Notes under the pieces: generated by a model
What the model saw: the letters and a program-made list of their open reading frames with translations, nothing else
Databases searched by the model: none
What the model was told of the DNA's origin: nothing
Shown: one piece after another, positions 1 through 64,000 of the stretch
Position numbering within the stretch: the stretch's first letter is position 1
Layout of the letters: each line of letters opens with the position of its first letter
From: a bacterium
Lineage (GTDB): Bacteria; UBA10199; 2-02-FULL-50-16; JAJFLM01
Direction: 5' to 3'
NCBI GenBank assembly: GCA_965216315.1
Contig: CBDCFN010000015.1
Coordinates: 96,001 to 160,000, forward strand
Length of the DNA stretch: 64,000 nt
Translations under genes and position numbers: made by a program

Positions 1-463
1 GATCATCAGGAAAAAAATTAAGCATCGCCTGCAACTCATTAAGAAACGAGTCACGGTTGTATGCGGAATTAAAGAAGAGCGCGTCTGCCGCCAATGCCGA
101 CTGTAAATGAATCGCCCCCAAGAAAGCCTTTTGCGTCGTAATGTTGCGCTCTTTTTCCGACCAAGGATAAGAAAGTTGGTTCTCATGAAAGTAAATCGCC
201 GTCGGCGTGCCGGCGGTTTTCTGTCGTGTCAGTGCCAAAAACGACGCCAAGTCGAGCATATCGGAGGCCAAGAGTAGATCCGCTTTGAGATCCTTTGCCA
301 TAAATTCACGGGCCAGCGTCACAGCACCGTGTTGCATCCGCCACTTCCAGGCGCGACCCGGCAAGGTCAGTGTCGTCACATCGTGCTGGCTATACCGGAC
401 ATAGCTCTCAATCCATTTCTGATGGGATCCGGTATAAAAGGGCTCGAGGATAAGGATTTTCAT
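1..463 (-). CDS. DUF3524-domain glycosyltransferase (GTDC1/tRNA-queuosine mannosyltransferase-like), truncated by window edge
   Basis: Not in the ORF track. Manual translation from ATG at 463: MKILILEPFYTGSHQKW...LPGRAWKWRMQHGA...DMLDLASF...YFHENQLSYP...FFNSAYNRDSF, the DUF3524 motifs. GGAG lies just upstream. Confidence 0.85.
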   Translation of the reverse strand, partial: MKILILEPFYTGSHQKWIESYVRYSQHDVTTLTLPGRAWKWRMQHGAVTLAREFMAKDLKADLLLASDMLDLASFLALTRQKTAGTPTAIYFHENQLSYPWSEKERNITTQKAFLGAIHLQSALAADALFFNSAYNRDSFLNELQAMLNFFPDD

Positions 464-521
464 CGCTCCATGCTTCGTAGCCGAGAAAACCGGATGAAAC
501 AAGGGCCTGCCCCTGCTCCTC

Positions 522-549
522 TTATCCACAAGATATCCACAAGATATAG
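522..549. promoter_or_regulatory. DnaA-box-like tandem (TTATCCACA, ATATCCACA) overlapping an NrdR-box-like sequence, in the divergent region upstream of smc
   Basis: TTATCCACA at 522-530 is the exact DnaA box; ATATCCACA at 533-541; CACAAGATATAGT follows. Confidence 0.4.
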
Positions 550-667
550 TAGGTCGGGAAGCGAGGAACCACTATCCCTTGGGTTTTTTGCCCTTTACAC
601 ACTTTAACCGCTTATGCTAGCGTTTTGAGCAACAAATTCACCTCAAAAACGATTACTTAGGCCTCTT

Positions 668-3600
668 ATGAGGATAAAGAAGCTCGAGCTGCAAGGCTTC
701 AAATCTTTCGTCGATCCGACGATCATCGACTTTGACCTCCCTATCGTGGGGATAGTGGGCCCGAACGGCTGCGGCAAATCCAATGTCGTCGATGCCATTC
801 GCTGGGTCATGGGCGAAATGTCCGCCAAACACCTTCGTGGTAAGGCGATGGAAGACGTGATTTTCAATGGGTCTTCCAACCGGGCTCCACTTGGCATGTC
901 GAGCGTCTCGCTGACCTTCTCCACCGAAGACGGCATGGTGCCCCCGCAGTACAGCGGCTTCACCGAAGTCACCGTCACGCGGCGTCTCTACCGTTCCGGC
1001 GAAAGTGACTACATGATCAACAAGGTTCCGTGCCGCCTCCGCGACATACTCGATCTTTTTCTAGGAACGGGGGCCGGGACCAAGGCCTACTCCATCATCG
1101 CGCAAGGACAGGTCGATTTTGCGATCAATGCCAAACCGGAAGACAGACGCCGTCTCATCGAAGAAGCCGCAGGGATCTCTAAGTTTAAAACCCGGCGGGA
1201 TGCGGCCGTGCGCCGCATGGAATCGACGCAAAACAACTTATTGCGCTTAGGTGACATCCTCGCCGAGATTAGACGTCAAATTCGTTCCTTAGAACGCCAA
1301 GTCAAAAAAGCGGAGCGGTACAATCGTTATCGCTCCGAACTTCGCGAACTCGACCTTTATCTCTCCTCCAAGAATTACCTACAAAAACAGTGCGAACAAG
1401 GGGAGATGAACGACCTCTTAAAGGAATGGAGCGGAAAGGAAACGACCGCACATAATTCGCTAACGACGCTGGAAACAGACCTTGAAAAAGAACGTCTCGA
1501 ATTGACGGAGAAAGAAACCGAACTGTCGCGTTTTCAAGAACAGATTTTTGAAGTCAGCAATCGATTGCAACTCGCACGAACTCAACAAGAATATAAGGGC
1601 CGTGAAGTCACAACCCTGCAAGAACAATCCACGCGTTGGAAACAAGAATGCGAAGACGCCCGAGAACGAATTCGGATTGTCAATGAAGAGTTGACAGCAC
1701 GACAAGCCGACGCAGGATCATTTGAAGAAATGACTCAGCAGGCCCGAGAAGCCTTAAACGCCGCTGACGCTGCCTGGAAAAAAGCTCAACAAGAACGACA
1801 GGAAAAAGTCGGTCTGCTCGAAAAATGCCGCGAAACCATTACTTCTTATGGACAGAGCTTGGCAACCCTAGAAAGCCGTTATCATGCGGCGCAACAACAG
1901 CTACCGAGTCTCGAGACTCGGCTGAGCCAGGCAGAAAGTGAATGCAATAAGATTAAAACCCAGACAGAAGAAGCGGCTCGCACTATTCAGGAAACGGAAG
2001 AAACATTAGCAACCCTTACAGGTCAGCATACAACAATGCAGCAACACCGCAGTGAATTAGAAACAAAATTCAATGACGGAACCCGCATTCGTGAAGAAAA
2101 ACAGTATGAGCTAACGAGTATACAGGAAGAACTCGTCAATAAACGTTCGCGGCTGCGTTCACTGGTGGAATTAGAAAAGAGTTTGGAAGGATATGGCGAA
2201 GGGGTTCGCTCCATCCTGAAGACACGGCGGGGCAAAGGGATCCATGGACTCGTCGCGGATGCCATCGAAGCCACTCCGGAATATGAAGCCGCCCTCGTCG
2301 CCGCGCTTGGTGAAAAACTCCAGTACATTATTGTTGAGAGTCAGGAACAAGGACTCGAAGCGATCGACTATCTTAAAAAAGAGGCCGGTGGCCGTTCAAG
2401 CTTTCTTCCTAAAGAAGTCAAGACACAGTCTCATCCCCTGCCTGATGCAGGCACCGGCATTATCGGTCCCTTACGTCGCTTTGTGCAGCTTAAACCCGAG
2501 TTCGCTCAACTAGCCGACTACCTCTTCGGAGATGTCCTGCTCGTCGAAGATTTAGAGACGGCGATTGGCCTCTGGGAAAGTGGCCACCAGTCGCTTCGCT
2601 GCGTCACTCTCAGCGGAGACCGGGTCGATCCTTCGGGCGTGATCGCCGGAGGACGCCCTGGCAAGGGATCTAGTAATGTCCTCGCTAAACGCCGCGAAAT
2701 TGAAGAATTGCGCCGTGAGGTCGTCCGCCTCGAACAAGAGATCGGACTCAAAGACGACTCAGTCAGCCAACTGGAAGGGACGCTCTCCGGCATTGAACTC
2801 GAACGAAAGGCCCTGGAACAAGAGTGGCAAACAATCGAAGTCAATAAAGCCAAACTTGAACAAGATCTTTCTCACCGCAAAGATATGAAGCAGCGTTTTG
2901 ACGAACAGATAGCCGCCCTTCAGGCAAACATCGGTGAGTTGCGTAAAGATATTTCAATAAATAAAGAGAGCCAAGCCGAGCTGGAGCAAAAACAGACTGA
3001 AAACAAAGATCAGACCGCTGAGCAACAAGCACGTCTTTTCAAGGTCCAAGAGGAAGTCAGTACAAGCGATGAGCTTGTCAATACCAAGCATGAAGCCTTA
3101 ACGGAGGCTAAGGTCCGCATGTCATCCGTTCAAGAGCGAGAACAAGCCTATCGTGCTGACCTGGCGCGACTTGAAAGCACTAAAACGGACTTGAATGAGC
3201 GCATTGAAACCCGGACTCACGAAATTAAAGAGGCAGCTGACAAGGTAACGCAGCTCCAACAAGATCTCGAGGGCCTAGCCAAGCAGATCACAACGGAAAC
3301 GGCGTCCAGCGATGAGCTCAAAAAAGCACAGGCGGAAATCCAAGAAATTTTCAACCGCAAGCGGACCGTCCTCCAGGAACATGAATTGAGGGTACGTGAT
3401 TTTCGCAAGCAACTTGATCTGGCCAAAGAGCATACCTCAGATCTCAAAATTTCGCTGACCCGACTCGAAGGAGAGGTTAATTATTTAACCGGACAGATGA
3501 GCGAAAAATATTCCGTTATCCTCCCCGACATCGCTGGGGAATGGTGTGACAAGGTTCCCGAGTGCGAGGACCCGGACACGCGTGCAACAGAGCTCCGCGA

Positions 3601-4240
3601 AAAACTCGACAAAATGGGCCCCGTCAACATGGAAGCCATCCCTGAATTCGAAGATCTCCAGGAACGTGAGGTCTTTTTAACAGAGCAATATAGCGATCTC
3701 GAAGTCTCCATTGAAAATCTTCACAAAGTCATCCGCAAGATTAACCAGACGACTCGCCAACGTTTCGAAGAAACTTTCAAACTCGTTCAAGAAAAATTTA
3801 CTCAGGTCTTCCCGCGACTCTTTAAAGGCGGCCGGGCTGAATTACGCTTGGAAGACCCGAATGACATGCTCAACACCGGCGTCCAGCTCATGGTCCAACC
3901 GCCAGGAAAACGCCTGTCCCATATTTCATTGTTATCGGGGGGGGAGAAGGCGCTGTCGGCGGTCGCTTTCATCTTCTCAATCTTTCTCGTCAAGCCGTCA
4001 CCGTTCTGCATCCTCGACGAAGTCGATGCCCCCTTGGATGATGCCAACACGCGCCGTTTCCACAAACTCATCCAGGACATGACGGATCGGACTCAATTCA
4101 TCCTGATCACGCATAACAAGATCACGATGGAAATCTGCAACAGCCTCTTCGGCGTCACGATGCAGGAACCGGGTGTCTCTAAAATCGTCTCCGTCCACCT
4201 CGATAAGGTCGACGAAATGCCTAGAGCCGCTTCGGCGTAA
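668..4240 (+). CDS. smc: Chromosome segregation protein SMC
   Basis: GFKSF, Walker A GPNGCGKSN, coiled coils with hinge, LSGGEK signature, LDEVDAPLD. Confidence 0.98.
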   Translation: MRIKKLELQGFKSFVDPTIIDFDLPIVGIVGPNGCGKSNVVDAIRWVMGEMSAKHLRGKAMEDVIFNGSSNRAPLGMSSVSLTFSTEDGMVPPQYSGFTEVTVTRRLYRSGESDYMINKVPCRLRDILDLFLGTGAGTKAYSIIAQGQVDFAINAKPEDRRRLIEEAAGISKFKTRRDAAVRRMESTQNNLLRLGDILAEIRRQIRSLERQVKKAERYNRYRSELRELDLYLSSKNYLQKQCEQGEMNDLLKEWSGKETTAHNSLTTLETDLEKERLELTEKETELSRFQEQIFEVSNRLQLARTQQEYKGREVTTLQEQSTRWKQECEDARERIRIVNEELTARQADAGSFEEMTQQAREALNAADAAWKKAQQERQEKVGLLEKCRETITSYGQSLATLESRYHAAQQQLPSLETRLSQAESECNKIKTQTEEAARTIQETEETLATLTGQHTTMQQHRSELETKFNDGTRIREEKQYELTSIQEELVNKRSRLRSLVELEKSLEGYGEGVRSILKTRRGKGIHGLVADAIEATPEYEAALVAALGEKLQYIIVESQEQGLEAIDYLKKEAGGRSSFLPKEVKTQSHPLPDAGTGIIGPLRRFVQLKPEFAQLADYLFGDVLLVEDLETAIGLWESGHQSLRCVTLSGDRVDPSGVIAGGRPGKGSSNVLAKRREIEELRREVVRLEQEIGLKDDSVSQLEGTLSGIELERKALEQEWQTIEVNKAKLEQDLSHRKDMKQRFDEQIAALQANIGELRKDISINKESQAELEQKQTENKDQTAEQQARLFKVQEEVSTSDELVNTKHEALTEAKVRMSSVQEREQAYRADLARLESTKTDLNERIETRTHEIKEAADKVTQLQQDLEGLAKQITTETASSDELKKAQAEIQEIFNRKRTVLQEHELRVRDFRKQLDLAKEHTSDLKISLTRLEGEVNYLTGQMSEKYSVILPDIAGEWCDKVPECEDPDTRATELREKLDKMGPVNMEAIPEFEDLQEREVFLTEQYSDLEVSIENLHKVIRKINQTTRQRFEETFKLVQEKFTQVFPRLFKGGRAELRLEDPNDMLNTGVQLMVQPPGKRLSHISLLSGGEKALSAVAFIFSIFLVKPSPFCILDEVDAPLDDANTRRFHKLIQDMTDRTQFILITHNKITMEICNSLFGVTMQEPGVSKIVSVHLDKVDEMPRAASA

Positions 4241-4249
4241 CCGAGACCT

Positions 4250-7200
4250 TTATCCGGTTTTTTTGAATAACTCAGGTTGGCTTTGATCAATATCTTGAAT
4301 GACCGCCGGGTCAAACCACTGAGCCAGCTTTTCTTTCGTCCACGACTTTTCAAGCACAAGATAACGAATGACTTCGATAGAAGCACTTCGACTTAAATAA
4401 CTTAGTTGTTCACGCAGCGGTGTATTTGGATCGATGCGATTGACATTCCTCAAGCCAAAGCGAACATCGACCGCAGCATCAGAGTCATCCGGATAAATCA
4501 GCTTTCCATCAACAAAGCGCGGTCGACTACTCTTGGTACCCGAAGGGATTACCGCACGTTGGCCTCCCGGCTTCACATCCACGTGAGGCCCGACGAGCTC
4601 TTGAACTGCGTTAAGCGACCAGCCTTTGTTTAAAATGAGATAGGTCGCCAGGTCACTTCGATCGCTAAGCGATGAGTTCGTGACGAGATCTTTTGCAGAT
4701 ACGGAACGGCGAATCGGATTCCGGGCGTGGAACCACTCAAAAACATCAATGTCACGACTCGGAAGACCACTCTCGGCACGACGCCGACTCAAGATTCCGA
4801 GAGCTTGCCGCCAACTATAGGGCTTGCTTGAATGAGGGACATGCAAGCCTTCAGCATCGATCAACGAAACCAAAGGCTTGTTTGCTGCCATGTGCGGATT
4901 CGCAATCATAAACTGCAAATCACCAGGATTTAGTCCTAGGTCAATAAGTTGGGTATGGAGTCTCAATAGCTCCACAACAGTATGTTCCGTAATCCAATGA
5001 CCATCAACCTTTTCCCAATGAGCTCCGTCAGCAACATTGGTAATAATACCGGGACGATCCATCACCCGCGTCATGCCGAGAAACTCCACGTTGCCGAGAT
5101 CGCTATTTTGAGCCAACTCTAACAAGTTCGTTTCATTGGCGATCTGCGCCGGCGTTGCAAAGCCATGATCACGCACCTTAATTGCTACGATACGTTTCTC
5201 CCCGTGCGGGCTCGTCATAACCCCCTCATACACCGTTGCGGCTGAACCCTGACCGAAAACTCTCCCGGTAAACTCGACCGATCCGCCGTTATGCGTCGGC
5301 GCCACATGACCCTTGATGCCTGGCAGAATGGGGTAATAAAAATTATCCCCGACTTTGGTCGCGGTCGTTAGGGAATTATAAAAATTCGCATCCTTGTAAT
5401 AATGAGCTCCGAAGCGATTGAGGTTCGCATCATTTTTTTGACTCGGATAGATTTCATTGCTAGGCCGAATAACGATCTTATGCCAACGCGTCGCTCGTTC
5501 ATCAAGCACCGGCACCATGCCGTCAGCATCCGGATCCGGTGCCGCCACCCGTACCCGAACAACAGCTTGTTGCGCATGACCTTTACGATAGGCCGCATAG
5601 AGGCGGTGATGGCCGTTTTCGACATAAGGAATTCCATCAATGATGACGACCTCGGGAATCTCGGAAGAAATCTGATTATTGCGGTAGGCATCTACCTGGG
5701 CTCTGAAAACGACCTCTTGCGTTGGAACCACATGAGAGAGAGGCAGATCAATGTATTGACCCGCTTTGAAGTGACTGTAATTAGGTGCAACGGCAAGATC
5801 GGCATCGGCTGTCTTACGATACAGTTCGCGTGAATACTGCATACGCTCCCACATCTGCGCTTCCATTTGATTGGGGAGCGCATTCTTCGTGACGCGACCG
5901 ATGACACTATAGCCAGCCATCCGAATCGTGCTGGCGCCGAGGCGTTCCCAGTATGTGGATGCGTCGCTATGTCCAAGCATCACTTCAGTCAGATAAGTAG
6001 AAGTCGTGGCCAACTGGACCTGGACCGCAAACATCCCGGCTCCATCTGCCGACTGCAACGCGACCCGGCGCATACCGGCACTCCCTTTGATGGCTTTTTC
6101 AAGGCCGGCTTTTTTGCCCAGGGCTTTCCAAGCGGAACCGCCACCATGAAAGGCAAAGCTCATCAGGAAATCCATGCCGGCATTCTTGTGACTAAAACGC
6201 CCGGTCAATAGGGCCTGTTGCCCTTCACTGACGTAGGCCTCGGTCACGGCCCCTGCCGTCAAGACCGTACCACGTGCAATAAATCCTCGAACGCCGCCCT
6301 GAGCCGATGCGCGGGCCACAAACGGAATACTTCCAACGCCCGCGCGAACGAGGGCTCCGGCGCCCATACTCGCGGGCAGCGTGACGACCGTCATCACGAC
6401 TTCTTTATAAATAAGGTAACGCGTCTCGTGAGAGATATTCCAGACTCGATCCATCGGGTCCTTCATGTCTTCATACAGAGTCCACGCTTTTTTGGTCAGT
6501 TCGTCGGTCTGACCCGACTCCACCTTGGCTTCAAGAAATTCAAAGGAACGCTTGAGGATGCGACGATCGATCTCTCCTTGGATCGTCATCTCGACCATGG
6601 CCTTCATCTCGGCATCGCTGGGTTTCCCACCTGGGTAGCGCTGTTTAAAAAGTTTGGGCTTGGTCTCTTTTAAGGTCTTGAGCTCTTCTTCCAGCCGTTC
6701 GCGCACTTCTGACTTGCTAAAATCACTATCCACCCGCACGTCCTTGGCAATTTCATCACCCTCTCGGGCCAGAACATCGGCCTTAATCGTATCGATATCC
6801 TTGCCGAATAGCTCGGCCAAGAGCTCAGCGGAAACTTGATAAGACCCGTCCCCACGATTCAACGATTCCGCTAACTCAAGAATCTGCACACGTCTCCCGT
6901 CCGTTTGACTGGCAGCTGCCGCAAGGCCTTCATAGGTCCACAGGCCTAATAAATTGTTGAAGTCGGGGTCTTCCGGGAAAAAACCCCTGTGATCCACCTT
7001 AAATTCACGGATCGCTTCATCGAGTGTCGCGCACTTCTCAGCACCTAAATTCGCTTTCAAACGGTAGAGTGTTGTCTTCAACCCCTCATTCGTAATATCG
7101 GCGCTTAATCCCCAACCGATGGCGTGATTACTGCGGTCGTCATGAAGCATCGCATTCTGACCCAATAACTTATCGATATATTGAATCGTATGTTGGCTGA

Positions 7201-8401
7201 GGATTTCGCGTGCCTCGCTGCGCAAACGTAGTAGCTCGGGATCTTCCGTCTCTTTGGTCGCATTGTTGACGTCCATGTAGGCCAACATCGCACGCGGCAT
7301 ATCATTTTCGAGCATAGCAACGCGGGCTTCATGATACCGTTTGACGGTCGCATGCCGCGCCGTCGTGATCGAACGACGATGATGAGCCGTCATCAGCTGC
7401 TTTTGAACACCACGCAGAATCGACAGTTGGTCGGCAGAATCGATCTCATTAAAGCCATCCGCCAACTCAAGCGTCACGTACCCATCGGCATCGGCTACGA
7501 TCGAAACATACGCGCTATATTCACCAAGGTCATCCTGGCTCAACTCGGATGCATTAGCGCTTTCGGTCAGCGGGATTATGAAATTCTCAATGGCGAGGCG
7601 CCGGCTATAGCTTTGAAAATCCTTGGCAAGGGCATCGGCTTTCGCCTTATTGCCCAGTGCCCGGTTGAGCTTGATCTCTTCGTTAAGCAGTGGAAGAACC
7701 ACCGTGGGATCATCTAGGCCCGTGGCGGCTTCACGTTGTGCTGTCGTCTCTTCAAGTAACTGGGCTAGTTGCTGATCATAGGCATTGGCGATACTCACAT
7801 AGCATTCGTCGACGATAGCCGCTTGCCCAAAAGCATCACGAGCCTCACGATAGTTACCCAGGCGATGATTCATGCACCCTAAGACCTCATACGACTTTAC
7901 ATCATCTGGATTTCCCTTGATTGAGGCACGCGTCACATCAAGTGTTGATTTGATTTCATGAAATGCATTCTTGCCATCACCGGATCGCATTGCCAATTGA
8001 GCCCGTGCGTGAGCGAGGTCGCGGACTAAATAACGGCGCTCGCTCGCCATATGAAGATCCAACTCGGCAAATTTTTGATAAGCAGCCTCAGTGATATCCA
8101 GTTGGACACTCGCAGCGGCAACATCCCCGGCCTGAATCAATCGATTCAATTTAGCGAGTTCCGTTTCGACGTGAGATGCTGGAGTCGAATCGAGGGGAGC
8201 AAAAAGTTTATTCGGTTCGGCTCCCATCAAGCAATCCGGCGCTTCCGGCGTCTCTTCGGAGCAATAAATAGACTCATCCGAGGAGGTGAATGTAGATGAC
8301 GTCATCTCATTTTCGAGTGCTACCGCTTCCTCGCGGGAGTCCAATACGGGTCCGTAGACGAGAATTTCGTTATCCAGTTTGTCAGAAGCTTCTCTTACCA
8401 T
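4250..8401 (-). CDS. 1383-aa multidomain protein: TPR-like N-terminus, Gly/Ala-rich hydrophobic segment, ParB-like domain, kinase-like domain (toxin/effector-like)
   Basis: TPR-like YEVLGCMNHRLGNYREARDAF; ParB-like PEVVIIDGIPYVENGHHRLYAA; kinase-like FGQGSAATVYEG, VAIK, DLQF, LIDAEG; SD GGAGGAGG. Confidence 0.6.
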   Translation of the reverse strand: MVREASDKLDNEILVYGPVLDSREEAVALENEMTSSTFTSSDESIYCSEETPEAPDCLMGAEPNKLFAPLDSTPASHVETELAKLNRLIQAGDVAAASVQLDITEAAYQKFAELDLHMASERRYLVRDLAHARAQLAMRSGDGKNAFHEIKSTLDVTRASIKGNPDDVKSYEVLGCMNHRLGNYREARDAFGQAAIVDECYVSIANAYDQQLAQLLEETTAQREAATGLDDPTVVLPLLNEEIKLNRALGNKAKADALAKDFQSYSRRLAIENFIIPLTESANASELSQDDLGEYSAYVSIVADADGYVTLELADGFNEIDSADQLSILRGVQKQLMTAHHRRSITTARHATVKRYHEARVAMLENDMPRAMLAYMDVNNATKETEDPELLRLRSEAREILSQHTIQYIDKLLGQNAMLHDDRSNHAIGWGLSADITNEGLKTTLYRLKANLGAEKCATLDEAIREFKVDHRGFFPEDPDFNNLLGLWTYEGLAAAASQTDGRRVQILELAESLNRGDGSYQVSAELLAELFGKDIDTIKADVLAREGDEIAKDVRVDSDFSKSEVRERLEEELKTLKETKPKLFKQRYPGGKPSDAEMKAMVEMTIQGEIDRRILKRSFEFLEAKVESGQTDELTKKAWTLYEDMKDPMDRVWNISHETRYLIYKEVVMTVVTLPASMGAGALVRAGVGSIPFVARASAQGGVRGFIARGTVLTAGAVTEAYVSEGQQALLTGRFSHKNAGMDFLMSFAFHGGGSAWKALGKKAGLEKAIKGSAGMRRVALQSADGAGMFAVQVQLATTSTYLTEVMLGHSDASTYWERLGASTIRMAGYSVIGRVTKNALPNQMEAQMWERMQYSRELYRKTADADLAVAPNYSHFKAGQYIDLPLSHVVPTQEVVFRAQVDAYRNNQISSEIPEVVIIDGIPYVENGHHRLYAAYRKGHAQQAVVRVRVAAPDPDADGMVPVLDERATRWHKIVIRPSNEIYPSQKNDANLNRFGAHYYKDANFYNSLTTATKVGDNFYYPILPGIKGHVAPTHNGGSVEFTGRVFGQGSAATVYEGVMTSPHGEKRIVAIKVRDHGFATPAQIANETNLLELAQNSDLGNVEFLGMTRVMDRPGIITNVADGAHWEKVDGHWITEHTVVELLRLHTQLIDLGLNPGDLQFMIANPHMAANKPLVSLIDAEGLHVPHSSKPYSWRQALGILSRRRAESGLPSRDIDVFEWFHARNPIRRSVSAKDLVTNSSLSDRSDLATYLILNKGWSLNAVQELVGPHVDVKPGGQRAVIPSGTKSSRPRFVDGKLIYPDDSDAAVDVRFGLRNVNRIDPNTPLREQLSYLSRSASIEVIRYLVLEKSWTKEKLAQWFDPAVIQDIDQSQPELFKKTG

Positions 8402-8427
8402 GTTCGCACCTCCTCCCCCCTACTATC

Positions 8428-8442
8428 GCAATCGTTGTGCCA
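8428..8442 (-). promoter_or_regulatory. Sigma54 (-24/-12) promoter for the 1383-aa gene
   Basis: Minus strand TGGCAC-AACGA-TTGC, 26 nt upstream of ATG, with SD in between. Confidence 0.8.
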
Positions 8443-8588
8443 GAGTCGGGTAGGAGAAAAAATTCTAACTGTGGATTATTATAGGGCTAATTTTGATGCA
8501 CCGATTTGCCGCAGCGCACTATGCCCCTAGATGGGTCCGGTGGTCACGCGCCAAAACGTACACTTTTTATACGAAATAAACGATGCCG

Positions 8589-11435
8589 CTAGGCTCGGGC
8601 CTGGCGCTTTTTTGGCGCGGACGGCAGGACTTCTTTGAGATATTGTCCGGTATAGGACTTGCGATGTGCGGCGACTTCCTCCGGTGTTCCTTGAACCACG
8701 ATGGTCCCGCCTCCGTCACCGCCCTCCGGGCCAAGATCAATGACCCAGTCGGCCGTTTTGATGACATCGAGGTTGTGCTCGATGATAATGACGGTATTCC
8801 CGCCTTCGACAAGACGATCAAGAACCTCTAACAACATATGAATATCCGCAAAATGCAGCCCCGTCGTCGGCTCATCGAGGATGTAAAGTGTCTTTCCTGT
8901 CGAACGCTTGGAAAGCTCTCGAGATAACTTGATACGTTGGGCCTCCCCGCCTGACAAAGTTGTCGCGGCCTGACCTAACTCCACATACCCAAGCCCAACG
9001 GCAACCAAAGTATCCAACTTATTACGGATCGCCGGAATCTTAGCAAAAAATTCATGCGCCTCTTCGACCGTCATCTTGAGGACATCGGCAATGTTCTTGC
9101 CTTTATAAAGAATCTCTAAAGTTTCACGATTAAAACGCTGGCCACGACAGACTTCGCACTCCACATAGACATCGGGAAGAAAATGCATCTCAATCTTGAT
9201 AATGCCATCCCCTTCACAGGCCTCACAACGCCCGCCTTTAACATTAAAAGAGAATCGCCCCGGTTTATATCCGCGCAGCTTGGCCTCGTTGAGACTCGCA
9301 AAAAGATCACGTACCGGTGTAAACACTTGCGTATAAGTTGCCGGATTAGATCTTGGGGTGCGCCCAATCGGTGACTGATCGATATCGATCACTTTATCGA
9401 TAAACTCGAGTCCTTCAATAGAATCATGTTCTCCTCCGGGATCACGCGCCCCGTTGAGCTGATGTGCCAGGGATTTATATAAAGTGTCATTGATCAACGT
9501 ACTCTTTCCGGAACCCGATACTCCGGTAATGCAAATGCGTAAACCCAAGGGAAACTCGACATCAACGGATTTGAGATTATTTTCGCGCGCACCTTTAAGC
9601 ACCAACGCCTTTCCATTCGCTAAATGGCGCTTGGCTGGGATGGGAATGCTCTTTTTCCCGGAGAGATACTGCCCGGTCAGCGACTTCGGATCCGCCATAA
9701 TGTGCTCCGGCGCTCCTTCGGAAACTATCTTACCACCGTGAACGCCGGCACCTGGCCCCATATCGATAAGATAGTCCGCTTCTTGCATCGTGTTTTCATC
9801 ATGTTCAACGACGAGGACGGTGTTGCCTAGATCACGCAGGCGGGTCAGGGTTGCAATGAGCCGATCGTTATCGCGTTGATGGAGCCCAATTGACGGCTCA
9901 TCAAGGATATAGAGCACCCCGACAAGACTAGCTCCAATCTGCGTTGCTAAGCGAATTCGTTGCGCCTCGCCGCCTGACAAACTCCCGGCCCGACGATCCA
10001 GCGTCAAATAAGCCAACCCGACATTATTCATAAAACTGAGGCGATCGCGAATTTCTTTTAAAATGCGTTCTGCAATCTTGGCGTCTTTCTTGCTCAATTT
10101 GAGTTTATCAAACCACTCCAGCGCTTTGCCGATCGAAAAATGGGTCACATCATCGATATTCAATTTGCTTATCTTAATGGAAAGAGCCTCATGACGCAGC
10201 CGCGACCCCTTACAGGTCGGGCACTTTTGCACCGTCATGTATTTCTCTAATTCTTCACGAATCACTTCGCTATCGGTTTCATGGTAGCGACGATCCAGGT
10301 TGGGAATAACCCCCTCAAACGCTTCACTGTAATGCGAAACCTTGTCCCCTAAATCGTATTCGAAATCGACTTTGTCCTTGCCTCCATAGAGAATCAATTT
10401 TTGGATCTTCTTGGGCAACTTATTAAATGCCGTGTAGACATCAAATTTATAGTGCTTGGCGAGACTTTCAAGCTGGTTCCAGTAATAATCTTCGTAACGA
10501 CCACTCCAGGGGCGAATCGCTCCATCGCGCAAAGATTGTTCCGGTTGTGGGACAACGCTTTTCTCGTCAAAAAACTGCTTAACCCCTAAACCATTACAAT
10601 CAGCACAGGCTCCCTGCGGATTATTGAAAGAAAACATCTGCGGGTTGATATCTGGATAGCTGACACCACAATCGATACAAGCAAATTTCTCTGAAAACAT
10701 CGCGGTTTCACCGCCAAGCACTTCAACCTTAACAAGCCCCTCCGCATGACGTAACGCTGTCTCCAGTGAATCCGCTAAGCGAGCTTCGATACCATCCTTT
10801 AGAATGAGTCGATCAACAAATAGGTCAATGTCGTGACGCTTTTTCTTATCGATCTCGATTCTGTCGGCTAAATCATAAATTTCTCCATCAACGCGAACAC
10901 GTACAAAGCCCTGTTTGGTGAACTCGCGTAGTTCTTTGCTGTATTCACCTTTTCGACTTCGCACAATGGGCGCCAAAATATGGAGCTTACTGCCTTTCTT
11001 GAATTTCAGCACCTGATCGACCATTTGACTGATTGTTTGGGCAGAGATTGTCTTTCCGCATTTAAAGCAAAAGGGTTGGCCAACCCGCGCAAAAAGTAAG
11101 CGCAAATAATCATAGAGCTCCGTCACCGTTCCAACGGTAGAGCGTGGATTGTTACTTGTTTTCTTTTGTTCGATTGAAATAGCCGGAGAAAGCCCCTCAA
11201 TCGTGTCGACCTCAGGCTTGCCCATCTGTTCCAAAAACTGCCGGGCATAGGCCGATAACGATTCTACATAGCGTCGCTGTCCTTCGGCATAAAGGGTGTC
11301 AAACGCGAGTGAAGACTTTCCTGACCCCGAAAGCCCCGTAATTACTACGAGCTTATTCCGAGGAATCGTCACGTTGACGTTCTTGAGGTTATGTTGTCTG
11401 GCACCCCGGACAATGATTTCTTGTGGCTCTGTCAT
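8589..11435 (-). CDS. uvrA: Excinuclease ABC subunit A
   Basis: [23 protein letters not shown], two ABC modules, zinc-finger CxxC pairs. Confidence 0.98.
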
Positions 11436-11537
11436 CCCAATCCTTCAGCTTAGTCGTTCTCTCTCATTCGCGCAATACCCGTCTTAGTGGTTTGTCAGGA
11501 GTCTTCGGCTAAGTCTTGAATATGTTGTGTTTTTTTC

Positions 11538-11891
11538 TCAGAGGATGGCGAGGACGCTTTCTGGAGGGCGACCTAGAGCCGCCTTGGAACCCTTGACCAC
11601 AATTGGTCGCTCAATGAGAACGGGGTTTTCCACCATCAGCCGGATCCATTCCTGGCGGGAACGCTCATCTGTCTTTTTCAAGCCCAAATCCTTAAAAGTC
11701 GCTTCTTTGGTGCGAATCACTTCGATGGGCTCTTTGCCGAGGGCCTTTAATACTTCTTCCAGTTTTGTGGCGGACGGTGGCGATTTAAGATATTCAATGA
11801 CTTCGGCATGAATCCCCTGCTCTTCTAATAAGGCCAGCGTCTGCCGACTCTTGGAACAGCGGGGGTTATGATAGATGGTCACTTTAGACAT
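11538..11891 (-). CDS. arsC: Arsenate reductase (glutaredoxin), ArsC family
   Basis: IYHNPRCSKSR ... LIERPIV ... LGRPPE. Confidence 0.9.
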   Translation of the reverse strand: MSKVTIYHNPRCSKSRQTLALLEEQGIHAEVIEYLKSPPSATKLEEVLKALGKEPIEVIRTKEATFKDLGLKKTDERSRQEWIRLMVENPVLIERPIVVKGSKAALGRPPESVLAIL

Positions 11892-11932
11892 TGTCAGCTC
11901 CTTGTTGATTAAGGAGCTATTCCTAACCCAAT

Positions 11933-12130
11933 CTACGGAATTGTCAGCAAAAATCGCTCCGAAATAATAATGATAAGTGAAACAATAGAAACAAAACCTC
12001 CGCTGGTTAAAAGCAGAAAAAGGAGCACCTTCCAGACATACGAACTATTGTGGTCCTCCGGTTTCAATAAATTTTCCATTGCCCGCATATCGTATCTATC
12101 CCAGGATTGGATAGAGTTCTTACGCATCAT
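11933..12130 (-). CDS. Small hypothetical membrane protein
   Basis: 65 aa, strong SD AAGGAGG, one C-terminal hydrophobic helix. Confidence 0.55.
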   Translation of the reverse strand: MMRKNSIQSWDRYDMRAMENLLKPEDHNSSYVWKVLLFLLLTSGGFVSIVSLIIIISERFLLTIP

Positions 12131-12149
12131 GACTTTTCCTCCTTATTAA

Positions 12150-12179
12150 GGGTCCGGCACCCTAATGGGTGCCGGACCC
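12150..12179. terminator. Perfect 13-bp GC-rich hairpin
   Basis: GGGTCCGGCACCC-TAAT-GGGTGCCGGACCC, intergenic, no long U tract. Confidence 0.55.
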
Positions 12180-12240
12180 CATAGAACGAGAAGGCCACTC
12201 CAGCGCGGCCCCACGTTCCCCCTAAGAGTCCTTGCTTCAA

Positions 12241-13077
12241 TCAAGGTTCTGTCGTCCCTTCCGCAAGCGGATCATCTTGCTCGTCCGGATCCAATTTATT
12301 ATCGTCATCCTGATCTTCGAATAAATCAGCCGACAGTTTTAAATTATTAATAATTGCTTGATGCGTTTCTGTATTATTGTCTTTATCGATCAATATGATC
12401 GGCTCCTCATTTTCATCGAAGCTCACCTCAAGCGATGCGGTATTCAGGGCTGTACTTACAAACCATTGGTCCAAATCAAAAGCGATAAAGAAACGATCTA
12501 ACGAACCTGCCGCATTGATATTAAATCCACCCTCTTCATTTTCTAGCTTAAATTCTTCATCGACTTCGAGCGACACGCGAAATTTTAGTCCATCGCCACG
12601 CGTCCCCTCAATAAGAACACTCTTACCCGCGATCGTATCGCCTTCGCTCACATTACTATCAAGTTTCTTCAAAATCAGCTTGATACGACAGTACGCACCG
12701 GCAGGTATATTGATTTCTTCCAACCCCGAAACAGTTCCCGTTTCGAGCAGGTCTACAACGAAAGGCCCATCAAAACGCAACGGATCCTTCTCCTCTTGAC
12801 TCAACTCCTGAGATACGGGCTCGCTATCTTCACAGCCAAGCGCAGGACGGAAACGTATTTGATCTAGAACAATCTGTGCTGTCGTGACATCCAGACCGCT
12901 GACAGTCAGATCTCCCCATTGCAAGGCCTGTAACAACGATGATTGGTAACCGACGATGCTAATAGCGACACCACCGGTGGGCTTTTTAGGATTCCCTATT
13001 TCCGATCCGCCCTGGCCGCAAGCGACATACGAAAGGATAAATAGGACTAAGCTGGAGTATGAAAGAAATGTCTTCAT
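12241..13077 (-). CDS. Putative lipoprotein, DUF4382-like
   Basis: Lipobox YVAC; GPFVVDLL, IPAGAYCRIK and IAFDLDQW resemble DUF4382; acidic tail. Confidence 0.6.
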   Translation of the reverse strand: MKTFLSYSSLVLFILSYVACGQGGSEIGNPKKPTGGVAISIVGYQSSLLQALQWGDLTVSGLDVTTAQIVLDQIRFRPALGCEDSEPVSQELSQEEKDPLRFDGPFVVDLLETGTVSGLEEINIPAGAYCRIKLILKKLDSNVSEGDTIAGKSVLIEGTRGDGLKFRVSLEVDEEFKLENEEGGFNINAAGSLDRFFIAFDLDQWFVSTALNTASLEVSFDENEEPIILIDKDNNTETHQAIINNLKLSADLFEDQDDDNKLDPDEQDDPLAEGTTEP

Positions 13078-13928
13078 GACGTTTCCTTTCGTTGTAACTT
13101 GGTTAGGGGGAACATTTGAATATTGACCTGAGCGACTTCCTCAGGCTCACTCGTAACCGAAACAAGCTTCAGGATTTCCTGTCTGAATTCATGAATTTTC
13201 TGTTTTAATACAGGAATCTGATCTCTTGTAATGCCAAGCGTCATGGCACTGACATCCCGCATTTCCGAATCAACCTCTTCAAGAATATCCTGACTGAGCG
13301 CGAGTAAGTTCTTATGATAGTTGAATACCGTTAAAGATTGAACTTCTGAACCGGTCGAAACAACTGAACTTGATTGTTTCCATTGGCCATCTGGAGCCAT
13401 TTCAAGAAGACCTAATTTTTCTAAAAGTTCGAGGGATTTTTGAACCTGTTGTTCAGAGATTTCCGGGTAGATCCGTTTAACAATCCAGGCCGGCGTCCCA
13501 TCAAAATCTTTTGCCGTAGCCAGTTCACGAATTACCGTGTGGTACCAACTAGAACAATACTCATATTGATGTTTCTCAATGGGTTTAAGCTGAGTATATT
13601 TTCGCGATTGTAAGAGACGCTGATAAAATTTGTCTTTCTCTTCGTGAGTCTTAGCCTGATTAAAACAAACAAGGTTATGAAAGAATTCCGTTTCTTGTTT
13701 ATTAAGCTTGAGACCTGTGGAAAATTTTACAATACTCTCTTCAGTGAGATTGCGCTTTCCTTCCATGACGAGTTTGTAAAAATTCGTCGACCGAAACCCA
13801 GCTCGTTCTGAAAAAGTACGAAATGAAAAAGAGGCACGCGTCTGCTTCTTTTTATCATACCAGGCCCGAAGAAATTTTCGATAATCGAGATATTTGAAGA
13901 TATTGACCGGTGAGGAGGGTCGCCGCAT
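13074..13928 (-). CDS. TIGR02147-family protein (HTH plus DUF4423)
   Basis: IFKYLDYRKFL, FSFRTFS..AGF, GKRNL, WYHTVIREL, C-terminal QVNIQMFPL. Confidence 0.85.
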   Translation of the reverse strand: MRRPSSPVNIFKYLDYRKFLRAWYDKKKQTRASFSFRTFSERAGFRSTNFYKLVMEGKRNLTEESIVKFSTGLKLNKQETEFFHNLVCFNQAKTHEEKDKFYQRLLQSRKYTQLKPIEKHQYEYCSSWYHTVIRELATAKDFDGTPAWIVKRIYPEISEQQVQKSLELLEKLGLLEMAPDGQWKQSSSVVSTGSEVQSLTVFNYHKNLLALSQDILEEVDSEMRDVSAMTLGITRDQIPVLKQKIHEFRQEILKLVSVTSEPEEVAQVNIQMFPLTKLQRKETS

Positions 13929-13934
13929 CCTCTA

Positions 13935-13963
13935 TTGATACGGCCGCCCGGCAAGGAGGTCAA
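13935..13963 (-). promoter_or_regulatory. Sigma70-like promoter abutting the TIGR02147 start
   Basis: TTGACC-N17-TATCAA, ending 6 nt before ATG. Confidence 0.5.
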
Positions 13964-14084
13964 GCATTTACGATATTTTAAGTATACTCTTGTACTTGCA
14001 TATCTATATAACTTAGTGAAAAATAACAGTATATTTGAAATAAATAAAATTTTATTCTTTTTTCTGTACTGATTGTGAGCGGTC

Positions 14085-15263
14085 CTACCCGTAAAGACAG
14101 TACCTCCGCCTCTCCTCTCGAAAAGCCTCCATTTCCTCCGGCCAAGAAGCCATATAGGCGTCTAATGATTGGTTGTGAATGAGACAATTTCGATAGATAT
14201 CACTGCCCGTTAAGAGGTCAATCGCTGGTATATCCGTCACAAACTCATAAGGCTTTTCGCGCCACCGGAAATCATCGGGATAAAGATCATGGATCGTCTT
14301 GAGTAGAATCAAACCTGCCTTAAAGGACTCAAACTTATCTCGGTCCAAAACGTGGACTTGAACGCCAAAACATTCCTTACGTTGACATTTTTGATAATTC
14401 GGTTTGAAACTTGTGGGCCTGAAATACACTCCGGATAAATCTTGCTTATTGAGAGCGTCGGAGAGTCCGCGCGCTTCTATATAAGGAGCCCCAATCCACT
14501 CAAACGGCATCGTCGTGCCACGTCCCTCCGAGAGCTCGGTCGCCTCAATCAAACACATACCCGGATAGACAATTCCTGCTTGCAATGTCGGCATATTAGG
14601 TGACGGAGGAACAAAAGTCAGTCCGGTTTGATCATAATAATACTCGCGTAACCAACCTGTCATCGGAATGACCGTTAAGTCGCACCCGAATTGTTCCGTC
14701 TCATTGAAATATTGAGCTAATTCTCCAATAGTCATGCCATGGCGCACGGGCAGGGGATACAGACCTACAAAGGAAGCAAACTCCCGCTGCAACATGTTAC
14801 CTTCTATCGTAATACCATTGAGAGGATTGGGGCGATCTAAGACAATCACCGGCTTATCCGCTGCGGCACAGGCCTCCATGCACAAGGCTACCGTATAGAT
14901 ATAGGTATAATAGCGTGATCCAATATCCTGCAGGTCACACACTAGAACATCAAAACGATCCAGATCTTCTGGCTTCGGCTTGAGCGACTCAAGCGTCGTC
15001 CCGTACAAACTGATCACGTCGAGCCCTGTCCCCGGATCAATTGACGTACTAACGCCTTCCATATCCTGCGCGGTTCCATATAAGCCATGCTCAGGGCCAA
15101 AAAGAACTGTCAGGTTCACTTCCGGATGTTCATCCAGGAGGGTCGGCGTAAACCGCAGCTGTCGATCGACACTGGCCACATGAGCTAACAGCGCCACCCG
15201 CTTTCCCTTCAAGAGATGCATATGCTCCGCGAGCAAATTATCAATCCCCAAGTGAACCGACAC
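14085..15263 (-). CDS. Exo-beta-N-acetylmuramidase NamZ (DUF1343) family
   Basis: LFGPEHG, DLQDIGSRYYTY, LDRPNP, PPSPNMP, SEGRGT. Confidence 0.9.
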   Translation of the reverse strand: MSVHLGIDNLLAEHMHLLKGKRVALLAHVASVDRQLRFTPTLLDEHPEVNLTVLFGPEHGLYGTAQDMEGVSTSIDPGTGLDVISLYGTTLESLKPKPEDLDRFDVLVCDLQDIGSRYYTYIYTVALCMEACAAADKPVIVLDRPNPLNGITIEGNMLQREFASFVGLYPLPVRHGMTIGELAQYFNETEQFGCDLTVIPMTGWLREYYYDQTGLTFVPPSPNMPTLQAGIVYPGMCLIEATELSEGRGTTMPFEWIGAPYIEARGLSDALNKQDLSGVYFRPTSFKPNYQKCQRKECFGVQVHVLDRDKFESFKAGLILLKTIHDLYPDDFRWREKPYEFVTDIPAIDLLTGSDIYRNCLIHNQSLDAYMASWPEEMEAFREERRRYCLYG

Positions 15264-16240
15264 TATAATAATCCAGCCTTTCGGTATCCAGCAGTTGTTT
15301 TTTCAATACAAGCACTCAGATTATTCAAAGGGCTCCAGCCAAAATCCCGTATGAGCGCGCTACTATCACAGGTAAAAGAGGACACCGTCAGCTGTTGATA
15401 TTGCTTAATATCCAACTGATTCTTAAACGGCAGTAGTTTCGACGCCGCTGTTCCCCCAACCATTAAAGTATAAAGCAAAGGCTTAGGAATCGGAACAACG
15501 AGTATATTTCGCTGCATAACCCGACGAAATTCATCCCACATCTGGCTGATACGCGCATTATCTAGATGAGTTGTAAAATAGGTCCGTTGCTCAGAGCTGT
15601 CATCATTAACAAGACGAATAATCGCATCGACCAGATCATCGACATAGACATAGCTGAATGATTGATCGATCCCTGCCACCCTAAAACCATAACCACGAGC
15701 AGCCATTTTAAAAACAGTCAGAAAAGCCGGATCCCCGGGGCCATAGACGGCTCCCGGCCGGAAACACGTCACGGGCCAGGGAGCTTCGGCTTGTAGATAC
15801 TGCTCGGCAGCCAATTTGGCCCGCCCATAATCGTCGCAGGGTTGTTCGGTATCCGTTTCAGTATGAGGACGGCCGGGTCGATTGGGTCCGCTGACAGCTA
15901 AAGTAGAAGCGAAGATAAAACGGCGCGGCTGCCAGGTCTGTCGCTTGATGCATTCGACCAAATCTTTGACCGCATCAAAATTGTACCGTGTATAGTCCTG
16001 GGTGCGTTCGGCAGCGATGACTCCAGCTAGATGAATTACAAGATCGCACTGGGGCAGTACAAGTTCGGGATCCTTAAAAAGAGCGAGGTCACCTTTAAGG
16101 ATTTGAATCCCGGTCGGTGGAAGTTGCTTGGTTTTGTGCGGTGAGCGTACGAGGGCAATGAGTTCGTGACCTGCCGCGACTAGGGCGCGAGACAAATGAG
16201 TTCCAATAAAACCGGTCGCTCCCGTGACAAGTATCTTCAC
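15263..16240 (-). CDS. NAD-dependent epimerase/dehydratase
   Basis: TGATGFIG, HLAG, YxxxK (YGRAK), VYGPGD. Confidence 0.9.
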   Translation of the reverse strand: MKILVTGATGFIGTHLSRALVAAGHELIALVRSPHKTKQLPPTGIQILKGDLALFKDPELVLPQCDLVIHLAGVIAAERTQDYTRYNFDAVKDLVECIKRQTWQPRRFIFASTLAVSGPNRPGRPHTETDTEQPCDDYGRAKLAAEQYLQAEAPWPVTCFRPGAVYGPGDPAFLTVFKMAARGYGFRVAGIDQSFSYVYVDDLVDAIIRLVNDDSSEQRTYFTTHLDNARISQMWDEFRRVMQRNILVVPIPKPLLYTLMVGGTAASKLLPFKNQLDIKQYQQLTVSSFTCDSSALIRDFGWSPLNNLSACIEKTTAGYRKAGLL

Positions 16241-17646
16241 AGAGCCAATTCCTGACGTATCGCCTGTAATAATTCTTGTACGCGCTCATTCGACTCCGCC
16301 TCCGCATAGAGCCGCAACAAAGGTTCGGTTCCAGAGGCGCGTATCAGCACCCAGCTTCCATCGGCAAGATTGAGACGACAACCGTCAATACGAAGTATTT
16401 CAGCGATCGGTAGACCCGCTAACGTCTCCCGAGAAAAATCAGTGACGTGTCGCCGAATCTCATTAATCTTATCCGCAGCTAATGCTAAGTCGACTCGCGC
16501 AAAGCGATGAGTCCCAATATCCGCCTCAAGCTCAGTAATTAGTTTTGAAAGTGATTTTTTTTCTTGTGTCATTAATTCGAGAAGCAGGAGACCTGATAAA
16601 ATGCCGTCACGTTCCGGGATGTGCCTCGCTATAGCGATCCCGCCCGACTCTTCTCCGCCGATCATCGGTGATATTTCATGAAACTTTGTGCAGATATGTT
16701 TAAATCCGATCGCAGTCTGATGGATTTTTAATCCGTATTTTTCACACAGCTTATCGATCATTTGCGTCGTCGACACCGTCTTGACTACTTCGCCTGTCTC
16801 GCCACGATTCTCGACAAGATGCTTAAGAAGCAAGGCAAAGATATGATGACTGTTGACATACCGCCCGTTCTCATCACCAGCGCCGATGCGATCCGCGTCT
16901 CCATCCGTTGCCAGACCGATATCCACGCCCTTGGCCCCAACCTGATCCAGTAGCTCTGATAGATTCTTTTCAATCGGTTCCGGTTGGACCCCATTAAACG
17001 ATGGATTGCGCGCATCGTGCAATTCCTTCACACCATCGCCCAGTACCGCTGCAAAATACCCCGAACCCGCTCCATACATAGAATCGGCTACAACATTCCA
17101 ACCGGCCTTACAGATAGCCTCAACATCAATCATTGATTGTAAATGTTCGACATAAGGACCTAAGGGATCAAAGTCTTTTAGAAGCCCTTTGTCTCGGGCT
17201 ATTTCTAAAGACAGGGTTTGTGGTTGTCGCCCTTGCTCGGAGTTGGCAACAACACGATTTTCAATCGGCCCCGTATAGGTCTCAGCCGCGGCACCACCAT
17301 CCGGTTCTTTAAACTTAATTCCATTCCATTCATGCGGATTATGACTTGCTGTAATCATGATACCCGCACCCGCTTTAAACTCTTTAGTCATCCAAGAAAT
17401 ACAGGGAGTCGGACAAAATTGCCGGGCTAAATGAACTTCGATGCCATTAGCGGTTAGAACTTCGGCTGCCGCTTCAGCAAATTCGCGCGACAAAAACCGT
17501 CTGTCATAACCAAGATAAATCAATTGCGGCTGAGAGGACTCAACAAAAATATCGCAGAAAGCTTGCAGCACGCTTCTGACATTATCGAAAGTAAAATCGC
17601 GTGCAATGCGTCCTCGCCACCCGTCGGTACCGAATTTAATTTGCAT
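16237..17646 (-). CDS. Phosphoglucomutase/phosphomannomutase family
   Basis: FGTDGWRG, TASHNP, DGDADR, GGEESGG, RASGTEP. Confidence 0.95.
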   Translation of the reverse strand: MQIKFGTDGWRGRIARDFTFDNVRSVLQAFCDIFVESSQPQLIYLGYDRRFLSREFAEAAAEVLTANGIEVHLARQFCPTPCISWMTKEFKAGAGIMITASHNPHEWNGIKFKEPDGGAAAETYTGPIENRVVANSEQGRQPQTLSLEIARDKGLLKDFDPLGPYVEHLQSMIDVEAICKAGWNVVADSMYGAGSGYFAAVLGDGVKELHDARNPSFNGVQPEPIEKNLSELLDQVGAKGVDIGLATDGDADRIGAGDENGRYVNSHHIFALLLKHLVENRGETGEVVKTVSTTQMIDKLCEKYGLKIHQTAIGFKHICTKFHEISPMIGGEESGGIAIARHIPERDGILSGLLLLELMTQEKKSLSKLITELEADIGTHRFARVDLALAADKINEIRRHVTDFSRETLAGLPIAEILRIDGCRLNLADGSWVLIRASGTEPLLRLYAEAESNERVQELLQAIRQELAL

Positions 17647-17647
17647 A

Positions 17648-18589
17648 TTATTTTCCCACTAACTTCGCAGCCAACTTCCCCGCTGCAATCATGCTTTTAG
17701 CGTTCGCAATACCTTTCCAAGCAATATCGAAAGCGACTCCATGATCCACGCTGGTCCGTACAAAAGGCAGGCCTAAAGTCATATTGACCGCGTCTTCAAA
17801 ATGCAAGAGCTTGATCGGGATCAAACCCTGGTCATGGTAAAGGCTGACAACGACGTCATAATCGCCCTTCAGGGCCTGATAAAAAACCGTATCCCCGGGA
17901 AGAGGACCCGTCACCTTAATACCCTGCTGTTGCGCCGCCTTAATGGCCGGCTCCAAATAGCGGATTTCTTCCTGACCAAAAAGGCCGGCTTCACCAGCAT
18001 GGGGATTCAACCCAGCAACGGCAATATGCGGGCTCCGTAAACGATAGCGCGCTCGCATGACTTGATGAGTGAGGCGAATCGTCTCTAAAATGCGTTCGCG
18101 TGTAGCCAACTTGGGAACTTTTGCAAGCGGCTCATGCAATGTCACGAGAACCACTTTTAGTTTTTTACCAACCATCATGAGAAAAGTCTGTTGCTTCGAC
18201 TGCGCATACTCGGCCAATAACTCAGTATGCCCCGGGTGACGCGCTCCGGCGAGGTGAATGTGCTCCTTACAAATTGGCCCGGTGACGATGGCATCACATT
18301 TCTTCTCGAGAACGGAAGCAACAGCCGCACGGATGTAAGCCAGTGACGCCTCACCACAGCGCTTGCGCGGTGAATTGAGTCCGACCGTCAAGGAAGGCTC
18401 GATGACCACTTGATTCATCGGCACTCGCTGCCCACAGGAATGAGCGGCTACTTCAAGAATGTCACGATGGCCGAATATGATGAGTTGCGCCTGTCGCTTC
18501 AGGCTTGGTAGCGCCTTGACAATCACTTCGGGACCGACGCCGCGCGGATCGCCCATAGTGATAGCTAGCGTTGGCTTTTTAGTGGCGAT
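17648..18589 (-). CDS. pdxA: 4-hydroxythreonine-4-phosphate dehydrogenase (start placed at ATC 18589; first ATG is 18556)
   Basis: KPTLAITMGDPRGVGPE, GHTE, GLNPHAGE, YHDQGLIP, RTSVDHG. Confidence 0.93.
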   Translation of the reverse strand: MATKKPTLAITMGDPRGVGPEVIVKALPSLKRQAQLIIFGHRDILEVAAHSCGQRVPMNQVVIEPSLTVGLNSPRKRCGEASLAYIRAAVASVLEKKCDAIVTGPICKEHIHLAGARHPGHTELLAEYAQSKQQTFLMMVGKKLKVVLVTLHEPLAKVPKLATRERILETIRLTHQVMRARYRLRSPHIAVAGLNPHAGEAGLFGQEEIRYLEPAIKAAQQQGIKVTGPLPGDTVFYQALKGDYDVVVSLYHDQGLIPIKLLHFEDAVNMTLGLPFVRTSVDHGVAFDIAWKGIANAKSMIAAGKLAAKLVGK

Positions 18590-19196
18590 CCTTTATCTCC
18601 ACATAAGTCCGTGTGCGAACACGCGCGATATAGGACTTGAGATGTTCACGTGATTTCTGTTCGAGAATGGCCTGTTCGATTTCTTTTTTAGATTGCTGCT
18701 TTGATTTCTGAGGATAACGGCGGCGATATAAATCGTAGTCTTCTTCACCTACATCAATTTTGCTATAAATTCGTTGTCGCATGAACTTCATCATTTTGAG
18801 ACGTTCTTCTAGATCGTGACGATATGCTTCCCAGGGGACTCCCTTGGCTGCAAGTTCCCGCTTAAGCTGGTCCAAAGTCATATGGTTTTTTGCCAGCACC
18901 ATTCGAACTGTCTGATCAAGCTCGGCCTGCGGTACCTTGATACCAAGACGATCGATTTCCTGACTGAGTAACCGTTCTTCGATTAATTCATCCAGCGTTT
19001 CCTGGCGGCTCATTTTTTTCTTAGAGCCAAAACGTCCCTTACGAACCGCCTCTCTAGCGCGAATATCGGAAAGAAGAATAATTTCCGATCCGACGGTGGC
19101 TGCAATCGCATCAACAAGACCCGCGGCCTGCGCTGCCGGTAATGGCATCAAACTTAGCCCGAGCCAGGTCGCAACAAATAACTTCAATGATTTCAT
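18579..19196 (-). CDS. SurA N-terminal domain protein
   Basis: Signal peptide, VDAIAATVGSEIILLSD, LDELIEERLL; mfd-PPIase-pdxA context. Confidence 0.8.
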   Translation of the reverse strand: MKSLKLFVATWLGLSLMPLPAAQAAGLVDAIAATVGSEIILLSDIRAREAVRKGRFGSKKKMSRQETLDELIEERLLSQEIDRLGIKVPQAELDQTVRMVLAKNHMTLDQLKRELAAKGVPWEAYRHDLEERLKMMKFMRQRIYSKIDVGEEDYDLYRRRYPQKSKQQSKKEIEQAILEQKSREHLKSYIARVRTRTYVEIKDRH

Positions 19197-20131
19197 AGTG
19201 TCACCTCAGCCAGGGCCTCCTCGTTGACTTGAATCGGGAGCTCCTGGCGTAATTGCTCCAAAGTCACGCTAATATTTTCTCGAATCCGTTGTTCCGTCAA
19301 GATCCGTCTGACATCTTCGGTGGCTTCCTTAAGAGAGCGCTTCTTTTTCTTTCGACGATCAACCAGCTTGAACAGGTGATATCCATAGTCTGATTTGATA
19401 ACCTGGCTAAGCTGGCCCTTCTTGAGCTTAAAGCAAGTTTCAGTAAAAACGGGCGGATAATCACCCTTCGTAAAATAGCCCAAATCGCCCCCCTCGGCAC
19501 CTTCGGGCCCTTTAGAATACTGCCGTGCGACCTGTTCAAATTCGGCCCCGGCTTCTATCATCTGTCTCAGTTTGGCCGCCTCCTCCTTTGTATTCACAAA
19601 AATATGCAGCGCCTTTACTTGTTCGGGCCGAATAAAAGCCTCTTTATGTTTACGATAATAAGCTTTGATCTCATCAGGAGTCACCTGTATCTGACTGACA
19701 ATATATTTTCGTATCCAATTTTGTACGAGAAATTTTTCCTGTTGTGCTTGTTCCCATTCACGAACAGTGAGGCCTCGGCTCTCCATCTGGTCTTCAAAAT
19801 CTGTTTCATCATAGCCCTGCTTGAGCCGCGCTAAATATCCTTGTAGCACAACAGAGTCGATAGTCATCCCGTGCCGACGTGCCTGCATCAGTAAAATACG
19901 ATGTTCAATCAAGGCATCAAGTATGGCCCGCTTACGACGTTGCAATTTTTCGGGCGACCGGGGATCCGGCAATAACCCCAATTGCAACTCTTGCATTCGA
20001 AAGGCCTTCTTAAGGTCTTTTGCCGTAATCGCTTCTGCATCAATCGTTGCCAATACGGCCGTCTCACTCCCGGAACAACTTAGCAAAAAAACTACCGTCA
20101 GCAACACTAAGATGGGCTTAAATAACGACAT
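19193..20131 (-). CDS. Parvulin/PrsA-type peptidyl-prolyl isomerase lipoprotein
   Basis: Lipobox LLSC; HIFV, FEQVARQYS, GGDLGYF, SDYGYH. Confidence 0.9.
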   Translation of the reverse strand: MSLFKPILVLLTVVFLLSCSGSETAVLATIDAEAITAKDLKKAFRMQELQLGLLPDPRSPEKLQRRKRAILDALIEHRILLMQARRHGMTIDSVVLQGYLARLKQGYDETDFEDQMESRGLTVREWEQAQQEKFLVQNWIRKYIVSQIQVTPDEIKAYYRKHKEAFIRPEQVKALHIFVNTKEEAAKLRQMIEAGAEFEQVARQYSKGPEGAEGGDLGYFTKGDYPPVFTETCFKLKKGQLSQVIKSDYGYHLFKLVDRRKKKKRSLKEATEDVRRILTEQRIRENISVTLEQLRQELPIQVNEEALAEVTL

Positions 20132-23100
20132 CTACGACACATTTACATGAGGCAATAAGCTCTGCAAGAAATATTGAGGCGCCTTCAAGCGCTCGGAATC
20201 GTTCTCGGCCTCCCCTTGCACAACCAGCTTCATATCCGGAGTCAGGCGATATTTATCGGGATCTTGCTGGACTCGCTCCATAATCACATCCGGCGAAAGC
20301 GGGGTGGAGGCATCAAAACTATAAACAAATTGTTTATGACTATAATGAACGGCGCGCAGCCGTAGTTGTTTGGCGAGCACCTTTACCTGCATCAGCTTCA
20401 GCAAATTTTCCGTCTCGCTCGGCAAGGGTCCAAACCGATCTACCAGCTCCTCTTCATATTGATAGGCTTCATCGAAAGACCGCATCGCCGCCAGCCGGCG
20501 ATACATATCCAAACGCAATGCGGGATCTCGAATATAATCCTCCGGAATGCCCGCAGGCACACGTAAATGTAGTTCGGGTTCGATCACTTCCTCAAAAACC
20601 TCCCCTTTCAACTCCTTGATCGCCTGCTCCAGGAGCTCAACGTAGAGATCGTAGCCAATCGCCTCTAAATGTCCCGATTGTTTATCACCGAGCACGTTTC
20701 CCGCCCCACGTATTTCCAAATCATGACAGGCCATCTTAAAACCGCTCCCCAGCTCACTAAAACGTTTAAGGACCGCCAACCGTTTCTTGGCATCCGCCGT
20801 CATCTCTGCACGTGAGGATATCAGCAAGTAAGCATAGGCCCGTTGGGCTCCACGGCCGACACGGCCACGCAATTGATAGATCTGTGCCAACCCAAATTGA
20901 TCCGCACGCTCGATGAGAATCGTATTGGCGGTCGGAATGTCGATGCCCGATTCAATAATTGTCGTGCAGAGCAACAAATCATATTCGTGATTCGCAAAAG
21001 CAATCATGGCGGCTTCCAGTTCCTGTTCTTTCATCTGTCCGTGGGCGACGCCTATACGGATATCCGGTAAAATACGTTTGAGGCGCTGGGCGGTATTTTG
21101 GATATCCATCACCCGGTTATGGACAAAAAAGACCTGACCACCACGCCTGACTTCACGTTCAACGGCTTCCTGAATCGTCGCATCACTATCAGGTGTCACA
21201 TAAGTACGAATTGAAAGGCGATCTGTCGGCGGTGTTTCAATGACACTGATGCCACGCAGCCCCGACATTGCCATGTTAAGCGTGCGAGGAATCGGCGTCG
21301 CGGATAAAGCCAAGACATCAACTGATTTTTTAAACTGTTTAATTTTTTCTTTTTGCGTCACACCAAAGCGATGTTCCTCATCAATAACGAGCAGGCCCAA
21401 ATTTGGCATATTAATGTCGTTTTGCAGCAAACGATGTGTCCCAATAACGATATCTATTTCACCCGTTGCCAGTTGAGCCAAGGTCGCTTGAATCTCCTTA
21501 CGATTCTGGAACCGAGATAGAATGCCCAGCTTGACCGGATACTGATTGAAGCGTTCGACAAAACTCCGGTAATGCTGAAAGGCCAGCACCGTGGTCGGCA
21601 CCAGTACAGCGGTCTGTTTATTTTCGAGTGCCGCCTTAAAAGCCGCGCGCATAGCGACCTCGGTTTTTCCATAACCGACATCCCCCAGCACAAGACGATC
21701 CATAGGCTGGGGCTTTTCCATATCCGCAATGACTTCTTCAATCGTCCGGTCCTGGTCCTCGGTTTCCTCATAAGGAAAACTCGCCTCAAAAGCCTCAAAG
21801 ATTTCATTGGCCGGGGCAAAGGCATGACCGACACCAGCAGCACGAACCGCATAGAGATTGAGAAGTTCACCTGCCATTTGTCGGATGGCTTTTTGGGCCT
21901 TTTCGCGCACCTTATGCCATGACGCCCCGCCAAGTTTATCAAGTCGTGGCACCTTGGCTCCACCCGTATAGGGAGTCACCTGATTCATTCGATAAACCGG
22001 GACATAAAGTTTGTCTCCTTGCGCGTATTCCAAGACGAGGAAGTCGTTGCCGACACCTTCGAAATCGAGACGTGTCATCCCGAGATAACGACCAATCCCA
22101 TTTTCTTCATGTACAAGCGGGTCTCCCTCTTTGAGTTCTCCAAACGAGAGAAACCGCTCCTGACTGGCGGGACCGCGCACGCGCTTGTGCGCCTTGGGCC
22201 CGAAGATCTCTTCATCCGTAACAATGATGAGGCGCTCATCCGGCCAACGGAAACCACGCGTTAATTCACCCAGCACCACCGGGATTTCCCCCGTCCTGCC
22301 TTGCTGGATTGTCGTATTAAAATCACTGTCCCTTGCCACCAATGACAATTCGTACGGCGCAAAGAGGTCGAGAAGACGTCGGCGTTGGGCCGTCGTCGAG
22401 GCCACAATGACAAGGCGGCACTCTTCCTGCCACTTCGTTAACTGCCCCGCCAACTCTTGGAGCGGAGCATCAGCGGCTTTGCGAATAGTCCAGCGCAGAT
22501 CTTCATTGGCCTCGACCGCTGCATGAAGGCTCGGTCGACCTTCATCGCTCACGCCCCCGATATAAAGAGAAGCACCGTCGACAGGTTCGATCATCGACTC
22601 GTTAATAACTTCATCCGGTTTCACCACCCGCTCAAGGCTCTCGGAGTGTTCATAAACCGTGTTCAATTCAGTCTTGAGTTCTTCGAGGTGTTCTTTAATC
22701 GCGGCACCATCCGAAAAGATATATTGCGTCCCCGCAGGGAAATAGGCCGGGAGATAAGACGTCCCCAGCAAAGAAAGCAACTGTTCCACCCCACCGAAAA
22801 GCATTCCCGACCGGAGTTTGCTCGCACCATCGCGTTTTTCCGTTGCCTTGAGACCGATTTCATCAGCCCGTTTAACAAAGGCCGCGGCCAACTCTTCGCG
22901 CAACTCCTCATCCCAAAGTAACTCGCGCACCGGGACCAACGTCACTTGTGGCAGGGTCTCCAGTGAAGTCTGTTTCTTAGGATCAAAGCGGCGAATCGAC
23001 TCAATCTCGTCCCCGAAAAGTTCAATCCGCCAAGGCGTGTTGTCCAGTGGTCCCCAGAGATCAACGATCCCACCGCGCACGGCATAGGTCCCGCGATCCT

Positions 23101-23596
23101 CAACCAAGGGTGTTTGCTGATAACCCCAGTCCAACAGATATTGCACCAAGATATCCCGATCGGAGGTATCACCCGGTTTTAAAAGCTGCTGTTTGTCGCG
23201 CAGACGTTCCGGCGGCAAGACGTAAGAGGCTAAAGCCGATGCCGAGGTCACAACCACCTGAGGGCCGGGCTCATGCAATAGGGCAATCAATGTCTTGATC
23301 CGTTGGGCCTGCACATCACGATGCGGCGATACCTGAAAATAGGGCAGGGTATCCAAGGGGGGAAAACGATGGACCGCCGCCGCACAACCATAAAATTCCA
23401 ACTCACTCGCGATCTGCTCGAGATCCTTGGTCGTCGGAACCACGTAGACCGTTAACGGAGGAGCCTTGCGCGCTAACAGCCGTGAGACCAAATAGGCCGG
23501 GGCCGAACCCTCAAGGCCCATCAGGCCGAGCGGCGCCTCCGCACCTTGAATAGCACCTAACAGGGTCTCAAGTGATTTACTGTCGTCAGCCGGCAT
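20132..23596 (-). CDS. mfd: Transcription-repair coupling factor
   Basis: UvrB-like module, CarD-like domain, GDVGYGKT, DEEHRFG, SATPIPRT, QLRGRVGR, TRCF C-terminus. Confidence 0.98.
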   Translation of the reverse strand: MPADDSKSLETLLGAIQGAEAPLGLMGLEGSAPAYLVSRLLARKAPPLTVYVVPTTKDLEQIASELEFYGCAAAVHRFPPLDTLPYFQVSPHRDVQAQRIKTLIALLHEPGPQVVVTSASALASYVLPPERLRDKQQLLKPGDTSDRDILVQYLLDWGYQQTPLVEDRGTYAVRGGIVDLWGPLDNTPWRIELFGDEIESIRRFDPKKQTSLETLPQVTLVPVRELLWDEELREELAAAFVKRADEIGLKATEKRDGASKLRSGMLFGGVEQLLSLLGTSYLPAYFPAGTQYIFSDGAAIKEHLEELKTELNTVYEHSESLERVVKPDEVINESMIEPVDGASLYIGGVSDEGRPSLHAAVEANEDLRWTIRKAADAPLQELAGQLTKWQEECRLVIVASTTAQRRRLLDLFAPYELSLVARDSDFNTTIQQGRTGEIPVVLGELTRGFRWPDERLIIVTDEEIFGPKAHKRVRGPASQERFLSFGELKEGDPLVHEENGIGRYLGMTRLDFEGVGNDFLVLEYAQGDKLYVPVYRMNQVTPYTGGAKVPRLDKLGGASWHKVREKAQKAIRQMAGELLNLYAVRAAGVGHAFAPANEIFEAFEASFPYEETEDQDRTIEEVIADMEKPQPMDRLVLGDVGYGKTEVAMRAAFKAALENKQTAVLVPTTVLAFQHYRSFVERFNQYPVKLGILSRFQNRKEIQATLAQLATGEIDIVIGTHRLLQNDINMPNLGLLVIDEEHRFGVTQKEKIKQFKKSVDVLALSATPIPRTLNMAMSGLRGISVIETPPTDRLSIRTYVTPDSDATIQEAVEREVRRGGQVFFVHNRVMDIQNTAQRLKRILPDIRIGVAHGQMKEQELEAAMIAFANHEYDLLLCTTIIESGIDIPTANTILIERADQFGLAQIYQLRGRVGRGAQRAYAYLLISSRAEMTADAKKRLAVLKRFSELGSGFKMACHDLEIRGAGNVLGDKQSGHLEAIGYDLYVELLEQAIKELKGEVFEEVIEPELHLRVPAGIPEDYIRDPALRLDMYRRLAAMRSFDEAYQYEEELVDRFGPLPSETENLLKLMQVKVLAKQLRLRAVHYSHKQFVYSFDASTPLSPDVIMERVQQDPDKYRLTPDMKLVVQGEAENDSERLKAPQYFLQSLLPHVNVS

Positions 23597-23619
23597 TATT
23601 AATGATATCCTTTACTTAT

Positions 23620-24630
23620 ATGTCACCTAGCGGATCCAACATACCATCGCAACCTCGCGGCCCCCAGCAGCCCAGAATAACTCAGGAAGGCGGCCGCGAA
23701 TCGGTTGAATCGGTCAAGCCCGACGCTGGCAAGCAGCAACAGGCCCAGAAAGATCAGTTTTCGAAACAAGGCCTCAACAAAGTTCTGCGCCAGATGAAGC
23801 AGATGGTGAGTGAAAAAGGCAAGGGCTTTCAGGCGGGACGCATGCTGGCCGGCAAGACAACGGGGCCCCTTGGAGTCCTCACCGAAGAATTACGTGCAGA
23901 AATGCGGGCGGCCGTTCAGACAGCAAAAGACGGTGACTTTACCGATTTTGAAAAAGTCTTCCTCGAATACTTTATGGGCGAGAAAAGCCTCGGTGTCTTA
24001 CTCGCCGCCGGTGAAAAAAAATACCGTAAGAAACAGCTCCAGCAGTGGAAAGAATTTTTCGAACAACTCTATTCTTATATCCAGGAAAAATCCGCCGATG
24101 CAGAGTCGATACGCGAATTGATTTTTCGCGGCATCTCCAATCAGGATCCGCGTCCCGATGATCCCAAGGCTCAGTCGGGAAAACCGGTGCTGATTGCCGA
24201 CCTTTACATTAAAAGAGAACGTCGCGATCGTTGTGAAAAGTTTGTGCGTCTGGAAATCCCAACCACGGAGGCCCTCAATACGCTGCGCAACTTAGAGCCC
24301 GGCGCCGTCATCAGCGTCGAAACTTTGGTCCAATGCTTTGGCAGTGATGACATCCCCTATCTCTGTCTTTATTACCGTCCGGTCCGTGAGGGAGCTCTGA
24401 CCGCTCAAGGTCATCCCGCCGCCCGCCATATGGCCCGCCATGCCGGCGCCGCCGCCCAAGCGACTGAAGCCATGTACTCCGGCGGCCTCGATGTCTCCTC
24501 CAAGGCCGCCAACTTGGCCGAACATCATGTCAAAGGCAAAGGCGACGAGAAGCTCAAAGAAACGAAAGAGGCCGGCACCGACAACGAGCTCTACAAGCAG
24601 AAGAATCTGCTCGATAAGCTGCTGAGTTAG
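23620..24630 (+). CDS. Hypothetical protein with Q/P-rich disordered N-terminus
   Basis: Long ORF; ATG at 23620 avoids overlap with mfd; no recognised motif. Confidence 0.65.
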   Translation: MSPSGSNIPSQPRGPQQPRITQEGGRESVESVKPDAGKQQQAQKDQFSKQGLNKVLRQMKQMVSEKGKGFQAGRMLAGKTTGPLGVLTEELRAEMRAAVQTAKDGDFTDFEKVFLEYFMGEKSLGVLLAAGEKKYRKKQLQQWKEFFEQLYSYIQEKSADAESIRELIFRGISNQDPRPDDPKAQSGKPVLIADLYIKRERRDRCEKFVRLEIPTTEALNTLRNLEPGAVISVETLVQCFGSDDIPYLCLYYRPVREGALTAQGHPAARHMARHAGAAAQATEAMYSGGLDVSSKAANLAEHHVKGKGDEKLKETKEAGTDNELYKQKNLLDKLLS

Positions 24631-24636
24631 TTCTGA

Positions 24637-25323
24637 TTACTTCGTGTAGAACAACGTCGACTCGATACTGCGTCGATAGAGAAGACCGCGCACGGGTTTC
24701 TTGACAGGACGTCCTTGGCCGTCATGCACCGTTACTTTAACCCAACGAAGTAACTCGCGGCCGACTTCGTGGTACTGACCAGCATTGAGTTTCTTGAGCA
24801 GCGTGGAACTCGCAAAGGCGCATTCACCAATGTTGAACACCAAACTCACGAGTGCATTAAATTGATTCTGGCTCAACGGCACGATCACGAGTTGACGAAC
24901 CGCGTTGACGGCCTTGGCCGCGTCTTGTTTAAGGAGCGCCCATGCCGCCTGGCGGGTAATCCCTTTGGCAAAGCGCGCGTGCTCTCCCGGTAAAAGAAGA
25001 TGCCCATACCCAATCGTCGGATGACCGGCGAGATCCCGATAGATCTGGCTACGATAGCCCTCGAAACGGGCGATCAGACGCAAACCCGCTGCATCGATAT
25101 CATCGACGATGCCCGCCAACTTATACAGTGACAGATAGGTCTTGCGCTGGCGATAGAACGGGGAGTTGGGATCATTCTTGAGTTCATACTTAGTCGGCAG
25201 CCGCTGTGTGGACGGCGGACGAGCCTTGGCCCGACAGCGTTGGCCTATCTCGGTCAACTGAACCAGGTCACGCTCCAAATAGCGACGGAGCTCGGGGGAT
25301 ATGGGTTTTTGCACCGCAAACAT
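24637..25323 (-). CDS. GH24 phage-type lysozyme with N-terminal extension
   Basis: FEGYRSQIYRDLAGHPTIGYGH (E-x8-D-x5-T), QNQFNALVSLVFNIG, GLLYRRSIE; start chosen at ATG 25323, downstream of promoter motif and AGGA. Confidence 0.88.
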   Translation of the reverse strand: MFAVQKPISPELRRYLERDLVQLTEIGQRCRAKARPPSTQRLPTKYELKNDPNSPFYRQRKTYLSLYKLAGIVDDIDAAGLRLIARFEGYRSQIYRDLAGHPTIGYGHLLLPGEHARFAKGITRQAAWALLKQDAAKAVNAVRQLVIVPLSQNQFNALVSLVFNIGECAFASSTLLKKLNAGQYHEVGRELLRWVKVTVHDGQGRPVKKPVRGLLYRRSIESTLFYTK

Positions 25324-25343
25324 CGCACGTCCTACAGCACCCA

Positions 25344-25371
25344 TTATCGGATAAGTAACCGAAAAGGTGCT
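25344..25371 (-). promoter_or_regulatory. Shared alternative-sigma-like promoter motif (lysozyme)
   Basis: AGCACCTTT-TCGGTTACTTAT-CCGATAA. Confidence 0.6.
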
Positions 25372-25479
25372 CACAAGTTTTTCTGCTCCCCGCAAAAAAA
25401 TCGGCGACAAACACGAATATTGAGGAATTAGAGGTGCTGATCATGGTAAATACCTGTACCAGCCGGAAGGAGCACAATT

Positions 25480-26769
25480 ATGAGTGAGACAGCACAAATC
25501 AAACTTGGGGATAAAGAATATGATCTGCCCATATTGACGGGTACGGAGGATGAGCGTGCGATTGACATCCGAACGCTGCGTAAAAAGACCGGGCATATCA
25601 CCTATGACCCCGCTTACGTCAATACGGGGGCGTGCCGTTCAAGCATCACGTTTATTGATGGAGAAAAAGGAATACTCCGTTATCGCGGCATCCCCATCGA
25701 AATACTCGCGGATCATGCGGATTTCATCGAGACCGCGTATCTGTTGATCTATGGGCAGTTGCCCAACCAAGAACAGCGCAAAAAATTCAGCGATGATTTG
25801 ACATATCACTCTCTGATTCACGAAGACATGAAGAATTTCTTCAATGGTTACCCGGTCACGGCTCATCCCATGGCGATATTGTCCGCGATGGTCGGTTCGC
25901 TATCCGCTTACCATCCGAACGCGATCGATCCCGATATTTCTGAGCAAGATTCAGATCAGAATTATATTCGACTGCTCTCTAAAGTCCGAACGATAGCGGC
26001 CGCATCGCATAAGAAATCGATCGGGCAACCGATCATTTACCCGAGAAACGATCTCTCTTATTGCGCTAATTTTCTCTATATGACGTTTGCCGTTCCCTCC
26101 GAACCCTATGAAATAGACCCGGAAGTGGTTAAGGCACTGAACCTGTTATTGATCGTTCACGCCGATCACGAACAAAATTGCTCGACGTCCACAGTCCGGC
26201 TGGTCGCTTCTTCGAGAGCGAATATTTTTGCAGCCATCTCCGCCGGGATCAGTGCTCTCTGGGGGCCACTCCACGGAGGCGCCAATCAGAAAGTCATTGA
26301 AATGCTGGACCGTATTGAACGGGAACACCTCAAAGTCAGCGATATCGTAGCTGCCGCGAAGGAAAAAGACAGTTCATTTCGTTTAATGGGATTCGGACAT
26401 CGCGTCTATAAAAATTATGATCCACGGGCCAAAATATTAAAGGCTTCTTGTGACAAGATCTTCCAAAAACTGGGATACAAAGATCCCTTGCTGGAGATCG
26501 CAAAAGAACTGGAGGAAAGAGCCCTGAATGATTCTTATTTCATCGAAAAAAAATTATATCCCAACGTCGATTTCTATTCAGGTATTCTCTATCGTGCCTT
26601 GGGCATTCCTACAAACATGTTCACGGTTATGTTTGCTTTGGGACGACTGCCCGGATGGATCGCACATTACAAAGAATTAATGGCCGACCCTGAATTCAAG
26701 ATCGGAAGGCCGCGGCAACTTTATAGCGGTAATACGGAAACGCCCTATACGTCGATCGAATCGCGCTAA
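25480..26769 (+). CDS. gltA: Citrate synthase (type II)
   Basis: HADHEQNCST, GPLHGGAN, GFGHRVY, YPNVDFYSG. Confidence 0.97.
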   Translation: MSETAQIKLGDKEYDLPILTGTEDERAIDIRTLRKKTGHITYDPAYVNTGACRSSITFIDGEKGILRYRGIPIEILADHADFIETAYLLIYGQLPNQEQRKKFSDDLTYHSLIHEDMKNFFNGYPVTAHPMAILSAMVGSLSAYHPNAIDPDISEQDSDQNYIRLLSKVRTIAAASHKKSIGQPIIYPRNDLSYCANFLYMTFAVPSEPYEIDPEVVKALNLLLIVHADHEQNCSTSTVRLVASSRANIFAAISAGISALWGPLHGGANQKVIEMLDRIEREHLKVSDIVAAAKEKDSSFRLMGFGHRVYKNYDPRAKILKASCDKIFQKLGYKDPLLEIAKELEERALNDSYFIEKKLYPNVDFYSGILYRALGIPTNMFTVMFALGRLPGWIAHYKELMADPEFKIGRPRQLYSGNTETPYTSIESR

Positions 26770-26785
26770 TGTCTTGTTTTAAAAC

Positions 26786-27169
26786 TCAGTAGGTATCTTT
26801 GGGGTCGAAAACCGGCTCGCCGACGAATTTGAGCTCTCCGTCTTCGAGTTTTCGATAAAAGCAAGTCCGATAGCCGACATGACAGGCCGCGACGTTCTGC
26901 TTCACCTTGATCAGGATGGCATCCATATCACAGTCGACGTAGACCTCTTTGACCTCTTGGGTATGGCCGGAGGACTCCCCCTTGACCCAATACTTTTGCC
27001 GCGAGCGCGACCAAAAATTGGTATACGGCCCTTCGAGGGTCGCCTTGAGCGAATCCCGGTTCATGTAGCCAACCATCAAGAGTTCGTTATTATCAATGTC
27101 CTGAATGATCGCCGTCACCAGACCCTTGTCGTCGAATTTCACCTGATCGAGGATGTCTTCTAAACTCAT
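26786..27169 (-). CDS. hisI: Phosphoribosyl-AMP cyclohydrolase
   Basis: WSRSRQKYWVKGESSG, DCDMD, ACHVGYRTCF. Confidence 0.95.
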   Translation of the reverse strand: MSLEDILDQVKFDDKGLVTAIIQDIDNNELLMVGYMNRDSLKATLEGPYTNFWSRSRQKYWVKGESSGHTQEVKEVYVDCDMDAILIKVKQNVAACHVGYRTCFYRKLEDGELKFVGEPVFDPKDTY

Positions 27170-27236
27170 GGGAGGAGTTCTCGCTAAAGCCCGCTCATTT
27201 GTCAAATTGAAGGGTTACCCGGGCGCTCTGATAGTT

Positions 27237-27263
27237 AGCAACTTTCCCGCCCTCTGACCGAAA
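27237..27263 (+). promoter_or_regulatory. Shared alternative-sigma-like promoter motif (27286 gene)
   Basis: AGCAACTTT-CCCGCCCTCTGA-CCGAAA. Confidence 0.6.
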
Positions 27264-27285
27264 TTCAGGCCTGGGACCAGGGTTT

Positions 27286-29358
27286 ATGGGAATCTACACA
27301 CTCGCAGCACCACTCAGCACGACGACGTTGGCGGCCAGCTCCTTCCAAAACTGGTCACTGCGGCTCTATGGCCGGGCCGTAACCCTCGGGGAGCGGACCC
27401 AGCAACTCGCCCAAGAGACGGGTTTGAGCGACTTTTTGCTCGGCCCGGATGGGAGCCGCCGCCGTGATCTCCTGGCGCGCACCCCCAAACTCAGCTCCCT
27501 CGTTCAAAGCCATGACGGCCTGCGGACCTTTCATCTTCAGGGTCGGCTCTCCGTCTATCCGCAGGTCACCCAACATCCTCATTGGGTCGAGCTGATTACC
27601 CTACTCGCCGGACCGACAAGTGTGGGCCTCGATGGCCACCCTCGTATCCACCGGGAAAGCTTCCAACAATTCCTTCAACATATTCCCCACGTCCTCGCTG
27701 ACGGGGCTGAACTCTTGGACTGGCTGGACGCGCTCGAAAAGGTACTGCCGGAAGCCCTGCGCACGAGCGAGGAAGATGCTCATTCGATGCAACGGGCTAT
27801 TCGTGCCACGCGCACCATGATTAACACGGCTTCGGTGACGGCACCACCGGATATGTGGTTGCTCCGCCAAATACTTTCGACGCATGAAGAACTAGGCCTC
27901 TTGCAGGACTTGAATAGCGGCATGACGATTAACGTCGCCGAGTACGCCGCGCGTAACGAGTTGGATGAACGTCAACTCGGCATCGACCTCGAGTTTCTCT
28001 TCGCGCGCGGTTACCTCGACCGTACCCCTCAAGGCTATGTCAAGACCACCTCAACCGCCTCCTACGTCCTTGAAGAGATCGTGGCCCTCCCGACTCAATA
28101 TCGCACGGACATGACTGGCGAATTGATCAGCTGGTTCAAAGGTGAGACCGGACTGGCCCGGGAAGAGTTGATTGAAGGCTGGCTGGGAAGCCGCATCGCC
28201 AGCCGCACACCAACCGCCGGCTGGACCGCATCGACCCATGAAATAGAGATTGGCTATCGTGTTGTCCCCTTAGTCCTTGCCCTTAATGCTGCAGGTTTAT
28301 TGAAAGGTATCCGGCGCGGTCGCGAGTTTAATCCCCCTCATTTTACTCTTGAGATGAAGCAGCTCTTTGAAGAGGCGGGCATTTTAAGCGAGGGAAAAGT
28401 AACGTCCTTAGGCCTGCGCATGCTCAGGCGTGGTCCCGGCCCTTTCGGCATCATCGGAACCTATCATACCTATACAACCCAACACACACAGCTCCTGCAA
28501 GCGAATGGCCTCAAACCACATGTGCAGCGCGGACCGAATGTCGCTGCCAGTCGCGATGCGAATCGCCGTGACTTTGAAAATGGAGTGCGTCAACTGGAGA
28601 AGTATTTCGAAGCTACAGACTGGCAACCAACGGTCGTGATTGAACATGCCTTGGGTCATGGGGTCGCCATTCAGGAATTCGTCAAACGCTTTGGCGCAGA
28701 CGGCCTCCGTTTCTTCGGTTTTGATTACGAAGCCAAGGCCCTCGATGCCGCCAAGGGTGAGCAAGCAGCAGGCACACTACCCGCTAATATGACTTTCGCC
28801 CCTCCAACCGATATCGCCAAACCCGAACGACTGATCAAATTCCTCAGCCTGTCTTTAAGCGATCGGGATTTATCTGCTTTGAGCGAGGATGAGTTATCCA
28901 CCCTCATGAATGAACCCTTAACTGAGGAAGACTTTGCACGTGTTCAACAAGAACGCATCGTCATGATCGTTGGTGCCGGATTCCATGAAGCACGTTTGGA
29001 TGACGACGCGTTGGTAGAAAAACTCAAACTTTATCGCCAAGCCGGCATCCTGATGATGCCGGTCGAGGCCTCGGCCCTGACGACACCAATGCAGCGGGCC
29101 AGTGCCTGGCAAAGTTACAACGCCGGTTTTACCTGGGTCCATGAAACATCGGGACAGCGCCTCCGCTCTCCTGTGCGCTATACATCTCCCCATCATCGCC
29201 ACAGCTGGCCTGACTTGTTTCAGGCGGCGGGTTACCGCATCGAAGAACATTATTCTCAAGGTACCCGTCCTCTCTTTCCTTACGTCGCACCCAGGCCGGA
29301 GAATCCACCGATCAGTTATACATTCCTGGCTGTTCCCCGAGCGACAAAAGAGATCTAG
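27286..29358 (+). CDS. AprA-related class I SAM methyltransferase-like protein with N-terminal extension
   Basis: Winged-helix-like LEFLFARGYL; HVQRGPNVAAS, VIEHALGHG (degenerate motif I), GFDYE, DIAKP, GFHE. Confidence 0.55.
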   Translation: MGIYTLAAPLSTTTLAASSFQNWSLRLYGRAVTLGERTQQLAQETGLSDFLLGPDGSRRRDLLARTPKLSSLVQSHDGLRTFHLQGRLSVYPQVTQHPHWVELITLLAGPTSVGLDGHPRIHRESFQQFLQHIPHVLADGAELLDWLDALEKVLPEALRTSEEDAHSMQRAIRATRTMINTASVTAPPDMWLLRQILSTHEELGLLQDLNSGMTINVAEYAARNELDERQLGIDLEFLFARGYLDRTPQGYVKTTSTASYVLEEIVALPTQYRTDMTGELISWFKGETGLAREELIEGWLGSRIASRTPTAGWTASTHEIEIGYRVVPLVLALNAAGLLKGIRRGREFNPPHFTLEMKQLFEEAGILSEGKVTSLGLRMLRRGPGPFGIIGTYHTYTTQHTQLLQANGLKPHVQRGPNVAASRDANRRDFENGVRQLEKYFEATDWQPTVVIEHALGHGVAIQEFVKRFGADGLRFFGFDYEAKALDAAKGEQAAGTLPANMTFAPPTDIAKPERLIKFLSLSLSDRDLSALSEDELSTLMNEPLTEEDFARVQQERIVMIVGAGFHEARLDDDALVEKLKLYRQAGILMMPVEASALTTPMQRASAWQSYNAGFTWVHETSGQRLRSPVRYTSPHHRHSWPDLFQAAGYRIEEHYSQGTRPLFPYVAPRPENPPISYTFLAVPRATKEI

Positions 29359-29406
29359 CTGAAAGCCATAATCCCGTATCGTCCGAGACTGGCAAAATGG
29401 CCACGG

Positions 29407-30702
29407 TTAACTTAAGACTTCGAAACGAAATTCGGGTAGCGAGAGGTAATACTCACCCTCCTTGCAGGTAAAACCACCTAAATCATCCCCCGGTAATGCA
29501 ATCCCCCACCACTGGTTGCCATTCGCTTCCGGCCATTGCTTCCGATATCTATCCAGGATACCCAATTTGATATTCGACAAGACCTCATACTGATCTCCAT
29601 ACCAATAGCCTTTCATCTTCATGTAGCGAAAGCGGAAGATATACATGGCCAGTCCTAACCATTGAATCTGTGTCTCCTTATCGCGATCAAGCTTAAACGA
29701 GCGCTTACAAGACATTCCCTTCATCTCGTAATCTGTGTCGATGGTTGAAACCGACACGGCCTGGACTTTTCCATCCAATGTTCTTGCCACAATGAAAAAC
29801 GATTCGTTGTTTATTTTTCGCTCAGGCGTCGCACAGCCGTTAAATTCTTCAAGAAGAACACCTTCCAACATGTACTGCGCCTGTTGATAGGTAACGCGTT
29901 CAATGATGACAGGACAAGCTTGCCCCTGTCTTTTTAAGACAAACTTGAGTGCATGATAATCGAGATGCACATGGGCTCCGAATCGGAGTGCCGCTTCAGG
30001 TGTAATTTCCGGCACGGTAAAGGCATCGGGGTCAACGTACGTACGACCTTCATAGGCAGCAATACGTCTATCAAGCCTTTTTCCGCCAGCGATACAGTCG
30101 TTTACTATCGCACACAGCTCGGTACGTGTCGCCCCTCCATGCATTGCCGCCGTTAATAGATCCAACGGATGAAATTTTGGCAAATTCGCACTACACAGAC
30201 ACGATATAAACTGAAAAACCGAAAGACGATCCGATTGAAAGAGCGTCAACAGCTGATTAATCGTCGGGGCGGCCGTCGGATCCATTAGCATGGATTCCAT
30301 CGCCGGTATGAACCTATTCAATTTCACCCGATGGCCCAGATTGCGGGTCTCGCTCTGAAAAAGTCGCAGCATAGCGAGACTCTGATCACTGGTCAGGATT
30401 TCACGTCTTTCTTGCCCTGATGCCGCGCTCAAAATCCGTAGCACCTGTTGGCCCAGATTATCATCACGCCACAGGGCTTGAACGACGGGTGTTGAAGTCA
30501 GTGCCCGCAGTGACGTCAAACTCTGCAGCGGCTCTTGTTCGAGACCGTGTAGATCTTCCAGAACTTGCTCAACGCGCTCCGCACTTTCGATATGAGTGAC
30601 CTGCGCGGAAAGAGCCTGTTGAAAATGCGCTAGCGAAACAATGGAGGCACTTGCGCACAAACTAGCAGAATTCAAAAATAGGCTGGGGGCGGCACTCAGC
30701 AT
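29407..30702 (-). CDS. Hypothetical protein (possible C-terminal GNAT-like fold)
   Basis: 431-aa ORF with Ser/Ala/Leu leader; FFIVARTLDGKVQAVS ... WLGLAMY. Confidence 0.6.
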   Translation of the reverse strand: MLSAAPSLFLNSASLCASASIVSLAHFQQALSAQVTHIESAERVEQVLEDLHGLEQEPLQSLTSLRALTSTPVVQALWRDDNLGQQVLRILSAASGQERREILTSDQSLAMLRLFQSETRNLGHRVKLNRFIPAMESMLMDPTAAPTINQLLTLFQSDRLSVFQFISCLCSANLPKFHPLDLLTAAMHGGATRTELCAIVNDCIAGGKRLDRRIAAYEGRTYVDPDAFTVPEITPEAALRFGAHVHLDYHALKFVLKRQGQACPVIIERVTYQQAQYMLEGVLLEEFNGCATPERKINNESFFIVARTLDGKVQAVSVSTIDTDYEMKGMSCKRSFKLDRDKETQIQWLGLAMYIFRFRYMKMKGYWYGDQYEVLSNIKLGILDRYRKQWPEANGNQWWGIALPGDDLGGFTCKEGEYYLSLPEFRFEVLS

Positions 30703-30707
30703 GAGTT

Positions 30708-30738
30708 CTTATCCCCTATAGATTTCAAATAGTTGTGA
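30708..30738 (-). promoter_or_regulatory. Degenerate copy of the shared promoter motif
   Basis: TCACAAC-N16-GGGATAAG, ending 5 nt before ATG. Confidence 0.4.
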
Positions 30739-30770
30739 TCTGAGCCTTGCGAGAATTTTCGAAAGCGCGC

Positions 30771-33700
30771 TTAAGCCTTCTCGACACGCTTTCCTTTGCC
30801 GTAGTTGGGATCGATCTTATACTGCTTGATCTTGAGATAAATCGTGCGTCGCGCCACTTGAAGCAGTTCCGCCGCCTTCATTTTATTGCCGTGGCACCTA
30901 TCTAAAGCTGCCATGATCAGGCGCTTTTCGATCGGGGCAATCGCCGCTTCGAGGCTCCCGAGGTGGCTGAAGCTGCGCTCTTGTTGGGCGGCCTCGAGGA
31001 TGTGCGGACTCAGCAATGACGGGCCAACCACATCGGCACCCAAGACCATGAGTCGATGCATCTCATTCTGCAACTCACGAATATTTCCCGGCCAGGGATA
31101 ATCCATTAACGCGCGTATCGCTCCTTTACTAAGCCGAAGCTTACGTTTGCCAGCTTCTTGGGCCGCTTGTTCTAGAAAATGCTCGGCTAGCAATAGGATA
31201 TCTTCACCGCGCTCGCGCAGCGGTGGCACATTGATTTGAACGACATTCAAGCGATAATAAAGATCCTTACGAAACTCCTGCCGGGCCACCATGGCCTTAA
31301 TATCACGGTGCGATGCCGTGATAATCCGCACGTCGACTTTCTGGTAGTCACGCCCACCCACCCGGCGCACCTCGCCTTCCTGCAATACGCGTAATAACTT
31401 CGCCTGCATGCCCAATGACATGTCACCTACTTCATCGAGAAAAAGGGTACCCCGGTGAGCCATCTGGAAGAGACCGATCTTATTATTATCAGCACCGGTA
31501 AAAGCGCCCTTCACATGTCCGAACAACTCGCTTTCCAGCAGGGTTTCGGCAAGGGCGGCACAGTTTTCCGTTATGAACGGCGCAAAATTGCGGGGACCAT
31601 TGTAATGCAAGGCCTGGGCAATCAGTTCCTTTCCGGAACCCGATTCACCGTGAATAAAGACCGGACTATGGGTCTGGGTCACGCGATCCAAGGTCACAAG
31701 AACCTTTTTGAGCGCCGGACTCTTCCCGATGATATTATCATAGCTGTATTTGAGGCGAAGCTCCTCGTGCTCACGCTTCATGCTCTCACGGGCCGCCTCC
31801 AAATGCTGGAGACTTTCGTGTAGATCTTGTTCGAGGCGTGCATTGAGGCTCTCAATCGTTACCTTGGAACGCTCCAGTTCTTCGATCTTCCTTTCGTTAT
31901 CGCGGTGCAGACGCGTGTGCTCAAGAATCAATGATGCTTGATCCGCCAAAGACTCAATCATCTGTAAATGTTCGGACTTCAAGACACCGGGGCGGAAGCG
32001 GTTGTCGAGATAAATCAAGCCCACCGTGCGACGTCCTGTCAGTAACGGCGTGCACAGCACTGAACGAATTTCAAGGGCGTGCACCGACTGAGACTCCGCA
32101 AAACGCTCATCGGTTTGCGCGTCCAAGCTCACAATCGTCTTTCCAGTCCGCATCACTTCCTTGGCAATTGTGCGCGAAATTTCCTCTTCATCGCGATCCA
32201 AATCCTGACTGTCGAAATTACGCGCTGCCCTGATATCCAAATCCTGCCGATCGGACAGAATCACAAAACCACGCTCGGCATCCGTCAGATGAATCGCCGC
32301 ATCTAGGACCTCCTCTAGGAGCTGATCCACATCGTGCATCATTAACAAGCGGCGATTGATATCACTGCTTTCGATAAACGATGTCGCATCCATTGATTGT
32401 GACACGTTTTCCTTTTTTTCCGCTGGACCGAGCGCTGCTAAGGCCTGACGAATCTTTTCCTTTTTGCGATCCCGCATAAAGCTTTGCTGAAATGACTCCG
32501 GCACACTGGCCTTCAATTCATCAATGACTTGGAGGGCCTTGTTGTATGACCTTTTGGCGGCGAGCGTTTTTCCGCTGAGTTGAGCAAGCTCCCCTTCGTC
32601 ACTTAAAATCTGCCACAGATTATTTTTGGCCTGTCGTTCCAGGGCATCTTTTTTAAGCGCGGCCAACCATGCCGCAACGGGATAATCGGCATACTTCTCC
32701 TGCGCAATTCGGAATTTGGCCTCGAACCAATTGGCCTGTAATTCATAGGACTCCTGCCCGGTACTCGTGACATAATCGCGCAAAATCCCTAATACCTCCT
32801 CGCACGTATTGAGATCCTTTAGTTCCAGCGCGCGATACCCTTTAGCGAGTTGAGCCTGAAACATCGCCTGCGATTCACCCAGGTCTTTAGCAAAAGTGAG
32901 AGCTTGTTCAATATACTTGGCAACACGTTCCTCATTGCCCTTGCCCTGCTCTCCAACTGTCAACAAGAAGAGATTATAGGCGATCAGTGATTGGAGTCCG
33001 TGTTCCTGCGATAAGGCGAGGGATTCTTCGAGCGCTTCCTCCGCCTGACTGAGGCGACCAAAGTAAAAATAAAGATTGCCCAAATTACTCAGAATCGAAG
33101 CCAACGAACTCGGATTATCTAAGGCACGCGCCAGTTCAAGAGCCTGGATAAAGAGCTCATACGCACGGTCCCAACGGCCTTGTTCCTGCTGCAGCGTCGC
33201 CGCATTGATCAGAAGACTTAATTGATGATCTTGCCGTTCGCTTTCTGCCGCATAGGCCGCAGCCTTTTCAAAACTGGCCGCCGCTTCGACCGGCTTACTA
33301 AGCGCCTGCAAGACGAGAGCACGGTAATTTTCAAAACGCGTGCGCTGGACGAGCGTCGCTTGTTCTATCTCGTTGGCTGGAACAGATTCAATATTTTGAG
33401 TCGCCGTATCTAAGGCCCCTTCACGATAGGCTAATTGCACGGCAAGTATTACGTGTTCAAATGAGCGTTCACCACCTAAGGCGGGATGAGCCGCCATTTC
33501 AGCAAGAAAGGCATGGGCTTCGGGATATCGCCCCTGCTCGATCAAGACGTGACCCATCGCCGCATAAAACGCTTCGACGACGCCTTGCTCCGTTTCCGTT
33601 TTAAAGCGCGAGAGCTGCGATTCAGCAAACCGCTGGGCTTCATGACGATCTCCACTCCGTACCAGCGCCAATAACTCATCGACGACTTCCTGAGCGCTCT

Positions 33701-34634
33701 GCTTGCCTTGGGCACGGCTGCGAACACGTTGCTTTTTCGGGGCGCGTGTTTTTGAAACTGAACTCACCGCCTTTTCAGCACTCAGGGCAAAATTTTCTCT
33801 TTCTTCTGCATTGAGAAGTTCGATAATGGCTCGTGCCTTCGCGAGGCGCCGCTTTGGGTCCTTTTCGACCAGGCGTTCAATAATTTTGATAATTCCAACC
33901 GGAACTTCATCGCTGGCGCGCAGGGGAGTAAGGTCGATGTCCTGCTGACGCAGGGCCTCAAGATACATCGCAAAGCTTTGCCCGCGTTTGACGGGCAACC
34001 GCCCTAAGGCCATTTCATAGAGCACAACTCCAAACGAATAAAGATCCGCACGCTGATCATAGTCTTGCTGTGCCAATACTTCCGGCGCCATATAGGCCAA
34101 TGTACCGGCCGTCTCTTTAACCTGATCCTTATTTTTCGCGGCAACAGCCAAGCCGAAATCGATGATCTTCAAACGAAGTCGTTCGAGCGTTTGAGACGCA
34201 TCCGCATCATGGACCATGCCAACGAGCATATTGTCGGGCTTGAGATCGCGATGAATGATTTTGTTAGTGTGTAAATAATCAAGGGCCCAACAGGCCTGGA
34301 CGATCAATTGAAAGACCGCGTTCCAATCTTTTTTTTGGCATGCACTGACAAAGTCCTCTCCCTCGACATACTCCGAGGTATAGTAGAGTTCTTTACCATC
34401 ATTAGAATAATCAAGGAGCCGCGCTAAATGCGGGTGCGAAAGTTTTTTAAGAAGCGCGCATTCCGACTTAAAGGCCTTGACGAGAGTCGGTGTGGCCTTG
34501 GCGCCAAGCAAGCGTTTGAGGACCTTGAGTTGATGACCTTCTTCTCTATCCCGCACGAGATAAGTCGTACCGCCTGCACCGGACCCGAGTTCCCGCTCGA
34601 TCTCATAACATCCTGCTAATACAGCCGATTTCAC
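30771..34634 (-). CDS. Ser/Thr kinase-TPR-GAF-sigma54 enhancer-binding protein with Fis HTH
   Basis: HRDLKPDN, DFG, GTLAYMAPE; TPRs; GAF; GESGSGKE, GAFTGA, FLDEVG, WPGNIRELQN; GNKMKAAELL. Confidence 0.93.
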   Translation of the reverse strand: MKSAVLAGCYEIERELGSGAGGTTYLVRDREEGHQLKVLKRLLGAKATPTLVKAFKSECALLKKLSHPHLARLLDYSNDGKELYYTSEYVEGEDFVSACQKKDWNAVFQLIVQACWALDYLHTNKIIHRDLKPDNMLVGMVHDADASQTLERLRLKIIDFGLAVAAKNKDQVKETAGTLAYMAPEVLAQQDYDQRADLYSFGVVLYEMALGRLPVKRGQSFAMYLEALRQQDIDLTPLRASDEVPVGIIKIIERLVEKDPKRRLAKARAIIELLNAEERENFALSAEKAVSSVSKTRAPKKQRVRSRAQGKQSAQEVVDELLALVRSGDRHEAQRFAESQLSRFKTETEQGVVEAFYAAMGHVLIEQGRYPEAHAFLAEMAAHPALGGERSFEHVILAVQLAYREGALDTATQNIESVPANEIEQATLVQRTRFENYRALVLQALSKPVEAAASFEKAAAYAAESERQDHQLSLLINAATLQQEQGRWDRAYELFIQALELARALDNPSSLASILSNLGNLYFYFGRLSQAEEALEESLALSQEHGLQSLIAYNLFLLTVGEQGKGNEERVAKYIEQALTFAKDLGESQAMFQAQLAKGYRALELKDLNTCEEVLGILRDYVTSTGQESYELQANWFEAKFRIAQEKYADYPVAAWLAALKKDALERQAKNNLWQILSDEGELAQLSGKTLAAKRSYNKALQVIDELKASVPESFQQSFMRDRKKEKIRQALAALGPAEKKENVSQSMDATSFIESSDINRRLLMMHDVDQLLEEVLDAAIHLTDAERGFVILSDRQDLDIRAARNFDSQDLDRDEEEISRTIAKEVMRTGKTIVSLDAQTDERFAESQSVHALEIRSVLCTPLLTGRRTVGLIYLDNRFRPGVLKSEHLQMIESLADQASLILEHTRLHRDNERKIEELERSKVTIESLNARLEQDLHESLQHLEAARESMKREHEELRLKYSYDNIIGKSPALKKVLVTLDRVTQTHSPVFIHGESGSGKELIAQALHYNGPRNFAPFITENCAALAETLLESELFGHVKGAFTGADNNKIGLFQMAHRGTLFLDEVGDMSLGMQAKLLRVLQEGEVRRVGGRDYQKVDVRIITASHRDIKAMVARQEFRKDLYYRLNVVQINVPPLRERGEDILLLAEHFLEQAAQEAGKRKLRLSKGAIRALMDYPWPGNIRELQNEMHRLMVLGADVVGPSLLSPHILEAAQQERSFSHLGSLEAAIAPIEKRLIMAALDRCHGNKMKAAELLQVARRTIYLKIKQYKIDPNYGKGKRVEKA

Positions 34635-34682
34635 GTATTTGAGGATAGCACGGCAGAGGGCTAGTGTATATATTATATACAG

Positions 34683-35372
34683 CTATTGCCTGACAAAACT
34701 AAAGGTGCCGACCGGAACAAGTTCTCCATTCACTACAAACAAGGCATCATCAAAGAGCTTAATCACTTCGGCAGGATCCGTATCCTGATTCGCTGCCGTA
34801 AAAGTCGCGCCGCTGTCAGTTCCTGCATCGTAGACAAAAAGTTCGACTTCTACGGTTTCAATCCAAGTGCCGTCCTCACATAAAGAAAGATCTCGAACGC
34901 CAACAAACCAGTCCGGACTGGGCGCCAGCATAGAAACGAGACTGACAAGCGGGTGATTTGGGCTGATCTCAAAGCTCAGATTCACTGACCCCGGCGACGG
35001 GTTGATCCCTCCACCCGAGAGGGTGGTCCCCGCATTTCCAGAACTGATCAAAGCGCTAATCTCATCGTCCAAAGGACTCTTACTGCCCATTTCAGCCATG
35101 TTTTCGATACCATCGGTAGCCAATTCACCACTGGCCCATAGGGTCACTGCGCTATCGTGAGTCGCGCCGATTAGCCCTGAAAAATGAGGATTCGACGGCA
35201 AGACGTCGTGCGTTTGCTCGCTCCACGTCGCCGTAAATGTCACTTGATAAGTTGCTGTTCCGGTGCAGTCTATCTCACTGGCATCGTTAGAATTGGGTGC
35301 ATTTGTCGTGCAAGCAGAGACGACGGCAAGGCACATGCCCAATGCAAGCAAGAGCTGAATCTTTGCGGACAT
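34683..35372 (-). CDS. Spondin_N domain lipoprotein
   Basis: Lipobox VSAC; YQVTFTATWS, HFSGLIGATH, SMLAPSPDWFVG, YDAGTDSG. Confidence 0.9.
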   Translation of the reverse strand: MSAKIQLLLALGMCLAVVSACTTNAPNSNDASEIDCTGTATYQVTFTATWSEQTHDVLPSNPHFSGLIGATHDSAVTLWASGELATDGIENMAEMGSKSPLDDEISALISSGNAGTTLSGGGINPSPGSVNLSFEISPNHPLVSLVSMLAPSPDWFVGVRDLSLCEDGTWIETVEVELFVYDAGTDSGATFTAANQDTDPAEVIKLFDDALFVVNGELVPVGTFSFVRQ

Positions 35373-35554
35373 ATTGAGAGCTTAATCCTCTTGAGGCTAG
35401 ATGTAAATGACCTCGAAACGGGCACGCCCCGACACATGCAAAGTGTATAATAAGTAGTCGAAAGAGGGCTCCCGACACCAAAATCGCAGCCGGATCCCAA
35501 ACGCGCTAATAATAAATAATCTAATAATATTATATAGTTATGTCTTTTCCTTGC

Positions 35555-35570
35555 TGGCACAAGACTTGCT
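35555..35570 (+). promoter_or_regulatory. Sigma54 (-24/-12) promoter
   Basis: TGGCAC-AAGAC-TTGCT, preceded by an AT-rich tract. Confidence 0.85.
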
Positions 35571-35586
35571 CTCTTGGGGGGTACAA

Positions 35587-35605
35587 TTCAGCACCCAACC
35601 CTACA
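35587..35605 (+). repeat. Direct repeat copy 1 flanking the 35700 gene
   Basis: TTCAGCACCCAACCCTACA, 18/19 identical to 36331-36349. Confidence 0.7.
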
Positions 35606-35699
35606 TGTGGGGCGGCTGGGGACACGGTGTTTCCAGCCGCTCTGCAACCCTTAAAGGGGGGCTTAAATAACGGGATGTCATCAACCAAGGAGAGAGATA

Positions 35700-36320
35700 A
35701 TGCGTACTCACAAAAAAATTCTTAATACCCTTTTCGGACTCATTCTGGCCGCTGTCATTTACCCCCAAGTGGCGAGTGCACAACCAGCCGATGAACCATC
35801 ATCTTGGGAACCCCAGGTGAATGAACTGAAACGGATCGGTCCGATCCCCGTCGAAGATCTCAATGACCAGCAAATAAATAAACTGAAACAACTTCGTGAG
35901 GAACGCCAAGAACTGAAACAGGCAATCAATGACTGGTATGAAGAGATTGAAGGGCGCATTCCTAGTCATGACTTTGGCTTGCGTGAACTCAATGCAGATA
36001 TTGTGGAGATGAATAACAGGATTCGGAGAGCGAGGAAAATTATCAGAGCCATAATCGCAGAAGATGAGATCGAAGCTGAAATTCCTGTTACTGATGAAGA
36101 CGAAACAGAACTGGAAACCGAGATTCTTGAGGAAGCTGATGATATTAGCGAACCCGATCTCGTCTATGTCGATGACGGCCAGGACGACTTTAACGCCGGC
36201 CTTAATTCAGGCGGTTGCACGCTGAGCAGCACGGCCCCCAACGGCACCCCCGGCAGCATGCTCGGCCTCTTGATCTGCGGAGCAATCGCCATTCTACTGA
36301 AAAAGCGGACGAGCGCTTAA
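35700..36320 (+). CDS. Secreted coiled-coil/acidic protein with MYXO-CTERM-like C-terminal sorting signal
   Basis: Signal peptide (ASA-Q), acidic linker, GGCTLS, then TM helix and KKR tail; SD AAGGAG. Confidence 0.75.
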   Translation: MRTHKKILNTLFGLILAAVIYPQVASAQPADEPSSWEPQVNELKRIGPIPVEDLNDQQINKLKQLREERQELKQAINDWYEEIEGRIPSHDFGLRELNADIVEMNNRIRRARKIIRAIIAEDEIEAEIPVTDEDETELETEILEEADDISEPDLVYVDDGQDDFNAGLNSGGCTLSSTAPNGTPGSMLGLLICGAIAILLKKRTSA

Positions 36321-36330
36321 TCAAACCAAC

Positions 36331-36349
36331 TTCAGCACCCAACCATACA
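36331..36349 (+). repeat. Direct repeat copy 2
   Basis: TTCAGCACCCAACCATACA. Confidence 0.7.
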
Positions 36350-36391
36350 CAACGAGGTCGCAAGTCATTCTCTTTACTTGCGGCCTCGTTG
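36350..36391. terminator. Hairpin between convergent genes
   Basis: CAACGAGGTCGCAAGT ... ACTTGCGGCCTCGTTG. Confidence 0.7.
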
Positions 36392-36405
36392 CATTTAAGC
36401 CGGAC

Positions 36406-36825
36406 TCATTCGGTCCGTGCGCGCATGATTACCGCACTGATCTGGCTGGTTTGGACCAAGGCGTCAAAAAATTCACGGCCCTGCAACTGCTCTATGTAGA
36501 TGAGATGGTCGCCGACTTCCTTGAGTTTTCCCGTAATGGACTTACCGGATTTGAGCACGACTTCAATCGTCTTACCCTTGTGCCGATAAAGGTTGTGAGG
36601 AATCGAGTCCGAGCGATTGAACTTGAAGACATCCGTGGGCGCCTTCGCCTCGGCTGGAGCCTTGGCAGTTTCCGCTGGAGTTTCAGGTTTGGCCTCCGGT
36701 GGTGTAGGAAGCTTGGCAGGCGCCTCGGCTGCAGCGGGTGGTGTCTCACTCTGTGCACCAACAATATTTACACTCGCTATCACCGCGAATCCAATGAGAC
36801 TTATGAGAATTGATTTGCGCAACAT
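36406..36825 (-). CDS. Exported hypothetical protein with Pro/Ala linker and Sm/LSm-like C-terminal domain
   Basis: Signal peptide; GKTIEVVLKSGKSITGKLKEVGDHLIYI. Confidence 0.65.
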   Translation of the reverse strand: MLRKSILISLIGFAVIASVNIVGAQSETPPAAAEAPAKLPTPPEAKPETPAETAKAPAEAKAPTDVFKFNRSDSIPHNLYRHKGKTIEVVLKSGKSITGKLKEVGDHLIYIEQLQGREFFDALVQTSQISAVIMRARTE

Positions 36826-36836
36826 AGTTTCTCTCC

Positions 36837-37439
36837 CTACTTGTTCTTGATGATTTCGATTGAGTTAATCTTATCACCAACGGCAATTTTTCCGGCAACA
36901 TCCATCCCTTCGAGGGTCTGACCAAAAACCGTATATTGTCCATCAAGAAAGGGCGTTGCAGCCAGGGTAATATAGAATTGGGATCCACTCGAACGTTGCT
37001 CGGGATTCACTTGGTCCGGCAGACGTGCCCAGGCGAGCGCCCCTTGGATATGCTTATGGGGGCTTCCCTTATGTTCGCCGACAGTCGTATAGCCTGGGCC
37101 GCCACGGCCGGTCCCCTCAGGGTCGCCGCCCTGAATAACAAAACCCGGCTCGACCCGATGAAAAGTCAGGCCATTATAAAATCCGCCTTCGGCCAACTGT
37201 TTGAAGTTAGTCACCGAGATAGGCGCTTCCTTTTCAAAAAGATCGACTTTAATATCACCTTTATCCGTGTGAATGACAGCCTGATAGTTAACACCCGCTT
37301 CGATATCGGGCTTGGTTGGCTCTGAAAATGTCTTTGGCATATTGGCATCCCCTTTGCTTTTTTCCGCATCCTTAGAACTGCAGGCGTTGATACTAAAGCT
37401 TAAAACAATTAATAGAATGAGACCGGCGCTTTTATGCAT
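36837..37439 (-). CDS. Cyclophilin-type peptidyl-prolyl isomerase lipoprotein
   Basis: Lipobox INAC; FHRVEPGFVIQGGDP, GSQFYI, LDGQYTVFG. Confidence 0.95.
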   Translation of the reverse strand: MHKSAGLILLIVLSFSINACSSKDAEKSKGDANMPKTFSEPTKPDIEAGVNYQAVIHTDKGDIKVDLFEKEAPISVTNFKQLAEGGFYNGLTFHRVEPGFVIQGGDPEGTGRGGPGYTTVGEHKGSPHKHIQGALAWARLPDQVNPEQRSSGSQFYITLAATPFLDGQYTVFGQTLEGMDVAGKIAVGDKINSIEIIKNK

Positions 37440-37490
37440 AGAACTCCCCCCTTAGTTGGTCCTAGAGGGTCACACAGCCTTGGTCGGGAG

Positions 37491-38681
37491 TCAAGTTTCG
37501 GAGAGACGCTTATTTCGTTGATGATGGCGATCTAACAGGCAATCCGCCGCGACACGCATCGCAGGCCAGGCGGGCAACGCCCGAACGATCATCCTCGTTG
37601 TATCGATGACATAATCCCCATCGACCTGAACGGGAATTGCAAAAGGCTGCCCTTTTTCATCTGAAAAGAAAATTTCCATGGACTGTCCCTGTAGCAATTG
37701 TAGCTGCAACTCCGCCTCAAGTCTTTCAATGCGATCATCAGGGCCAATTTGCATGGACTTGCCTTTCAAAGCCGCTTTCCCCTTGCCCTGCACCTCACGA
37801 AAAATTTTATACATTTGCCATATTGACCCTAGCGGATAGCCCTTGACCCCAAGACCCTGTATCGGTGTCCCCGGAAAGGCATTGCTGCCATCCGCTAAAG
37901 GCGTGCCATGAAAAAAAACCTCGCGCGATACAAACTGATGATCACCATATTGGCTATGCTTCCAATTGACATGAAAAGGGCGAGACAACACGACATTTTT
38001 TCCACCGATCATTTTGCGCTTGATATGCACCCACTTGCCGTGCCCCGTTCGCGTCGATTTGAACATAGCCGCGATGGTCGTCCCCGCACCCGCATTATGG
38101 GAAAAGATAATCGGTTCATTGATGCCATCCAGTTCAAGCCAACCAAGATTTAATGGCACCGTCGTATGAGAGCGCAGGTAATCAATGCAATCGGATTCAT
38201 TGGCACCGGGCGCCCCTGCCATAACGCTGAGGTCATTGGCACTCCCTAAACGAATCACGCCGACGCGGAGTCCACTGGCCGCCATTCGAGCCGCTACTTC
38301 GTCCGCCGACTGTTGAATCATATCTTGTTGGTTTGGAAAAATGTAGAGCAAGAGGCCACGGACTACTTCGTTCATCGTGCCATCTCCACCAAAGGCGATC
38401 ACATCCAAAGGTGTATCGGGACGGAAGGTCTTAAATTGACGAACAGCCGCCGCAACCAAACGAACCGTCTCGAAGGGATCTTCCACGGTCCTCACGGGCG
38501 GGAGCATCCTGAATTCTTGCTGCAAGGCCCGATCGGCCTCCATGACATTCGTGACATTCTCGGCAATAGTTGGGGCATTGCCGCTCCCGGCGACCGGATT
38601 CACAACGGGCAAAATATAATGAGGAGCCGCCGCCAAAACAGGCGCCAGCGAAGCTGCTGAAAGGGACCCTAAGACCACCAT
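37491..38681 (-). CDS. Diacylglycerol/lipid kinase family protein with N-terminal leader
   Basis: VNPVAGSG, GGDGTMNEVVRGL, GSANDL, QVDGD. Confidence 0.8.
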   Translation of the reverse strand: MVVLGSLSAASLAPVLAAAPHYILPVVNPVAGSGNAPTIAENVTNVMEADRALQQEFRMLPPVRTVEDPFETVRLVAAAVRQFKTFRPDTPLDVIAFGGDGTMNEVVRGLLLYIFPNQQDMIQQSADEVAARMAASGLRVGVIRLGSANDLSVMAGAPGANESDCIDYLRSHTTVPLNLGWLELDGINEPIIFSHNAGAGTTIAAMFKSTRTGHGKWVHIKRKMIGGKNVVLSRPFHVNWKHSQYGDHQFVSREVFFHGTPLADGSNAFPGTPIQGLGVKGYPLGSIWQMYKIFREVQGKGKAALKGKSMQIGPDDRIERLEAELQLQLLQGQSMEIFFSDEKGQPFAIPVQVDGDYVIDTTRMIVRALPAWPAMRVAADCLLDRHHQRNKRLSET

Positions 38682-38691
38682 ACCGAAGAGG

Positions 38692-38719
38692 TCTTCGGGA
38701 TGATGACAAGAAAGTTGCT
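38692..38719 (-). promoter_or_regulatory. Shared alternative-sigma-like promoter motif (lipid kinase)
   Basis: AGCAACTTT-CTTGTCATCATC-CCGAAGA. Confidence 0.6.
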
Positions 38720-38736
38720 TAAAATATAAGCACTTA

Positions 38737-39495
38737 CTAAAGACGGACGGGAACCTGATTTCTCTTAAGATATCGCTTCACTTGGCCGACCGTGAGTTCT
38801 CCAAAATGGAAAATCGAGGCTGCCAAGGCAGCATCCGCCCGACCCTTGGTGAGGCCCTCATGGATGTGAGCTTGGTTGCCCACGCCCCCCGAGGCGATGA
38901 CTGGAACTTCGACGGCCTCAGCGATCGCACGGGTTAACTGGAGATCATAGCCGATCTTGGTCCCATCGCGGTCCATGCTGGTTAAGAGTATTTCGCCGGC
39001 GCCATAACGCACCATTTTTTGTGCCCATTTGACTGCATCGATGCCGGTCGGCGTGCGACCGCCATGAATATAGACCTCCCACTTGCCGGGCTTGACTCTT
39101 TTGGCATCAATGGCGACGACGATGCACTGACTGCCGAACCGCTTGGAGGCACGCTTTACCAAATCCGGATCCTTGACCGCCGCGGTATTCATCGCGCACT
39201 TGTCTGCTCCGGCCTTCAGCAACATACGCACATCTTGAATACTGCGAACACCGCCCCCAACGGTTAACGGCATAAAAACTGTTTCCGCGGTCTTGCGGAC
39301 AACATCCAAAATGATCGGGCGCCTTTCATGACTTGCCGTGATGTCGAGAAAAACCAATTCATCCGCCTTTTGCCGATCGTATTCCTTTGCCACCGCCACC
39401 GGATCCCCCGCATCCCGCAAATTGACAAACTTAGTGCCTTTGACAACGCGACCATCTTTCACATCAAGGCAAGGTATTATTCGCTTTGTCAGCAT
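38737..39495 (-). CDS. hisF: Imidazole glycerol phosphate synthase cyclase subunit
   Basis: [35 protein letters not shown]. Confidence 0.98.
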
Positions 39496-39647
39496 CAGTT
39501 AATCTCCAATAGCGAACGACGTGAGCGAGAGGGAGAGGCTCCGGAAGCTTTGCTTCTGGAGGGGGCGACGCAAGCCCCTATAAAAGCTCCTTTGACAACA
39601 CGACCGTCTTTCACATCAAGGCAAGGTATTATTCGCTTCGTCAGCAT
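39495..39647 (-). other. 50-codon ORF: duplicated hisF 5' end fused to a palindromic element, stop overlapping the hisF start (TGATG)
   Basis: [50 protein letters not shown]; 39589-39647 matches 39437-39495 at 56/59. Confidence 0.8.
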
Positions 39648-39649
39648 AT

Positions 39650-40372
39650 TTATTGAGCCAATTGAATCGCTTCGGCGAGATCCAAGGTTTCTTCGTAAAG
39701 CGAACGGCCCAGTATGGCTCCCGCGACTCCATCCGATTCTATCGCCTTTAATTTGGCAATATCATCGATTGTCGCGATACCCCCGGAAGCAATGACGGGC
39801 AGGCCACACTCTTGAGCAATAAACTGGGTCGCCGCAAAATTCGGGCCGCTGAGCATACCATCACGGCTGATGTCCGTATAAATGATACAACACGCACCCT
39901 TGTCCTTCATCATCTTAGCGACGTCCACGGCCTTTTGTTCCCCCGTCTCTTGCCAACCGCGTACGGCCACCAACCCGTCCTTCGCATCGATTCCCACCGC
40001 AATCCGCTCGGGAAATTCTTCGTTGAGTTGGGTGATCAACTCGGGTTCTTCCAAGGCCTTGGTCCCCAACACGATGCGACCCGCGCCGAGCGTCAAATAG
40101 ATCTCGGCAATATCCCGCGAGCGGATTCCACCCCCGATCTGGACGGGAACTTCCACTCCCTGCATGATTTGTTCGATGGCGGCCGTATTGACAGGCTTAC
40201 CTTCCAACGCTCCATTGAGGTCAACCACGTGCAACCACTCAGCCCCTTGCTCAACCCATTTCTGAGCCGCCTCGAGGGGATCCTTATAGTAGACGGTCAC
40301 ATCGTCAAAACGCCCCTGCTTGAGGCGGACAGCCTGGCCGTCTTTGAGGTCTATGGCAGGATAGAGGATCAT
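39650..40372 (-). CDS. hisA: ProFAR isomerase
   Basis: PAIDLKDGQAVRL, HVVDLNGA, GGGIR, TDISRDG. Confidence 0.97.
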   Translation of the reverse strand: MILYPAIDLKDGQAVRLKQGRFDDVTVYYKDPLEAAQKWVEQGAEWLHVVDLNGALEGKPVNTAAIEQIMQGVEVPVQIGGGIRSRDIAEIYLTLGAGRIVLGTKALEEPELITQLNEEFPERIAVGIDAKDGLVAVRGWQETGEQKAVDVAKMMKDKGACCIIYTDISRDGMLSGPNFAATQFIAQECGLPVIASGGIATIDDIAKLKAIESDGVAGAILGRSLYEETLDLAEAIQLAQ

Positions 40373-40500
40373 ATTCAGTTCATTCGCGCGGAGTTAATCC
40401 GACGCTCATTCACAATCAGTATCATATTGCTGACATGCTAGGAGATTGCGCCGGGAAAATCAATTTGCCAATCAGCCTTTTCACGGCTAACTATGCGCTT

Positions 40501-41787
40501 ATGCAACAATGGCGGACTCAGCAGCGGGATTTCGAGACTAAATGGTCTCAATTGCTGGAATCGGCCTCCAGCACTGATGCCAGGGTTGAAAAGACGGTTG
40601 CTGCCATCGTTGCGAGCGTGCGACGCAAGGGCGATGCCGCCTTGTTTCGCTATACGAACCAGTTCGATCGCTGCACCCTGGACGCCAGTTCGGTTCGAAT
40701 TTCCAAACGCGATATCACCAAGGCGCTCCGGCAGGTCCCGAATCGTCACCTCACCCTTTTGCGCCGTGCGGCCGGACGCATTCGACGCTATCATCGACAG
40801 CAGAAGACGACTAACTGGAGCCTCAATCAGAGTGGTGCGCGCATGGGCCTGCGCTGGACCCCGCTGGAACGGGTTGGACTCTATGTTCCGGGCGGCAAGG
40901 CCGCCTATCCTTCAACCGTCTTAATGAACGCCATCCCGGCGCAATTGGCCGGCGTCCCGCGGCTCGTGATGGTCACGCCAACACCGGACGGCACTGTCAA
41001 TCCTTATACAATCGCCGCCGCTAAAGTCGTCGGCATCAATGAAATCTATCGCGTCGGCGGCGCCCAAGCCGTCGCGGCCTTGGCCTATGGAACGGAATCC
41101 ATCTCCGCCGTCGACAAAATCGTCGGTCCGGGCAACGCCTATGTCGCCACCGCGAAGCGGCAGGTCTTCGGTAAAGTCGACATCGATATGATCGCAGGGC
41201 CCACCGAGGTCTTAGTGCTCGCTGATGGCACGGCTGATCCCGACTTCATCGCCGCCGATCTCCTCAGCCAAGCCGAGCATGATCCCAACGCGCGACCCGT
41301 CTTAATCACGACCTCACGAGACTTGTTAACTAGCGCAAAAGCGGCTCTCCGACGTCAGTTGAAGAAAACAACCCGCCGGGGCATAGCGACTCGCGCCCTC
41401 ACGAAAAACGGCGTCGCCATCTTGGCCCGGAACCGAAAGGAAGCCATCCGACTGGCCAACGAAATGGCCCCCGAACATCTCTTACTTATCGTCCGCAATA
41501 AGGGTCCCTGGATGCGCGATATCCGCAATGCAGGAGCTATTTTTATCGGTCCCTATTCACCCGTCGCGGCCGGCGATTATCTCGTCGGACCCAACCATGT
41601 CCTCCCTACGGCACGCACGGCCCGTTACGCCTCGCCGCTCGGGGTATACGACTTTGTAAAGGCGTCGAGCTGGCTCGAGTTATCGCGAAAAGGGCTGGCG
41701 CAAGTGTCAAAGGATATAGTACAACTGGCTGAGCTTGAGGGATTGACCGCACACGGTGATTCCGTACGTATTAGACTAGATGAGTAA
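40501..41787 (+). CDS. hisD: Histidinol dehydrogenase
   Basis: GLYVPGG, GPGNAYV, IDMIAGPTE, SQAEHD, APEHL, GPNHVLPT. Confidence 0.97.
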   Translation: MQQWRTQQRDFETKWSQLLESASSTDARVEKTVAAIVASVRRKGDAALFRYTNQFDRCTLDASSVRISKRDITKALRQVPNRHLTLLRRAAGRIRRYHRQQKTTNWSLNQSGARMGLRWTPLERVGLYVPGGKAAYPSTVLMNAIPAQLAGVPRLVMVTPTPDGTVNPYTIAAAKVVGINEIYRVGGAQAVAALAYGTESISAVDKIVGPGNAYVATAKRQVFGKVDIDMIAGPTEVLVLADGTADPDFIAADLLSQAEHDPNARPVLITTSRDLLTSAKAALRRQLKKTTRRGIATRALTKNGVAILARNRKEAIRLANEMAPEHLLLIVRNKGPWMRDIRNAGAIFIGPYSPVAAGDYLVGPNHVLPTARTARYASPLGVYDFVKASSWLELSRKGLAQVSKDIVQLAELEGLTAHGDSVRIRLDE

Positions 41788-41792
41788 TTTGG

Positions 41793-41882
41793 CGCGGGTG
41801 GCACGCGAGAAACTTTTTTAAGAGCGAGTCCCTTCGGGACAAGTGGTTTAAAAAATTGTTTCGAGCCGTGACAGGACCCGCG
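41793..41882. repeat. 90-bp nested imperfect hairpin with TTCG loop between hisD and hisB
   Basis: CGCGGGT/ACCCGCG, CACG/CGTG, GAAAC/GTTTC, TTTTTAA/TTAAAAA, GTCCC-TTC-GGGAC. Confidence 0.6.
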
Positions 41883-41895
41883 AATTGAGATCAAT

Positions 41896-42486
41896 ATGGC
41901 CACACGCAAAGCGCGCATTGAGCGCAAGACCAAAGAGACCGACATCAAACTCGAGATCCAACTCGATGGAACAGGGAGCTACGAGGTCCAGACGCCAATC
42001 CCCTTTTTCAATCACATGCTCGAGCTCTTCGGCAAACACGGCCTTTTTGAGTTCAAGGTCCAGGCCAGCGGAGACGTTGAGGTTGATGATCACCACCTTG
42101 TCGAGGACGTCGGGATATGTCTCGGTGAGGCCTTGCGTGAGGCTCTAGGCGACAAGAAGGGTATTCGCCGTTACGGCTTCTTTACGGTCCCGATGGACGA
42201 AACCCTGACAACGGTCACGGTCGATTTCAGTGATCGTCCGGCCTTTGTTTACAACACGCCTTTGAAAACCGGGCTCATCAAAGAGTTTGACGTCGAATTG
42301 GTCGAACACTTCTTCGAGTCGGTGTGCCAGTCCGCCCGCATCAATTTGCACGTCAATGTCCACTACGGCAAGAACAAGCACCACATCGCCGAGTCGATCT
42401 TTAAGGCTTTCGCCAAGGCGGTCGATGTCGCGACACAGATAGATCCTCGCACGGATGCCGTGCCTTCGACTAAGGGAAAACTGTAG
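41896..42486 (+). CDS. hisB: Imidazoleglycerol-phosphate dehydratase
   Basis: RKTKETDI, DDHHLVED, PMDE, NKHHIAE, PSTKG. Confidence 0.97.
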   Translation: MATRKARIERKTKETDIKLEIQLDGTGSYEVQTPIPFFNHMLELFGKHGLFEFKVQASGDVEVDDHHLVEDVGICLGEALREALGDKKGIRRYGFFTVPMDETLTTVTVDFSDRPAFVYNTPLKTGLIKEFDVELVEHFFESVCQSARINLHVNVHYGKNKHHIAESIFKAFAKAVDVATQIDPRTDAVPSTKGKL

Positions 42487-42499
42487 GGGTGCTGCGCCG

Positions 42500-43108
42500 T
42501 CACAAGGCTACAAAATTCGACAATAGCTTGAGCCCGGCGGTTTGTGACTTTTCCGGGTGAAACTGGCACGCAAACAAGTTCCCGCGAGCCACGCTGGACA
42601 CGAAATTCTTGCCATATTTTGTCCGGGTCGCGACGACACTGCGCTGCGTCGGCACCACATAATAGGAGTGTACAAAGTAAAAATCCGTTCCACTGCGAAT
42701 ACCCTTGAGATAAGGCGTCGCATTGACGCGCTCGATCTGATTCCAACCCATGTGCGGAATCGTATATTTCTTCGGTAATTCAAAGCGTACGACTTTGCCG
42801 GGAAAGACACCGAGACATTTGTGCCGGCCAAATTCGTAACTCTCTTCAAAAAGACATTGAAAACCCAAGCAAATTCCCAGGAAGGGCTTGTCTTGATTAA
42901 TCGTCTCTAAAATTGGATCGATGAGTCGATATTCCTTCAAGTGCTTCATGCAGTCACCGATCGCACCAACACCTGGCAAGACAACCTTATCTGCACGTCG
43001 GATCGTCCGCGGCGAGCGGGTGACAACCGCCTTGCCACCGGCATGCTCGACGGCCTTCTGCACGCTACGCAGGTTCCCCATTCCGTAATCGATAATCGCA
43101 ATCGTCAT
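42500..43108 (-). CDS. hisH: Imidazole glycerol phosphate synthase glutaminase subunit
   Basis: DYGMGNLRSV, GICLG, PHMGWN, FVHSY, QFHPEKS. Confidence 0.97.
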   Translation of the reverse strand: MTIAIIDYGMGNLRSVQKAVEHAGGKAVVTRSPRTIRRADKVVLPGVGAIGDCMKHLKEYRLIDPILETINQDKPFLGICLGFQCLFEESYEFGRHKCLGVFPGKVVRFELPKKYTIPHMGWNQIERVNATPYLKGIRSGTDFYFVHSYYVVPTQRSVVATRTKYGKNFVSSVARGNLFACQFHPEKSQTAGLKLLSNFVAL

Positions 43109-43167
43109 TGAAAGGGGACCTCATCATTTTGAGGATCAGAGGTCAACTTGATAGGGAGAAGTAATGA

Positions 43168-44004
43168 TCAGTCAAATTCCTTCTCTTGAATCGATGCTTG
43201 CAAGATAGTCGTAATCTCTTCGACGCCGGCCCGCGGGTTTTCAGCACACGCAATGTCGAGTTGCTGGCAACGTACCCACAGGTTTTCATCCCAGCTTTCC
43301 AGATGACACCAAGCAATCATAAAGTCGCCGACGGACTCCTCATAACGAACAATAGAACTCTCATCGCACGCTGCTGAGACACGATTTTCTCTCTCGAGGA
43401 CCTTGCGACAGATCTCTGTAAGTTCGTGAATCTGCGCCTGCAACTGCTCACACTCATCCACCTTTCCTTCTGGCCAGTGTGCCAAACGGCATCTCGGCGG
43501 CATTGCATCTGAATCGATTTCAATGACTTGCTTCAAACTCGGCGTCTGTTCGAAGTCTTGACAGATTGTTAACATGCTACCATGGCACCTTTGCTTTAAG
43601 ACACGAAACCATTCCCTTTCGTCGCTGCACACACTCCAGGGCATCTCGTCATCATAGATCTTGAGTCGGCACCTTCTTTCACCGTTCTCTTGCCTGACAT
43701 CAACCGCTTCCCTGAAGGTCGACGAACGGATCTGCTTACACTCACGCAGGCTCGACAGCGTCTCACGCAGATCGTTATACCGCTCGAAATCAACACGCCG
43801 AATCTTCCTTTCAGGATTCGTACTCTCAGTCGCAGGGGGTCGATTGGGAGTCGTGGCAGCCGATTCTGCTGGCACATCGACTTCTGCATCATTCTCGGCC
43901 ATATCAATTGAGGTTGTGTCCAAATTCATTGGAGCCGTGGTCGGACAAGCGGACAGGGAGGTGAAAAAAACCAACGAAGCAACTAAACAGAGAACGCGTA
44001 TCAC
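43168..44004 (-). CDS. Cys-rich lipoprotein with three internal repeats
   Basis: Lipobox LSAC; CRLKIYDDEMPWSVC / CRLAHWPEGKVDEC / CHLESWDENLWVRC. Confidence 0.65.
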   Translation of the reverse strand: MIRVLCLVASLVFFTSLSACPTTAPMNLDTTSIDMAENDAEVDVPAESAATTPNRPPATESTNPERKIRRVDFERYNDLRETLSSLRECKQIRSSTFREAVDVRQENGERRCRLKIYDDEMPWSVCSDEREWFRVLKQRCHGSMLTICQDFEQTPSLKQVIEIDSDAMPPRCRLAHWPEGKVDECEQLQAQIHELTEICRKVLERENRVSAACDESSIVRYEESVGDFMIAWCHLESWDENLWVRCQQLDIACAENPRAGVEEITTILQASIQEKEFD

Positions 44005-44222
44005 TTATTCAGTTTGCCCTATATTCCTAGCTTTGGGAAGACAAAAGCTTTACAAGAATCGACGAACACAATTCAAAAAACCGAACTATTTCCTAATGTT
44101 AGCTTCATCAAGAATCGAAGGTTCGGTCATCTATTTCTGACCTATCCCGATATCAAAAAACCTGTGGTTTTCGACCCGGCAGCAGCGTAAAATCCTATCT
44201 AAGGATAGAGAGGGGGAATGAA

Positions 44223-44612
44223 ATGAAACTGACAATCTACACTTGTCTCGTCTTGTTATGTAGCATCAGCTTATGGTCCGTTCCAGCAGCAGCACAAATG
44301 CCCTTTGAAGATTGCTGTGTAGAAAACTGTGAAGATCTCGGTGGAGGAACCATTTCCTGCAATAACCTGTCTTTGGCGGCGTGTCTTGAACAGATCTTTC
44401 CCGTAACCGCAGCGAGCCGATTGGCTAATGAGGGAAATCGATCCTGTAAAGGCGCGGTAATGGAACATGACGGTGGTCCTTCATTATGTGGTGCTAACGA
44501 AATCGAATGCACAAATGGAGAATCGTCTTGGTGCTGTGAAGACGGCACTGGCTGTGTCGGTGGCTGTGGTCCATTTTTTGGAACATGCACGTTATCCTGC
44601 GGTAGTGGATGA
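44223..44612 (+). CDS. Small secreted Cys-rich protein
   Basis: Signal peptide ending AAA-Q; 14 Cys in the ~105-aa mature part; purine-rich SD. Confidence 0.65.
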   Translation: MKLTIYTCLVLLCSISLWSVPAAAQMPFEDCCVENCEDLGGGTISCNNLSLAACLEQIFPVTAASRLANEGNRSCKGAVMEHDGGPSLCGANEIECTNGESSWCCEDGTGCVGGCGPFFGTCTLSCGSG

Positions 44613-44630
44613 ATTTTAAGCTTTACGGCC

Positions 44631-45887
44631 CTAAAATTTAACTTTGGTTCGCTTAATGCGCGCCCCGAGCTGCCGCAGTTTGTACTCGATGCGGTCATAA
44701 CCGCGGTCAATGTGATAGATGCGATGCACCTCGGTGAGCCCGTCAGCGGCAAGCCCGGCGAGAATCAAGGCCGCCGAGGCGCGAAGGTCTGAAGCCATCA
44801 CCGGCGCACCCGATAATTTTTTGACCCCCGTCACGATCGCACTGTTGCCCTCGATCTTAATATTCGCCCCCATGCGATTGAGTTCGGCGACGTGCATAAA
44901 GCGATTCTCAAAAATATTCTCCGCGATAATACTCGATCCCTCGGCCACACACATCAACGCCATGAATTGGGCCTGAAAATCCGTCGCAAACCCGGGGTAA
45001 GGGGCCGTACTGACATCCGTATAGCGAATGTGGTTCGGCCCTTTGACGCGAATTCCTTCATGAACTTCGGAAAACTCAACGCCAACTTCTTCTAGCTTGG
45101 CTACGAGAGCCTCGACGTGATCCATGCGACCATGCGAGAGCGTGATCGTGCTGCCGGTGATCGCCGCCGCAATCATAAAGGTCCCCATCTCAATGCGATC
45201 CGGAACAATCGAATGAGTCGTCCCTTTAAGGGAATCGACCCCTTGAATACGGATGGTATCCGTGCCAGCGCCTTCAATGATCGCCCCCATCCCTTTCAGA
45301 CATGCGGCGAGATCGGGAATCTCGGGTTCGCGCGCTGCATTCTCAAGCACCGTTTCTCCTTTGGCAAGGCAGGCCGCCATCATGATATTTTCCGTCCCGG
45401 TCACGGTCACATCATCAAAATAAATCTTGGCCCCATGGAGCCGCTTGGCCTTGGCGTAGACATATCCCTCCTTGATATCGATCTCCGCACCCATTTTCTT
45501 GAGGGCATCCAAATGCAGATTGATCGGTCGCGCCCCAATCGCACAACCGCCGGGCAAACTCACTTCGGCCCGGCCCATCCGTGCCAACAGCGGCCCCAAC
45601 GCCAATACGGAGGCACGCATCGTCTTCACTAATTCATACGGCGCCCGCACCTCACTCAACTGTTCCGGGTAAATCGTCAGGTGGCGCCCCCAAGAACAGC
45701 CACCGCCAAATTCTTCGATGAGCCGCAACGTCGTCTTAATATCTTGGAGCTTGGGAATGTTCTGAAATTTACTCGGCTCTTCCGACAACAGCGCCGCAAA
45801 AAGACAGGGCAGTGCCGCATTCTTGGCGCCACTAATCTTGACGGTTCCCTTGAGCTTTTTGCCACCTGCTATGACGATCTTTTGCAT
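44631..45887 (-). CDS. murA: UDP-N-acetylglucosamine 1-carboxyvinyltransferase
   Basis: [29 protein letters not shown]. Confidence 0.98.
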
Positions 45888-45895
45888 ACCCTGCT

Positions 45896-46810
45896 CTAGC
45901 CCATTGCCTTACGGCGCGCAATCACGATTCGATCCTGTCCGGCCAGATCCGCCTTGACCTCGACCGCCTCGCACCAATCCTGCGCACTAAAAAGCGCTTG
46001 AATCGTGCTCCCTTGATCACTTCCTATTTCCCCAACAAAATGGCCTCCCGCTGCCAAACGATCACTGAGCCCGGACACAATCTGGCGATAGACAGCCAGC
46101 CCGTCGGCACCACCATCGAGGGCCTGTTTAGGCTCCCATTCATAAACTTCGATTTGGAGCGTCGCGAGTTCATCGCTGCGTATATAAGGGGGATTAGAAA
46201 CAATTAATGGAAACGTCAGGACGCCGCCTGCTGCGTCCTGACCCGGGAACAAGTCCGTCTCGACAAATTCTATCTGCTCTCCCACTCCGTTCAATTGGGC
46301 ATTCTCACGGGCCAAGGCTAAGGCAGGCAATGAAGTATCTGTCGCGATAATTTTGACATCCGGTACGTTCTTGGCCAACGCGATTGCGATGCATCCGGAA
46401 CCGGTACCGATGTCGAGGACCTCTCCCGACCGCCTCTCGGCAGCTACCCTCTCCTTACCAAGGAGAGGGGCTGGGGGTGAGGTCTTCAACGCCTCTTCGA
46501 CTAACAATTCTGTCTCCGGCCGCGGAATCAAGACGTCCGCATTGAGCCGAATGGGCAGTCCATAAAATTCCGTATCGCCCATAATATATTGCAGTGGTTC
46601 ACGCCGCGCGCGGCGTTCGACATAGCTGCGATACTGAGCTAATTCTTTGGCCTGGACAGGCCTGTTATACTGGGCATAGAGGTCAATCCGCTGACAACCC
46701 AAGGTCGCCGCCAGCAGATGCTCGGCATCCAAACGTGGATTGGGAACGTCTTTCTTTGCAAAAAAATCCGCCGTCCATTCGATTAATTTCAATGACGTCC
46801 ATTGCTCCAT
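45896..46810 (-). CDS. prmC: Release factor glutamine methyltransferase, with in-frame palindromic insertions
   Basis: REPLQYI, LIPRPETE, LDIGTGSG, SNPPY. Confidence 0.95.
   Translation of the reverse strand: MEQWTSLKLIEWTADFFAKKDVPNPRLDAEHLLAATLGCQRIDLYAQYNRPVQAKELAQYRSYVERRARREPLQYIMGDTEFYGLPIRLNADVLIPRPETELLVEEALKTSPPAPLLGKERVAAERRSGEVLDIGTGSGCIAIALAKNVPDVKIIATDTSLPALALARENAQLNGVGEQIEFVETDLFPGQDAAGGVLTFPLIVSNPPYIRSDELATLQIEVYEWEPKQALDGGADGLAVYRQIVSGLSDRLAAGGHFVGEIGSDQGSTIQALFSAQDWCEAVEVKADLAGQDRIVIARRKAMG
46418..46484. repeat. Palindromic element inserted in frame in prmC
   Basis: GACCTCTCCC...CCCTCTCCTT-ACC-AAGGAGAGGG...GGGTGAGGTC; encodes TSPPAPLLGKERVAAERRSGEV. Confidence 0.75.
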
Positions 46811-46815
46811 AATCA

Positions 46816-47880
46816 CTACGCCTCGGCCTTGAGGGCTTCGGCTTGAAAAAAAGTCCGCAACGAAACGATCACTTCTTCCAGTTCCCCTTCCATCACCCGA
46901 TCTAATTTTTTTAAAGTGAGACCGATGCGATGATCCGTGACTCGATTCTGCGGATAATTATAAGTGCGAATTTTTTCAGAACGATCGCCCGATCCCACCA
47001 TCCCTTTTCGAGTCTCGCGTCGCTCGGACGCCAACTTCTCTTCTTCGGCCGCCAGCAAACGACTCTTAAGAACCTTGAGGGCCTTGGCCTTATTCTTGAT
47101 TTGGGAACGCTCATCGCGACAGGTCACGACCACTCCCGTCGGTTTATGCGTAATGCGCACGGCGGAGTCCGTCGTATTGACGCCTTGACCACCGGGGCCT
47201 GAGGCCCGAAAAACATCAATTTGCAGATCATCGTCTTTGACGGCGATGTCGACATCCTCGGCCTCTGCCAGTACGGCTACCGAAACGGCTGAGGTATGAA
47301 CACGTCCCTGCGACTCTGTCTCCGGCACACGTTGGACGCGATGCACGCCACTCTCGTATTTAAAATCACTATAGACGTGATCCCCGTTAATAATCGCAAT
47401 CGCCTCTTTAAAACCGCCGACCGTCCCCTCGCTCACATCCGTCAGTTGAATACTCCAGCCTTTGGATTCGCAGTATCGTTGATACATACGCAACAGGTCG
47501 GCAACAAAGAGACAAGCCTCATCCCCCCCGGTCCCGGCACGGATTTCCAAAATAACATTCTTGTCGTCATGCGGATCCTTAGGCAGCAGGAGGATCTTCA
47601 GCTCTTCTTCGAGTGCGGTCTTACGCGTTTCCAGGTCCGGAATCTCCGCCTTGGCAAGCTCGCGCATTTCTTCGTCGGAATCTTTGAGTAATCCCCTGTT
47701 GTCATCTAACTCCTGCTCGACCTTTTTATATTCACGATACGTCGCCACCAGCTCGCGCATCGACGCGTGCTCTTTGGCGATTTTTTTGTAGGCGTTTTGA
47801 TCCTGGACAATATTGGGATCTTGCAACTGTTGATCGAGCGCATCAAACTTGGCTTCGATATCTGCAAGTTTCTCGAGCAT
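46816..47880 (-). CDS. prfA: Peptide chain release factor 1
   Basis: EIRAGTGG, PET motif (VQRVPETE), GGQ, RTYNYPQ. Confidence 0.98.
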   Translation of the reverse strand: MLEKLADIEAKFDALDQQLQDPNIVQDQNAYKKIAKEHASMRELVATYREYKKVEQELDDNRGLLKDSDEEMRELAKAEIPDLETRKTALEEELKILLLPKDPHDDKNVILEIRAGTGGDEACLFVADLLRMYQRYCESKGWSIQLTDVSEGTVGGFKEAIAIINGDHVYSDFKYESGVHRVQRVPETESQGRVHTSAVSVAVLAEAEDVDIAVKDDDLQIDVFRASGPGGQGVNTTDSAVRITHKPTGVVVTCRDERSQIKNKAKALKVLKSRLLAAEEEKLASERRETRKGMVGSGDRSEKIRTYNYPQNRVTDHRIGLTLKKLDRVMEGELEEVIVSLRTFFQAEALKAEA

Positions 47881-47968
47881 CTTATTGGGGTCCCCGTTTG
47901 CCGTGGAATGTGGCTACTCGCATCATTGATAATCTTTGGCCCCGGCTCCGATGAACCCCAAGCCCCAC

Positions 47969-47998
47969 GTCAAAGACCGGCAAAGCCGGATCTTTGAC
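47969..47998. terminator. Hairpin downstream of rpmE
   Basis: GTCAAAGACCGGC-AAA-GCCGGATCTTTGAC. Confidence 0.55.
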
Positions 47999-48013
47999 TT
48001 TGCCAATACAGCG

Positions 48014-48247
48014 CTAACTTTCTTTGGTTTCTTTGGCTGATTTGCCGCTTTGTTTTGCGTAACGCTGGCGGAAACGCTCAACACGTCCGGCGGTATCGAC
48101 GAGCTTTTGCTTGCCGGTAAAGAAGGGATGGCAGGCCGAGCAGATCGCGATCGATTGATCGTCGGTGGTCGAATAGGTCTCGATCACATTGCCGCAGGCA
48201 CAATTGACCTTGGTCGGTTTATATTCTGGATGAATCCCTTCACGCAT
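48014..48247 (-). CDS. rpmE: 50S ribosomal protein L31 (Cys-containing, Zn-binding type)
   Basis: [26 protein letters not shown]. Confidence 0.97.
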
Positions 48248-48315
48248 AGGCGGGGAGGAGTATCAGTTGAGTCTTAGATTTTCAAGCGAATTTAAAGGGT
48301 TTTTAGGGGGTTTGC

Positions 48316-48633
48316 TTAGCTTTCAATATTTTCGGCAAGAATTTGCTGGAGCAAGGCATCTTCGGGGCGACTGGCCTTAATATGTCTCCCGCCGGCTTGG
48401 AGGCCTTGGAGGCCGGCAACAGAACGCGGCGCCGGCGCGCTCATCGTGAAATTATCACCGCGCTTCTTGGTCGCAACGGTCTCAGGGTCAACCCTCAGGC
48501 CCAGTTTGACCAACATCCGCTGGGTCCAAGTCGTGCGCTGAGGCGTTTCCGACTCAACATTCCGCTGGTAGGCGTACTGATTATTTTGTGCGCCGGTCAG
48601 AAACCCATTCGTGTAGACGTTATTACCTGCCAT
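48316..48633 (-). CDS. Hypothetical protein, 105 aa, N/Q-rich N-terminus
   Basis: ORF directly downstream of a sigma54 promoter and AAGGG SD. Confidence 0.65.
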   Translation of the reverse strand: MAGNNVYTNGFLTGAQNNQYAYQRNVESETPQRTTWTQRMLVKLGLRVDPETVATKKRGDNFTMSAPAPRSVAGLQGLQAGGRHIKASRPEDALLQQILAENIES

Positions 48634-48648
48634 TTCACCCTTCTATAA

Positions 48649-48664
48649 AGCAAAGCCCGTGCCA
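48649..48664 (-). promoter_or_regulatory. Sigma54 (-24/-12) promoter
   Basis: Minus strand TGGCAC-GGGCT-TTGCT, 15 nt before ATG. Confidence 0.8.
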
Positions 48665-48854
48665 ATTACCCCTAGAACTCGCTATTTTTTAATACCTGTA
48701 AGTGGCTGTAATTAATGGATTTTATTGGAAAACTGTGGACTAACTGGCATGCACACCACCCCCAAACGTCCTAAAATGGGGTATCAGGACTCCACATTGG
48801 GACTCGTGACCTCGATTGACAGCAGGGCGGCCTCCAAGGGAAAACTCACAGACG

Positions 48855-49985
48855 ATGGACTATCAAGCCACTCTCACCCAGCTCCGTAAACAGGGACTCT
48901 ACCGGGAACTCGACGAAGTCGAGGGCCCCCAAGACGCCGCAATCGTGATCCAGGGCCAGCCCTATCTGAACTTCTCAAGCAACAATTACCTCGGCCTGGC
49001 GACAGATCCACGTCTGGCCGCCGCGGCCGCGGCCGCCACCGATCGCTATGGCTGGGGGGCCGGATCGGCGGCCTTGATCAGCGGTCAAATGAGCCCACAC
49101 GAACAATTGCGCCGTGCCCTGGGCGCGTTCTTTTCTGCCGAGGCCGCACTCCTCTTCAACTCAGGTTATCATGCCAATGTGGGAGCCATCCCGGCGCTGG
49201 TCGGCCCGTCAGACCTGCTTTTTTCCGATGCGTTGAATCACGCCTCGCTTATCGATGGCTGTCGCCTGGCCCGTTGTCCCACGCATATTTACCGTCATGG
49301 CGACACCGATCACTTAGCTGAACTCCTCGAACAACATCCCGCGACCGGTGAACGCTGGATCATTACCGAGTCGGTGTTCTCGATGGATGGCGATCAGGCC
49401 CCACTTGAAGCCATCGCCCAACTCGCCACGCAATATAATGCCAATATTTATCTTGATGAGGCCCACGCCGTCGGTGTGTTCGGAGAACAGGGACGAGGCC
49501 TATGGGAAACCGTAGAAACACCGCTTGCTGCGCCTAATATCATCCGCATGGGCACCTTCGGCAAGGCGCTAGGATCCTATGGCGCCTTTGTCCTTGGCAG
49601 TTCCGATAGCATCGAATATCTTCTCAATCGCGCGCGAACATTTATTTATACAACGGCGCTACCGCCCGCCGTCACCGCGGTCAATCACTGTGCCTTGGAA
49701 ATAGTCGCAACCGAGCCGGAACGACAGATGCAATTGTGGCAACATGTGCACCACTTCGCCGATGAACTGGAAATCAAAGCGGAATCACCGATCATCCCCT
49801 GGATCATTCCCGGCAATGAAGAGGTCGTAACCGCAGGAAAGAAATTGCGTAACGCCGGCTTTTTGGTCCGCGCGATACGCAGCCCGACGGTGCCCGTCGG
49901 CAAAGAGCGTTTGCGCATCACTTTGTCGGCAATGCATACCGAGGAACAGGTAGAGAAACTTATTAACGCGATTAAAACCATTTAG
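48855..49985 (+). CDS. bioF: 8-amino-7-oxononanoate synthase
   Basis: NFSSNNYLGL, NHASLIDG, ESVFSMDGD, DEAH, GTFGKALG. Confidence 0.95.
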   Translation: MDYQATLTQLRKQGLYRELDEVEGPQDAAIVIQGQPYLNFSSNNYLGLATDPRLAAAAAAATDRYGWGAGSAALISGQMSPHEQLRRALGAFFSAEAALLFNSGYHANVGAIPALVGPSDLLFSDALNHASLIDGCRLARCPTHIYRHGDTDHLAELLEQHPATGERWIITESVFSMDGDQAPLEAIAQLATQYNANIYLDEAHAVGVFGEQGRGLWETVETPLAAPNIIRMGTFGKALGSYGAFVLGSSDSIEYLLNRARTFIYTTALPPAVTAVNHCALEIVATEPERQMQLWQHVHHFADELEIKAESPIIPWIIPGNEEVVTAGKKLRNAGFLVRAIRSPTVPVGKERLRITLSAMHTEEQVEKLINAIKTI

Positions 49986-51323
49986 ATGGACAAGAAAACC
50001 TTAAAAGATCTCGATCGCGAACTCATCTGGCACCCCTTTACCCAGATGGCCGACTACCGGACGGAAGAACCGGTCATCATCGAACGCGGCGAAGGCGTCT
50101 ATCTAGTGGATACCGATAACAATCGCTACCTCGACGGCGTCTCGTCACTCTGGGTTAATGTCCACGGTCACCGGCATCCCAAACTCGATGCGGCCCTCAA
50201 GACGCAAACAGAGAAAGTCGCCCATTCGACCCTACTCGGCCTCTCCAATGTTCCCTCGATTGAATATGCGGAAGCCCTTTTGCAAGTCGCGCCTCAAAAT
50301 TTATCCCATGTTTTTTATTCAGATAGTGGTTCCACCGCAGTGGAAATAGCCCTCAAGATTGCCTTCCAATACTTCCAGCAAACCGGCCACAAAGACAAAA
50401 CCAAGTTTATCTCCTTTGAGAATGCCTATCATGGAGATACGATCGGATCGATCGGCGTTGGAGGAATTGAACTCTTTCACTCACTCTATCGCCCCCTCCT
50501 CTTCGAGGCGTTCCGAGCCCCACACCCCTACCCCTATCGAGACAATAAGACACCCGAGCAAAGTCGGGACGATTGTCTTGCTCAATTGGAACAAATGCTG
50601 CGCGACCACCACGAAACGATTGCCGCCTGCATCCTCGAACCACTGGTGCAAGGCGCCGCTGGCATCATTACGGCACCGGAAGGCTTCTTGAAAGGGGTGC
50701 GCGCTCTCTGCAGTCAGTACAATGTCCTCCTCATTTTGGACGAGGTCGCCACCGGCTTCGGACGCACAGGAACCTTATTTGCCTGCGAACAAGAAGAAGT
50801 CGAGCCGGACATCATGTGTGCCGCCAAGGGGATTACCGGCGGCTACCTGCCATTGGCCGTCACGTTGACGACCGATGCCATTCATCAGGGCTTTCTTGGT
50901 CATTATGAGGAACTCAAGACTTTCTTTCACGGACACACCTACACAGGCAATCCGTTGGCCTGTGCTGTCGCCAAGGCCAGCCTGGAACTCTTCAAAGAGG
51001 AAGAGACACTCAAGAATGTGCAGGCGCGAAGCGCCCAGCTCGCTGAAGAACTCAGCCGCTTTAAGGAATTGTCTGCCGTCGGCGACGTCCGGCAGCGTGG
51101 TCTCATGGCGGGAATCGAACTCGTAGCAAACCACGATACGAAAGCGCCCTACCCTCTGGCGGATAAAATCCCGCACCAAATTGTCATCGCAGCGCGGAAA
51201 CGTGGCCTTATCATCCGACCCTTGGGCCCCGTAATGGTCTTGATGCCGCCGTTGTGTATTAGTGAAGATGAATTAAAGAATGTTTGCGAGATTATTTTTG
51301 AATCAATTAAAGAAATTACATGA
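49986..51323 (+). CDS. bioA: Adenosylmethionine-8-amino-7-oxononanoate aminotransferase
   Basis: WHPFTQM, SGSTAVEIALK, YHGDT, DEVATGFGRTG, HGHTYTGNP. Confidence 0.96.
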   Translation: MDKKTLKDLDRELIWHPFTQMADYRTEEPVIIERGEGVYLVDTDNNRYLDGVSSLWVNVHGHRHPKLDAALKTQTEKVAHSTLLGLSNVPSIEYAEALLQVAPQNLSHVFYSDSGSTAVEIALKIAFQYFQQTGHKDKTKFISFENAYHGDTIGSIGVGGIELFHSLYRPLLFEAFRAPHPYPYRDNKTPEQSRDDCLAQLEQMLRDHHETIAACILEPLVQGAAGIITAPEGFLKGVRALCSQYNVLLILDEVATGFGRTGTLFACEQEEVEPDIMCAAKGITGGYLPLAVTLTTDAIHQGFLGHYEELKTFFHGHTYTGNPLACAVAKASLELFKEEETLKNVQARSAQLAEELSRFKELSAVGDVRQRGLMAGIELVANHDTKAPYPLADKIPHQIVIAARKRGLIIRPLGPVMVLMPPLCISEDELKNVCEIIFESIKEIT

Positions 51324-51991
51324 ATAAAGCCTTCTACATCATCGGCACCGACACTTCCTGCGGCAAAACCCTCGTCACCGGCGCTATGGCTGCTTATTTG
51401 CAGAGCATGGGACGCGATGTCGGTGTCATGAAGCCTTTCGAGTCGGCATGTGAAGATTCGGCCTTCCTCAAGGCAATGGCCGGATGTAATGACCCGATTG
51501 AAACAATCAACCCGTATCACTATGACGAGCCGCTTGCGCCCGCAGTCGCCGCCGAAAGAGCCGGTCTCAGTGCTGATTTTGAACACGTCATCACCAGCTT
51601 TAATCAACTCCGGGAACGCCACGATATTCTGCTTGCCGAAGGGGCAGGCGGATTACTGGTTCCACTGGTCGAAACAAAGACTCACGTCGAATTATTGAAG
51701 GAACTCAGAGTCCCGGTGCTGCTTGTAGCTAGGCTTGGTCTTGGAACAATTAACCATACCTTGCTGACAATGGACGTACTCAAGCGGAATTATATTCCGT
51801 GTTATGGAGTGATTCTCAATGAGACTACACCGGCCTCCAGCGTGGCTGAAAAAACAAATCCTCAGGTCCTGAGCGATTATTATCAGATTCCACTGCTGGG
51901 AACCTATTCGCACTTAGAGGATATAAGTGATAAGCAGGCCTTAATCGCTGCCTTGCCTGATACGTTGAAAAATTATCTCAATAAATTATAG
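51320..51991 (+). CDS. bioD: Dethiobiotin synthase
   Basis: GTDTSCGKT, EGAGG, LGTINHTLL. Confidence 0.95.
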   Translation: MNKAFYIIGTDTSCGKTLVTGAMAAYLQSMGRDVGVMKPFESACEDSAFLKAMAGCNDPIETINPYHYDEPLAPAVAAERAGLSADFEHVITSFNQLRERHDILLAEGAGGLLVPLVETKTHVELLKELRVPVLLVARLGLGTINHTLLTMDVLKRNYIPCYGVILNETTPASSVAEKTNPQVLSDYYQIPLLGTYSHLEDISDKQALIAALPDTLKNYLNKL

Positions 51992-51994
51992 GGG

Positions 51995-52744
51995 CTACCC
52001 CGCCATCGTCAAGCCGCCGGAAACCGACAAAACCTGACCCGTGATATAGCTCGCGCCAGGACTCACTAAAAAAGCCACCGCATTGGCAATCTCCTCCGGC
52101 TGCGCAATACGCTTCATCGGAATGATCTGAACGAAGGCCTGCTTGATCTTGTCGTTGATCGCCGACTCGTAGAGAGGGGTATCGGTTGGACCCGGACAGA
52201 TACAATTGACATTGATCTTATATTTAGCGACCTCGCGGGCCAGCCCTTTACTGAAAGCCGCGACTCCACCCTTGCAAGCCGAGTAGGCGACGCCTTGAAG
52301 TTGACCCACGCGAGCCGCATCAGAGGCGAGGCTGACGATGTGTCCCTCTCCTTGCTCTTTCATCGAACGCAACACGGCGTGGGTAACTAAGAACGGCGCC
52401 TTGAGATTAATCGCATAGATCTTATCCCAATAAGATTCTTCTTCGTCCTCAAAAAACGAGGCTCCCGACCAACCGATATTATTAACGAGTATTTTAATGC
52501 CGCCCAGATCGGAAACGACTTGCTCAACGGCCGTATTGACCGCCTCACGATTCGTACAGTCCACATTATAAGCCCTGGCCGTTCCCCCGGCCTCGGTTAT
52601 TATTTTTTCTGTTTCAGCAACTGTTTCGGCATTGAGGTCAAAGAGGCCGACCTTGGCCCCATCACTCGCCAATTTTTTAGCAATCGCGCGACCAATTCCT
52701 TGGCCGGCTCCGGTGACAACAGCGACGTGGTCTTGTAATGACAT
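51995..52744 (-). CDS. SDR family oxidoreductase (BadH/FabG-like)
   Basis: TGAGQGIG, NNIGW, YSACK, CPGPTDT. Confidence 0.9.
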   Translation of the reverse strand: MSLQDHVAVVTGAGQGIGRAIAKKLASDGAKVGLFDLNAETVAETEKIITEAGGTARAYNVDCTNREAVNTAVEQVVSDLGGIKILVNNIGWSGASFFEDEEESYWDKIYAINLKAPFLVTHAVLRSMKEQGEGHIVSLASDAARVGQLQGVAYSACKGGVAAFSKGLAREVAKYKINVNCICPGPTDTPLYESAINDKIKQAFVQIIPMKRIAQPEEIANAVAFLVSPGASYITGQVLSVSGGLTMAG

Positions 52745-52762
52745 AATAATCTCCTTTAATGG

Positions 52763-52784
52763 CCCCTTCCTTACCAAGGAGGGA
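52763..52784. repeat. Short palindrome related to the prmC insert core
   Basis: CCCCTTCCTT-ACC-AAGGAGGGA. Confidence 0.5.
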
Positions 52785-52791
52785 ATCGTAC

Positions 52792-52820
52792 TTGCAACCA
52801 CTAATCCCCTTGATTAGAGT
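52792..52820 (+). promoter_or_regulatory. Sigma70-like promoter, probably leaderless proA transcript
   Basis: TTGCAA-N17-TAGAGT, 6 nt before ATG. Confidence 0.5.
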
Positions 52821-52826
52821 AGGTCT

Positions 52827-54086
52827 ATGAGCCTCGAAGAACAAATCGAATCCATCGCACGTCATGCCCGCGAGGCCGCGGGGGCAGTCGCTCACCTTTC
52901 TGAGGAGAAAAAAAATGTCCTGTTGCGGGCCATGGCCGACCGGCTGCTCGAACGTAAGGCGGACATCCAGGCGGCCAATGCCCGCGATGTCGAAGCCGGG
53001 GAGGCCTCAGGCAAACTAAATAAAGCAGCGATCGACCGCCTCATCCTTAATGAAGCCCGGATCCAGGACATGGCCAACGGTTTACGCGAGGTTGCTGAGC
53101 TGCCCGATCCGGTCGGCCTGCGCGTCAAAGAATACACCCGACCCAACGGCCTCAAGATAGAAAAAATCAGGATTCCCCTGGGCGTCATCGGCATGATTTA
53201 TGAATCACGCCCGAATGTCACCGTCGATGCCGCCGGACTCTGTCTCAAATCCGGCAATGCCATCGTACTGCGCGGGGGTTCTGAGGCCATCCATTCCAAC
53301 ACTTTGCTGGGAGACATCCTTCGAGAAGTCTGTGAAGCACACGACATCGATCCCAACATTATTCAGGTCATCCCCACGACCGAGCGGGAGGCCATGAAGA
53401 TACTCGTCAATCAAACCCGATATATTGATTTAATGATTCCACGTGGCGGCGAGGCCCTGATGAAATGGATGGCCGAACATTCGAAAATTCCCGTCATCAA
53501 ACACGATAAAGGGGTTTGTCATCTTTACGTCGACAAAGAAGCGGATATCGAAATGGCCGTTAACATCGCCTATAATTCCAAGGTTCAGCGGCCCGGCGTC
53601 TGCAATGCGCTGGAAACAGTGCTCGTTCATCGCGATATTGCGGGATCATTTCTTCCCGCCCTAGCGAAACGGTATCTAAGTGCCTCGGTCGAAATACGCG
53701 GGGATGAGCGCGTCTGTCAGTTGATTCCGGAAGCCACGGCCGCAACGCCTGAAGACTGGGATGCTGAGTATCTTGATTTAATCATTTCCATTCGTGTCAT
53801 CAAAGATATGGACGAAGCCATGCAGCATATCGAACGGCATGGCTCTCTACACACGGAATCAATCGTGACCAATAACGCCACTACGGCGGAACGCTTTCTT
53901 CGAGAAGTCGATTCTTCGATGGTTGCCTGGAATGCCTCGACGCGCTTTAATGACGGGGGGCAGCTCGGCCTCGGCGCCGAAATCGGCATCAGCACGACAA
54001 AAACGCATGCTTTCGGTCCCATGGGCCTTGAAGAACTCACCACAACAAAATACGTTGTAACTGGAACGGGGCAGATAAGAGAGTGA
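52827..54086 (+). CDS. proA: Gamma-glutamyl phosphate reductase
   Basis: IYESRPNVT, LRGGSEA, CNALET, NASTRF, EIGIST. Confidence 0.97.
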   Translation: MSLEEQIESIARHAREAAGAVAHLSEEKKNVLLRAMADRLLERKADIQAANARDVEAGEASGKLNKAAIDRLILNEARIQDMANGLREVAELPDPVGLRVKEYTRPNGLKIEKIRIPLGVIGMIYESRPNVTVDAAGLCLKSGNAIVLRGGSEAIHSNTLLGDILREVCEAHDIDPNIIQVIPTTEREAMKILVNQTRYIDLMIPRGGEALMKWMAEHSKIPVIKHDKGVCHLYVDKEADIEMAVNIAYNSKVQRPGVCNALETVLVHRDIAGSFLPALAKRYLSASVEIRGDERVCQLIPEATAATPEDWDAEYLDLIISIRVIKDMDEAMQHIERHGSLHTESIVTNNATTAERFLREVDSSMVAWNASTRFNDGGQLGLGAEIGISTTKTHAFGPMGLEELTTTKYVVTGTGQIRE

Positions 54087-54448
54087 ATTCGGAAGAGCTC
54101 GCAAAAGAGATTCTGGCTGCTGCTCAAGATGTCAAAGCCGAGGACCCGGTGGTCCTCGATCTGCGCACACTCACAAGTTTTACCGATTTTTTCGTCATCG
54201 TCAGTGGACGTTCCGACCGGCAGGTCCAGGCGATTGCCGACCGCGTTACCGAGGACCTGAGAGAAAAGAAAATCAAACCCATGGGCATTGAAGGCTATGA
54301 TAGCGGCCATTGGGTCCTCATCGATTATGGTGCCGTCGTACTCCATGTATTTTACGGTGAAACACGTGAATTCTATTTACTTGAACAACTCTGGAGTGAT
54401 GCCCCCCGGCTAGAGGTCAATAGTGATGATCAAAAGGCGGCACCGTGA
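54083..54448 (+). CDS. rsfS: Ribosome silencing factor
   Basis: DVKAED, DFFVIVSG, WVLIDYG, YLLEQLW. Confidence 0.93.
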   Translation: MNSEELAKEILAAAQDVKAEDPVVLDLRTLTSFTDFFVIVSGRSDRQVQAIADRVTEDLREKKIKPMGIEGYDSGHWVLIDYGAVVLHVFYGETREFYLLEQLWSDAPRLEVNSDDQKAAP

Positions 54449-56001
54449 AACCAACACTGCTAATCATTCTGGATGGGTGGGGTGAACGAGCGGAACATGA
54501 GCATAACTCGATTCATCTCGCTACGACAAATCACTATGACCGTTTTCTCCACAACTACCCACATACAACGGTACTAACGCATGGAACCGCCGTTGGCTTG
54601 ACGGAAGGGGTCATGGGCAACTCCGAAGTCGGCCACATGAACATCGGTGCCGGCCGCATTGTCATGCAGACATTGAGCCGCATTTCTCAAGCCATCGACA
54701 ACGGTGCTTTTTTTGAGAACGAAGCCTTGCACACGGCGATGCAGGCCTGCATCGAACATAATAGCACGCTTCACCTGATGGGACTCCTGTCCGATGCGGG
54801 CGTTCATAGCGACATCTCGCATCTCGTTGCACTTCTGCGCATGGCCGCCAATAACAAAATTTCCAACGTATGCATTCACCCCTTTATGGACGGCCGTGAT
54901 ACCAACCCACGACGTGGGGTTGAGTACCTCCACCGTCTTCAGGATACACTGAACTCACTTCAAATAGGCAGGATCGCAACGGTCTCAGGTCGTTATTACT
55001 CGATGGATCGGGATAAACGGTGGGATCGAACTGAACGGGCCTATCAGGCCTTAGTCCTGGGTAAGGGCGCAAGAAGTGAAAATGATGCCGCCACCATTGT
55101 CAACGACTGGTATCATCAGAGTAACCCCCAACCCGGCTTTGGGGATGAATTCGTCCCACCAACCGTGCTTATTGACCCTGCCACAAAACAACCTATTGGC
55201 CTCATCGAAGAAAATGACGTCGTGATCCATTTCAACTTTCGCCCGGATCGCGCGCGCCAACTGACACAGGCACTAAGCGATCCCGATTTTTCCGAGTTTG
55301 AACGACAGTCTTTTCCAGTTCTCAGTAACTTCACTTGCATGGCACCGTATAGCGAAAATTTCGATCTACCCATCGCCTTTAGAAAAGAAAAACTTGCGCG
55401 CATTATGGGCGAGATTATTGCAGAGCAAGGCATGGCTCAATTTCGCTGTGCAGAAACCGAAAAGTATGCGCACGTTACGTATTTCTTTAACGGAGGGGTC
55501 GAGCAGGTCTTTCCTGGTGAAGAACGCAAACTCGTTCCTTCCAATCGCGAAATCGCCACCTACGATTTAGCCCCGGAAATGAGGGCGCGTGAAGTAACAG
55601 CAGAGGTCCTCAATGCCCTTAATACAAACAAGTTTGGGTTTTATGTGATCAATTTCGCCAATCCGGACATGGTCGGTCACACAGGGAAAGAACCGGCGGC
55701 GATTCAAGCAGTTGAAGCCCTAGATGATTGCCTGGGACAGATCGTCGATCAGGTGCTTCAACAAGACGGCATTGTGATTATTACGGCGGACCACGGCAAT
55801 TGCGAAGAAATGATCGACGCGCATGGCCATCCCCATACTCAGCACACGCTAAACCCCGTGCCTTGCATTATCATCGGCAATAGCGTTAAAGAGCTTAAAT
55901 TGAAACCGGGACGACTCTGCGATATAGCCCCGACGTTATTGGAGTTAATGGGGATTGAACAGCCCCCGGAAATGACCGGGGAGTCATTAATTATTCATTA
56001 G
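54445..56001 (+). CDS. gpmI: 2,3-bisphosphoglycerate-independent phosphoglycerate mutase
   Basis: ILDGWG, MGNSEVGH, DGRD, ETEKYAHVT, DMVGH, ADHGN. Confidence 0.97.
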   Translation: MKPTLLIILDGWGERAEHEHNSIHLATTNHYDRFLHNYPHTTVLTHGTAVGLTEGVMGNSEVGHMNIGAGRIVMQTLSRISQAIDNGAFFENEALHTAMQACIEHNSTLHLMGLLSDAGVHSDISHLVALLRMAANNKISNVCIHPFMDGRDTNPRRGVEYLHRLQDTLNSLQIGRIATVSGRYYSMDRDKRWDRTERAYQALVLGKGARSENDAATIVNDWYHQSNPQPGFGDEFVPPTVLIDPATKQPIGLIEENDVVIHFNFRPDRARQLTQALSDPDFSEFERQSFPVLSNFTCMAPYSENFDLPIAFRKEKLARIMGEIIAEQGMAQFRCAETEKYAHVTYFFNGGVEQVFPGEERKLVPSNREIATYDLAPEMRAREVTAEVLNALNTNKFGFYVINFANPDMVGHTGKEPAAIQAVEALDDCLGQIVDQVLQQDGIVIITADHGNCEEMIDAHGHPHTQHTLNPVPCIIIGNSVKELKLKPGRLCDIAPTLLELMGIEQPPEMTGESLIIH

Positions 56002-56015
56002 TAGGGGAGCGTAAC

Positions 56016-56501
56016 ATGCCATCTTTCGACATTGTCAGCGAATTAGATCGCCAAGAACTCAAAAACGCCGTCGACCAAGTCATCCGCGAAGTCAAACAAC
56101 GCTATGACTTCAAGGGCAGCAAATCAGAGATCAAGGAAGAGAATGACAACCTGACCTTTATTTCTGACGACGACTTTAAAATGAAGGCCTTGATCGACAT
56201 CTTCCAATCCAAGGCCGTCAAACGTGGCCTCGACCTCAAAGCCTTTGATTATGGAAAAATAGAACCTGCTGCAGGCGATACCGTACGTTGTTCGGTGAAA
56301 GTCGTCGAAGGTATCGAAAAAGAAAAGGCTAAAGATCTGGTCAAAAAGATCAAGGACATGAAACTCAAAGTTCAGGCTGCCATTCAAGAGAACCAAGTCC
56401 GCGTGACCGGAAAAAAACGCGACGATTTGCAGGACGTCATCGCCGCCGTCAAAGGCTTGGACTTTGCTATTCCGTTGCAGTTTGAAAATTTCCGGGACTA
56501 G
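56016..56501 (+). CDS. yajQ: YajQ family nucleotide-binding protein
   Basis: MPSFDIVS, RYDFKG, RVTGKKRDDLQ, NFRD. Confidence 0.95.
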   Translation: MPSFDIVSELDRQELKNAVDQVIREVKQRYDFKGSKSEIKEENDNLTFISDDDFKMKALIDIFQSKAVKRGLDLKAFDYGKIEPAAGDTVRCSVKVVEGIEKEKAKDLVKKIKDMKLKVQAAIQENQVRVTGKKRDDLQDVIAAVKGLDFAIPLQFENFRD

Positions 56502-57316
56502 CTATCGCGAGGTCTCGATGACGGTGGCTTACTCCGCCGCAGCAACTGGTTACTTAGTTGATAAAGGTGAAAACTAAGTTTGCGGTGGAGCCCGAGCTGC
56601 ATTACTTGCTCGGCTAAGGCGAGGGAATGACTCAAGAGGCGCTCGATATGCTCAGGCTTGAGGTGACCGCTGGCCGCTCTCAGGGCTTGGCTCACTAATT
56701 TCAAATCATCAAAGTCTTCATAGGCCAGCGTCTGGCGAGCCTCATCGTCATCAATTTCCTCATTTTCTTCATCATGCTCTGCGTGGATCAGCAATATCGC
56801 TAAATCAACTTGCTCTTTAGCAAACTCGAGAGCACGAACTTCATCATTCAACTGAGAGGCATAGTGGCTCGCACGGCCCAAAAGGTCATACTTCTCGAGA
56901 CCGGCCTCCATGCCCATCAAGGCCTCCTGGAGCAGTATAAGTGCCTCCGTCTCAATAAGTTCAGCGAGTAGAGCATCGGCGAGTAACGGCGTGTATTTGA
57001 AGCCGGTCGGATCGTCTTCGCTGGGCGGGACCGAGGGGCTTTTACTTAAGCCGGCTGTCATCCGGTCATGAAATAATTGAATACGGTCCAAGCCACTCAC
57101 GGGTCGACCCATCCTTACGGCGTAGAGCATGCAGAAATCCCTGAGGGGAGCGACCAACATGCCGGCAATTAACTGCCGGCCATCGGTCACCGAGTCATCG
57201 ACGATGCCGGCTTCCCGCGCTGCTTGGTACAAATTATTGACTAACGAGGGCTTGGGAGAACCCGCCGCAAGCAAACAAGCGGACTGACTAGAGATGCTGA
57301 CGCCAAGCAGATTCAT
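56498..57316 (-). CDS. Hypothetical helical protein, paralog of the adjacent 57332-58570 gene
   Basis: Shared leader and N-terminal domain (FHDRMTAGL vs FHERVTKGL). Confidence 0.7.
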   Translation of the reverse strand: MNLLGVSISSQSACLLAAGSPKPSLVNNLYQAAREAGIVDDSVTDGRQLIAGMLVAPLRDFCMLYAVRMGRPVSGLDRIQLFHDRMTAGLSKSPSVPPSEDDPTGFKYTPLLADALLAELIETEALILLQEALMGMEAGLEKYDLLGRASHYASQLNDEVRALEFAKEQVDLAILLIHAEHDEENEEIDDDEARQTLAYEDFDDLKLVSQALRAASGHLKPEHIERLLSHSLALAEQVMQLGLHRKLSFHLYQLSNQLLRRSKPPSSRPRDS

Positions 57317-57331
57317 TGTAATGACCCCGAT

Positions 57332-58570
57332 TTAGTCTCGCTCCGAGGGACCTTTGACAGGCCGGGTGGGGCGGCTGTCCTCACCGTCTTCTAGTTCGCC
57401 CTCTAGTTGTTGACGCATTTTATCCTCATGACGCCCGGCCCATATATGTAGACGTTCGGCCACATCTCCTTCAAACTTGTGTTCCGTAATCTGTTTTAAT
57501 AGCGCTAATGACTGCTCATCAACCGGCAGCCGATGCAATACAGCAAACATTTGTCTGAAAAAACCACCCGCCCACTCATGTTCACCCCCTTGAGCCAAGG
57601 TCCGTCCGGCGATCCAGAGATATTCGAAGCGGCGTGCGACATCCTCACGATCGATATGGCCAATAATGCGCTTGATATTATCGTAATGGGCATGAGCCTT
57701 ATCTTCTTCGCCTTGACTCAATTGCCGCAAGACCGATTCGGCTTCTTCGCCGATGACATCAACCAGCTTCGGCATGATTTTCCGTAGCGGCTCTTCCACG
57801 TTACTTGGCAACAACTCCTGAACCAGTTGTTGTTTGAGATGTTCGAGAGATGTTTTTTCGTGTTCCTGGGCCACACCGCTTAAGTCTGATTCCTTTAAAG
57901 TGCGCTGTGCATATTCGATTAAGTCGAGACGTTCTTGTATATTAAAAAAACTCAGGTCTTCGATCACCATGCGAAGTTGATTAAACGCGACGACATATAC
58001 TGTGCTGTCTTCCCCCCTATTGGCAATCTTTTGCCAATCCGCATCCACCTTCAACATTGTAAATGCAATTAATGACTTTGCTAGAGAGATAGCGTGAATT
58101 CTTTTACCCATTGTCACTGCATCAAGGATATCCTGAATCCTTAGGCGGCGTTCAACAGCATAATCGGTAAGATCCGTTACCTTAGGACCATCATCATGGG
58201 CTCCAAAAACTTTCAACGAGACAGCAAGAGAATCGCTGCCTAGCTCTTCTAACAATAAATTGGCGAGATAAAGGCAATAAATGCTTCTATTAGAGCTATC
58301 AACCAACTCGCCAAGCTCACCTATCTGATCGGCATCGAGGCCCTTAGTGACACGTTCATGAAACACAGAGAGGCTACTGGTTTTGCCGCAGACATCATTG
58401 ATCTGATTGGCGAGCAACAGTGCCAATAGCGAACGCGGTCCTTCATGTTTATAGACAGTCCCTCGCTCTTCATGGTGAAGAACGAGAAAATTACTCCAGA
58501 GTCTTGGAGTCTTACTGCTGGCGAGGATCGCCGTCGTCGCCAACGATGACGCATTCATCAATATATGCAT
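57332..58570 (-). CDS. Hypothetical helical protein
   Basis: 412-aa ORF, Ser/Ala/Leu leader, shared promoter motif upstream. Confidence 0.7.
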   Translation of the reverse strand: MHILMNASSLATTAILASSKTPRLWSNFLVLHHEERGTVYKHEGPRSLLALLLANQINDVCGKTSSLSVFHERVTKGLDADQIGELGELVDSSNRSIYCLYLANLLLEELGSDSLAVSLKVFGAHDDGPKVTDLTDYAVERRLRIQDILDAVTMGKRIHAISLAKSLIAFTMLKVDADWQKIANRGEDSTVYVVAFNQLRMVIEDLSFFNIQERLDLIEYAQRTLKESDLSGVAQEHEKTSLEHLKQQLVQELLPSNVEEPLRKIMPKLVDVIGEEAESVLRQLSQGEEDKAHAHYDNIKRIIGHIDREDVARRFEYLWIAGRTLAQGGEHEWAGGFFRQMFAVLHRLPVDEQSLALLKQITEHKFEGDVAERLHIWAGRHEDKMRQQLEGELEDGEDSRPTRPVKGPSERD

Positions 58571-58576
58571 GGCCGA

Positions 58577-58606
58577 CTTATCGCCTACCGCAGGCGCTTG
58601 TTGTGA
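58577..58606 (-). promoter_or_regulatory. Shared alternative-sigma-like promoter motif (58570 operon)
   Basis: TCACAACAAG-CGCCTGCGGTAG-GCGATAAG, 6 nt before ATG. Confidence 0.55.
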
Positions 58607-58616
58607 CGCGTAAGGA

Positions 58617-58644
58617 TTATCTGTTTACTGGAGTCAACAGATAA
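58617..58644. promoter_or_regulatory. Operator-like palindrome between divergent orphan genes
   Basis: TTATCTGTTTAC-TGGA-GTCAACAGATAA (11/12 arm match); third half-site CAACAGATA at 58658-58666. Confidence 0.5.
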
Positions 58645-58655
58645 CGAACTGCATA

Positions 58656-58683
58656 GACAACAGATATTTCTAAAAGTCGAAAA
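58656..58683 (+). promoter_or_regulatory. Shared alternative-sigma-like promoter motif (58693 gene)
   Basis: GACAACAGA-TATTTCTAAAAG-TCGAAAA. Confidence 0.5.
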
Positions 58684-58692
58684 GGTCCCGAT

Positions 58693-59607
58693 ATGTACAG
58701 CTCTCTCGCAGTAATAAATAGCGCGGCGCTAAGCGGGTCGCTGGTCCTCGCGTCGGGGAGTTACCCTCCGGCCCCCGAAACCCCTCATTCCAATTCGAGT
58801 CCCGTCGATGTCTTTGCCACAACGTTTCCCGGCCACGCGCTGGGGCCCTTCACTACTACCGTACGTTATCCACAGCTCCGCGAGGATATGCCCGTGTTGG
58901 AGCCTGAGGGTGGAGAAAGCGCTTTAATCGCACTGGGTCTCTTCGCCGAAGTCGGTGCTTGTTTCTATTTTGCATCGAATGGAACATTGCTTTCTCCATT
59001 ATTAGCTGTTTCCTTAACCGCTTTTGCCGCAACTGTGTTTGTTGGAAGCCGTGTGTTAGGAAAACTAGTTGAACGCTATCTAGACCATATCCGCTCCGAC
59101 CAAGATCCACAGAGTCAAGAGTTTCAACAGGTGGAGTCAAGATTAGCGGGGCTCTATCCCGAAACAGAACGTTATCTCAGAATCGGCCCCGGCGTTAAAG
59201 AAAGTGATCGAACTCATTATAAGAAGTGGCGGCAGGATATTTCTGAGGCCATCCTACAGCTCAAACATATTCGCCAACGAGACCCGATGCGCATCCTTAA
59301 ATGGCTACCTCCCGGCTGGGCCATTCGATTCTTCTTATATTTAGATAACAGCCGTGAGGCTCCTATTTATAAACATGAACTAATGACGCAAGTCATCGAG
59401 GCCCATGAGAATAGACTCGCACAAATTCCGCTTGAACTCTCAGACTTCTACAGCGCCTTCCGGGGCCGCGTTCACTCTCGTCTCCACTTTGGTGACCTTA
59501 TCCCGGATAGCCAAGAGAAATTAGAAGCAGAAGCGGAACTCGCTGAAGCTGAATTGGCGGGAATAGAAGCGGACGATCGGAAGGCAATCTACGACCCAGA
59601 CGACTAG
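58693..59607 (+). CDS. Hypothetical membrane protein (two hydrophobic helices)
   Basis: 304-aa ORF, Ser/Ala/Leu leader, Pro-rich linker, hydrophobic hairpin around aa 77-122. Confidence 0.65.
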   Translation: MYSSLAVINSAALSGSLVLASGSYPPAPETPHSNSSPVDVFATTFPGHALGPFTTTVRYPQLREDMPVLEPEGGESALIALGLFAEVGACFYFASNGTLLSPLLAVSLTAFAATVFVGSRVLGKLVERYLDHIRSDQDPQSQEFQQVESRLAGLYPETERYLRIGPGVKESDRTHYKKWRQDISEAILQLKHIRQRDPMRILKWLPPGWAIRFFLYLDNSREAPIYKHELMTQVIEAHENRLAQIPLELSDFYSAFRGRVHSRLHFGDLIPDSQEKLEAEAELAEAELAGIEADDRKAIYDPDD

Positions 59608-60356
59608 CCTTGTGCGTGAAACTCAGCCTCAATCACATCGTGACATTGCTGCGCGAGCTTTTCCGCTGCAGCCATCACTTGATCGGCAGGAATTCTTTCG
59701 ACGGGAATGGGCGGTAGAATCTTGAGCGACATCCGTGATCTCCGACTGAGTACGACCGAATGTTTAGGCAACGCGTTGCGACTCCCGTTGATTACCATGG
59801 GCAAGATGGGCGAGCCGGTTTCCAACGCGGCTCGAAAAGCCCCAATCTTAAAGGGGGCCATCGCCCCATCTTTTGACCGGGTTCCTTCGGGAAAAAAAAC
59901 TACCGAGGAGCCTTTATTGAGCCAATCTCGGCATTCGGCCAAGCACTTTTCTCGACTCGCCGCATCCCCGCGTTCAATGCCGACATACTTGTTCAGCCAC
60001 ATGTTCCAGCCAAGCAGCGGTGCTTTAAACATGGATTTTTTGCTCACCCATTTGAAGTGTAGAAACGATTTATAGATGACAAGGATATCCACCATCGATT
60101 GATGGTTGGAAACCATGACGTAGGCCTGTTTACGATCGACGTGTTCTTTACCGCTGACCTTGACCCACCAGAACGGACTGACCCAGATATAGAGTGTCGA
60201 CCAAAAACAAGAATACTGGTGCAAAACACGCAAATTTCGGTCGAAAGGCGTCGTCAACACGCGAATAACCACGGCCCCTACAAAAAGAAAGATGGAGGTG
60301 ACGACGAAGAAGGTCCAATAAAGGGAACTAAATACGATGCTCCAGAAACGACTCAT
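59604..60356 (-). CDS. plsC: 1-acyl-sn-glycerol-3-phosphate acyltransferase
   Basis: NHQSMVD, FPEGTRS, FKIGAF. Confidence 0.9.
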   Translation of the reverse strand: MSRFWSIVFSSLYWTFFVVTSIFLFVGAVVIRVLTTPFDRNLRVLHQYSCFWSTLYIWVSPFWWVKVSGKEHVDRKQAYVMVSNHQSMVDILVIYKSFLHFKWVSKKSMFKAPLLGWNMWLNKYVGIERGDAASREKCLAECRDWLNKGSSVVFFPEGTRSKDGAMAPFKIGAFRAALETGSPILPMVINGSRNALPKHSVVLSRRSRMSLKILPPIPVERIPADQVMAAAEKLAQQCHDVIEAEFHAQG

Positions 60357-60362
60357 TCTGTC

Positions 60363-62810
60363 TTAATTCCGCAGCGGCTTCCCTTTCGTCAACATATACT
60401 GCATCCGCTCTTGCGTTTTTTGCATCCCGAGTAGCTCAAGAAAACATTCACGCTCTAAGTCAAGCAGGTCTTGCTCTGTCACATAGCTTACCTGGCGATT
60501 CCCCCCGGTCAACACACGTGCAAGGCGCTTGGCGACTTCACCGTCATGTTCGGAAATATCCCCTTTGGTGATAAAGTCCCGAACCGCTGATTGCAGGGCC
60601 ATCTGGCCACCGATGCCGGCCACCATGATATCCTCCCGAGGCTCAGGAACCGTATAGTCCTTCGTCATTTCAAGCACACGCTCCTTAGCGTCTTGCAAGT
60701 GACGATCACCTGACATGCTGACCTGATCTGCGGGAAGGAAATAGTAGAAGTCCTGGGCTTCTTTGGCTGAGGTGGCCACCTTGGCAAAGGCAATCGTCTG
60801 GAAGGCAAATTGCGCCTTCTGGAAGGGACCTCCGTCCGGGATTTTGTGCCACCAGCTCTTACCGACGGGGAACTTGCGATTTTTATGGAGCATTGCTTGT
60901 TCGGCACGTAGCACCATTTCTTTGCAGCCCCCACCGCCTGGAATGAGTCCGACCCCGACCTCCACCAAGCCAAAATAAGTCTCGGCCTGGGCTTGAATAC
61001 GATCGGCGCCTAAGCAAACCTCCGCACCGCCACCCAAGGCCATTTGGTGAGGCGCCGCCACGACAGGTTTCTTACTATAACGCAGTCCCATGCAGGCCTT
61101 TTGAAAGGCATCGACCACCTGTTCAATTTTTTTCCAGTTTTGCTGCTGGGCCTCCAACCAAATCAACATGAGGTTGGCACCGACACTAAAGTTGGAACCC
61201 CGGTTGTAGATGACCATGCCTTCAAAGTTACGCTCTACTTCAGAAACCGATTGAACCATCAGCTCCGTTATCCCATCATCGATCGCATTCATCTTGGAGT
61301 GGAACTCAAGACACGCCACTCCATCGCCAAGATCCCACAATGACGCCGAAGCATTTTTCAAGACAGCTTTCTTCGCGGTTTCCTTGACAACATCAAGGCG
61401 GACAATGCCTTCGCGGACCGGAACCAGCAGGTAGCTACTCTTTTCGATGTCAAAATAGAGGCTCTTAACACCCTCTTTTTTGTAGAAGGTGCCATCCCCC
61501 TTTTCGAGGACTTTTTTAACCAATTCAGGAACGGGAATATTCTCGGCTTCAAGACGCTTAGCAATCTCGGCCACTCCCAGAGCATCCCATAATTCAAAGG
61601 GGCCAATTTCCCAATTGAATCCCCACTTAAGCGCATTATCAACATTGACGATGTCATCCGCTATCTCCGGAACGCGATTGGCCGCATAGACCAGAGTATC
61701 ACGGGTCGCCGACCATGCGAGCGCACCGGCACGATCATCGGCACCAATCAGAAATTTGATGCGCTTACCAACATTTTTGATCGACTTAGCCTCTTTGAGC
61801 GAAGCAAACTTGGGTTTCTTAATCGGAACATATTCCATCGTTTTGAGATCCAATTGCAGGATCTTCCGCTTACCCTCGGCATCCTTGGTCTTCTGATAAA
61901 AGCCTTTTTTGGCTTTATTGCCTAAGAGCCCTTTTTCAACGATCTTCTCCAACACCGGCTGCTTGAACACCTCACGCTGTTCATCTTGGGTACAGCTCTC
62001 AAAGGTATTGACCGCCACATGAGCCAGCGTATCGATGCCAACAAGGTCACCCGTGCGAAAGGTTGCTGATTTCGGGCGCCCGACCGGCTTACCGAGTACC
62101 GCGTCCACTTCCTCGACCGTATAGCCTTCAGCAATAGCCGTCTTGATCGTGGCACAGAATCCGTGCACGGCAATCCGGTTGCCGATAAAATTCGGCGTAT
62201 CTTTGGCATAGACCACGCCCTTGCCGAGCGTGTTTTCCATAAAGTCCGCTATTGTCTCCAAGGCTTCCGGATCCGTTTCCGGGCTCGAAACAATTTCTAA
62301 GAGTTTCATGTAACGAACAGGGTTGAAAAAATGCGTCACCAAAAAGTTCTTCTTAAATTGCTCCGAACGTCCTTCTGACATCTGACTCAATGGCAGACCC
62401 GATGTATTCGAAGTCACAATGGCATTCGCATTGAGATGCGGTTCGAGTTTGGCAAACAGGCTTTGCTTAATATCCAAACGCTCCAGGACAACTTCAACAA
62501 TCCAATCACATTCCTTGACCTTCTCTAAATCATCATCAAAATTGCCGACCGTGATGAGCTTGAGGTCTTTCTTGGAATAGATCAGGGACGGCTTGCTCTT
62601 CTTGAGGCCTTCGATAGCTCCGAGTGCAAACTTGTTGCGGAATTTCGGGCTATCCTCTTTAAGTCCCGCCGCCTTATCCTCATCCGTAAACTGTGGTGGG
62701 ACGATATCCAACAGGTAGACGGGGATGCCGGCTCCGGCCACTACCGCGGCTATGCCGCGTCCCATCACGCCGGCCCCAAGGACCGCCACTTTTTTGATTT
62801 CGCGTGCCAT
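60363..62810 (-). CDS. 3-hydroxyacyl-CoA dehydrogenase/enoyl-CoA hydratase (FadN-like)
   Basis: GAGVMG, SNTSG, HFFNP, KDTPNFIGNR; C-terminal crotonase GANL, LGGGAE, GLIPGGGG. Confidence 0.93.
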   Translation of the reverse strand: MAREIKKVAVLGAGVMGRGIAAVVAGAGIPVYLLDIVPPQFTDEDKAAGLKEDSPKFRNKFALGAIEGLKKSKPSLIYSKKDLKLITVGNFDDDLEKVKECDWIVEVVLERLDIKQSLFAKLEPHLNANAIVTSNTSGLPLSQMSEGRSEQFKKNFLVTHFFNPVRYMKLLEIVSSPETDPEALETIADFMENTLGKGVVYAKDTPNFIGNRIAVHGFCATIKTAIAEGYTVEEVDAVLGKPVGRPKSATFRTGDLVGIDTLAHVAVNTFESCTQDEQREVFKQPVLEKIVEKGLLGNKAKKGFYQKTKDAEGKRKILQLDLKTMEYVPIKKPKFASLKEAKSIKNVGKRIKFLIGADDRAGALAWSATRDTLVYAANRVPEIADDIVNVDNALKWGFNWEIGPFELWDALGVAEIAKRLEAENIPVPELVKKVLEKGDGTFYKKEGVKSLYFDIEKSSYLLVPVREGIVRLDVVKETAKKAVLKNASASLWDLGDGVACLEFHSKMNAIDDGITELMVQSVSEVERNFEGMVIYNRGSNFSVGANLMLIWLEAQQQNWKKIEQVVDAFQKACMGLRYSKKPVVAAPHQMALGGGAEVCLGADRIQAQAETYFGLVEVGVGLIPGGGGCKEMVLRAEQAMLHKNRKFPVGKSWWHKIPDGGPFQKAQFAFQTIAFAKVATSAKEAQDFYYFLPADQVSMSGDRHLQDAKERVLEMTKDYTVPEPREDIMVAGIGGQMALQSAVRDFITKGDISEHDGEVAKRLARVLTGGNRQVSYVTEQDLLDLERECFLELLGMQKTQERMQYMLTKGKPLRN

Positions 62811-62824
62811 ATTTACACTCCGTA

Positions 62825-63985
62825 TTAATTCAATAATTCAATGACCGTCGCGGCACCTTGTCCGCCACCGATACACATCGTTTCAACACCAATCGTCTTA
62901 CCTGCCTGTTTGAGGTCATTGATTAATGTCGCCATGATGCGTGCGCCGCTGCACCCTAGGGGGTGACCTAACGCAATCGCACCGCCGTGCGGATTGAGCT
63001 TTTCTTCAGGAATGCCTAGTTCACGGATAACTGCGAGTGATTGTGCCGCAAAGGCCTCGTTGAGCTCGAAGATGTCGACATCGCTGATTTTCATGCCGGC
63101 ACGCTTCAACACTTTTTGCACCGCGGGTATCGGGCCGATTCCCATGTACTCAGGATCAACTCCCGCAACGGCCATCGCTCGGATCTTGGCCAAGGGCTTG
63201 ATGCCCAAGGCCTTGGCCTTGGAAGCACTCATCACAATAACGGCCGCGGCACCGTCAGTCAGGGGAGAGCTGTTACCCGCCGTCACGGAACCATCTTTTT
63301 TGAAGGCCGGTTTGAGCGTCGCTAGCTTTTCAAGCGTGGTCCCCGGGCGTATATTTTCATCTTTGTCGAGAGTAACTGTTTTACCGTCGGGCAAGGGTAT
63401 TTCAATAGGAAGCATTTCATCCCGAAACAAACCTTTTTCCGTCGCCGTCGCTGCGCGTTGATGGGATTGCATCGCAAACTTATCCATGTCTTCTCGGCTG
63501 ATGTTGTACTTGGCCGCAACGTTTTCAGCCGTGATCCCCATCGACACATAAGCATCCGGCATTCCGGATTCCATTAACAACGGATTCAAGCTCGGGTTGA
63601 ACCCACCCATTGGTACATGGGTCATTGACTCAATTCCACCACTCACAAAAATTTCGCCATTACCCACCATGACATTAAGGGCCGCATCATTGATGGCCTG
63701 CAGACCCGAAGCACAGAAACGATTGAGCGTAAACGCCGACGCGGTGTTCGGAACACCGGCCAGAAAACTAATATTACGCGCCACGTTCATGCCTTGTTCC
63801 CCTTCAGGCATCGCACAACCGATAATCACGTCCTCGATTTCCTGCGGATCGATCTGAGGGACCCGGCGCAAAGCTTCTTTGACAACCATACCCCCCACAT
63901 CATCGATGCGGAGGTTGACGAGTAATCCTTTGTTGGCACGGCCCATCGGACTACGAACAGCTGAGACGATAACGGCTTCTTCCAT
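62825..63985 (-). CDS. fadA: Acetyl-CoA C-acyltransferase (thiolase)
   Basis: NRFCASG, NEAFA, GHPLGCSG, MCIGGGQG. Confidence 0.93.
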   Translation of the reverse strand: MEEAVIVSAVRSPMGRANKGLLVNLRIDDVGGMVVKEALRRVPQIDPQEIEDVIIGCAMPEGEQGMNVARNISFLAGVPNTASAFTLNRFCASGLQAINDAALNVMVGNGEIFVSGGIESMTHVPMGGFNPSLNPLLMESGMPDAYVSMGITAENVAAKYNISREDMDKFAMQSHQRAATATEKGLFRDEMLPIEIPLPDGKTVTLDKDENIRPGTTLEKLATLKPAFKKDGSVTAGNSSPLTDGAAAVIVMSASKAKALGIKPLAKIRAMAVAGVDPEYMGIGPIPAVQKVLKRAGMKISDVDIFELNEAFAAQSLAVIRELGIPEEKLNPHGGAIALGHPLGCSGARIMATLINDLKQAGKTIGVETMCIGGGQGAATVIELLN

Positions 63986-64000
63986 AATGAATCTCCTTAC

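Follow-up and report, generated by a model that had tools for sequence, protein, structure and literature searches.

A very large modular protein from a UBA10199-type bacterium as a candidate polyvalent effector with swapped enzyme modules

P0001, a 1383-residue protein encoded in a 64,000-nucleotide stretch of bacterial DNA (hereafter the window), belongs to a family whose members, all from bacteria and mostly very large, combine a constant front with swapped rear enzyme modules. The family is apparently undescribed. We consider it probable that P0001 is a polyvalent effector, built from a conserved chassis and exchangeable enzymes, that is delivered into non-self cells.

The P0001 gene and its predicted modules

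The initial annotation holds for the open reading frame, the consensus sigma54 site, the domain order and the 9-bp distance from smc (Table 1). Positions 3500-9300 are covered with 0 differences by a single contig of a public run, which may be the source of the sequence, and another sample from the same study gave a single contig over 3500-6093 that carries the smc junction and the kinase and ParB modules unbroken. The gene is chromosomal and is flanked by smc and uvrA. Its homologs are not invariant and syntenic: their tails are polymorphic, and the smc-uvrA slot of genome G001 contains three small unrelated genes, so the gene position is not conserved. The gap to the convergent smc leaves no room for a downstream gene; no terminator-like site was found in 4000-4600 and no chaperone gene adjoins the P0001 gene. 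The sigma54 motif occurs 3 times in the window, where 0.09 occurrences are expected and none of 100 shuffles got to 3, and a sigma54 gene is encoded in the genome.

Table 1. Coordinates of P0001 features in the window
Feature	Position	Strand	Basis or remark
Modular protein P0001, 1383 aa	4250..8401	-	ORF calling
sigma54 -24/-12 promoter TGGCACAACGATTGC, consensus TGGCAC-N5-TTGC	8428..8442	-	motif search
Shine-Dalgarno GGAGGAGG / GGAGGAGGT	8408..8416	-	6-7 nt before ATG, read from sequence
Acidic N-terminus, residues 1-76, without Sec-type hydrophobic core, not conserved	8174..8401	-	23% D/E
TPR-like helical chassis part, residues 77-473	6983..8173	-	TPR_12 match; common to paralogue
Conserved chassis core, residues 475-860, all-helical, motif YxDMKDP...EVVxTAVTxP	5822..6979	-	
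Gly/Ala-rich helices ending chassis core, residues 666-845	5867-6406	-	
ParB/sulfiredoxin-fold module, residues 875-975	5477..5779	-	profile alignment and Foldseek
Atypical protein-kinase-like module, residues 993-1218	4748..5425	-	GQGS loop, K1075, E1090, D1161, D1182
C-terminal region, two copies of a ~45-residue unit	4253..4747	-	YLILNKGW 4619-4642; YLVLEKSW 4340-4363
9-bp gap, P0001 stop (4250) to convergent smc stop (4240)	4241..4249	.	ORF coordinates

The start of the protein is acidic as had been claimed (23% D/E across residues 1-80), and in a comparison across 150 family proteins the acidic N-terminus matched only itself. Residues 77-473 are common to 28 of 149 other family proteins (E<=1e-3); the TPR-like character ascribed to this part was recovered only as a weak Pfam TPR_12 match (E 1.6e-4, below cut-off). 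The reported hydrophobic stretch is present but moderate, with a single 19-residue hydropathy segment exceeding 1.2 (value 1.56). Chassis residues ~77-860 gave no match in Pfam or the PDB.

A ParB/Srx-like fold had been proposed from the ENGHHR motif (5603-5620) and is borne out by profile comparison with ParB_N (hhalign probability 90.4, E 1.4e-6, score 39.4; best of 30 shuffles 16.1). The top Foldseek match was sulfiredoxin 6ky4 (prob 0.82 but E 0.24), and a search of BFVD returned ParB/Srx matches at prob 0.87-0.97. The PT and GHHR (G930-R933) positions are invariant in 5 of 5 modules. Together these matches support a predicted ParB/sulfiredoxin superfamily member that has the superfamily fold and a GxxR nucleotide-binding motif. 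The module does not fit a chromosome-partitioning ParB (CTPase, GERRxRA with HTH and dimerisation), as GHHR replaces GERR, and a PF02195 search of the genome finds only a gene other than that of P0001.

The kinase-like domain is also supported, by profile matches and by the glycine loop, beta-3 Lys, helix-C Glu and both Asp residues. D1161 is the predicted catalytic Asp, in a D-x-Q loop (NPGDLQF, 4910-4930), and D1182 the predicted metal-binding Asp; in the module alignment both are invariant (19/19), Lys is present in 16/19, and the residue at D+2 is Q in 13, E in 4 and N in 2. The closest PDB profiles were RIO2 (E 5.9e-5) and PknB (1.6e-4), with HopBF1 ranking below them (4.3e-4). The matches to HopBF1 (6pwd/8hoe) and RIO2 (6hk6) extend over both lobes of a compact kinase core. 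HopBF1 also has D-x-Q; relative to HGDFNEFN of RIO2, the P0001-type loop xGD(L/F)Q lacks three residues. The conserved residues support a putative atypical kinase with an intact catalytic set. The module does not fit a Hanks-type Ser/Thr kinase, since NPGDLQF and DAE stand instead of HRDxKxxN and DFG; Pfam PK_Tyr_Ser-Thr gave E 0.019, below cut-off. The structure model of this module was unusable (pLDDT 41). The C-terminal duplication is weak, as originally described (2 of 2000 shuffles scored as high, with the regions picked by eye), and a third copy of the repeat is found behind this kinase module in a further protein encoded by the genome (0 of 2000 shuffles).

A chassis family with polymorphic tails

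The chassis was found in 185 protein clusters, 47 of them at E<=1e-30, mostly as part of proteins of 1000-6000 aa. It is present in 20/93 genomes of the class (UBA10199-type lineage); distant members are named Gracilibacteria/Peribacteria, and one weak LysM match was seen in a distant member. The same genome encodes a paralogue that shares the N-terminal part (residues 57-859) and ends in an unrelated tail. A third protein of this genome joins the kinase module to the tail domain of the paralogue, and ParB and kinase modules also occur on other scaffolds. Modules are shared among tails and within the P0001 genome. Polymorphism of the C-terminus is family-wide, 69 tails falling into 65 groups when clustered at 60% mutual coverage.

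Domains recognised in the tails include kinases, PP2C, FHA, ADP-ribosyltransferase (exotoxin match, E 7.7e-17), Fic (two matches), RelA/SpoT (1.3e-12), HopA1-like (1.5e-7), GGDEF and DnaJ, together with calpain-like and M48 peptidases. No Pfam match to HNH-, REase- or deaminase-type domains was found among scanned family proteins, and 58 of 81 scanned proteins had no non-TPR Pfam match at E<=1e-4. Because FHA, PP2C, kinase, GGDEF and DnaJ outnumber classical toxin domains among annotated tails, the term 'toxin' may be too narrow. The same signalling-type tails would suit a membrane-tethered hub acting in the producing cell, in which the helices would hold the protein in that cell's inner membrane and the enzyme modules, kinase and ParB in P0001 and PP2C, FHA or GGDEF in relatives, would regulate the cell's own physiology, for example on host contact; we regard this explanation as unlikely.

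Of 25 chassis loci, 17 have a sigma54 site at their 5' end, compared to 81/2395 genome ORFs (3% background). The next gene is convergent in 11/17 chassis loci, and a small co-oriented downstream ORF follows in 1/17. The statement that no immunity gene adjoins P0001 therefore holds both for the gene itself, which ends 9 bp from the smc stop, and for the family. These data bear on a classical polymorphic toxin of kin competition, whose immunity gene would be the convergent neighbour or lie at another genomic location. The conserved N-terminus and variable C-terminus agree with such a system, ParB and kinase toxin domains are among those listed for them (PMC3482391), and an ESM Atlas search weakly linked a distant member to PT-TG (0.86, where the threshold is 0.9). 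Against it stand the scarcity of small downstream ORFs, the identity of the convergent neighbour as smc, the absence of a common small partner among genes after 14 kinase- or ParB-bearing ORFs, and the lack of Pfam/NCBIfam matches to pre-toxin, RHS, FilH, HINT, LXG, PT-VENN or PT-TG in scanned members, so that we find a classical toxin improbable. The polymorphic-toxin-like label stands for the variable C-termini; it does not for classical membership, with no immunity gene and no known pre-toxin or secretion domain. On the best reading, P0001 would work like a polymorphic toxin that has no immunity gene beside it.

Proposed delivery and export

As a delivered effector, P0001 would be expressed from its sigma54 promoter, leave the producing cell with no signal peptide and insert into the membrane of a recipient cell. 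The Gly/Ala-rich helices would serve as the membrane-insertion unit, presumably remaining soluble in the producer. A signal-peptide-like start was seen by hydropathy in 1/71 full-core members; 19-residue hydropathy reaches 1.8 in 12/71, with a median of 1.57. Kinase and ParB folds need nucleotides, which fits cytoplasmic action; since the cargo needs ATP or another NTP, it should work in a cytoplasm; for the predicted kinase and the predicted ParB-type nucleotide hydrolase this would be the cytoplasm of the recipient. Hydrolysis of ATP/NTP or nicking of DNA is the likely activity of the ParB module, and phosphorylation of target proteins that of the kinase. The lack of an immunity gene makes a non-self target probable, and bacterial prey or a host would be the best candidates. 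A surface-displayed adhesion or digestion protein acting outside cells is very improbable: the proteins are large with TPR-like helices, and the giant proteins of predatory Omnitrophota are described as carrying enzyme domains (10.1101/2023.11.21.568195), but the nucleotide-dependent folds suit a cytoplasm, signal-like starts are confined to that single member and P0001 has no SecA-like or adhesin Pfam match.

Sequence matches indicate that the genome encodes a non-flagellar type III export apparatus, with SctV over the TIGR01399 cut-off, SctN over the TIGR02546 cut-off, SctU, and SctJ-, SctL- and SctR/S/T-like genes; one protein is over the SycD/LcrH chaperone cut-off. Flagellin, T6SS sheath, contractile sheath, VirB4 and SseC-family translocators were not found in the genome, and its sole full secretin sits in a T2SS operon. 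Two genes beside the export cluster also have sigma54 sites. Orphan genes without annotation lie beside the cluster as well. Many genes with secreted-protein- or lipoprotein-like N-termini likewise follow sigma54 sites, so the promoter is not effector-specific.

Across the class, SctV/FlhA was found in 91/93 genomes and flagellin in 12/93. We tentatively suggest this class-wide flagellin-less type III apparatus as the most likely exporter of the chassis proteins in the UBA10199-type lineage. Because SctV is near-universal and the chassis is in 20/93, their co-occurrence says nothing on the export route. Gracilibacteria/Peribacteria are not known to have a T3SS, and since they carry the chassis, type III cannot be the only route. 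Somewhat speculatively, the chassis may be a hitherto unrecognised, self-contained membrane-crossing module that delivers interchangeable enzymes, among them kinases, phosphatases, ADP-ribosyltransferases, Fic, RelA/SpoT, GGDEF and ParB, into the cytoplasm of bacterial hosts or prey without immunity genes. It would be common to UBA10199-type deltaproteobacteria and Gracilibacteria/Peribacteria (Patescibacteria), uncultured lineages that are not related to each other. If true, this would make the chassis proteins a new class of polyvalent effectors for host manipulation and offer a candidate answer to how host-attached Patescibacteria gain access to the interior of their hosts.

Comparison with known systems and implications

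With polymorphic toxins including Tox-ParB, as described in PMC3482391, the P0001 family shares a conserved N-terminal part, variable C-terminal enzymes, ParB and kinase cargo and a hydrophobic stretch before the cargo; it differs from that description in having no adjacent immunity gene or known trafficking or pre-toxin domain, and in its tandem modules, many signalling-type tails and sigma54 control. The polyvalent proteins that phages and conjugative elements encode (PMC5512222) similarly carry several effector domains per polypeptide with strong mosaicism; their cargo overlaps (ParB, kinase, ART, RelA/SpoT), and they are delivered into another cell, as is proposed here for P0001. Unlike them, P0001 is chromosomal, has no PHROG match at E<0.01 and comes from a genome without VirB4, and the hub is an undescribed helical chassis, with no MPTase, ArdC or MuF among Pfam matches.

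In CdiA-ToxB, the toxin is an ATPase with a ParB fold (10.64898/2026.05.05.722872). The likeness is one of fold and motif: a ParB fold with GxxR serves as cargo, and the Arg reported as essential there is intact in P0001 (R933). Within CdiA, ToxB is described as preceded by a VENN motif, and cdiB and cdiI accompany it, whereas P0001 has none of these. The needleless T3SS of Myxococcus acts in prey lysis and its effectors are given as unknown (PMC12075869); this T3SS* with the Kil system likewise combines a type III sorting platform with an export gate in the absence of flagellin, but no Tad platform gene beyond T2SS GspF was found in the P0001 genome. The giant proteins of Omnitrophota, described as predatory (10.1101/2023.11.21.568195, PMC12419801), are likewise large multidomain proteins of uncultured bacteria with TPR and enzyme domains. 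They are reported to contain numerous transmembrane helices as well as SecA-like domains and often to run to tens of thousands of residues, in contrast to the mostly 1000-6000 aa chassis proteins with one moderately hydrophobic chassis.

The chassis family may bear on the needleless type III effectors of predatory bacteria (PMC12075869) and on how host-attached Patescibacteria affect the interior of their hosts. As a defined, well-modelled unit of ~390 residues with dozens of natural cargo swaps, the chassis is open to work in E. coli or liposomes, and its tails, most without a Pfam match, form a pool of candidate new enzymes. For a barely studied uncultured lineage, the family provides a first handle on lifestyle.

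The P0001 gene and its modules

The gene for P0001, a 1383-aa modular protein, is flanked upstream by uvrA in the same orientation and on the other side by smc, which runs convergently and has its stop 9 bp from the P0001 ORF, as the initial annotation had it. A Shine-Dalgarno sequence precedes the P0001 ATG. The claimed consensus sigma54 promoter is present; the window contains 3 such sites vs 0.09 expected, and the genome has a sigma54 factor gene. One public contig, possibly the window's own source, covers the P0001 region end to end with 0 differences, and the smc end, kinase and ParB module are found on one contig in a second sample from the same study. The observation is real.

Coordinates of features (G000, genome of P0001; G001, genome of the same family; C, contig; L, locus)
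Feature	Location	Strand	Remark
P0001 ORF	window 4250-8401	-	1383 aa encoded
sigma54 site of P0001 gene	window 8428-8442	-	motif match
Further sigma54 site	window 35555-35569	+	ahead of 206-aa ORF
Further sigma54 site	window 48650-48664	-	ahead of 105-aa ORF
DUF4423 protein immediately upstream of lipoprotein-like DUF4382 protein	window 12241-13928	-	DUF4423 E 1.5e-42
smc-uvrA interval of G001	L165:2339-3824		three genes
ParB-like module in metallophosphoesterase-like proteins	L063:946-2379; L064:541-2226		labelled from motifs
Interrupted chassis genes	L027:4336-10002; L028:5210-9685		stop in TPR-like half
421-aa homologue of neighbour family	G000:C15:8778-10043		
Giant ORFs with common modules	G000:C16:1297824-1317149; C16:1804947-1821701; C15:476778-484268; C16:731623-738360; C9:1520-4993		
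908-aa ORF ending in chassis-like segment, with following 1019-aa ORF	L002:5722-11588 (G000:C16:1285721-1291587)		chassis-like segment E 6.4e-10
Type III cluster	G000:C16:339083-377062 (C16:339-377 kb)		L159, L160, L163

A Pfam search with the P0001 ParB module returned ParBc_2 alone (E 0.017), a match seen in 3/5 aligned module members (best 0.0025). Comparison of an eight-sequence module profile with 25 ParB_N domains of relatives gave probability 90.4, E 1.4e-6 and a score of 39.4; the highest score among 30 column shuffles was 16.1. For residues 465-985, modelled with AlphaFold2 (mean pLDDT 82.6, lower in the ParB part), the top Foldseek PDB match was sulfiredoxin, at prob 0.82 but E 0.24; in BFVD, ParB/Srx proteins matched at prob 0.87-0.97. 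These matches bear out the ParB/Srx-like fold proposed initially. The P0001 motif is GHHR where partitioning ParB has GERR. Module matches at E<=0.01 occur in 6 of the 93 class genomes compared; by inspection the two weakest lack a ParB module, two fall within metallophosphoesterase-like proteins, and one sits behind a different Gly-rich scaffold.

Profile matches of the kinase module spanning both lobes were RIO2 (E 5.9e-5), PknB (1.6e-4) and HopBF1 (4.3e-4). Catalytic D1161 and metal-binding D1182 are invariant across 19 aligned homologues, 16 of which retain the beta-3 lysine; at position D+2, 13 have Q, 4 have E and 2 have N. The NPGDLQF loop is therefore a family trait and not decay. The kinase-like domain with this loop thus stands, as do the motif positions reported earlier, and the residue conservation suggests a predicted atypical kinase that is likely active. 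The module is present in 16/93 class genomes, mostly within long ORFs. The C-terminal duplication described earlier exists, though taken alone it is weak (2/2000 shuffles); a third copy lies behind the same kinase module in another protein (0/2000).

The chassis family

In P0001 and its relatives a conserved helical front part, the chassis, is followed by swapped C-terminal tails. A profile built from 74 distant members alone retrieved P0001 at E 1.6e-37 (reversed sequences, best E 0.45), and the homology is therefore reciprocal. Look-ups of 30 family proteins gave a taxon name for 3: Ca. Gracilibacteria, Ca. Peribacterales and, encoded on a contig of ~1 Mb, Ca. Peribacteraceae. A quick tree built from 113 cores places the three named rows within a 69-row branch with support of 87, which is not strong; the remaining 66 rows may share their identity. 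None of the 12 rows from P0001's lineage is inside it.

The sigma54 promoter and the neighbourhood pattern are family traits. TGGCAY-N5-TTGC is found at the 5' end of 17/25 chassis loci, a count that takes in the window together with four near-identical loci and a locus with 16 bp upstream only; the background in P0001's genome is 81/2395 ORFs, and 13/80 among ORFs of at least 1000 aa. Excluding seven loci running off the contig and one fragmented locus, the next gene is convergent in 11/17 loci and co-oriented in 6/17 (77, 296, 440, 917, 1548 and 1684 aa). The sole small one, of 77 aa, is 369 bp away; the 296-aa ORF is possibly a partner of its chassis gene. The claimed absence of an adjacent immunity gene thus holds at P0001, with 9 bp to smc, and family-wide, with a small co-oriented ORF at 1/17 loci. 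The smc-uvrA slot is variable, since G001 has three small unrelated genes there, read as nitroreductase-like, nucleotidyltransferase-like and HTH-like.

An unannotated family of 790-920 aa, with Gly-rich hydrophobic helices of its own, adjoins chassis genes, mostly tail-to-tail (L024, L025, L033, L036, L037, L038, L069, L071, L074); a 421-aa homologue is encoded in P0001's genome. Two chassis genes carry an interrupting stop, similarly placed in both, through biological split or assembly error. About ten further giant ORFs of P0001's genome have modules in common, most with a Gly/Ala-rich segment and several with a sigma54 site. Five giant ORFs share a ~500-aa domain with a motif that we take to be HD-like. 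At locus L002 a kinase-bearing 1019-aa ORF starts 80 bp after the 908-aa chassis-like ORF, the pair possibly being a two-gene or split form; a 412-aa ORF comes next, its DxD motif presumably HAD-like.

Export systems and proposed role

No matches to T6SS, contractile-sheath, VirB4, flagellin or SseC-family translocator proteins were found in P0001's genome. T2SS is present, together with a non-flagellar type III cluster encoding SctV (over cut-off), SctN, SctJ-, SctL-, SctQ- and SctR/S/T-like proteins and TPR chaperone-like proteins; SctU is encoded elsewhere. The cluster also contains a FliA-type sigma factor, FHA/TPR proteins and unannotated sigma54-linked orphans. With SctV/FlhA in 91/93 class genomes vs flagellin in 12/93, a needleless-type type III system appears near-universal in this uncultured lineage, judging by gene content. 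The cluster, with no direct link to P0001, is similar to the needleless T3SS* that Myxococcus requires for prey lysis (PMC12075869). The existence of Patescibacteria members suggests that the chassis is not bound to one export apparatus.

P0001 works like polymorphic toxins (PMC3482391), yet lacks both a linked immunity gene and any known trafficking domain. It also works like polyvalent proteins (PMC5512222), yet is not on a mobile element. Both assignments were rejected on these grounds; of the polymorphic-toxin-like label the manner of working survives and membership does not. The main rival reading, an own-cell signalling hub, finds a point in its favor in FHA and PP2C being the commonest annotated family tails; we consider it unlikely. 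With moderate confidence we favor a sigma54-controlled, Sec-independent effector. P0001 would be produced under sigma54 control and exit the producer without Sec; its Gly/Ala helices would insert into a non-self cell's membrane, and the putative ParB-fold hydrolase and putative kinase would end up in the cytoplasm of that cell. A study of CdiA-ToxB provides a precedent for a ParB fold serving as an ATPase toxin (10.64898/2026.05.05.722872). RelA/SpoT and GGDEF tails of relatives hint at bacterial targets, and HopA1-like and LRR tails make eukaryotic targets possible. The literature searched yielded no account of the chassis family (further comparisons: PMC6851277, PMC12419801, 10.1101/2023.11.21.568195, 10.64898/2026.09.18.752743). 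P0001 probably varies the modular-effector theme on an apparently undescribed chassis.

Follow-up and report, generated by a model that had tools for sequence, protein, structure and literature searches.

A probable FliA-like sigma factor promoter of an uncultured bacterial phylum, with frequent leaderless geometry and orphan-rich targets in one genome

Introduction

Alternative sigma factor regulons as such are already familiar, and several described systems invite comparison with the locus presented here. In Bdellovibrio bacteriovorus, 92 of the 140 attack-phase promoters that were mapped carry a CCGATA -10 element, and a role as global regulator has been put forward for FliA (Karunker et al. 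2013, PMC3627812). HrpL of Pseudomonas syringae and Dickeya acts as an alternative sigma factor and drives a secretion apparatus together with dispersed effector genes (PMC3879358, PMC2957411). Chlamydia trachomatis, which is non-flagellated and has a non-flagellar type III secretion system (T3SS), uses a FliA-type sigma-28 in its developmental programme (PMC12282069). The "needle-less" T3SS* of Myxococcus xanthus acts in contact-dependent prey lysis and is linked to the breakdown of prey peptidoglycan (review, PMC12428579).

Here, we describe a two-block motif in a window of 64,000 nucleotides (the whole stretch of DNA analysed), in the surrounding genome and in the uncultured phylum to which it belongs. 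The motif would be an alternative-sigma promoter, most likely read by the single FliA/WhiG-family (sigma-28-type) sigma of the genome. The canonical FliA class 3 promoter consensus is TAAAGTTT-N11-GCCGATAA. Class 3 promoters of E. coli and Salmonella have the same -10 octamer and the same N11 spacer as our motif, and their -35 element stands in the same register with five of eight bases in common. Unlike there, the -35 core is CAAC and not TAAA(GTTT), the region 4.2 helix of the sigma factor is changed, and neither flagellar or chemotaxis targets nor FlgM are found here.

As in Bdellovibrio, a sigma-28-type promoter would serve a large and mostly non-flagellar gene set, which in that organism comprises surface proteins, proteases and uncharacterised proteins (PMC3627812). 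The -35 element differs, however, being TTAAG with N16 in Bdellovibrio (PMC3627812) and GCAAC(TTT) here, and our sigma factor is a paralogue in its own right, with its gene in a T3SS cluster. In the flagellated Bdellovibrio, FliA has the flagellum among its tasks, whereas the present genome lacks flagellin and rod genes; leaderless geometry and an N-terminal tag, both predicted here, are not mentioned for Bdellovibrio in the available parts of that paper (PMC3627812).

The likeness to HrpL lies in a two-block promoter with fixed spacing that precedes apparatus genes as well as dispersed genes, here as predicted from sequence (PMC3879358, PMC2957411). Our predicted regulon is roughly ten times larger, and the export of its targets is a prediction. 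HrpL belongs to the ECF (group 4) sigmas, which have about 180-200 aa and no regions other than 2 and 4, while the present one, with 275 aa, is a group 3 sigma of FliA/WhiG type; it is HrpL-like in its predicted role but stands outside the HrpL family. The HrpL box is GGAACC-N16-CCACNNA, and in the hrp system promoter plus N-terminal composition have been used to list effectors.

With C. trachomatis our organism shares a FliA-type sigma in a non-flagellated bacterium with a non-flagellar T3SS, but about 300 predicted promoters and an altered -35 set it apart (PMC12282069). Like T3SS* of M. xanthus, the system is non-flagellar, occurs in a former "deltaproteobacterial" lineage and has no obvious needle or adjacent secretin, and beside the prey peptidoglycan breakdown reported there we find a lysozyme, an SLT domain and an M23 peptidase among the targets; a dedicated sigma or promoter motif for T3SS* is not mentioned in the available parts of the review (PMC12428579).

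In our literature search, no account was found of a sigma-28 paralogue whose -35 specificity would be re-tuned and that is hard-wired into a non-flagellar T3SS cluster, that is kept across a whole uncultured phylum, or that is predicted to serve about one tenth of the genes, with one third of its promoters implying leaderless transcripts. New here are the leaderless promoter geometry, the orphan-rich targets and the uncharged N-terminal tag.

Results and Discussion

Form of the motif and its copies in the window

A preliminary description of the window listed five copies of CA[A/C]C-N15-[C/G/T]CGAW, each of which is present with the sequence given there (Table 1), and a degenerate N16 copy before the gene ending at 30702, which the weight matrix recovers with a spacer one base longer. 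As had been noted, AGCAACTTTC-N11-CCGAA is common to the copies at 27237 and 38692. The full motif reads (C/A)(G/A)CAACTTTT-N10-GCCGATAA, equivalent to GCAACTTT-N11-GCCGATAA. Over approximately 350 intergenic sites, the -10 consensus (G.53, C.54, C.96, G.98, A 1.0, T.75, A.73, A.73) spells GCCGATAA; the suggested resemblance of CCGATA(A) to the sigma28/FliA -10 element therefore extends to eight of eight positions. The -35 consensus, (C/A)(G/A)CAACTTTT, is likewise in line with the reading of this element as CAAC rather than TAAA. Two other points did not stand. The motif had not been seen before housekeeping starts, but the sites before uvrA (19.2 bits) and smc (13.6 bits) had been missed, so housekeeping genes are not wholly free of it; and Pfam gives no support for the label "AprA-like methyltransferase" of the 27286 gene. 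In a relative (genome G025), the homologue of the latter has kept the motif at a distance of 22 nt from its ATG, on the upstream side. For the protein of 57332-58570, no homologue was found in the three closest genomes and no match in the ESM Atlas. The site inside the aminotransferase gene may act as a promoter within that gene or may be a coding match due to chance.

Table 1. Promoter-type sites and neighbouring genes in the window, with the candidate sigma factor gene
Position	Strand	Feature	Score (bits)	Remarks
627..656	+	weak promoter-type site (weight matrix)	13.6	smc start (668) 12 nt on
668		smc, SMC by Pfam		charged N-terminus, untagged
8589-11435		uvrA, UvrA by Pfam		untagged
11501..11530	-	promoter-type site	19.2	66 nt before uvrA
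24637-25323		phage-type lysozyme gene, Phage_lysozyme by Pfam		charged N-terminus
25343..25372	-	promoter-type site	19.3	20 nt before ATG at 25323
25346-25369	-	core copy		CACC-N15-CCGAT
27236..27265	+	promoter-type site	19.0	21 nt before 27286-29358
27239-27262	+	core copy		CAAC-N15-CCGAA
27286-29358		orphan gene, 690 aa, without Pfam family		uncharged N-terminal tag
29407-30702		orphan gene, 431 aa, without Pfam family		leaderless geometry, tagged
30708..30738	-	promoter-type site, spacer +1 base	15.0	6 nt before ATG of 29407-30702
37491-38681		DAGK-type lipid kinase gene, DAGK_cat by Pfam		leaderless geometry, tagged; first charged N-terminal residue not before about residue 40
38691..38720	-	promoter-type site	18.6	9 nt before ATG at 38681
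38694-38717	-	core copy		CAAC-N15-CCGAA
49737..49766	+	site inside aminotransferase gene	19.9	220 nt before 49986 gene
57332-58570, then 56498-57316		orphan, 412 aa, without Pfam family		leaderless geometry, tagged
58577..58606	-	promoter-type site	18.6	7 nt before ATG of 57332-58570
58580-58603	-	core copy		CAAC-N15-GCGAT
58655..58684	+	promoter-type site	15.0	9 nt before ATG of 58693-59607; divergent from 58577..58606
58658-58681	+	core copy		CAAC-N15-TCGAA
58693-59607		orphan gene, 304 aa, without Pfam family		leaderless geometry, tagged
G000 C16:350583-351410		FliA/WhiG-like sigma gene		outside window; sole FliA/WhiG type in genome

Genome-wide enrichment and leaderless geometry

A loose form of the pattern has 20 matches in the window, 14 of them in coding DNA, compared with 8.5 +/- 2.9 in 100 shuffles, none of which reached 20. 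Genome-wide there are 631 matches, 205 of them in the intergenic 11.4% of the genome, and 162 of these 205 lie at most 100 nt upstream of a same-strand start as set by our crude in-house gene caller. Positions that the pattern leaves free are informative in the intergenic matches and uninformative in the coding ones. The weight-matrix scan also places the sites in a cluster 0-100 nt upstream of same-strand starts, and at 14 bits or more it yields 293 intergenic sites versus 83 coding sites. With the refined matrix at nominal spacing and the same threshold, 224 intergenic sites stand against 4.2 +/- 1.9 in Markov resimulations; here the matrix was trained on the same sites that were later counted, a circularity from which the regular-expression tests are free. 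The enrichment is confined to the spacing given above, which is near-invariant: at 16 bits or more, it has 183 intergenic and 22 coding sites, compared with 29 and 12 for a spacer longer by one base, 22 and 18 for two bases, and 0 to 6 intergenic sites for the remaining offsets. None of the 45 tRNA genes has a site within 200 nt upstream, and hence the motif is not the housekeeping promoter. Judged by these counts, it is a genuine promoter type with about 300 copies in the genome.

An ORF start follows the -10 element by 5-12 nt in 102 of the 293 sites and by 13-20 nt in 22, and 90 of the 113 starts at 0-12 nt are ATG; in two distant relatives, an ORF start lies 4-12 nt past CGATAA in 16 of 37 sites. 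In about a third of the promoters the ATG is only 6-10 nt away, which implies leaderless mRNAs. Transcription is predicted to start about 6-8 nt past GCCGATAA, and in roughly one third of the promoters this start point would be the ATG itself. Which sigma factor binds, where transcription starts and that the genes are co-expressed we infer from the DNA letters.

A FliA-like sigma factor encoded in a T3SS cluster

A list of the sigma factors, proposed earlier as a check, was obtained with Sigma70_r2 and comprises five genes of the sigma-70 family: RpoD, RpoH, a pair of ECF size and a single FliA/WhiG-like gene. The last carries the Pfam domains Sigma70_r2 and Sigma70_r4, and group 3 sigmas align with it over its full length. 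In the PDB it matches WhiG and FliA chains best (E 3e-24 to 2.5e-13), and its best NCBIfam match is TIGR02479 FliA_WhiG, where its 133.1-133.5 bits fall below the curated cut-off of 189.6 bits; this indicates a divergent branch, and we call the protein FliA-like, not FliA. Between regions 2 and 3, its sequence is conserved relative to these chains. The helix of region 4.2 reads SKSWTSRLH versus TESRVSQIH in WhiG, and the SKSWTSRLH type is retained in 45 of 55 orthologues. Relative to canonical FliA, the parts that read the -10 are kept and the helix that reads the -35 is altered. A FlgM-type anti-sigma gave no family match in the genome (98.3% complete).

The sigma gene is located within a non-flagellar T3SS cluster, where it is flanked by the SctJ gene on one side and by the genes of a FliG-like protein, SctL and SctN on the other. 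The cluster holds the FHIPEP, FliP, FliQ and FliR families, the T3SS ATPase, FliH/SctL, a YscO-like protein, FliN/SctQ, YscJ and a protein with FHA plus YscD_cpl; Bac_export_2 is found elsewhere in the genome. The non-flagellar core (SctV, U, R, S, T, N, L, Q, J and D, without filament, hook or rod) is present, and no flagellin, rod or hook genes were found at the genome's completeness of 98.3%. For the needle SctF there is no significant match (best E 0.14), and the two secretin-family genes of the genome are both far from the cluster. A gene of 162 aa after the sigma gene gives weak SctI matches only via its orthologues (E 0.086 and 0.2). Most of the 57 relatives' loci with enough flank show the order TPR chaperone, SctJ, sigma, SctI-like, FliG-like, SctL, with sigma and FliG-like as the most constant pair (54 of 57).

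A motif site precedes the operon that holds the sigma gene, as it does in 25 of 37 relatives' loci, and would provide positive feedback on the sigma factor. The predicted regulon of about 260-300 promoters would include the operons of the T3SS cluster, among them that of the sigma gene itself, and dispersed genes, mostly orphans, about half of which encode tagged proteins. The location in a T3SS cluster fits the earlier idea of a host- or prey-interaction phase.

Both the motif and the sigma factor extend over the phylum. CAAC-N16-CGATAA occurs 11-107 times per genome in all 93 genomes, versus 0-12 for the reversed control pattern; a sigma orthologue is present in 91 of the 93 genomes and in 63 of 63 of high quality, FHIPEP in 91, and flagellin in only 12. 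Taken together, it is probable that the motif is an alternative-sigma promoter, with the FliA-like sigma of the T3SS cluster as its most likely reader.

Target genes and the uncharged N-terminus

Genes without a Pfam family make up 51 of 75 targets, compared with 27 of 75 controls. This excess of orphans supports the proposal of scattered accessory genes; a few housekeeping genes, uvrA and smc, also carry the motif. With PFK, ribBA and panD they represent ordinary cytoplasmic genes among the targets, and several DUF4423 genes are found there as well.

At most one charged residue at positions 2-25 was observed in 129 of 264 targets versus 164 of 2064 other genes (background 8%). The first 25-30 residues of these targets form an uncharged tag rich in Ser, Ala, Leu and Thr, often with LLA(S/A)S-like stretches. 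The tagged set includes two Ser/Thr kinases, a nucleotide cyclase, a GGDEF domain, kinase-receiver hybrids and helicases, and some members have ordinary metabolic domains, e.g., RtcB or an amidase; the latter may indicate that the tag is no secretion signal or that some matches are due to chance.

We tentatively propose, at somewhat less than an even chance, that this charge-free N-terminus is the export signal of the phylum's T3SS. Tagged targets may count as candidate T3SS substrates, with indirect evidence from a shared uncharged Ser-rich start, the lack of Sec-like hydrophobicity, unrelated cargo domains and predicted co-regulation with the T3SS cluster. A serious competitor, though we would not favour it outright either, is that promoter and sigma act as proposed and the tag has another role, perhaps that of an atypical Sec signal peptide lacking a positive n-region or of a tether to the membrane or an assembly site, or else is a by-product of leaderless translation. 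The richness in Ala, Leu and Ser and the LLA(S/A)S-like stretches recall the h and c regions of signal peptides; yet signal-peptide-like hydrophobicity was seen in only 6 of the 129 tagged targets, versus 100 of the 164 uncharged non-targets, and the kinase, cyclase, GGDEF, kinase-receiver and helicase domains, which use ATP or GTP, would be useless in the periplasm. Nor is the tag confined to leaderless genes: tagged proteins also make up 34 of the 82 targets with a promoter distance of 13-40 nt and 42 of the 111 in the range of 41-150 nt. The tag is enriched in Leu, whereas classical T3SS signals are described as poor in this residue; the search that found no needle protein, the lack of a secretin adjoining the cluster and the metabolic look of some tagged proteins also speak for a role outside the T3SS. 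On the other side, the 129 tagged proteins fall into 106 BLAST clusters, 94 of them singletons, and are mostly unrelated to each other, which is the way modular export signals behave.

Other readings of the motif

That one of the two ECF-type sigmas (C16:1659626 and C16:2109907) reads the motif appears very unlikely. ECF promoters typically combine an "AAC" -35, e.g., GGAAC or GAACTT, with a "CG" -10 about 16 nt apart, and the CAAC(T)TT of our motif resembles such a -35. However, a survey with the two ECFs of this genome as queries (E <= 1e-15) found relatives of the first in 24 and of the second in 31 of the 93 genomes, versus a motif over-represented in all 93, and families f3, f4, f11 and f19, for example, have neither ECF, yet 25-98 pattern matches per genome. 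ECF sigmas usually autoregulate, but neither ECF gene has a correctly oriented site upstream, and the eight informative positions of GCCGATAA exceed a typical ECF -10. Of the two options left by the preliminary description, a divergent FliA-like or an ECF sigma, the FliA-like one is hence favoured by the -10 element, the spread over the phylum and the patchy occurrence of the ECFs.

Even less probable is a transcription-factor binding site or a special class of RpoD promoters that involves no alternative sigma. The DUF4423 genes, as targets themselves, could be taken in its favour. Against it speak the build of the motif from two rigidly spaced blocks in a strict orientation, a constant 6-10 nt to the ATG, which is promoter and not operator geometry, the lack of dyad symmetry, the 45 of 45 tRNA genes without the motif, and its dissimilarity to TTGACA-N17-TATAAT.

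An origin by chance or from the composition of AT-rich intergenic DNA, for which the approximately 8.5 matches expected per window and the coding location of 14 of the 20 could be cited, is refuted by the resimulation, spacing and reversed-pattern controls, with the strand and distance bias relative to starts and the motif kept before an orthologous gene pointing the same way, and retains practically no probability.

Implications of the predicted FliA-like sigma regulon

Under the FliA-like sigma reading, promoter and tag together provide a way to list candidate secreted proteins of uncultured organisms from their sequence, and they point to a lifestyle of cell-cell interaction. If the tag is indeed a T3SS signal, each genome would encode approximately 120-190 secreted or injected proteins (5-8% of the proteome), mostly orphans, plus kinases, cyclases, lipid-acting enzymes and cell-wall hydrolases. 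Effectors and apparatus would be switched on together by the cluster-encoded sigma-28 paralogue, often from leaderless mRNAs. With the size of the Legionella effector set as a yardstick, this would be a set on the same scale and recognisable by sequence alone, and the entire uncultured phylum (93 of 93 genomes) would be a lineage of obligate interaction, as predators or in association with hosts.

Flagellated members of the phylum have a second, canonical FliA besides the FliA-like paralogue, and would represent a natural case of duplicated sigma factors that insulate their regulons by differing promoters. In 8 of 13 cases, their flagellin genes are preceded by another promoter, which reads T(A/C)AAGTT-N11-12-TCCGT.

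An oriented two-block motif upstream of gene starts

All five copies of the motif CA[A/C]C-N15-[C/G/T]CGAW that the preliminary description had placed before unrelated genes of the window were confirmed in position and strand, as was the sequence AGCAACTTTC-N11-CCGAA common to the copies at 27237 and 38692. The copy before the 30702 gene, described as degenerate with an N16 spacer, was recovered by a weight matrix. By itself, the loose pattern shows only a modest excess in the window, with 20 matches versus 8.5 +/- 2.9 in 100 shuffles, none of which reached 20; 14 of the 20 matches are coding. The signal lies in the placement of the matches. The whole genome (2.96 Mb in 16 contigs) was annotated by a simple codon-usage caller, giving 2,383 genes on 90% of the DNA, and gene starts are those of this crude caller. 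Genome-wide, the loose pattern occurs 631 times, 205 times within the intergenic 11.4%, and 162 of these 205 matches lie at most 100 nt upstream of a start on the same strand. In these 162 upstream matches the free positions of the pattern carry information, which is absent from the 426 coding matches. The full motif reads (C/A)(G/A)CAACTTTT-N10-GCCGATAA, equivalent to GCAACTTT-N11-GCCGATAA, and its architecture is that of two oriented blocks directly upstream of gene starts.

At a threshold of at least 16 bits, the nominal spacing yields 183 intergenic versus 22 coding sites. A spacer longer by one base gives 29 versus 12, by two bases 22 versus 18, and the remaining offsets 0-6 intergenic sites each; the enrichment is limited to the nominal spacing. 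With the refined matrix, 293 intergenic and 83 coding sites reach at least 14 bits. Intergenic sites with nominal spacing number 224, versus 4.2 +/- 1.9 expected from first-order Markov resimulations, a count for which the matrix was trained on the very sites that it scores; the tests based on regular expressions are free of this circularity. The objection that the motif might be no commoner than in shuffled or intragenic DNA can be set aside, as it exceeds the shuffles and is far more frequent in intergenic than in coding DNA. Inside an aminotransferase gene of the window, one site scores 19.9 bits. The following gene of the biotin operon begins 220 nt downstream of this site, which may act as an internal promoter.

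The -10 block, GCCGATAA, is identical to the sigma-28 element to which a resemblance had been noted at first. With the N11 spacer, the -35 block GCAACTTT aligns to the enterobacterial sigma-28 element, TAAAGTTT, with 5 of 8 bases in common. None of the 45 tRNA genes has a motif site in the 200 nt upstream, and the motif therefore represents an alternative promoter class rather than the housekeeping one.

Leaderless geometry

Genes with an intergenic site scoring at least 13 bits at most 150 nt upstream were defined as targets (n = 264). Distances between the end of GCCGATAA and the nearest downstream start of a long ORF peak sharply at 5-12 nt, with 102 of 293 sites versus 22 at 13-20 nt; of the 113 starts that lie 0-12 nt from the -10, 90 are ATG. 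This geometry explains why the copies had been seen about 5-25 nt upstream of starts, an observation that holds; the accompanying impression that housekeeping starts lack the motif does not, as promoter-type copies overlooked by eye precede uvrA (19.2 bits in the weight matrix) and smc (13.6 bits) in the window.

At sigma-28 promoters, transcription starts a few bases after the -10. Since the ATG follows at 5-12 nt, leaderless mRNAs are to be expected, and a share of about one third of the promoters (102/293) implies that such mRNAs would be widespread in the lineage. Among the first listed sites ending in CCGATAA in two distant relatives from two other families, 37 of 40 have a downstream ORF; this ORF starts 4-12 nt after CGATAA in 16 of the 37 cases, and in 15 of the 37 it carries the N-terminal tag described below. 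The sequence logos of PMC3627812, built from sequences upstream of mapped starts, show the CCGATA box as the -10.

Probable assignment to a FliA-like sigma factor

The preliminary description had left the choice between a divergent FliA-like and an ECF sigma factor. A Sigma70_r2 profile search found five genes of the sigma-70 family in the genome: RpoD, RpoH, two of ECF size and one that is FliA/WhiG-like. All 93 genomes of our phylum sample (24 families) contain CAAC-N16-CGATAA, at 11-107 copies each, versus 0-12 for the reversed control pattern. An orthologue of the FliA-like factor is present in 91 of the 93 genomes and in 63 of the 63 high-quality ones (56-84% identity, full-length matches), and the two genomes that lack it are 73% and 78% complete. 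Relatives of the two ECF factors occur in only 24 and 31 of the 93 genomes, and no motif was found upstream of the two ECF genes themselves in the genome under study. Based on this spread, on the patchiness of the ECF factors and on the missing motif at their genes, we regard the FliA-like sigma factor as the probable reader of the motif.

This factor is a divergent branch, scoring 133 bits on TIGR02479 versus a curated cut-off of 189.6, with WhiG and FliA as its best solved relatives. The alignment with these shows good conservation between regions 2 and 3. The recognition helix of region 4.2 reads SKSWTSRLH versus TESRVSQIH in WhiG, and is retained in 45 of 55 orthologues by a scripted count. 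Such a combination fits a promoter in which the -10 is retained and the -35 altered. A 998-residue target with a ResIII/DEAD helicase and a Sigma70_r4 domain, itself tagged, ranks fourth in the FliA_WhiG search of the genome.

A secretion cluster around the sigma gene

The sigma gene is embedded in a non-flagellar type III secretion (T3SS) cluster (see table), which begins with SctV (FHIPEP), an FHA plus YscD-type protein, TPR proteins and a small TPR chaperone. It continues with SctJ, two small orphan genes, the sigma gene, a 162-residue protein, a FliG-like protein, SctL, the SctN ATPase, a YscO-like and a SctP/FliK-like protein, FliM-like and FliN/SctQ proteins, FliO, SctR, SctS and SctT, and ends with two orphan genes whose sites are very strong, at 21.4 and 23.5 bits. 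SctU is encoded elsewhere in the genome. A lipoprotein of YscJ size is among the products of the cluster. No flagellin, rod or hook genes were found in the genome, which is 98.3% complete; a needle protein was not detected in it, and no secretin stands beside the cluster.

The cluster is conserved across the phylum, and 91 of the 93 genomes contain FHIPEP. Most of the 57 loci of relatives with enough flank repeat the order TPR chaperone, SctJ, sigma, 162-residue gene, FliG-like, SctL, in which the pair of sigma and FliG-like genes is the most constant part (54/57). We had considered the 162-residue gene, which overlaps the sigma stop codon, as an anti-sigma factor; its conserved C-terminus and weak PF17001 matches point instead to a rod protein of the SctI type. 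The FlgM family has no match in the genome. A motif site lies upstream of the operon holding the sigma gene, and at the same place in 25 of 37 loci of relatives, there mostly with a spacer two bases longer. The recurrence of this site suggests positive autoregulation of the operon.

Flagellin matches occur in only 12 of the 93 phylum genomes, 11 of them above the family cut-off (including the relatives G082 and G083; loci L132-L147). G082 and G083 have a second FliA (about 30% identity) with a canonical helix, on the contig of the flagellin genes. Canonical sigma-28 promoters were sought before the flagellin genes of the flagellated relatives, and 0 of 13 have a sigma-28-type -10 in the 350 nt upstream; the CGA(A/T)A element is absent from this stretch in 10 of 13. 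Eight of the 13 have T(A/C)AAGTT-N11-12-TCCGT, which is unlike the phylum-wide motif. Given a second, canonical FliA and a different flagellin promoter, the phylum-wide sigma factor is a separate, secretion-linked paralogue.

Target genes and their N-terminal tag

The expectation that the motif precedes orphan genes is in good agreement with the Pfam results: 51 of 75 targets (the first by genome position) have no Pfam family at E <= 1e-7, versus 27 of 75 non-targets drawn at random with an upstream gap of at least 40 nt (Fisher p = 1.5e-4). Overall, 166 of the 264 targets lay in the loci retrieved, and the Pfam scan covered 125 of these; the other 41 are untagged. Named targets include lysozyme, an SLT domain protein, an S8 peptidase, OmpA, CAP, patatin, pentapeptide and FGE-sulfatase proteins, three DUF4423 regulators, receivers and FHA domains; smc, uvrA, PFK, ribBA and panD, ordinary cytoplasmic genes, are also among them. 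Sec-like signal peptides are rarer in targets (40/264) than in other genes (549/2064), and so are multi-pass membrane proteins (4/264 versus 238/2064).

What the targets frequently have in common is a tag, an N-terminal stretch almost free of charged residues. In residues 2-25, K+R amount to 5.1% overall and 2.8% in the leaderless class versus 12.3% in other genes, D+E to 5.0% and 2.0% versus 12.1%, and Ser to 12-13% versus 6.5%. At most one charged residue in these positions is found in 129 of 264 targets versus 164 of 2064 other genes. The hydrophobicity of a signal peptide or membrane helix is reached by 6 of these 129 tagged targets versus 100 of the 164 uncharged non-targets, and several of the remaining 64 have weaker motif copies upstream. 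Of the leaderless targets, 53 of 71 carry the tag, as do 34 of 82 and 42 of 111 in the two leadered classes, whose -10 stands farther from the ATG. The first charged residue has its median at position 29. The tag comprises 25-30 uncharged residues, among which Ser, Ala, Leu and Thr abound. It frequently includes an LLA(S/A)S-like stretch, and its hydrophobicity is too low for a Sec signal.

The 129 tagged proteins form 106 BLAST clusters, 94 of them singletons, and 60 of the 91 searched against Pfam have no family. Domains among the others comprise two Ser/Thr kinases, a nucleotide cyclase, GGDEF, kinase-receiver hybrids, helicases, RelA/SpoT, pentapeptide, FGE-sulfatase, CAP, five LamG paralogues, RtcB, amidase and PFK. 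Five of the six window genes with which the motif was first associated are tagged; lysozyme, uvrA and smc are untagged. The 690-residue protein has a homologue in the close relative G025, again with a tagged N-terminus and a motif 22 nt before the ATG. For the 412-residue orphan, no homologue was found in the three closest genomes and nothing above noise in the ESM Atlas (best score 0.83). The near-palindrome TTTGTCAAAT upstream of the 27236 promoter, also found at the G025 counterpart, may be an operator of a DUF4423/TIGR02147 regulator, and gene-specific regulators may be layered on the sigma factor; a DUF4423 gene lies in the window.

Coordinates of features in the window and elsewhere in the genome (window positions unless a contig, C15 or C16, or a locus, L, is named)
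Feature	Position	Strand	Remark
DUF4423 gene	13074-13928
Near-palindrome TTTGTCAAAT	27205-27220		20 to ~40 nt upstream of the -35 of the 27236 promoter; G025 counterpart, L188 ~1275-1290
Target gene	27286-29358		690 aa; tagged
Target gene	29407-30702		tagged
Motif copy before the 30702 gene	30708-30738
Leaderless cases	30708-30702; 38691-38681; 58577-58570; 58655-58693
Kinase fusion protein	30771-34634	-	1,287 aa
Lipid kinase	37491-38681		tagged
Site in aminotransferase gene	49737-49766	+	19.9 bits
Orphan target gene	57332-58570		412 aa; tagged
Target gene	58693-59607		tagged
CT398-like protein	C15:161022-161678		L066:8986-9642; ~1 kb past window end
Helicase/Sigma70_r4 target	C16:91474-94470	-	L079:499-3495; 998 aa
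T3SS cluster	C16:339083-364413		loci L089, L119; outside window
FliA/WhiG-like sigma gene	C16:350583-351410		275 aa; Sigma70_r2

Proposed mechanism and comparison with known systems

From the sequence data, we propose that polymerase with the sigma factor of the secretion cluster binds GCAACTTT-N11-GCCGATAA and would start transcription 6-8 nt downstream. The factor would drive its own operon and the other operons of the cluster, and apparatus and dispersed targets would rise together. Among public sequencing runs, four of unstated kind, all from one study, contain the stretch, and none is recorded as RNA. On unrelated, mostly orphan proteins, the tag would serve as a sorting signal. Export by the T3SS is our leading, though tentative, reading of it, since cargo that uses ATP would be useless in the periplasm and the tag is without Sec features. 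We hold it to fall somewhat short of an even chance because no needle or dedicated secretin was found, the Leu enrichment is atypical of known T3SS signals, and some of the cargo looks metabolic. Alternatively, the tag may be an atypical Sec signal, or a tag without a role in export.

The nearest precedent is the FliA regulon of Bdellovibrio, for which PMC3627812 reports TTAAG-N16-CCGATA at 92 of 140 attack-phase promoters and proposes FliA as a global regulator. One sigma factor for an apparatus and scattered effector genes also recalls HrpL and the hrp box as described in PMC3879358 and PMC2957411, although HrpL is an ECF factor and the one here is FliA-like. In Chlamydia, sigma-28 is kept without flagella, and ChIP-seq gave only two targets according to PMC12282069. 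For prey lysis, Myxococcus relies on a needle-less T3SS* whose substrates are given as unknown in PMC12428579. The present factor departs from canonical FliA in its curated score, its -35 element and the lack of flagellar targets with FlgM; on these three grounds we file it as a FliA-like paralogue that, by analogy, would function like HrpL. In open-access text we found no paper on a sigma-28 paralogue tied to a non-flagellar T3SS cluster. UBA10199 is named in 27 papers there, and in none of the matches listed (20 of the 27) does it appear in title or abstract.

Two further genes deserve mention. The 1,287-residue fusion in the window joins a Ser/Thr kinase, TPR, GAF, a sigma-54 activator and HTH_8, an unusual path within a single protein from kinase signalling to sigma-54 promoters. 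Chlamydial CT398 reportedly interacts with sigma-54 and with the ATPase of the T3SS; a CT398-like protein with a coiled coil and a zinc ribbon adjoins rpoD.

Follow-up and report, generated by a model that had tools for sequence, protein, structure and literature searches.

Closest described systems

Sigma-28 (FliA) promoters of the flagellar class 3 genes drive the late substrates of the flagellar export apparatus, and to our knowledge it is obscure how evolution led from one to the other of flagellum and injectisome. Terminal reassortment of type III effectors was reportedly described by Stavrinides, Ma and Guttman in 2006. In Pseudomonas syringae, HrpL, an alternative sigma factor whose gene lies with those of the type III system, serves scattered effector genes through one promoter box. 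The promoter together with an N-terminal pattern lists the Hop effectors, whose N-termini are rich in Ser and free of acidic residues, with position 3 or 4 aliphatic (PMC3338616). The needle-less T3SS* of Myxococcus xanthus, which acts with a Kil Tad-like pilus in predation, has a sorting platform and an inner-membrane export apparatus and no secretin, needle or translocon; its effectors are only postulated, and no cargo, signal or promoter code is given in the available part of the account (PMC12075869). In Chlamydia, whose injectisome is complete, some lineages have a housekeeping-type enzyme (the phosphoglucomutase CT295 is an example) with an acquired type III signal that orthologues elsewhere lack, and secretion was demonstrated by experiment (PMC9251005).

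The window, a stretch of 64,000 nucleotides from a bacterium of the phylum UBA10199, encodes six proteins that share an uncharged leader, and the P. syringae features named above have counterparts in its genome: a candidate sigma factor, the single box, N-termini without acidic residues and, less clearly, rich in Ser and aliphatic at position 3 or 4, and the joint listing of candidate cargo. Unlike HrpL, the sigma factor is FliA/WhiG-like, not ECF, and the transcripts are probably leaderless; unlike Hop signals, the leader is Leu-rich, lacks basic residues as well and contains a discrete motif whose distance from residue 1 is fixed; and unlike in P. syringae, the machine has no needle, pilus or secretin, and 9 of 89 cargo proteins have Sec-type signals. 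The machine resembles T3SS*, which comes from a related, formerly "deltaproteobacterial" lineage, in the parts present and missing, and differs in coming with a candidate cargo list. The -10 box GCCGATAA, the FliA-like sigma factor and a presumed coupling of substrate expression to the export machine recall flagellar class 3 genes, and the cluster keeps FliG-, FliM- and FliO-like genes; unlike that system, it has the upstream box CAAC(TTT) and no flagellin, rod or hook, and the substrates would be enzymes and orphan proteins. The glutamate dehydrogenase GdhA is like CT295 in its gained N-terminal tag, although here the shared-motif leader is known from sequence. As in terminal reassortment, promoter and N-terminal signal appear as a module put before new cargo; unlike there, the leaders are not recent DNA copies of each other and have the pattern alone in common.

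Six leader proteins in the window

The preliminary description had listed six uncharged N-terminal leaders, all in units carrying a shared promoter motif. The leaders are encoded exactly as claimed, at 27286 (+), 30702 (-), 38681 (-), 57316 (-), 58570 (-) and 58693 (+); each ATG is the first ATG, GTG or TTG past an in-frame stop 6-96 nt upstream, and no K, R, D or E occurs in the first 19 residues of any. The promoter claim stood: five ORFs have position weight matrix (PWM) matches of their own, and 56498-57316, which has none, belongs to the 57332-58570 unit, since it starts 16 nt after that ORF's stop.

27236..27264 (approximate), + strand: sigma-28-type promoter of 27286-29358 in its upstream sequence, GCAAC...N15...CCGAAAT
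27286..29358, + strand: 690-aa leader protein MGIYTLAAPLSTTTLAASS..., leader score 24.7, promoter score 18.6
29407..30702, - strand: 431-aa leader protein MLSAAPSLFLNSASLCASAS..., leader score 16.1, promoter score 6.1
37491..38681, - strand: 396-aa DAGK_cat lipid-kinase-type protein (PF00781, E 8.6e-12) with leader MVVLGSLSAASLAPVLAAAP..., promoter score 12.7
56498..57316, - strand: 272-aa leader protein MNLLGVSISSQSACLLAAGS..., inside an operon and without its own promoter
57332..58570, - strand: 412-aa leader protein MHILMNASSLATTAILASS..., promoter score 19.0
58571..58692, no strand: divergent control region of 122 nt, one sigma-28-type promoter per strand
58693..59607, + strand: 304-aa leader protein MYSSLAVINSAALSGSLVLASGS..., promoter score 13.8

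The -10 box of 27286-29358 lies about 21 nt ahead of the ATG; no Pfam family matched this protein, and its language-model look-alikes (score 0.94) are AprA-type methyltransferases, a lead only. The weak promoter of 29407-30702 reads CACAAC-N16-GGGATAA with 6-8 nt to the ATG, and the protein has two paralogues elsewhere in the genome. In the lipid-kinase-type protein the leader adjoins the first strand of the DAGK_cat fold; in the structure model of this one protein, residues 1-16 have pLDDT below 50 and the first strand spans residues 21-27, so that the leader is predicted to be disordered and outside the folded domain. The promoter of 57332-58570 is CACAAC-N16-GGCGATAA followed by 7 nt to the ATG, and no relative of the protein was found among 5.8 billion proteins. 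In the divergent control region a TTATCTGTTG-type word is repeated, with one copy inverted, and the protein of 58693-59607 has two hydrophobic segments side by side at about residues 76-118.

The leader class genome-wide

A position matrix trained on 41 promoter-linked cases, with a cut-off score of at least 15, was applied to crude longest-ORF gene calls. Genome-wide, 94 ORFs reached this score, including 89 with 200 aa or more, so that six was an undercount; about 90 ORFs, some 3.5% of genes, belong to the leader class. The pattern is 13-20 uncharged S/T/L/A-rich residues followed by [LVI]-L-A-[SA]-[STAG], with the motif at a near-fixed distance from residue 1 (about residues 13-19, 13-17 in most). 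Threshold scores were reached by 53/225 promoter-linked ATGs (a partly circular count), 38/3,565 other first ATGs and 20/13,909 internal ATGs (0.14%). A few false positives are evident: a TauE membrane protein, and DUF4215 and DUF6454 proteins with ordinary signal peptides. The starts are real rather than miscalled, because independent gene calls in other assemblies (P0003, P0010) begin at the same place, and the -10 boxes leave no space for an alternative start codon. The leaders are real translated N-termini forming one class.

As had been proposed, the leaders are unlike the Sec signals of the same genome, with 0.02 against 1.84 K/R in the first ten residues. Their median best 9-residue hydropathy is 1.66, compared with 2.84 for signal-peptide-like N-termini (a comparison set chosen at 2.3 or above). 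Cys was absent from the lipobox position of 63 aligned leaders, where the motif ends in S, A, G or T, and the leaders contained no twin-arginine motif. The leader is therefore not Sec-, Tat- or lipobox-like, the Sec contrast resting on hydropathy and charge. Over the 89 ORFs Leu is 1.8-fold enriched, which is not known as a trait of classical type III signals; Arg in residues 2-25 is at 0.09-fold of background, and a search for amphipathic periodicity found none.

The compositional rules for P. syringae effectors demand that the first 12 residues be free of acidic ones, that Ser exceed 10% over the first 50, and that position 3 or 4 be aliphatic or Pro (PMC3338616). The acidic-residue rule holds for 88/89 tagged proteins and 696/1,654 background ORFs (partly by construction, as the set was chosen uncharged), the Ser rule for 58/89 against 236/1,654 and for 4/6 window proteins, and the third for 67/89 against 978/1,654, a weak difference; all three hold together for 43/89 against 69/1,654, again partly by construction.

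Promoter linkage

The expected co-occurrence of leader and promoter was borne out in a genome-wide scan. By the definition first used for the leaders (no K, R, D or E in 19 residues, S/A/L/T at least 60%), 60/225 promoter-linked ATGs qualified against 110/17,474 other ATGs, the latter opening frames of 100 codons or more (odds ratio 57, Fisher p 7e-72); by a regular expression for the motif the counts were 44/225 and 69/17,474 (odds ratio 61, p 1e-54). About half of the tagged ORFs have the sigma-28-type promoter CAAC-N16-CGATAA. Its genome-wide consensus is CGCAACTTTT-N10-GCCGATAAG, and a box spacing of 16 gave 206 matches compared with 52-88 at other spacings. The upstream box, CAAC(TTT), differs from that of FliA promoters.

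The ATG lies 5-11 nt past the -10 box in 83/141 strong promoters, and because of this usual distance most mRNAs from leader promoters are probably leaderless, as judged from sequence. Among the tagged ORFs with no promoter, 13/40 follow another tagged gene at a distance of -3 to 183 nt, which argues that the tag is no by-product of leaderless translation. Ser in the motif is encoded by AGY and TCN and Leu by CTN and TTR, with third positions matching the genome; codon usage thus points to selection acting on the peptide and not on the RNA.

Cargo of the leaders

The proposal that one leader was grafted onto unrelated cargoes agrees with the genome-wide set: after removal of the first 35 residues, 74/94 proteins have no paralogue in it. 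No Pfam family was assigned to 55/89. The set includes, among enzymes, GdhA, phosphofructokinase (PFK), a DAGK-type kinase and a 2,588-aa acetyl-CoA carboxylase and, among signalling proteins, a hybrid histidine kinase and a 1,461-aa STAND cyclase. Six further members have a ConA-like lectin domain (Laminin_G_3) and paired cysteines at the C-terminus. The first ~22 residues are missing from canonical GdhA of many phyla (446-454 aa, 61-65% identical), and the GdhA of G085 and G086, in the same phylum, starts canonically and has no promoter; P0010 and G025, relatives of 470 aa, have a different leader with the motif kept. Likewise, PFK orthologues of G024 and G025 (51-52% identical) keep the motif while other leader residues differ, and in the DAGK orthologue P0003 (39% identical) the leader still contains LLAASS, its remaining residues being changed. 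The PFK and HAL homologues are the sole copies in the genome, and this PFK type is missing from 89/93 genomes of the phylum.

Nine of the 89 tagged proteins contain a second signal, of Sec or lipoprotein type, 23-150 residues behind the leader and mostly with no alternative start before it; 5/7 lipobox cases have no start codon in the preceding 28 codons. Small acidic chaperone-like ORFs beside tagged genes were not in excess (2/87 against 93/1,654).

The type III machine and its distribution

A search of the genome for export systems, as had been suggested, found a type III system and no other specialised export machine; TssC, VirB4, phage sheath and encapsulin, the markers looked for in type VI, type IV, phage-sheath and encapsulin systems, gave no match. 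The parts found are FlhA, FlhB, FliP/Q/R, FliO, SctJ, FliG/M/N-like proteins, FliH/SctL, the ATPase and YscO/FliJ. Flagellin and rod/hook domains (PF00669, PF00460) are absent from a genome 98.3% complete. The type III cluster has no secretin, the sole large one of the genome sitting in a type II GspC-D-E-F cluster; no outer-membrane route for the system was evident in the genome, and cluster scans matched no needle family, short needle proteins being easily missed. The genome's only FliA-like sigma factor, its best FliA/WhiG match, is encoded within the cluster (TIGR02479, 133 bits, under the curated cut-off of 189.6), and a strong promoter and an uncharged protein start follow directly after FliR.

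The machine was found in 91/93 genomes of the phylum and the promoter in 93/93. In the same family, 6/11 sampled promoter-linked ORFs had no K, R, D or E in the first 20 residues, against 1/23 in other families. The LLAASS-type motif is confined to one family, while machine and promoter are phylum-wide, so that the receptor would have to be more than a conserved part of the core. Titles and abstracts on UBA10199 included none on secretion.

Interpretation

At a probability of about 0.5, we read the leader as a lineage-specific N-terminal recognition signal, for export or docking, of the needle-less type III system. The original term, novel secretion signal, survives in that the leaders are one class, grafted, promoter-linked and non-Sec; they would be better described, on sequence evidence, as a putative type III-style N-terminal signal, in a variant that is specific to the lineage and bears a motif. 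The FliA-like sigma factor of the cluster presumably reads the leader promoters; tagged proteins would therefore be made when the machine is built, like flagellar late genes and the HrpL regulon. The tag might be recognised at the cytoplasmic face of the machine, by the export gate, the sorting platform or a general chaperone, where the tagged protein would dock, most cargo then being exported unfolded across the inner membrane. The 55/89 family-less proteins and the one with no relative are as expected of fast-evolving secreted proteins. Cofactor-dependent cargo (GdhA, PFK, acetyl-CoA carboxylase, kinases) would be sensible only inside another cell. An extended form of the reading, which we regard as unlikely, would have the leader address ~90 proteins to a type III machine of ancestral kind, lacking a needle, for delivery into another cell. 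Complete enzymes would be among them: NADP glutamate dehydrogenase, phosphofructokinase, lipid kinases, acyltransferases and the giant acetyl-CoA carboxylase, accompanied by a biotin ligase of its own. Translation and export could then begin together at the gate, on leaderless mRNAs from the machine's own sigma factor.

Possible but doubtful is a cytoplasmic docking, regulatory or turnover tag, bound by a scaffold-like sorting platform, a protease adaptor or a holding chaperone, through which sigma-regulon proteins would be localised, timed or removed without passing the type III channel. Such a tag would suit cargo that consists of intact enzymes with cofactors and of large signalling proteins, a motif that is short, sharp and fixed in its distance from residue 1, much like a peptide-binding site, the family-specificity of this motif beside a conserved export core, and the 9/89 proteins with their own Sec or lipoprotein signal, whose leader would stay cytoplasmic before cleavage. 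However, no candidate adaptor was found, the Laminin_G_3, family-less (55) and hydrophobic-pair proteins look extracytoplasmic, and we know of no precedent for a degron of such breadth, on ~3.5% of genes including lineage-specific acquired enzymes. Decidedly unlikely is another export route, whether an unusual Sec/SRP/YidC class that lacks the basic n-region or a translocase not yet described, which might feed the type II system. The motif end (A-S-S, A-G-S) does have small residues at -3 and -1, as signal peptidase sites do, and looks like a lipobox in which Ser replaces Cys, and the GspC-D-E-F cluster is complete; against this stand a hydrophobicity far under that of the genome's own signal peptides, which have basic n-regions, and leaders with neither Cys nor twin arginine.

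An RNA or ribosome constraint after a 5'-terminal AUG, giving uncharged codons as a by-product of leaderless translation, would accord with the short distance from -10 box to ATG in 83/141 strong promoters and with second codon positions that are 80% pyrimidine in the leaders. It is largely refuted and very improbable: synonymous codons are freely used (AGY and TCN for Ser), operon-internal genes with overlapping stop and start carry the leader, orthologues keep the motif at about residues 13-19 where other leader residues differ, and of the ATGs next to a promoter (leaderless type), 27/101 are followed by a charge among the first 15 residues. Chance low-complexity resemblance or wrong start codons, which simple composition and crude longest-ORF calls might suggest, is refuted by p values of 1e-54 to 7e-72, the 0.14% of internal ATGs that score, the identical starts of P0003 and P0010 in independent calls, and -10 boxes that exclude another start.

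Several observations count against the type III reading. The second signals of Sec or lipoprotein type (9/89) are not explained by a plain export signal, the leader is family-limited and Leu-enriched with no amphipathic periodicity or chaperone-like neighbours, PFK and HAL are the only copies in the genome, and there is no evident outer-membrane route.

The rule of promoter plus leader motif names ~90 candidate substrates in a single genome from a phylum that is unstudied, and thus gives a testable list. Were the cargo delivered into another cell, the needle-less type III class would have its first cargo list and its first signal defined by sequence; if the leader is not an export signal, it is a conserved tag without known function on ~3.5% of the proteome, including enzymes that acquired it. 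The 20-residue tag is portable for reporter fusions, and its pairing of leaderless transcription with an N-terminal signal is unusual.

Leader-bearing proteins of the window

All six N-termini reported in the preliminary description are encoded exactly as written there; an in-frame stop lies 6-96 nt upstream of each of the six ATGs, which is in every case the first possible start thereafter. The leader-bearing open reading frames (ORFs) are as follows.

27286-29358, + strand: 690-aa protein without Pfam or NCBIfam match
29407-30702, - strand: protein without Pfam or NCBIfam match
37491-38681, - strand: protein matching DAGK_cat (Pfam E 8.6e-12)
56498-57316, - strand: protein without Pfam or NCBIfam match, starting 16 nt past the stop of 57332-58570
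57332-58570, - strand: 412-aa protein without Pfam or NCBIfam match
58693-59607, + strand: protein without Pfam or NCBIfam match

A shared promoter had been claimed for the units of all six, and this held: a two-box element (CAAC-N15/16-[CG]CGA[AT]A) is found upstream of five, with the end of its -10 box 6-21 nt before the ATG, and the sixth ORF, 56498-57316, belongs to the transcription unit of 57332-58570. AprA-type methyltransferases are look-alikes of the 690-aa protein by language-model features only. In a word-index search covering near lengths only, the 412-aa protein matched nothing but itself among 5.8 billion clustered proteins.

Promoter

The window corresponds to C15:96001-160000 of a genome of 2.96 Mb in 16 contigs, 98.3% complete, in which CAAC-N16-CGA[AT]A occurs 206 times, as against 52-88 times at spacings of 10-15 and 17-21. 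The consensus of 77 sites with an ATG closely behind is CGCAACTTTT-N10-GCCGATAAG, of which we take the -10 half to be a sigma-28 (FliA) box and the upstream half to deviate. Among 141 strong sites (matrix score at least 14, with an ATG within 45 nt opening at least 100 codons), the ATG falls 5-11 nt after GCCGATAA in 83, most often at 6-7 nt. Given this short gap, and a transcription start at the usual distance from the -10 box, most mRNAs from these sites would be leaderless or carry only a few bases of leader. Shine-Dalgarno words upstream (39/106 versus 639/1,654) were uninformative.

The leader as a class

Dozens of N-termini of one kind open the ORFs behind promoter sites. An EM motif search of 56 N-termini gave diffuse results, and an anchored regex and a position matrix were used instead. 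From 63 high-scoring cases aligned on the motif, the pattern reads, from the N-terminus:

residues 2-3: frequently hydrophobic
middle: rich in S and T
roughly position -5 relative to the motif: Leu
positions -3 to -1 relative to the motif: [AST][ST][PTAS]
motif: [LVI]-L-A-[SA]-[STAG], starting at residue 13-17 in most leaders
after the motif: Pro-rich linker

Association with the promoter was examined for every ATG opening 100 codons or more, 17,699 in all. The proposed co-occurrence of leader and promoter was borne out under the original definition (no K, R, D or E in 19 residues, at least 60% S/A/L/T), which is satisfied by 60/225 promoter-linked ATGs and 110/17,474 others (odds ratio 57, p 7e-72). 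The motif regex gave 44/225 and 69/17,474 (odds ratio 61, p 1e-54). At a position matrix score of at least 15, the counts were 53/225 promoter-linked, 38/3,565 other first ATGs and 20/13,909 internal ATGs, the first of these being partly circular because the matrix was trained on 41 promoter-linked cases. This threshold was passed by 94 ORFs, all six window proteins included; 89 of them have at least 200 aa, and the set comes to about 3.5% of 2,472 crude gene calls. Among its false positives are a TauE membrane protein and two proteins, of DUF4215 and DUF6454, whose signal peptides are of the ordinary kind. The leader class is real, strongly non-random and far larger than the six proteins first noted, and chance can for practical purposes be set aside.

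Grafting onto unrelated proteins

That one leader is grafted onto different cargoes was confirmed on this larger set. With the first 35 residues removed, 74/94 leader ORFs have no paralogue in the set, and three orthologue groups retain the motif while the remainder of the leader differs. The DAGK-type orthologue P0003, from another assembly and 39% identical, has ...LSPTLLAASS ahead of its first strand; the GdhA relatives have ...TATTPLLANS (P0010, another assembly, 67% identical) and ...NSALLASS (genome G025 of the phylum), and the PFK-type orthologues, both 51-52% identical, have ...NSTFLLAST (G025) and ...PSIVAAST (G024, likewise of the phylum). Canonical NADP-GdhA proteins of many phyla (446-454 aa, 61-65% identical) start where the leader ends, and in two further genomes of phylum UBA10199 (G085 and G086) GdhA has the canonical start and no promoter. 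The leader has thus been added to the canonical protein. When the DAGK-type protein was modelled with AlphaFold2 (six-sequence alignment, mean pLDDT 81, pTM 0.83), residues 1-16 had pLDDT below 50 and the first secondary structure was a strand at 21-27.

Cargo proteins

No Pfam family was found for 55/89 tagged proteins. The remainder include the following.

Metabolic: DAGK_cat, PFK-type, GdhA, malic-enzyme-type and aromatic amino acid lyase proteins; a class V aminotransferase adjoining a cysteine-dioxygenase type; an acyltransferase; a GT28 glycosyltransferase; and a 2,588-aa single-chain acetyl-CoA carboxylase with an ACC_central region and a C-terminal biotin-protein ligase (contig C16:1632121-1641882, locus L142)
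Signalling: two protein kinases of about 980 aa, a 1,461-aa cyclase-STAND protein and a hybrid histidine kinase
Repeat or lectin type: pentapeptide and HEAT repeat proteins and six tandem Laminin_G_3 proteins

The carboxylase is adjoined by an AMP-binding enzyme that likewise bears the leader and has a strong promoter. The tagged enzymes are accessory, not core: a second, divergent copy is present in the genome for GdhA, the malic type, the aminotransferase and the carboxylase. Among 93 species genomes of the phylum compared, GdhA occurs in 6 and the PFK type in only 4, including all three of the family (query C15:166462-167832, locus L114, E 1e-20), and UBA10199 may mostly be without a PFK-type enzyme. 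For Chlamydia, a housekeeping enzyme with an acquired type III signal is documented (PMC9251005).

Type III machine and distribution in the phylum

A dedicated export pathway had been proposed for the leader, and of the T3SS, T4SS, T6SS and eCIS types a genome search returned a type III cluster; searches of the genome for phage sheath, TssC, VirB4 and encapsulin families found none. The single FlhA/SctV gene (C16:339,083-341,218) heads this cluster, which reaches to about 360,514 and holds two FHA/YscD-type genes, TPR proteins, SctJ, a sigma factor, FliG-like, FliH/SctL, ATPase, YscO/FliJ, FliM-like, FliN and FliO genes, and FliP/Q/R. The cluster (C16:339083-360514, loci L002 and L003) is a mosaic with its own FliA-like sigma in the middle, its FliG-, FliM- and FliO-like genes being flagellar traits and its SctJ-type lipoprotein ring, YscO-like and YscD-type FHA proteins injectisome traits. 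FlhB lies apart (C16:805026-806048, locus L158), where its neighbors are a Ser/Thr kinase that carries PEGA domains and a protein of FHA-GGDEF type; both FHA and PEGA domains are seen again within the main cluster. Flagellin and rod/hook domains are absent from the 98.3% complete genome, and its sole large secretin is within a GspC-D-E-F type II cluster.

The cluster sigma is the best FliA/WhiG match of the genome at 133 bits, under the curated cut-off of 189.6; the next matches, at 108 and 67 bits, are in ORFs of 591 and 292 aa. Directly after FliR is a 717-aa gene with a top-scoring promoter 11 nt from its ATG and a product uncharged over its first 40 residues. A cluster TPR protein with weak LcrH/SycD, SctY and CdsG matches was considered as leader receptor and rejected, since it is 50-72% conserved in 28/45 related loci and thus not specific to the motif-bearing family. 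A 119-aa ORF before the sigma gene, also checked as a receptor candidate, had no match in the 45 related loci. Adjacent small acidic ORFs, as dedicated chaperones might be, showed no enrichment (2/87 versus 93/1,654).

The promoter pattern is enriched in 93/93 genomes (90 matches in the genome under study versus 2 for the reversed control), and FlhA was found in 91/93, the two misses being 96% and 60% complete; with FlhA so widespread, phyletic co-occurrence of leader and machine is unusable as evidence. The 96% complete genome, G016, has no FHIPEP match, yet 53 promoter-pattern matches versus 0 in the control, and represents either an assembly gap or a lineage with the machine lost and the regulon kept. 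Leader distribution was sampled from promoter-adjacent ORFs of at least 150 aa: the first 20 residues are uncharged in 6/11 from two other genomes of the same family and in 1/23 from seven genomes of other families. In the latter the first ten residues are uncharged in 7/23, versus 258/2,229 background ORFs of the genome under study (p 0.013, with a small sample and a borrowed background). A phylum-wide machine and promoter, set against a narrowly distributed leader, mean that machine and promoter are old and the LLAASS-type motif a family-level elaboration.

Nature of the leader

Within the motif, Ser is encoded by both AGY and TCN, Leu by CTN and TTR, and Ala by all four codons, with third positions matching the genome; such free synonymous use indicates selection on amino acids. 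A by-product of leaderless translation is a highly improbable account of the leader, even with the promoter so close to many starts, since 13/40 tagged ORFs without a nearby promoter follow another tagged gene at a distance of -3 to 183 nt, in some cases with stop and start overlapping. The leaders also differ, as first noted, from Sec and Tat signals with a basic n-region. A Sec-like signal is disfavored by K/R content (0.02 in the first ten residues versus an average of 1.84 in the signal-peptide-like N-termini of the genome) and by best 9-residue hydropathy (1.66 versus 2.84, in a set selected at 2.3 or above); a Tat signal was rejected because the leaders are almost without Arg, and a lipobox because there is no Cys at the motif end. 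An amphipathic helix was likewise rejected, as the hydrophobic moment at 100 degrees (0.103 versus 0.121 in shuffles, z -2.2) shows no periodicity. A signal for some other export route is rather improbable.

More weight, though still well short of an even chance, attaches to a cytoplasmic docking, holding or turnover tag, which would account for proteins having both leader and lipobox. A Sec- or lipoprotein-type signal with basic residues and a hydrophobic run lies 23-150 residues in for 9/89 tagged proteins, compared with 241/1,654 in the background; the two figures do not compare cleanly, since in over-extended ORFs an ordinary signal peptide seems to lie internally. A lipobox with Cys is present in seven of the nine, five of these being Laminin_G_3 paralogues. 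In 5/7 lipobox cases there is no ATG, GTG or TTG in the 28 codons before the hydrophobic run, so that translation must begin at the leader and the order along the protein is leader, linker, lipoprotein signal. This order is an architectural puzzle: it would be accounted for by a cytoplasmic docking tag or a two-step route, but not by a simple type III export signal. In several other tagged proteins, 58693-59607 among them, residues 70-150 contain a single hydrophobic segment or a pair of them, a layout that resembles membrane-inserted effectors.

The reading preferred here, at a probability of about one half, is that the tag would be a recognition signal of the needle-less type III system, whose FliA-like sigma would express all its bearers together from promoters that are largely leaderless; a small share of the probability is assigned to none of these readings. 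The analysis shows the class, its link to the promoter, selection at the peptide level, the grafting and that the machine is present, while the reader of the promoter, the binder of the tag and export itself are inferred. For this unstudied phylum, the leader is best taken as a putative variant of type III-style N-terminal signals. In its working, with export here putative, the leader system has its closest counterpart in the HrpL regulon and the Hop export patterns that go with it; there is also a resemblance to flagellar class 3 control, and the machine looks like the T3SS* of Myxococcus, for which effectors are only postulated (PMC12075869). The leader system differs from these in its discrete motif, the lack of both basic and acidic residues, and Leu richness, and further in probable leaderless mRNAs, a missing needle and a subset with Sec-type signals. 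The three compositional rules published for Pseudomonas syringae effectors (PMC3338616) are all obeyed by 43/89 tagged proteins versus 69/1,654, partly by construction. Nothing on the leader or on type III secretion in UBA10199 was found in print among open-access papers and bioRxiv.

Additional observations

The six tandem Laminin_G_3 paralogues (C16:444170-456124, locus L127) share a common layout of uncharged leader, 25-60-aa linker, lipoprotein-type signal with lipobox Cys, acidic Gly/Asp-rich spacer, lectin domain and conserved two-Cys C-terminus; most are without an alternative start before the lipoprotein signal, and a promoter adjoins the ATG in 0/6. In the divergent intergenic region 58571-58692 of the window, two sigma-28-type promoters stand back to back, and a TTATCTGTTG-type word, which may be an operator, occurs three times, once in inverted orientation. 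Two further genes of the window are:

30771-34634, - strand: 1,287-aa fusion of Ser/Thr protein kinase, TPR repeats, GAF, sigma-54 activator AAA+ and Fis-type HTH, directly upstream of leader gene 29407-30702
34683-35372, - strand: 229-aa protein matching Spondin_N (E 4e-47), a domain familiar chiefly from extracellular matrix proteins of animals
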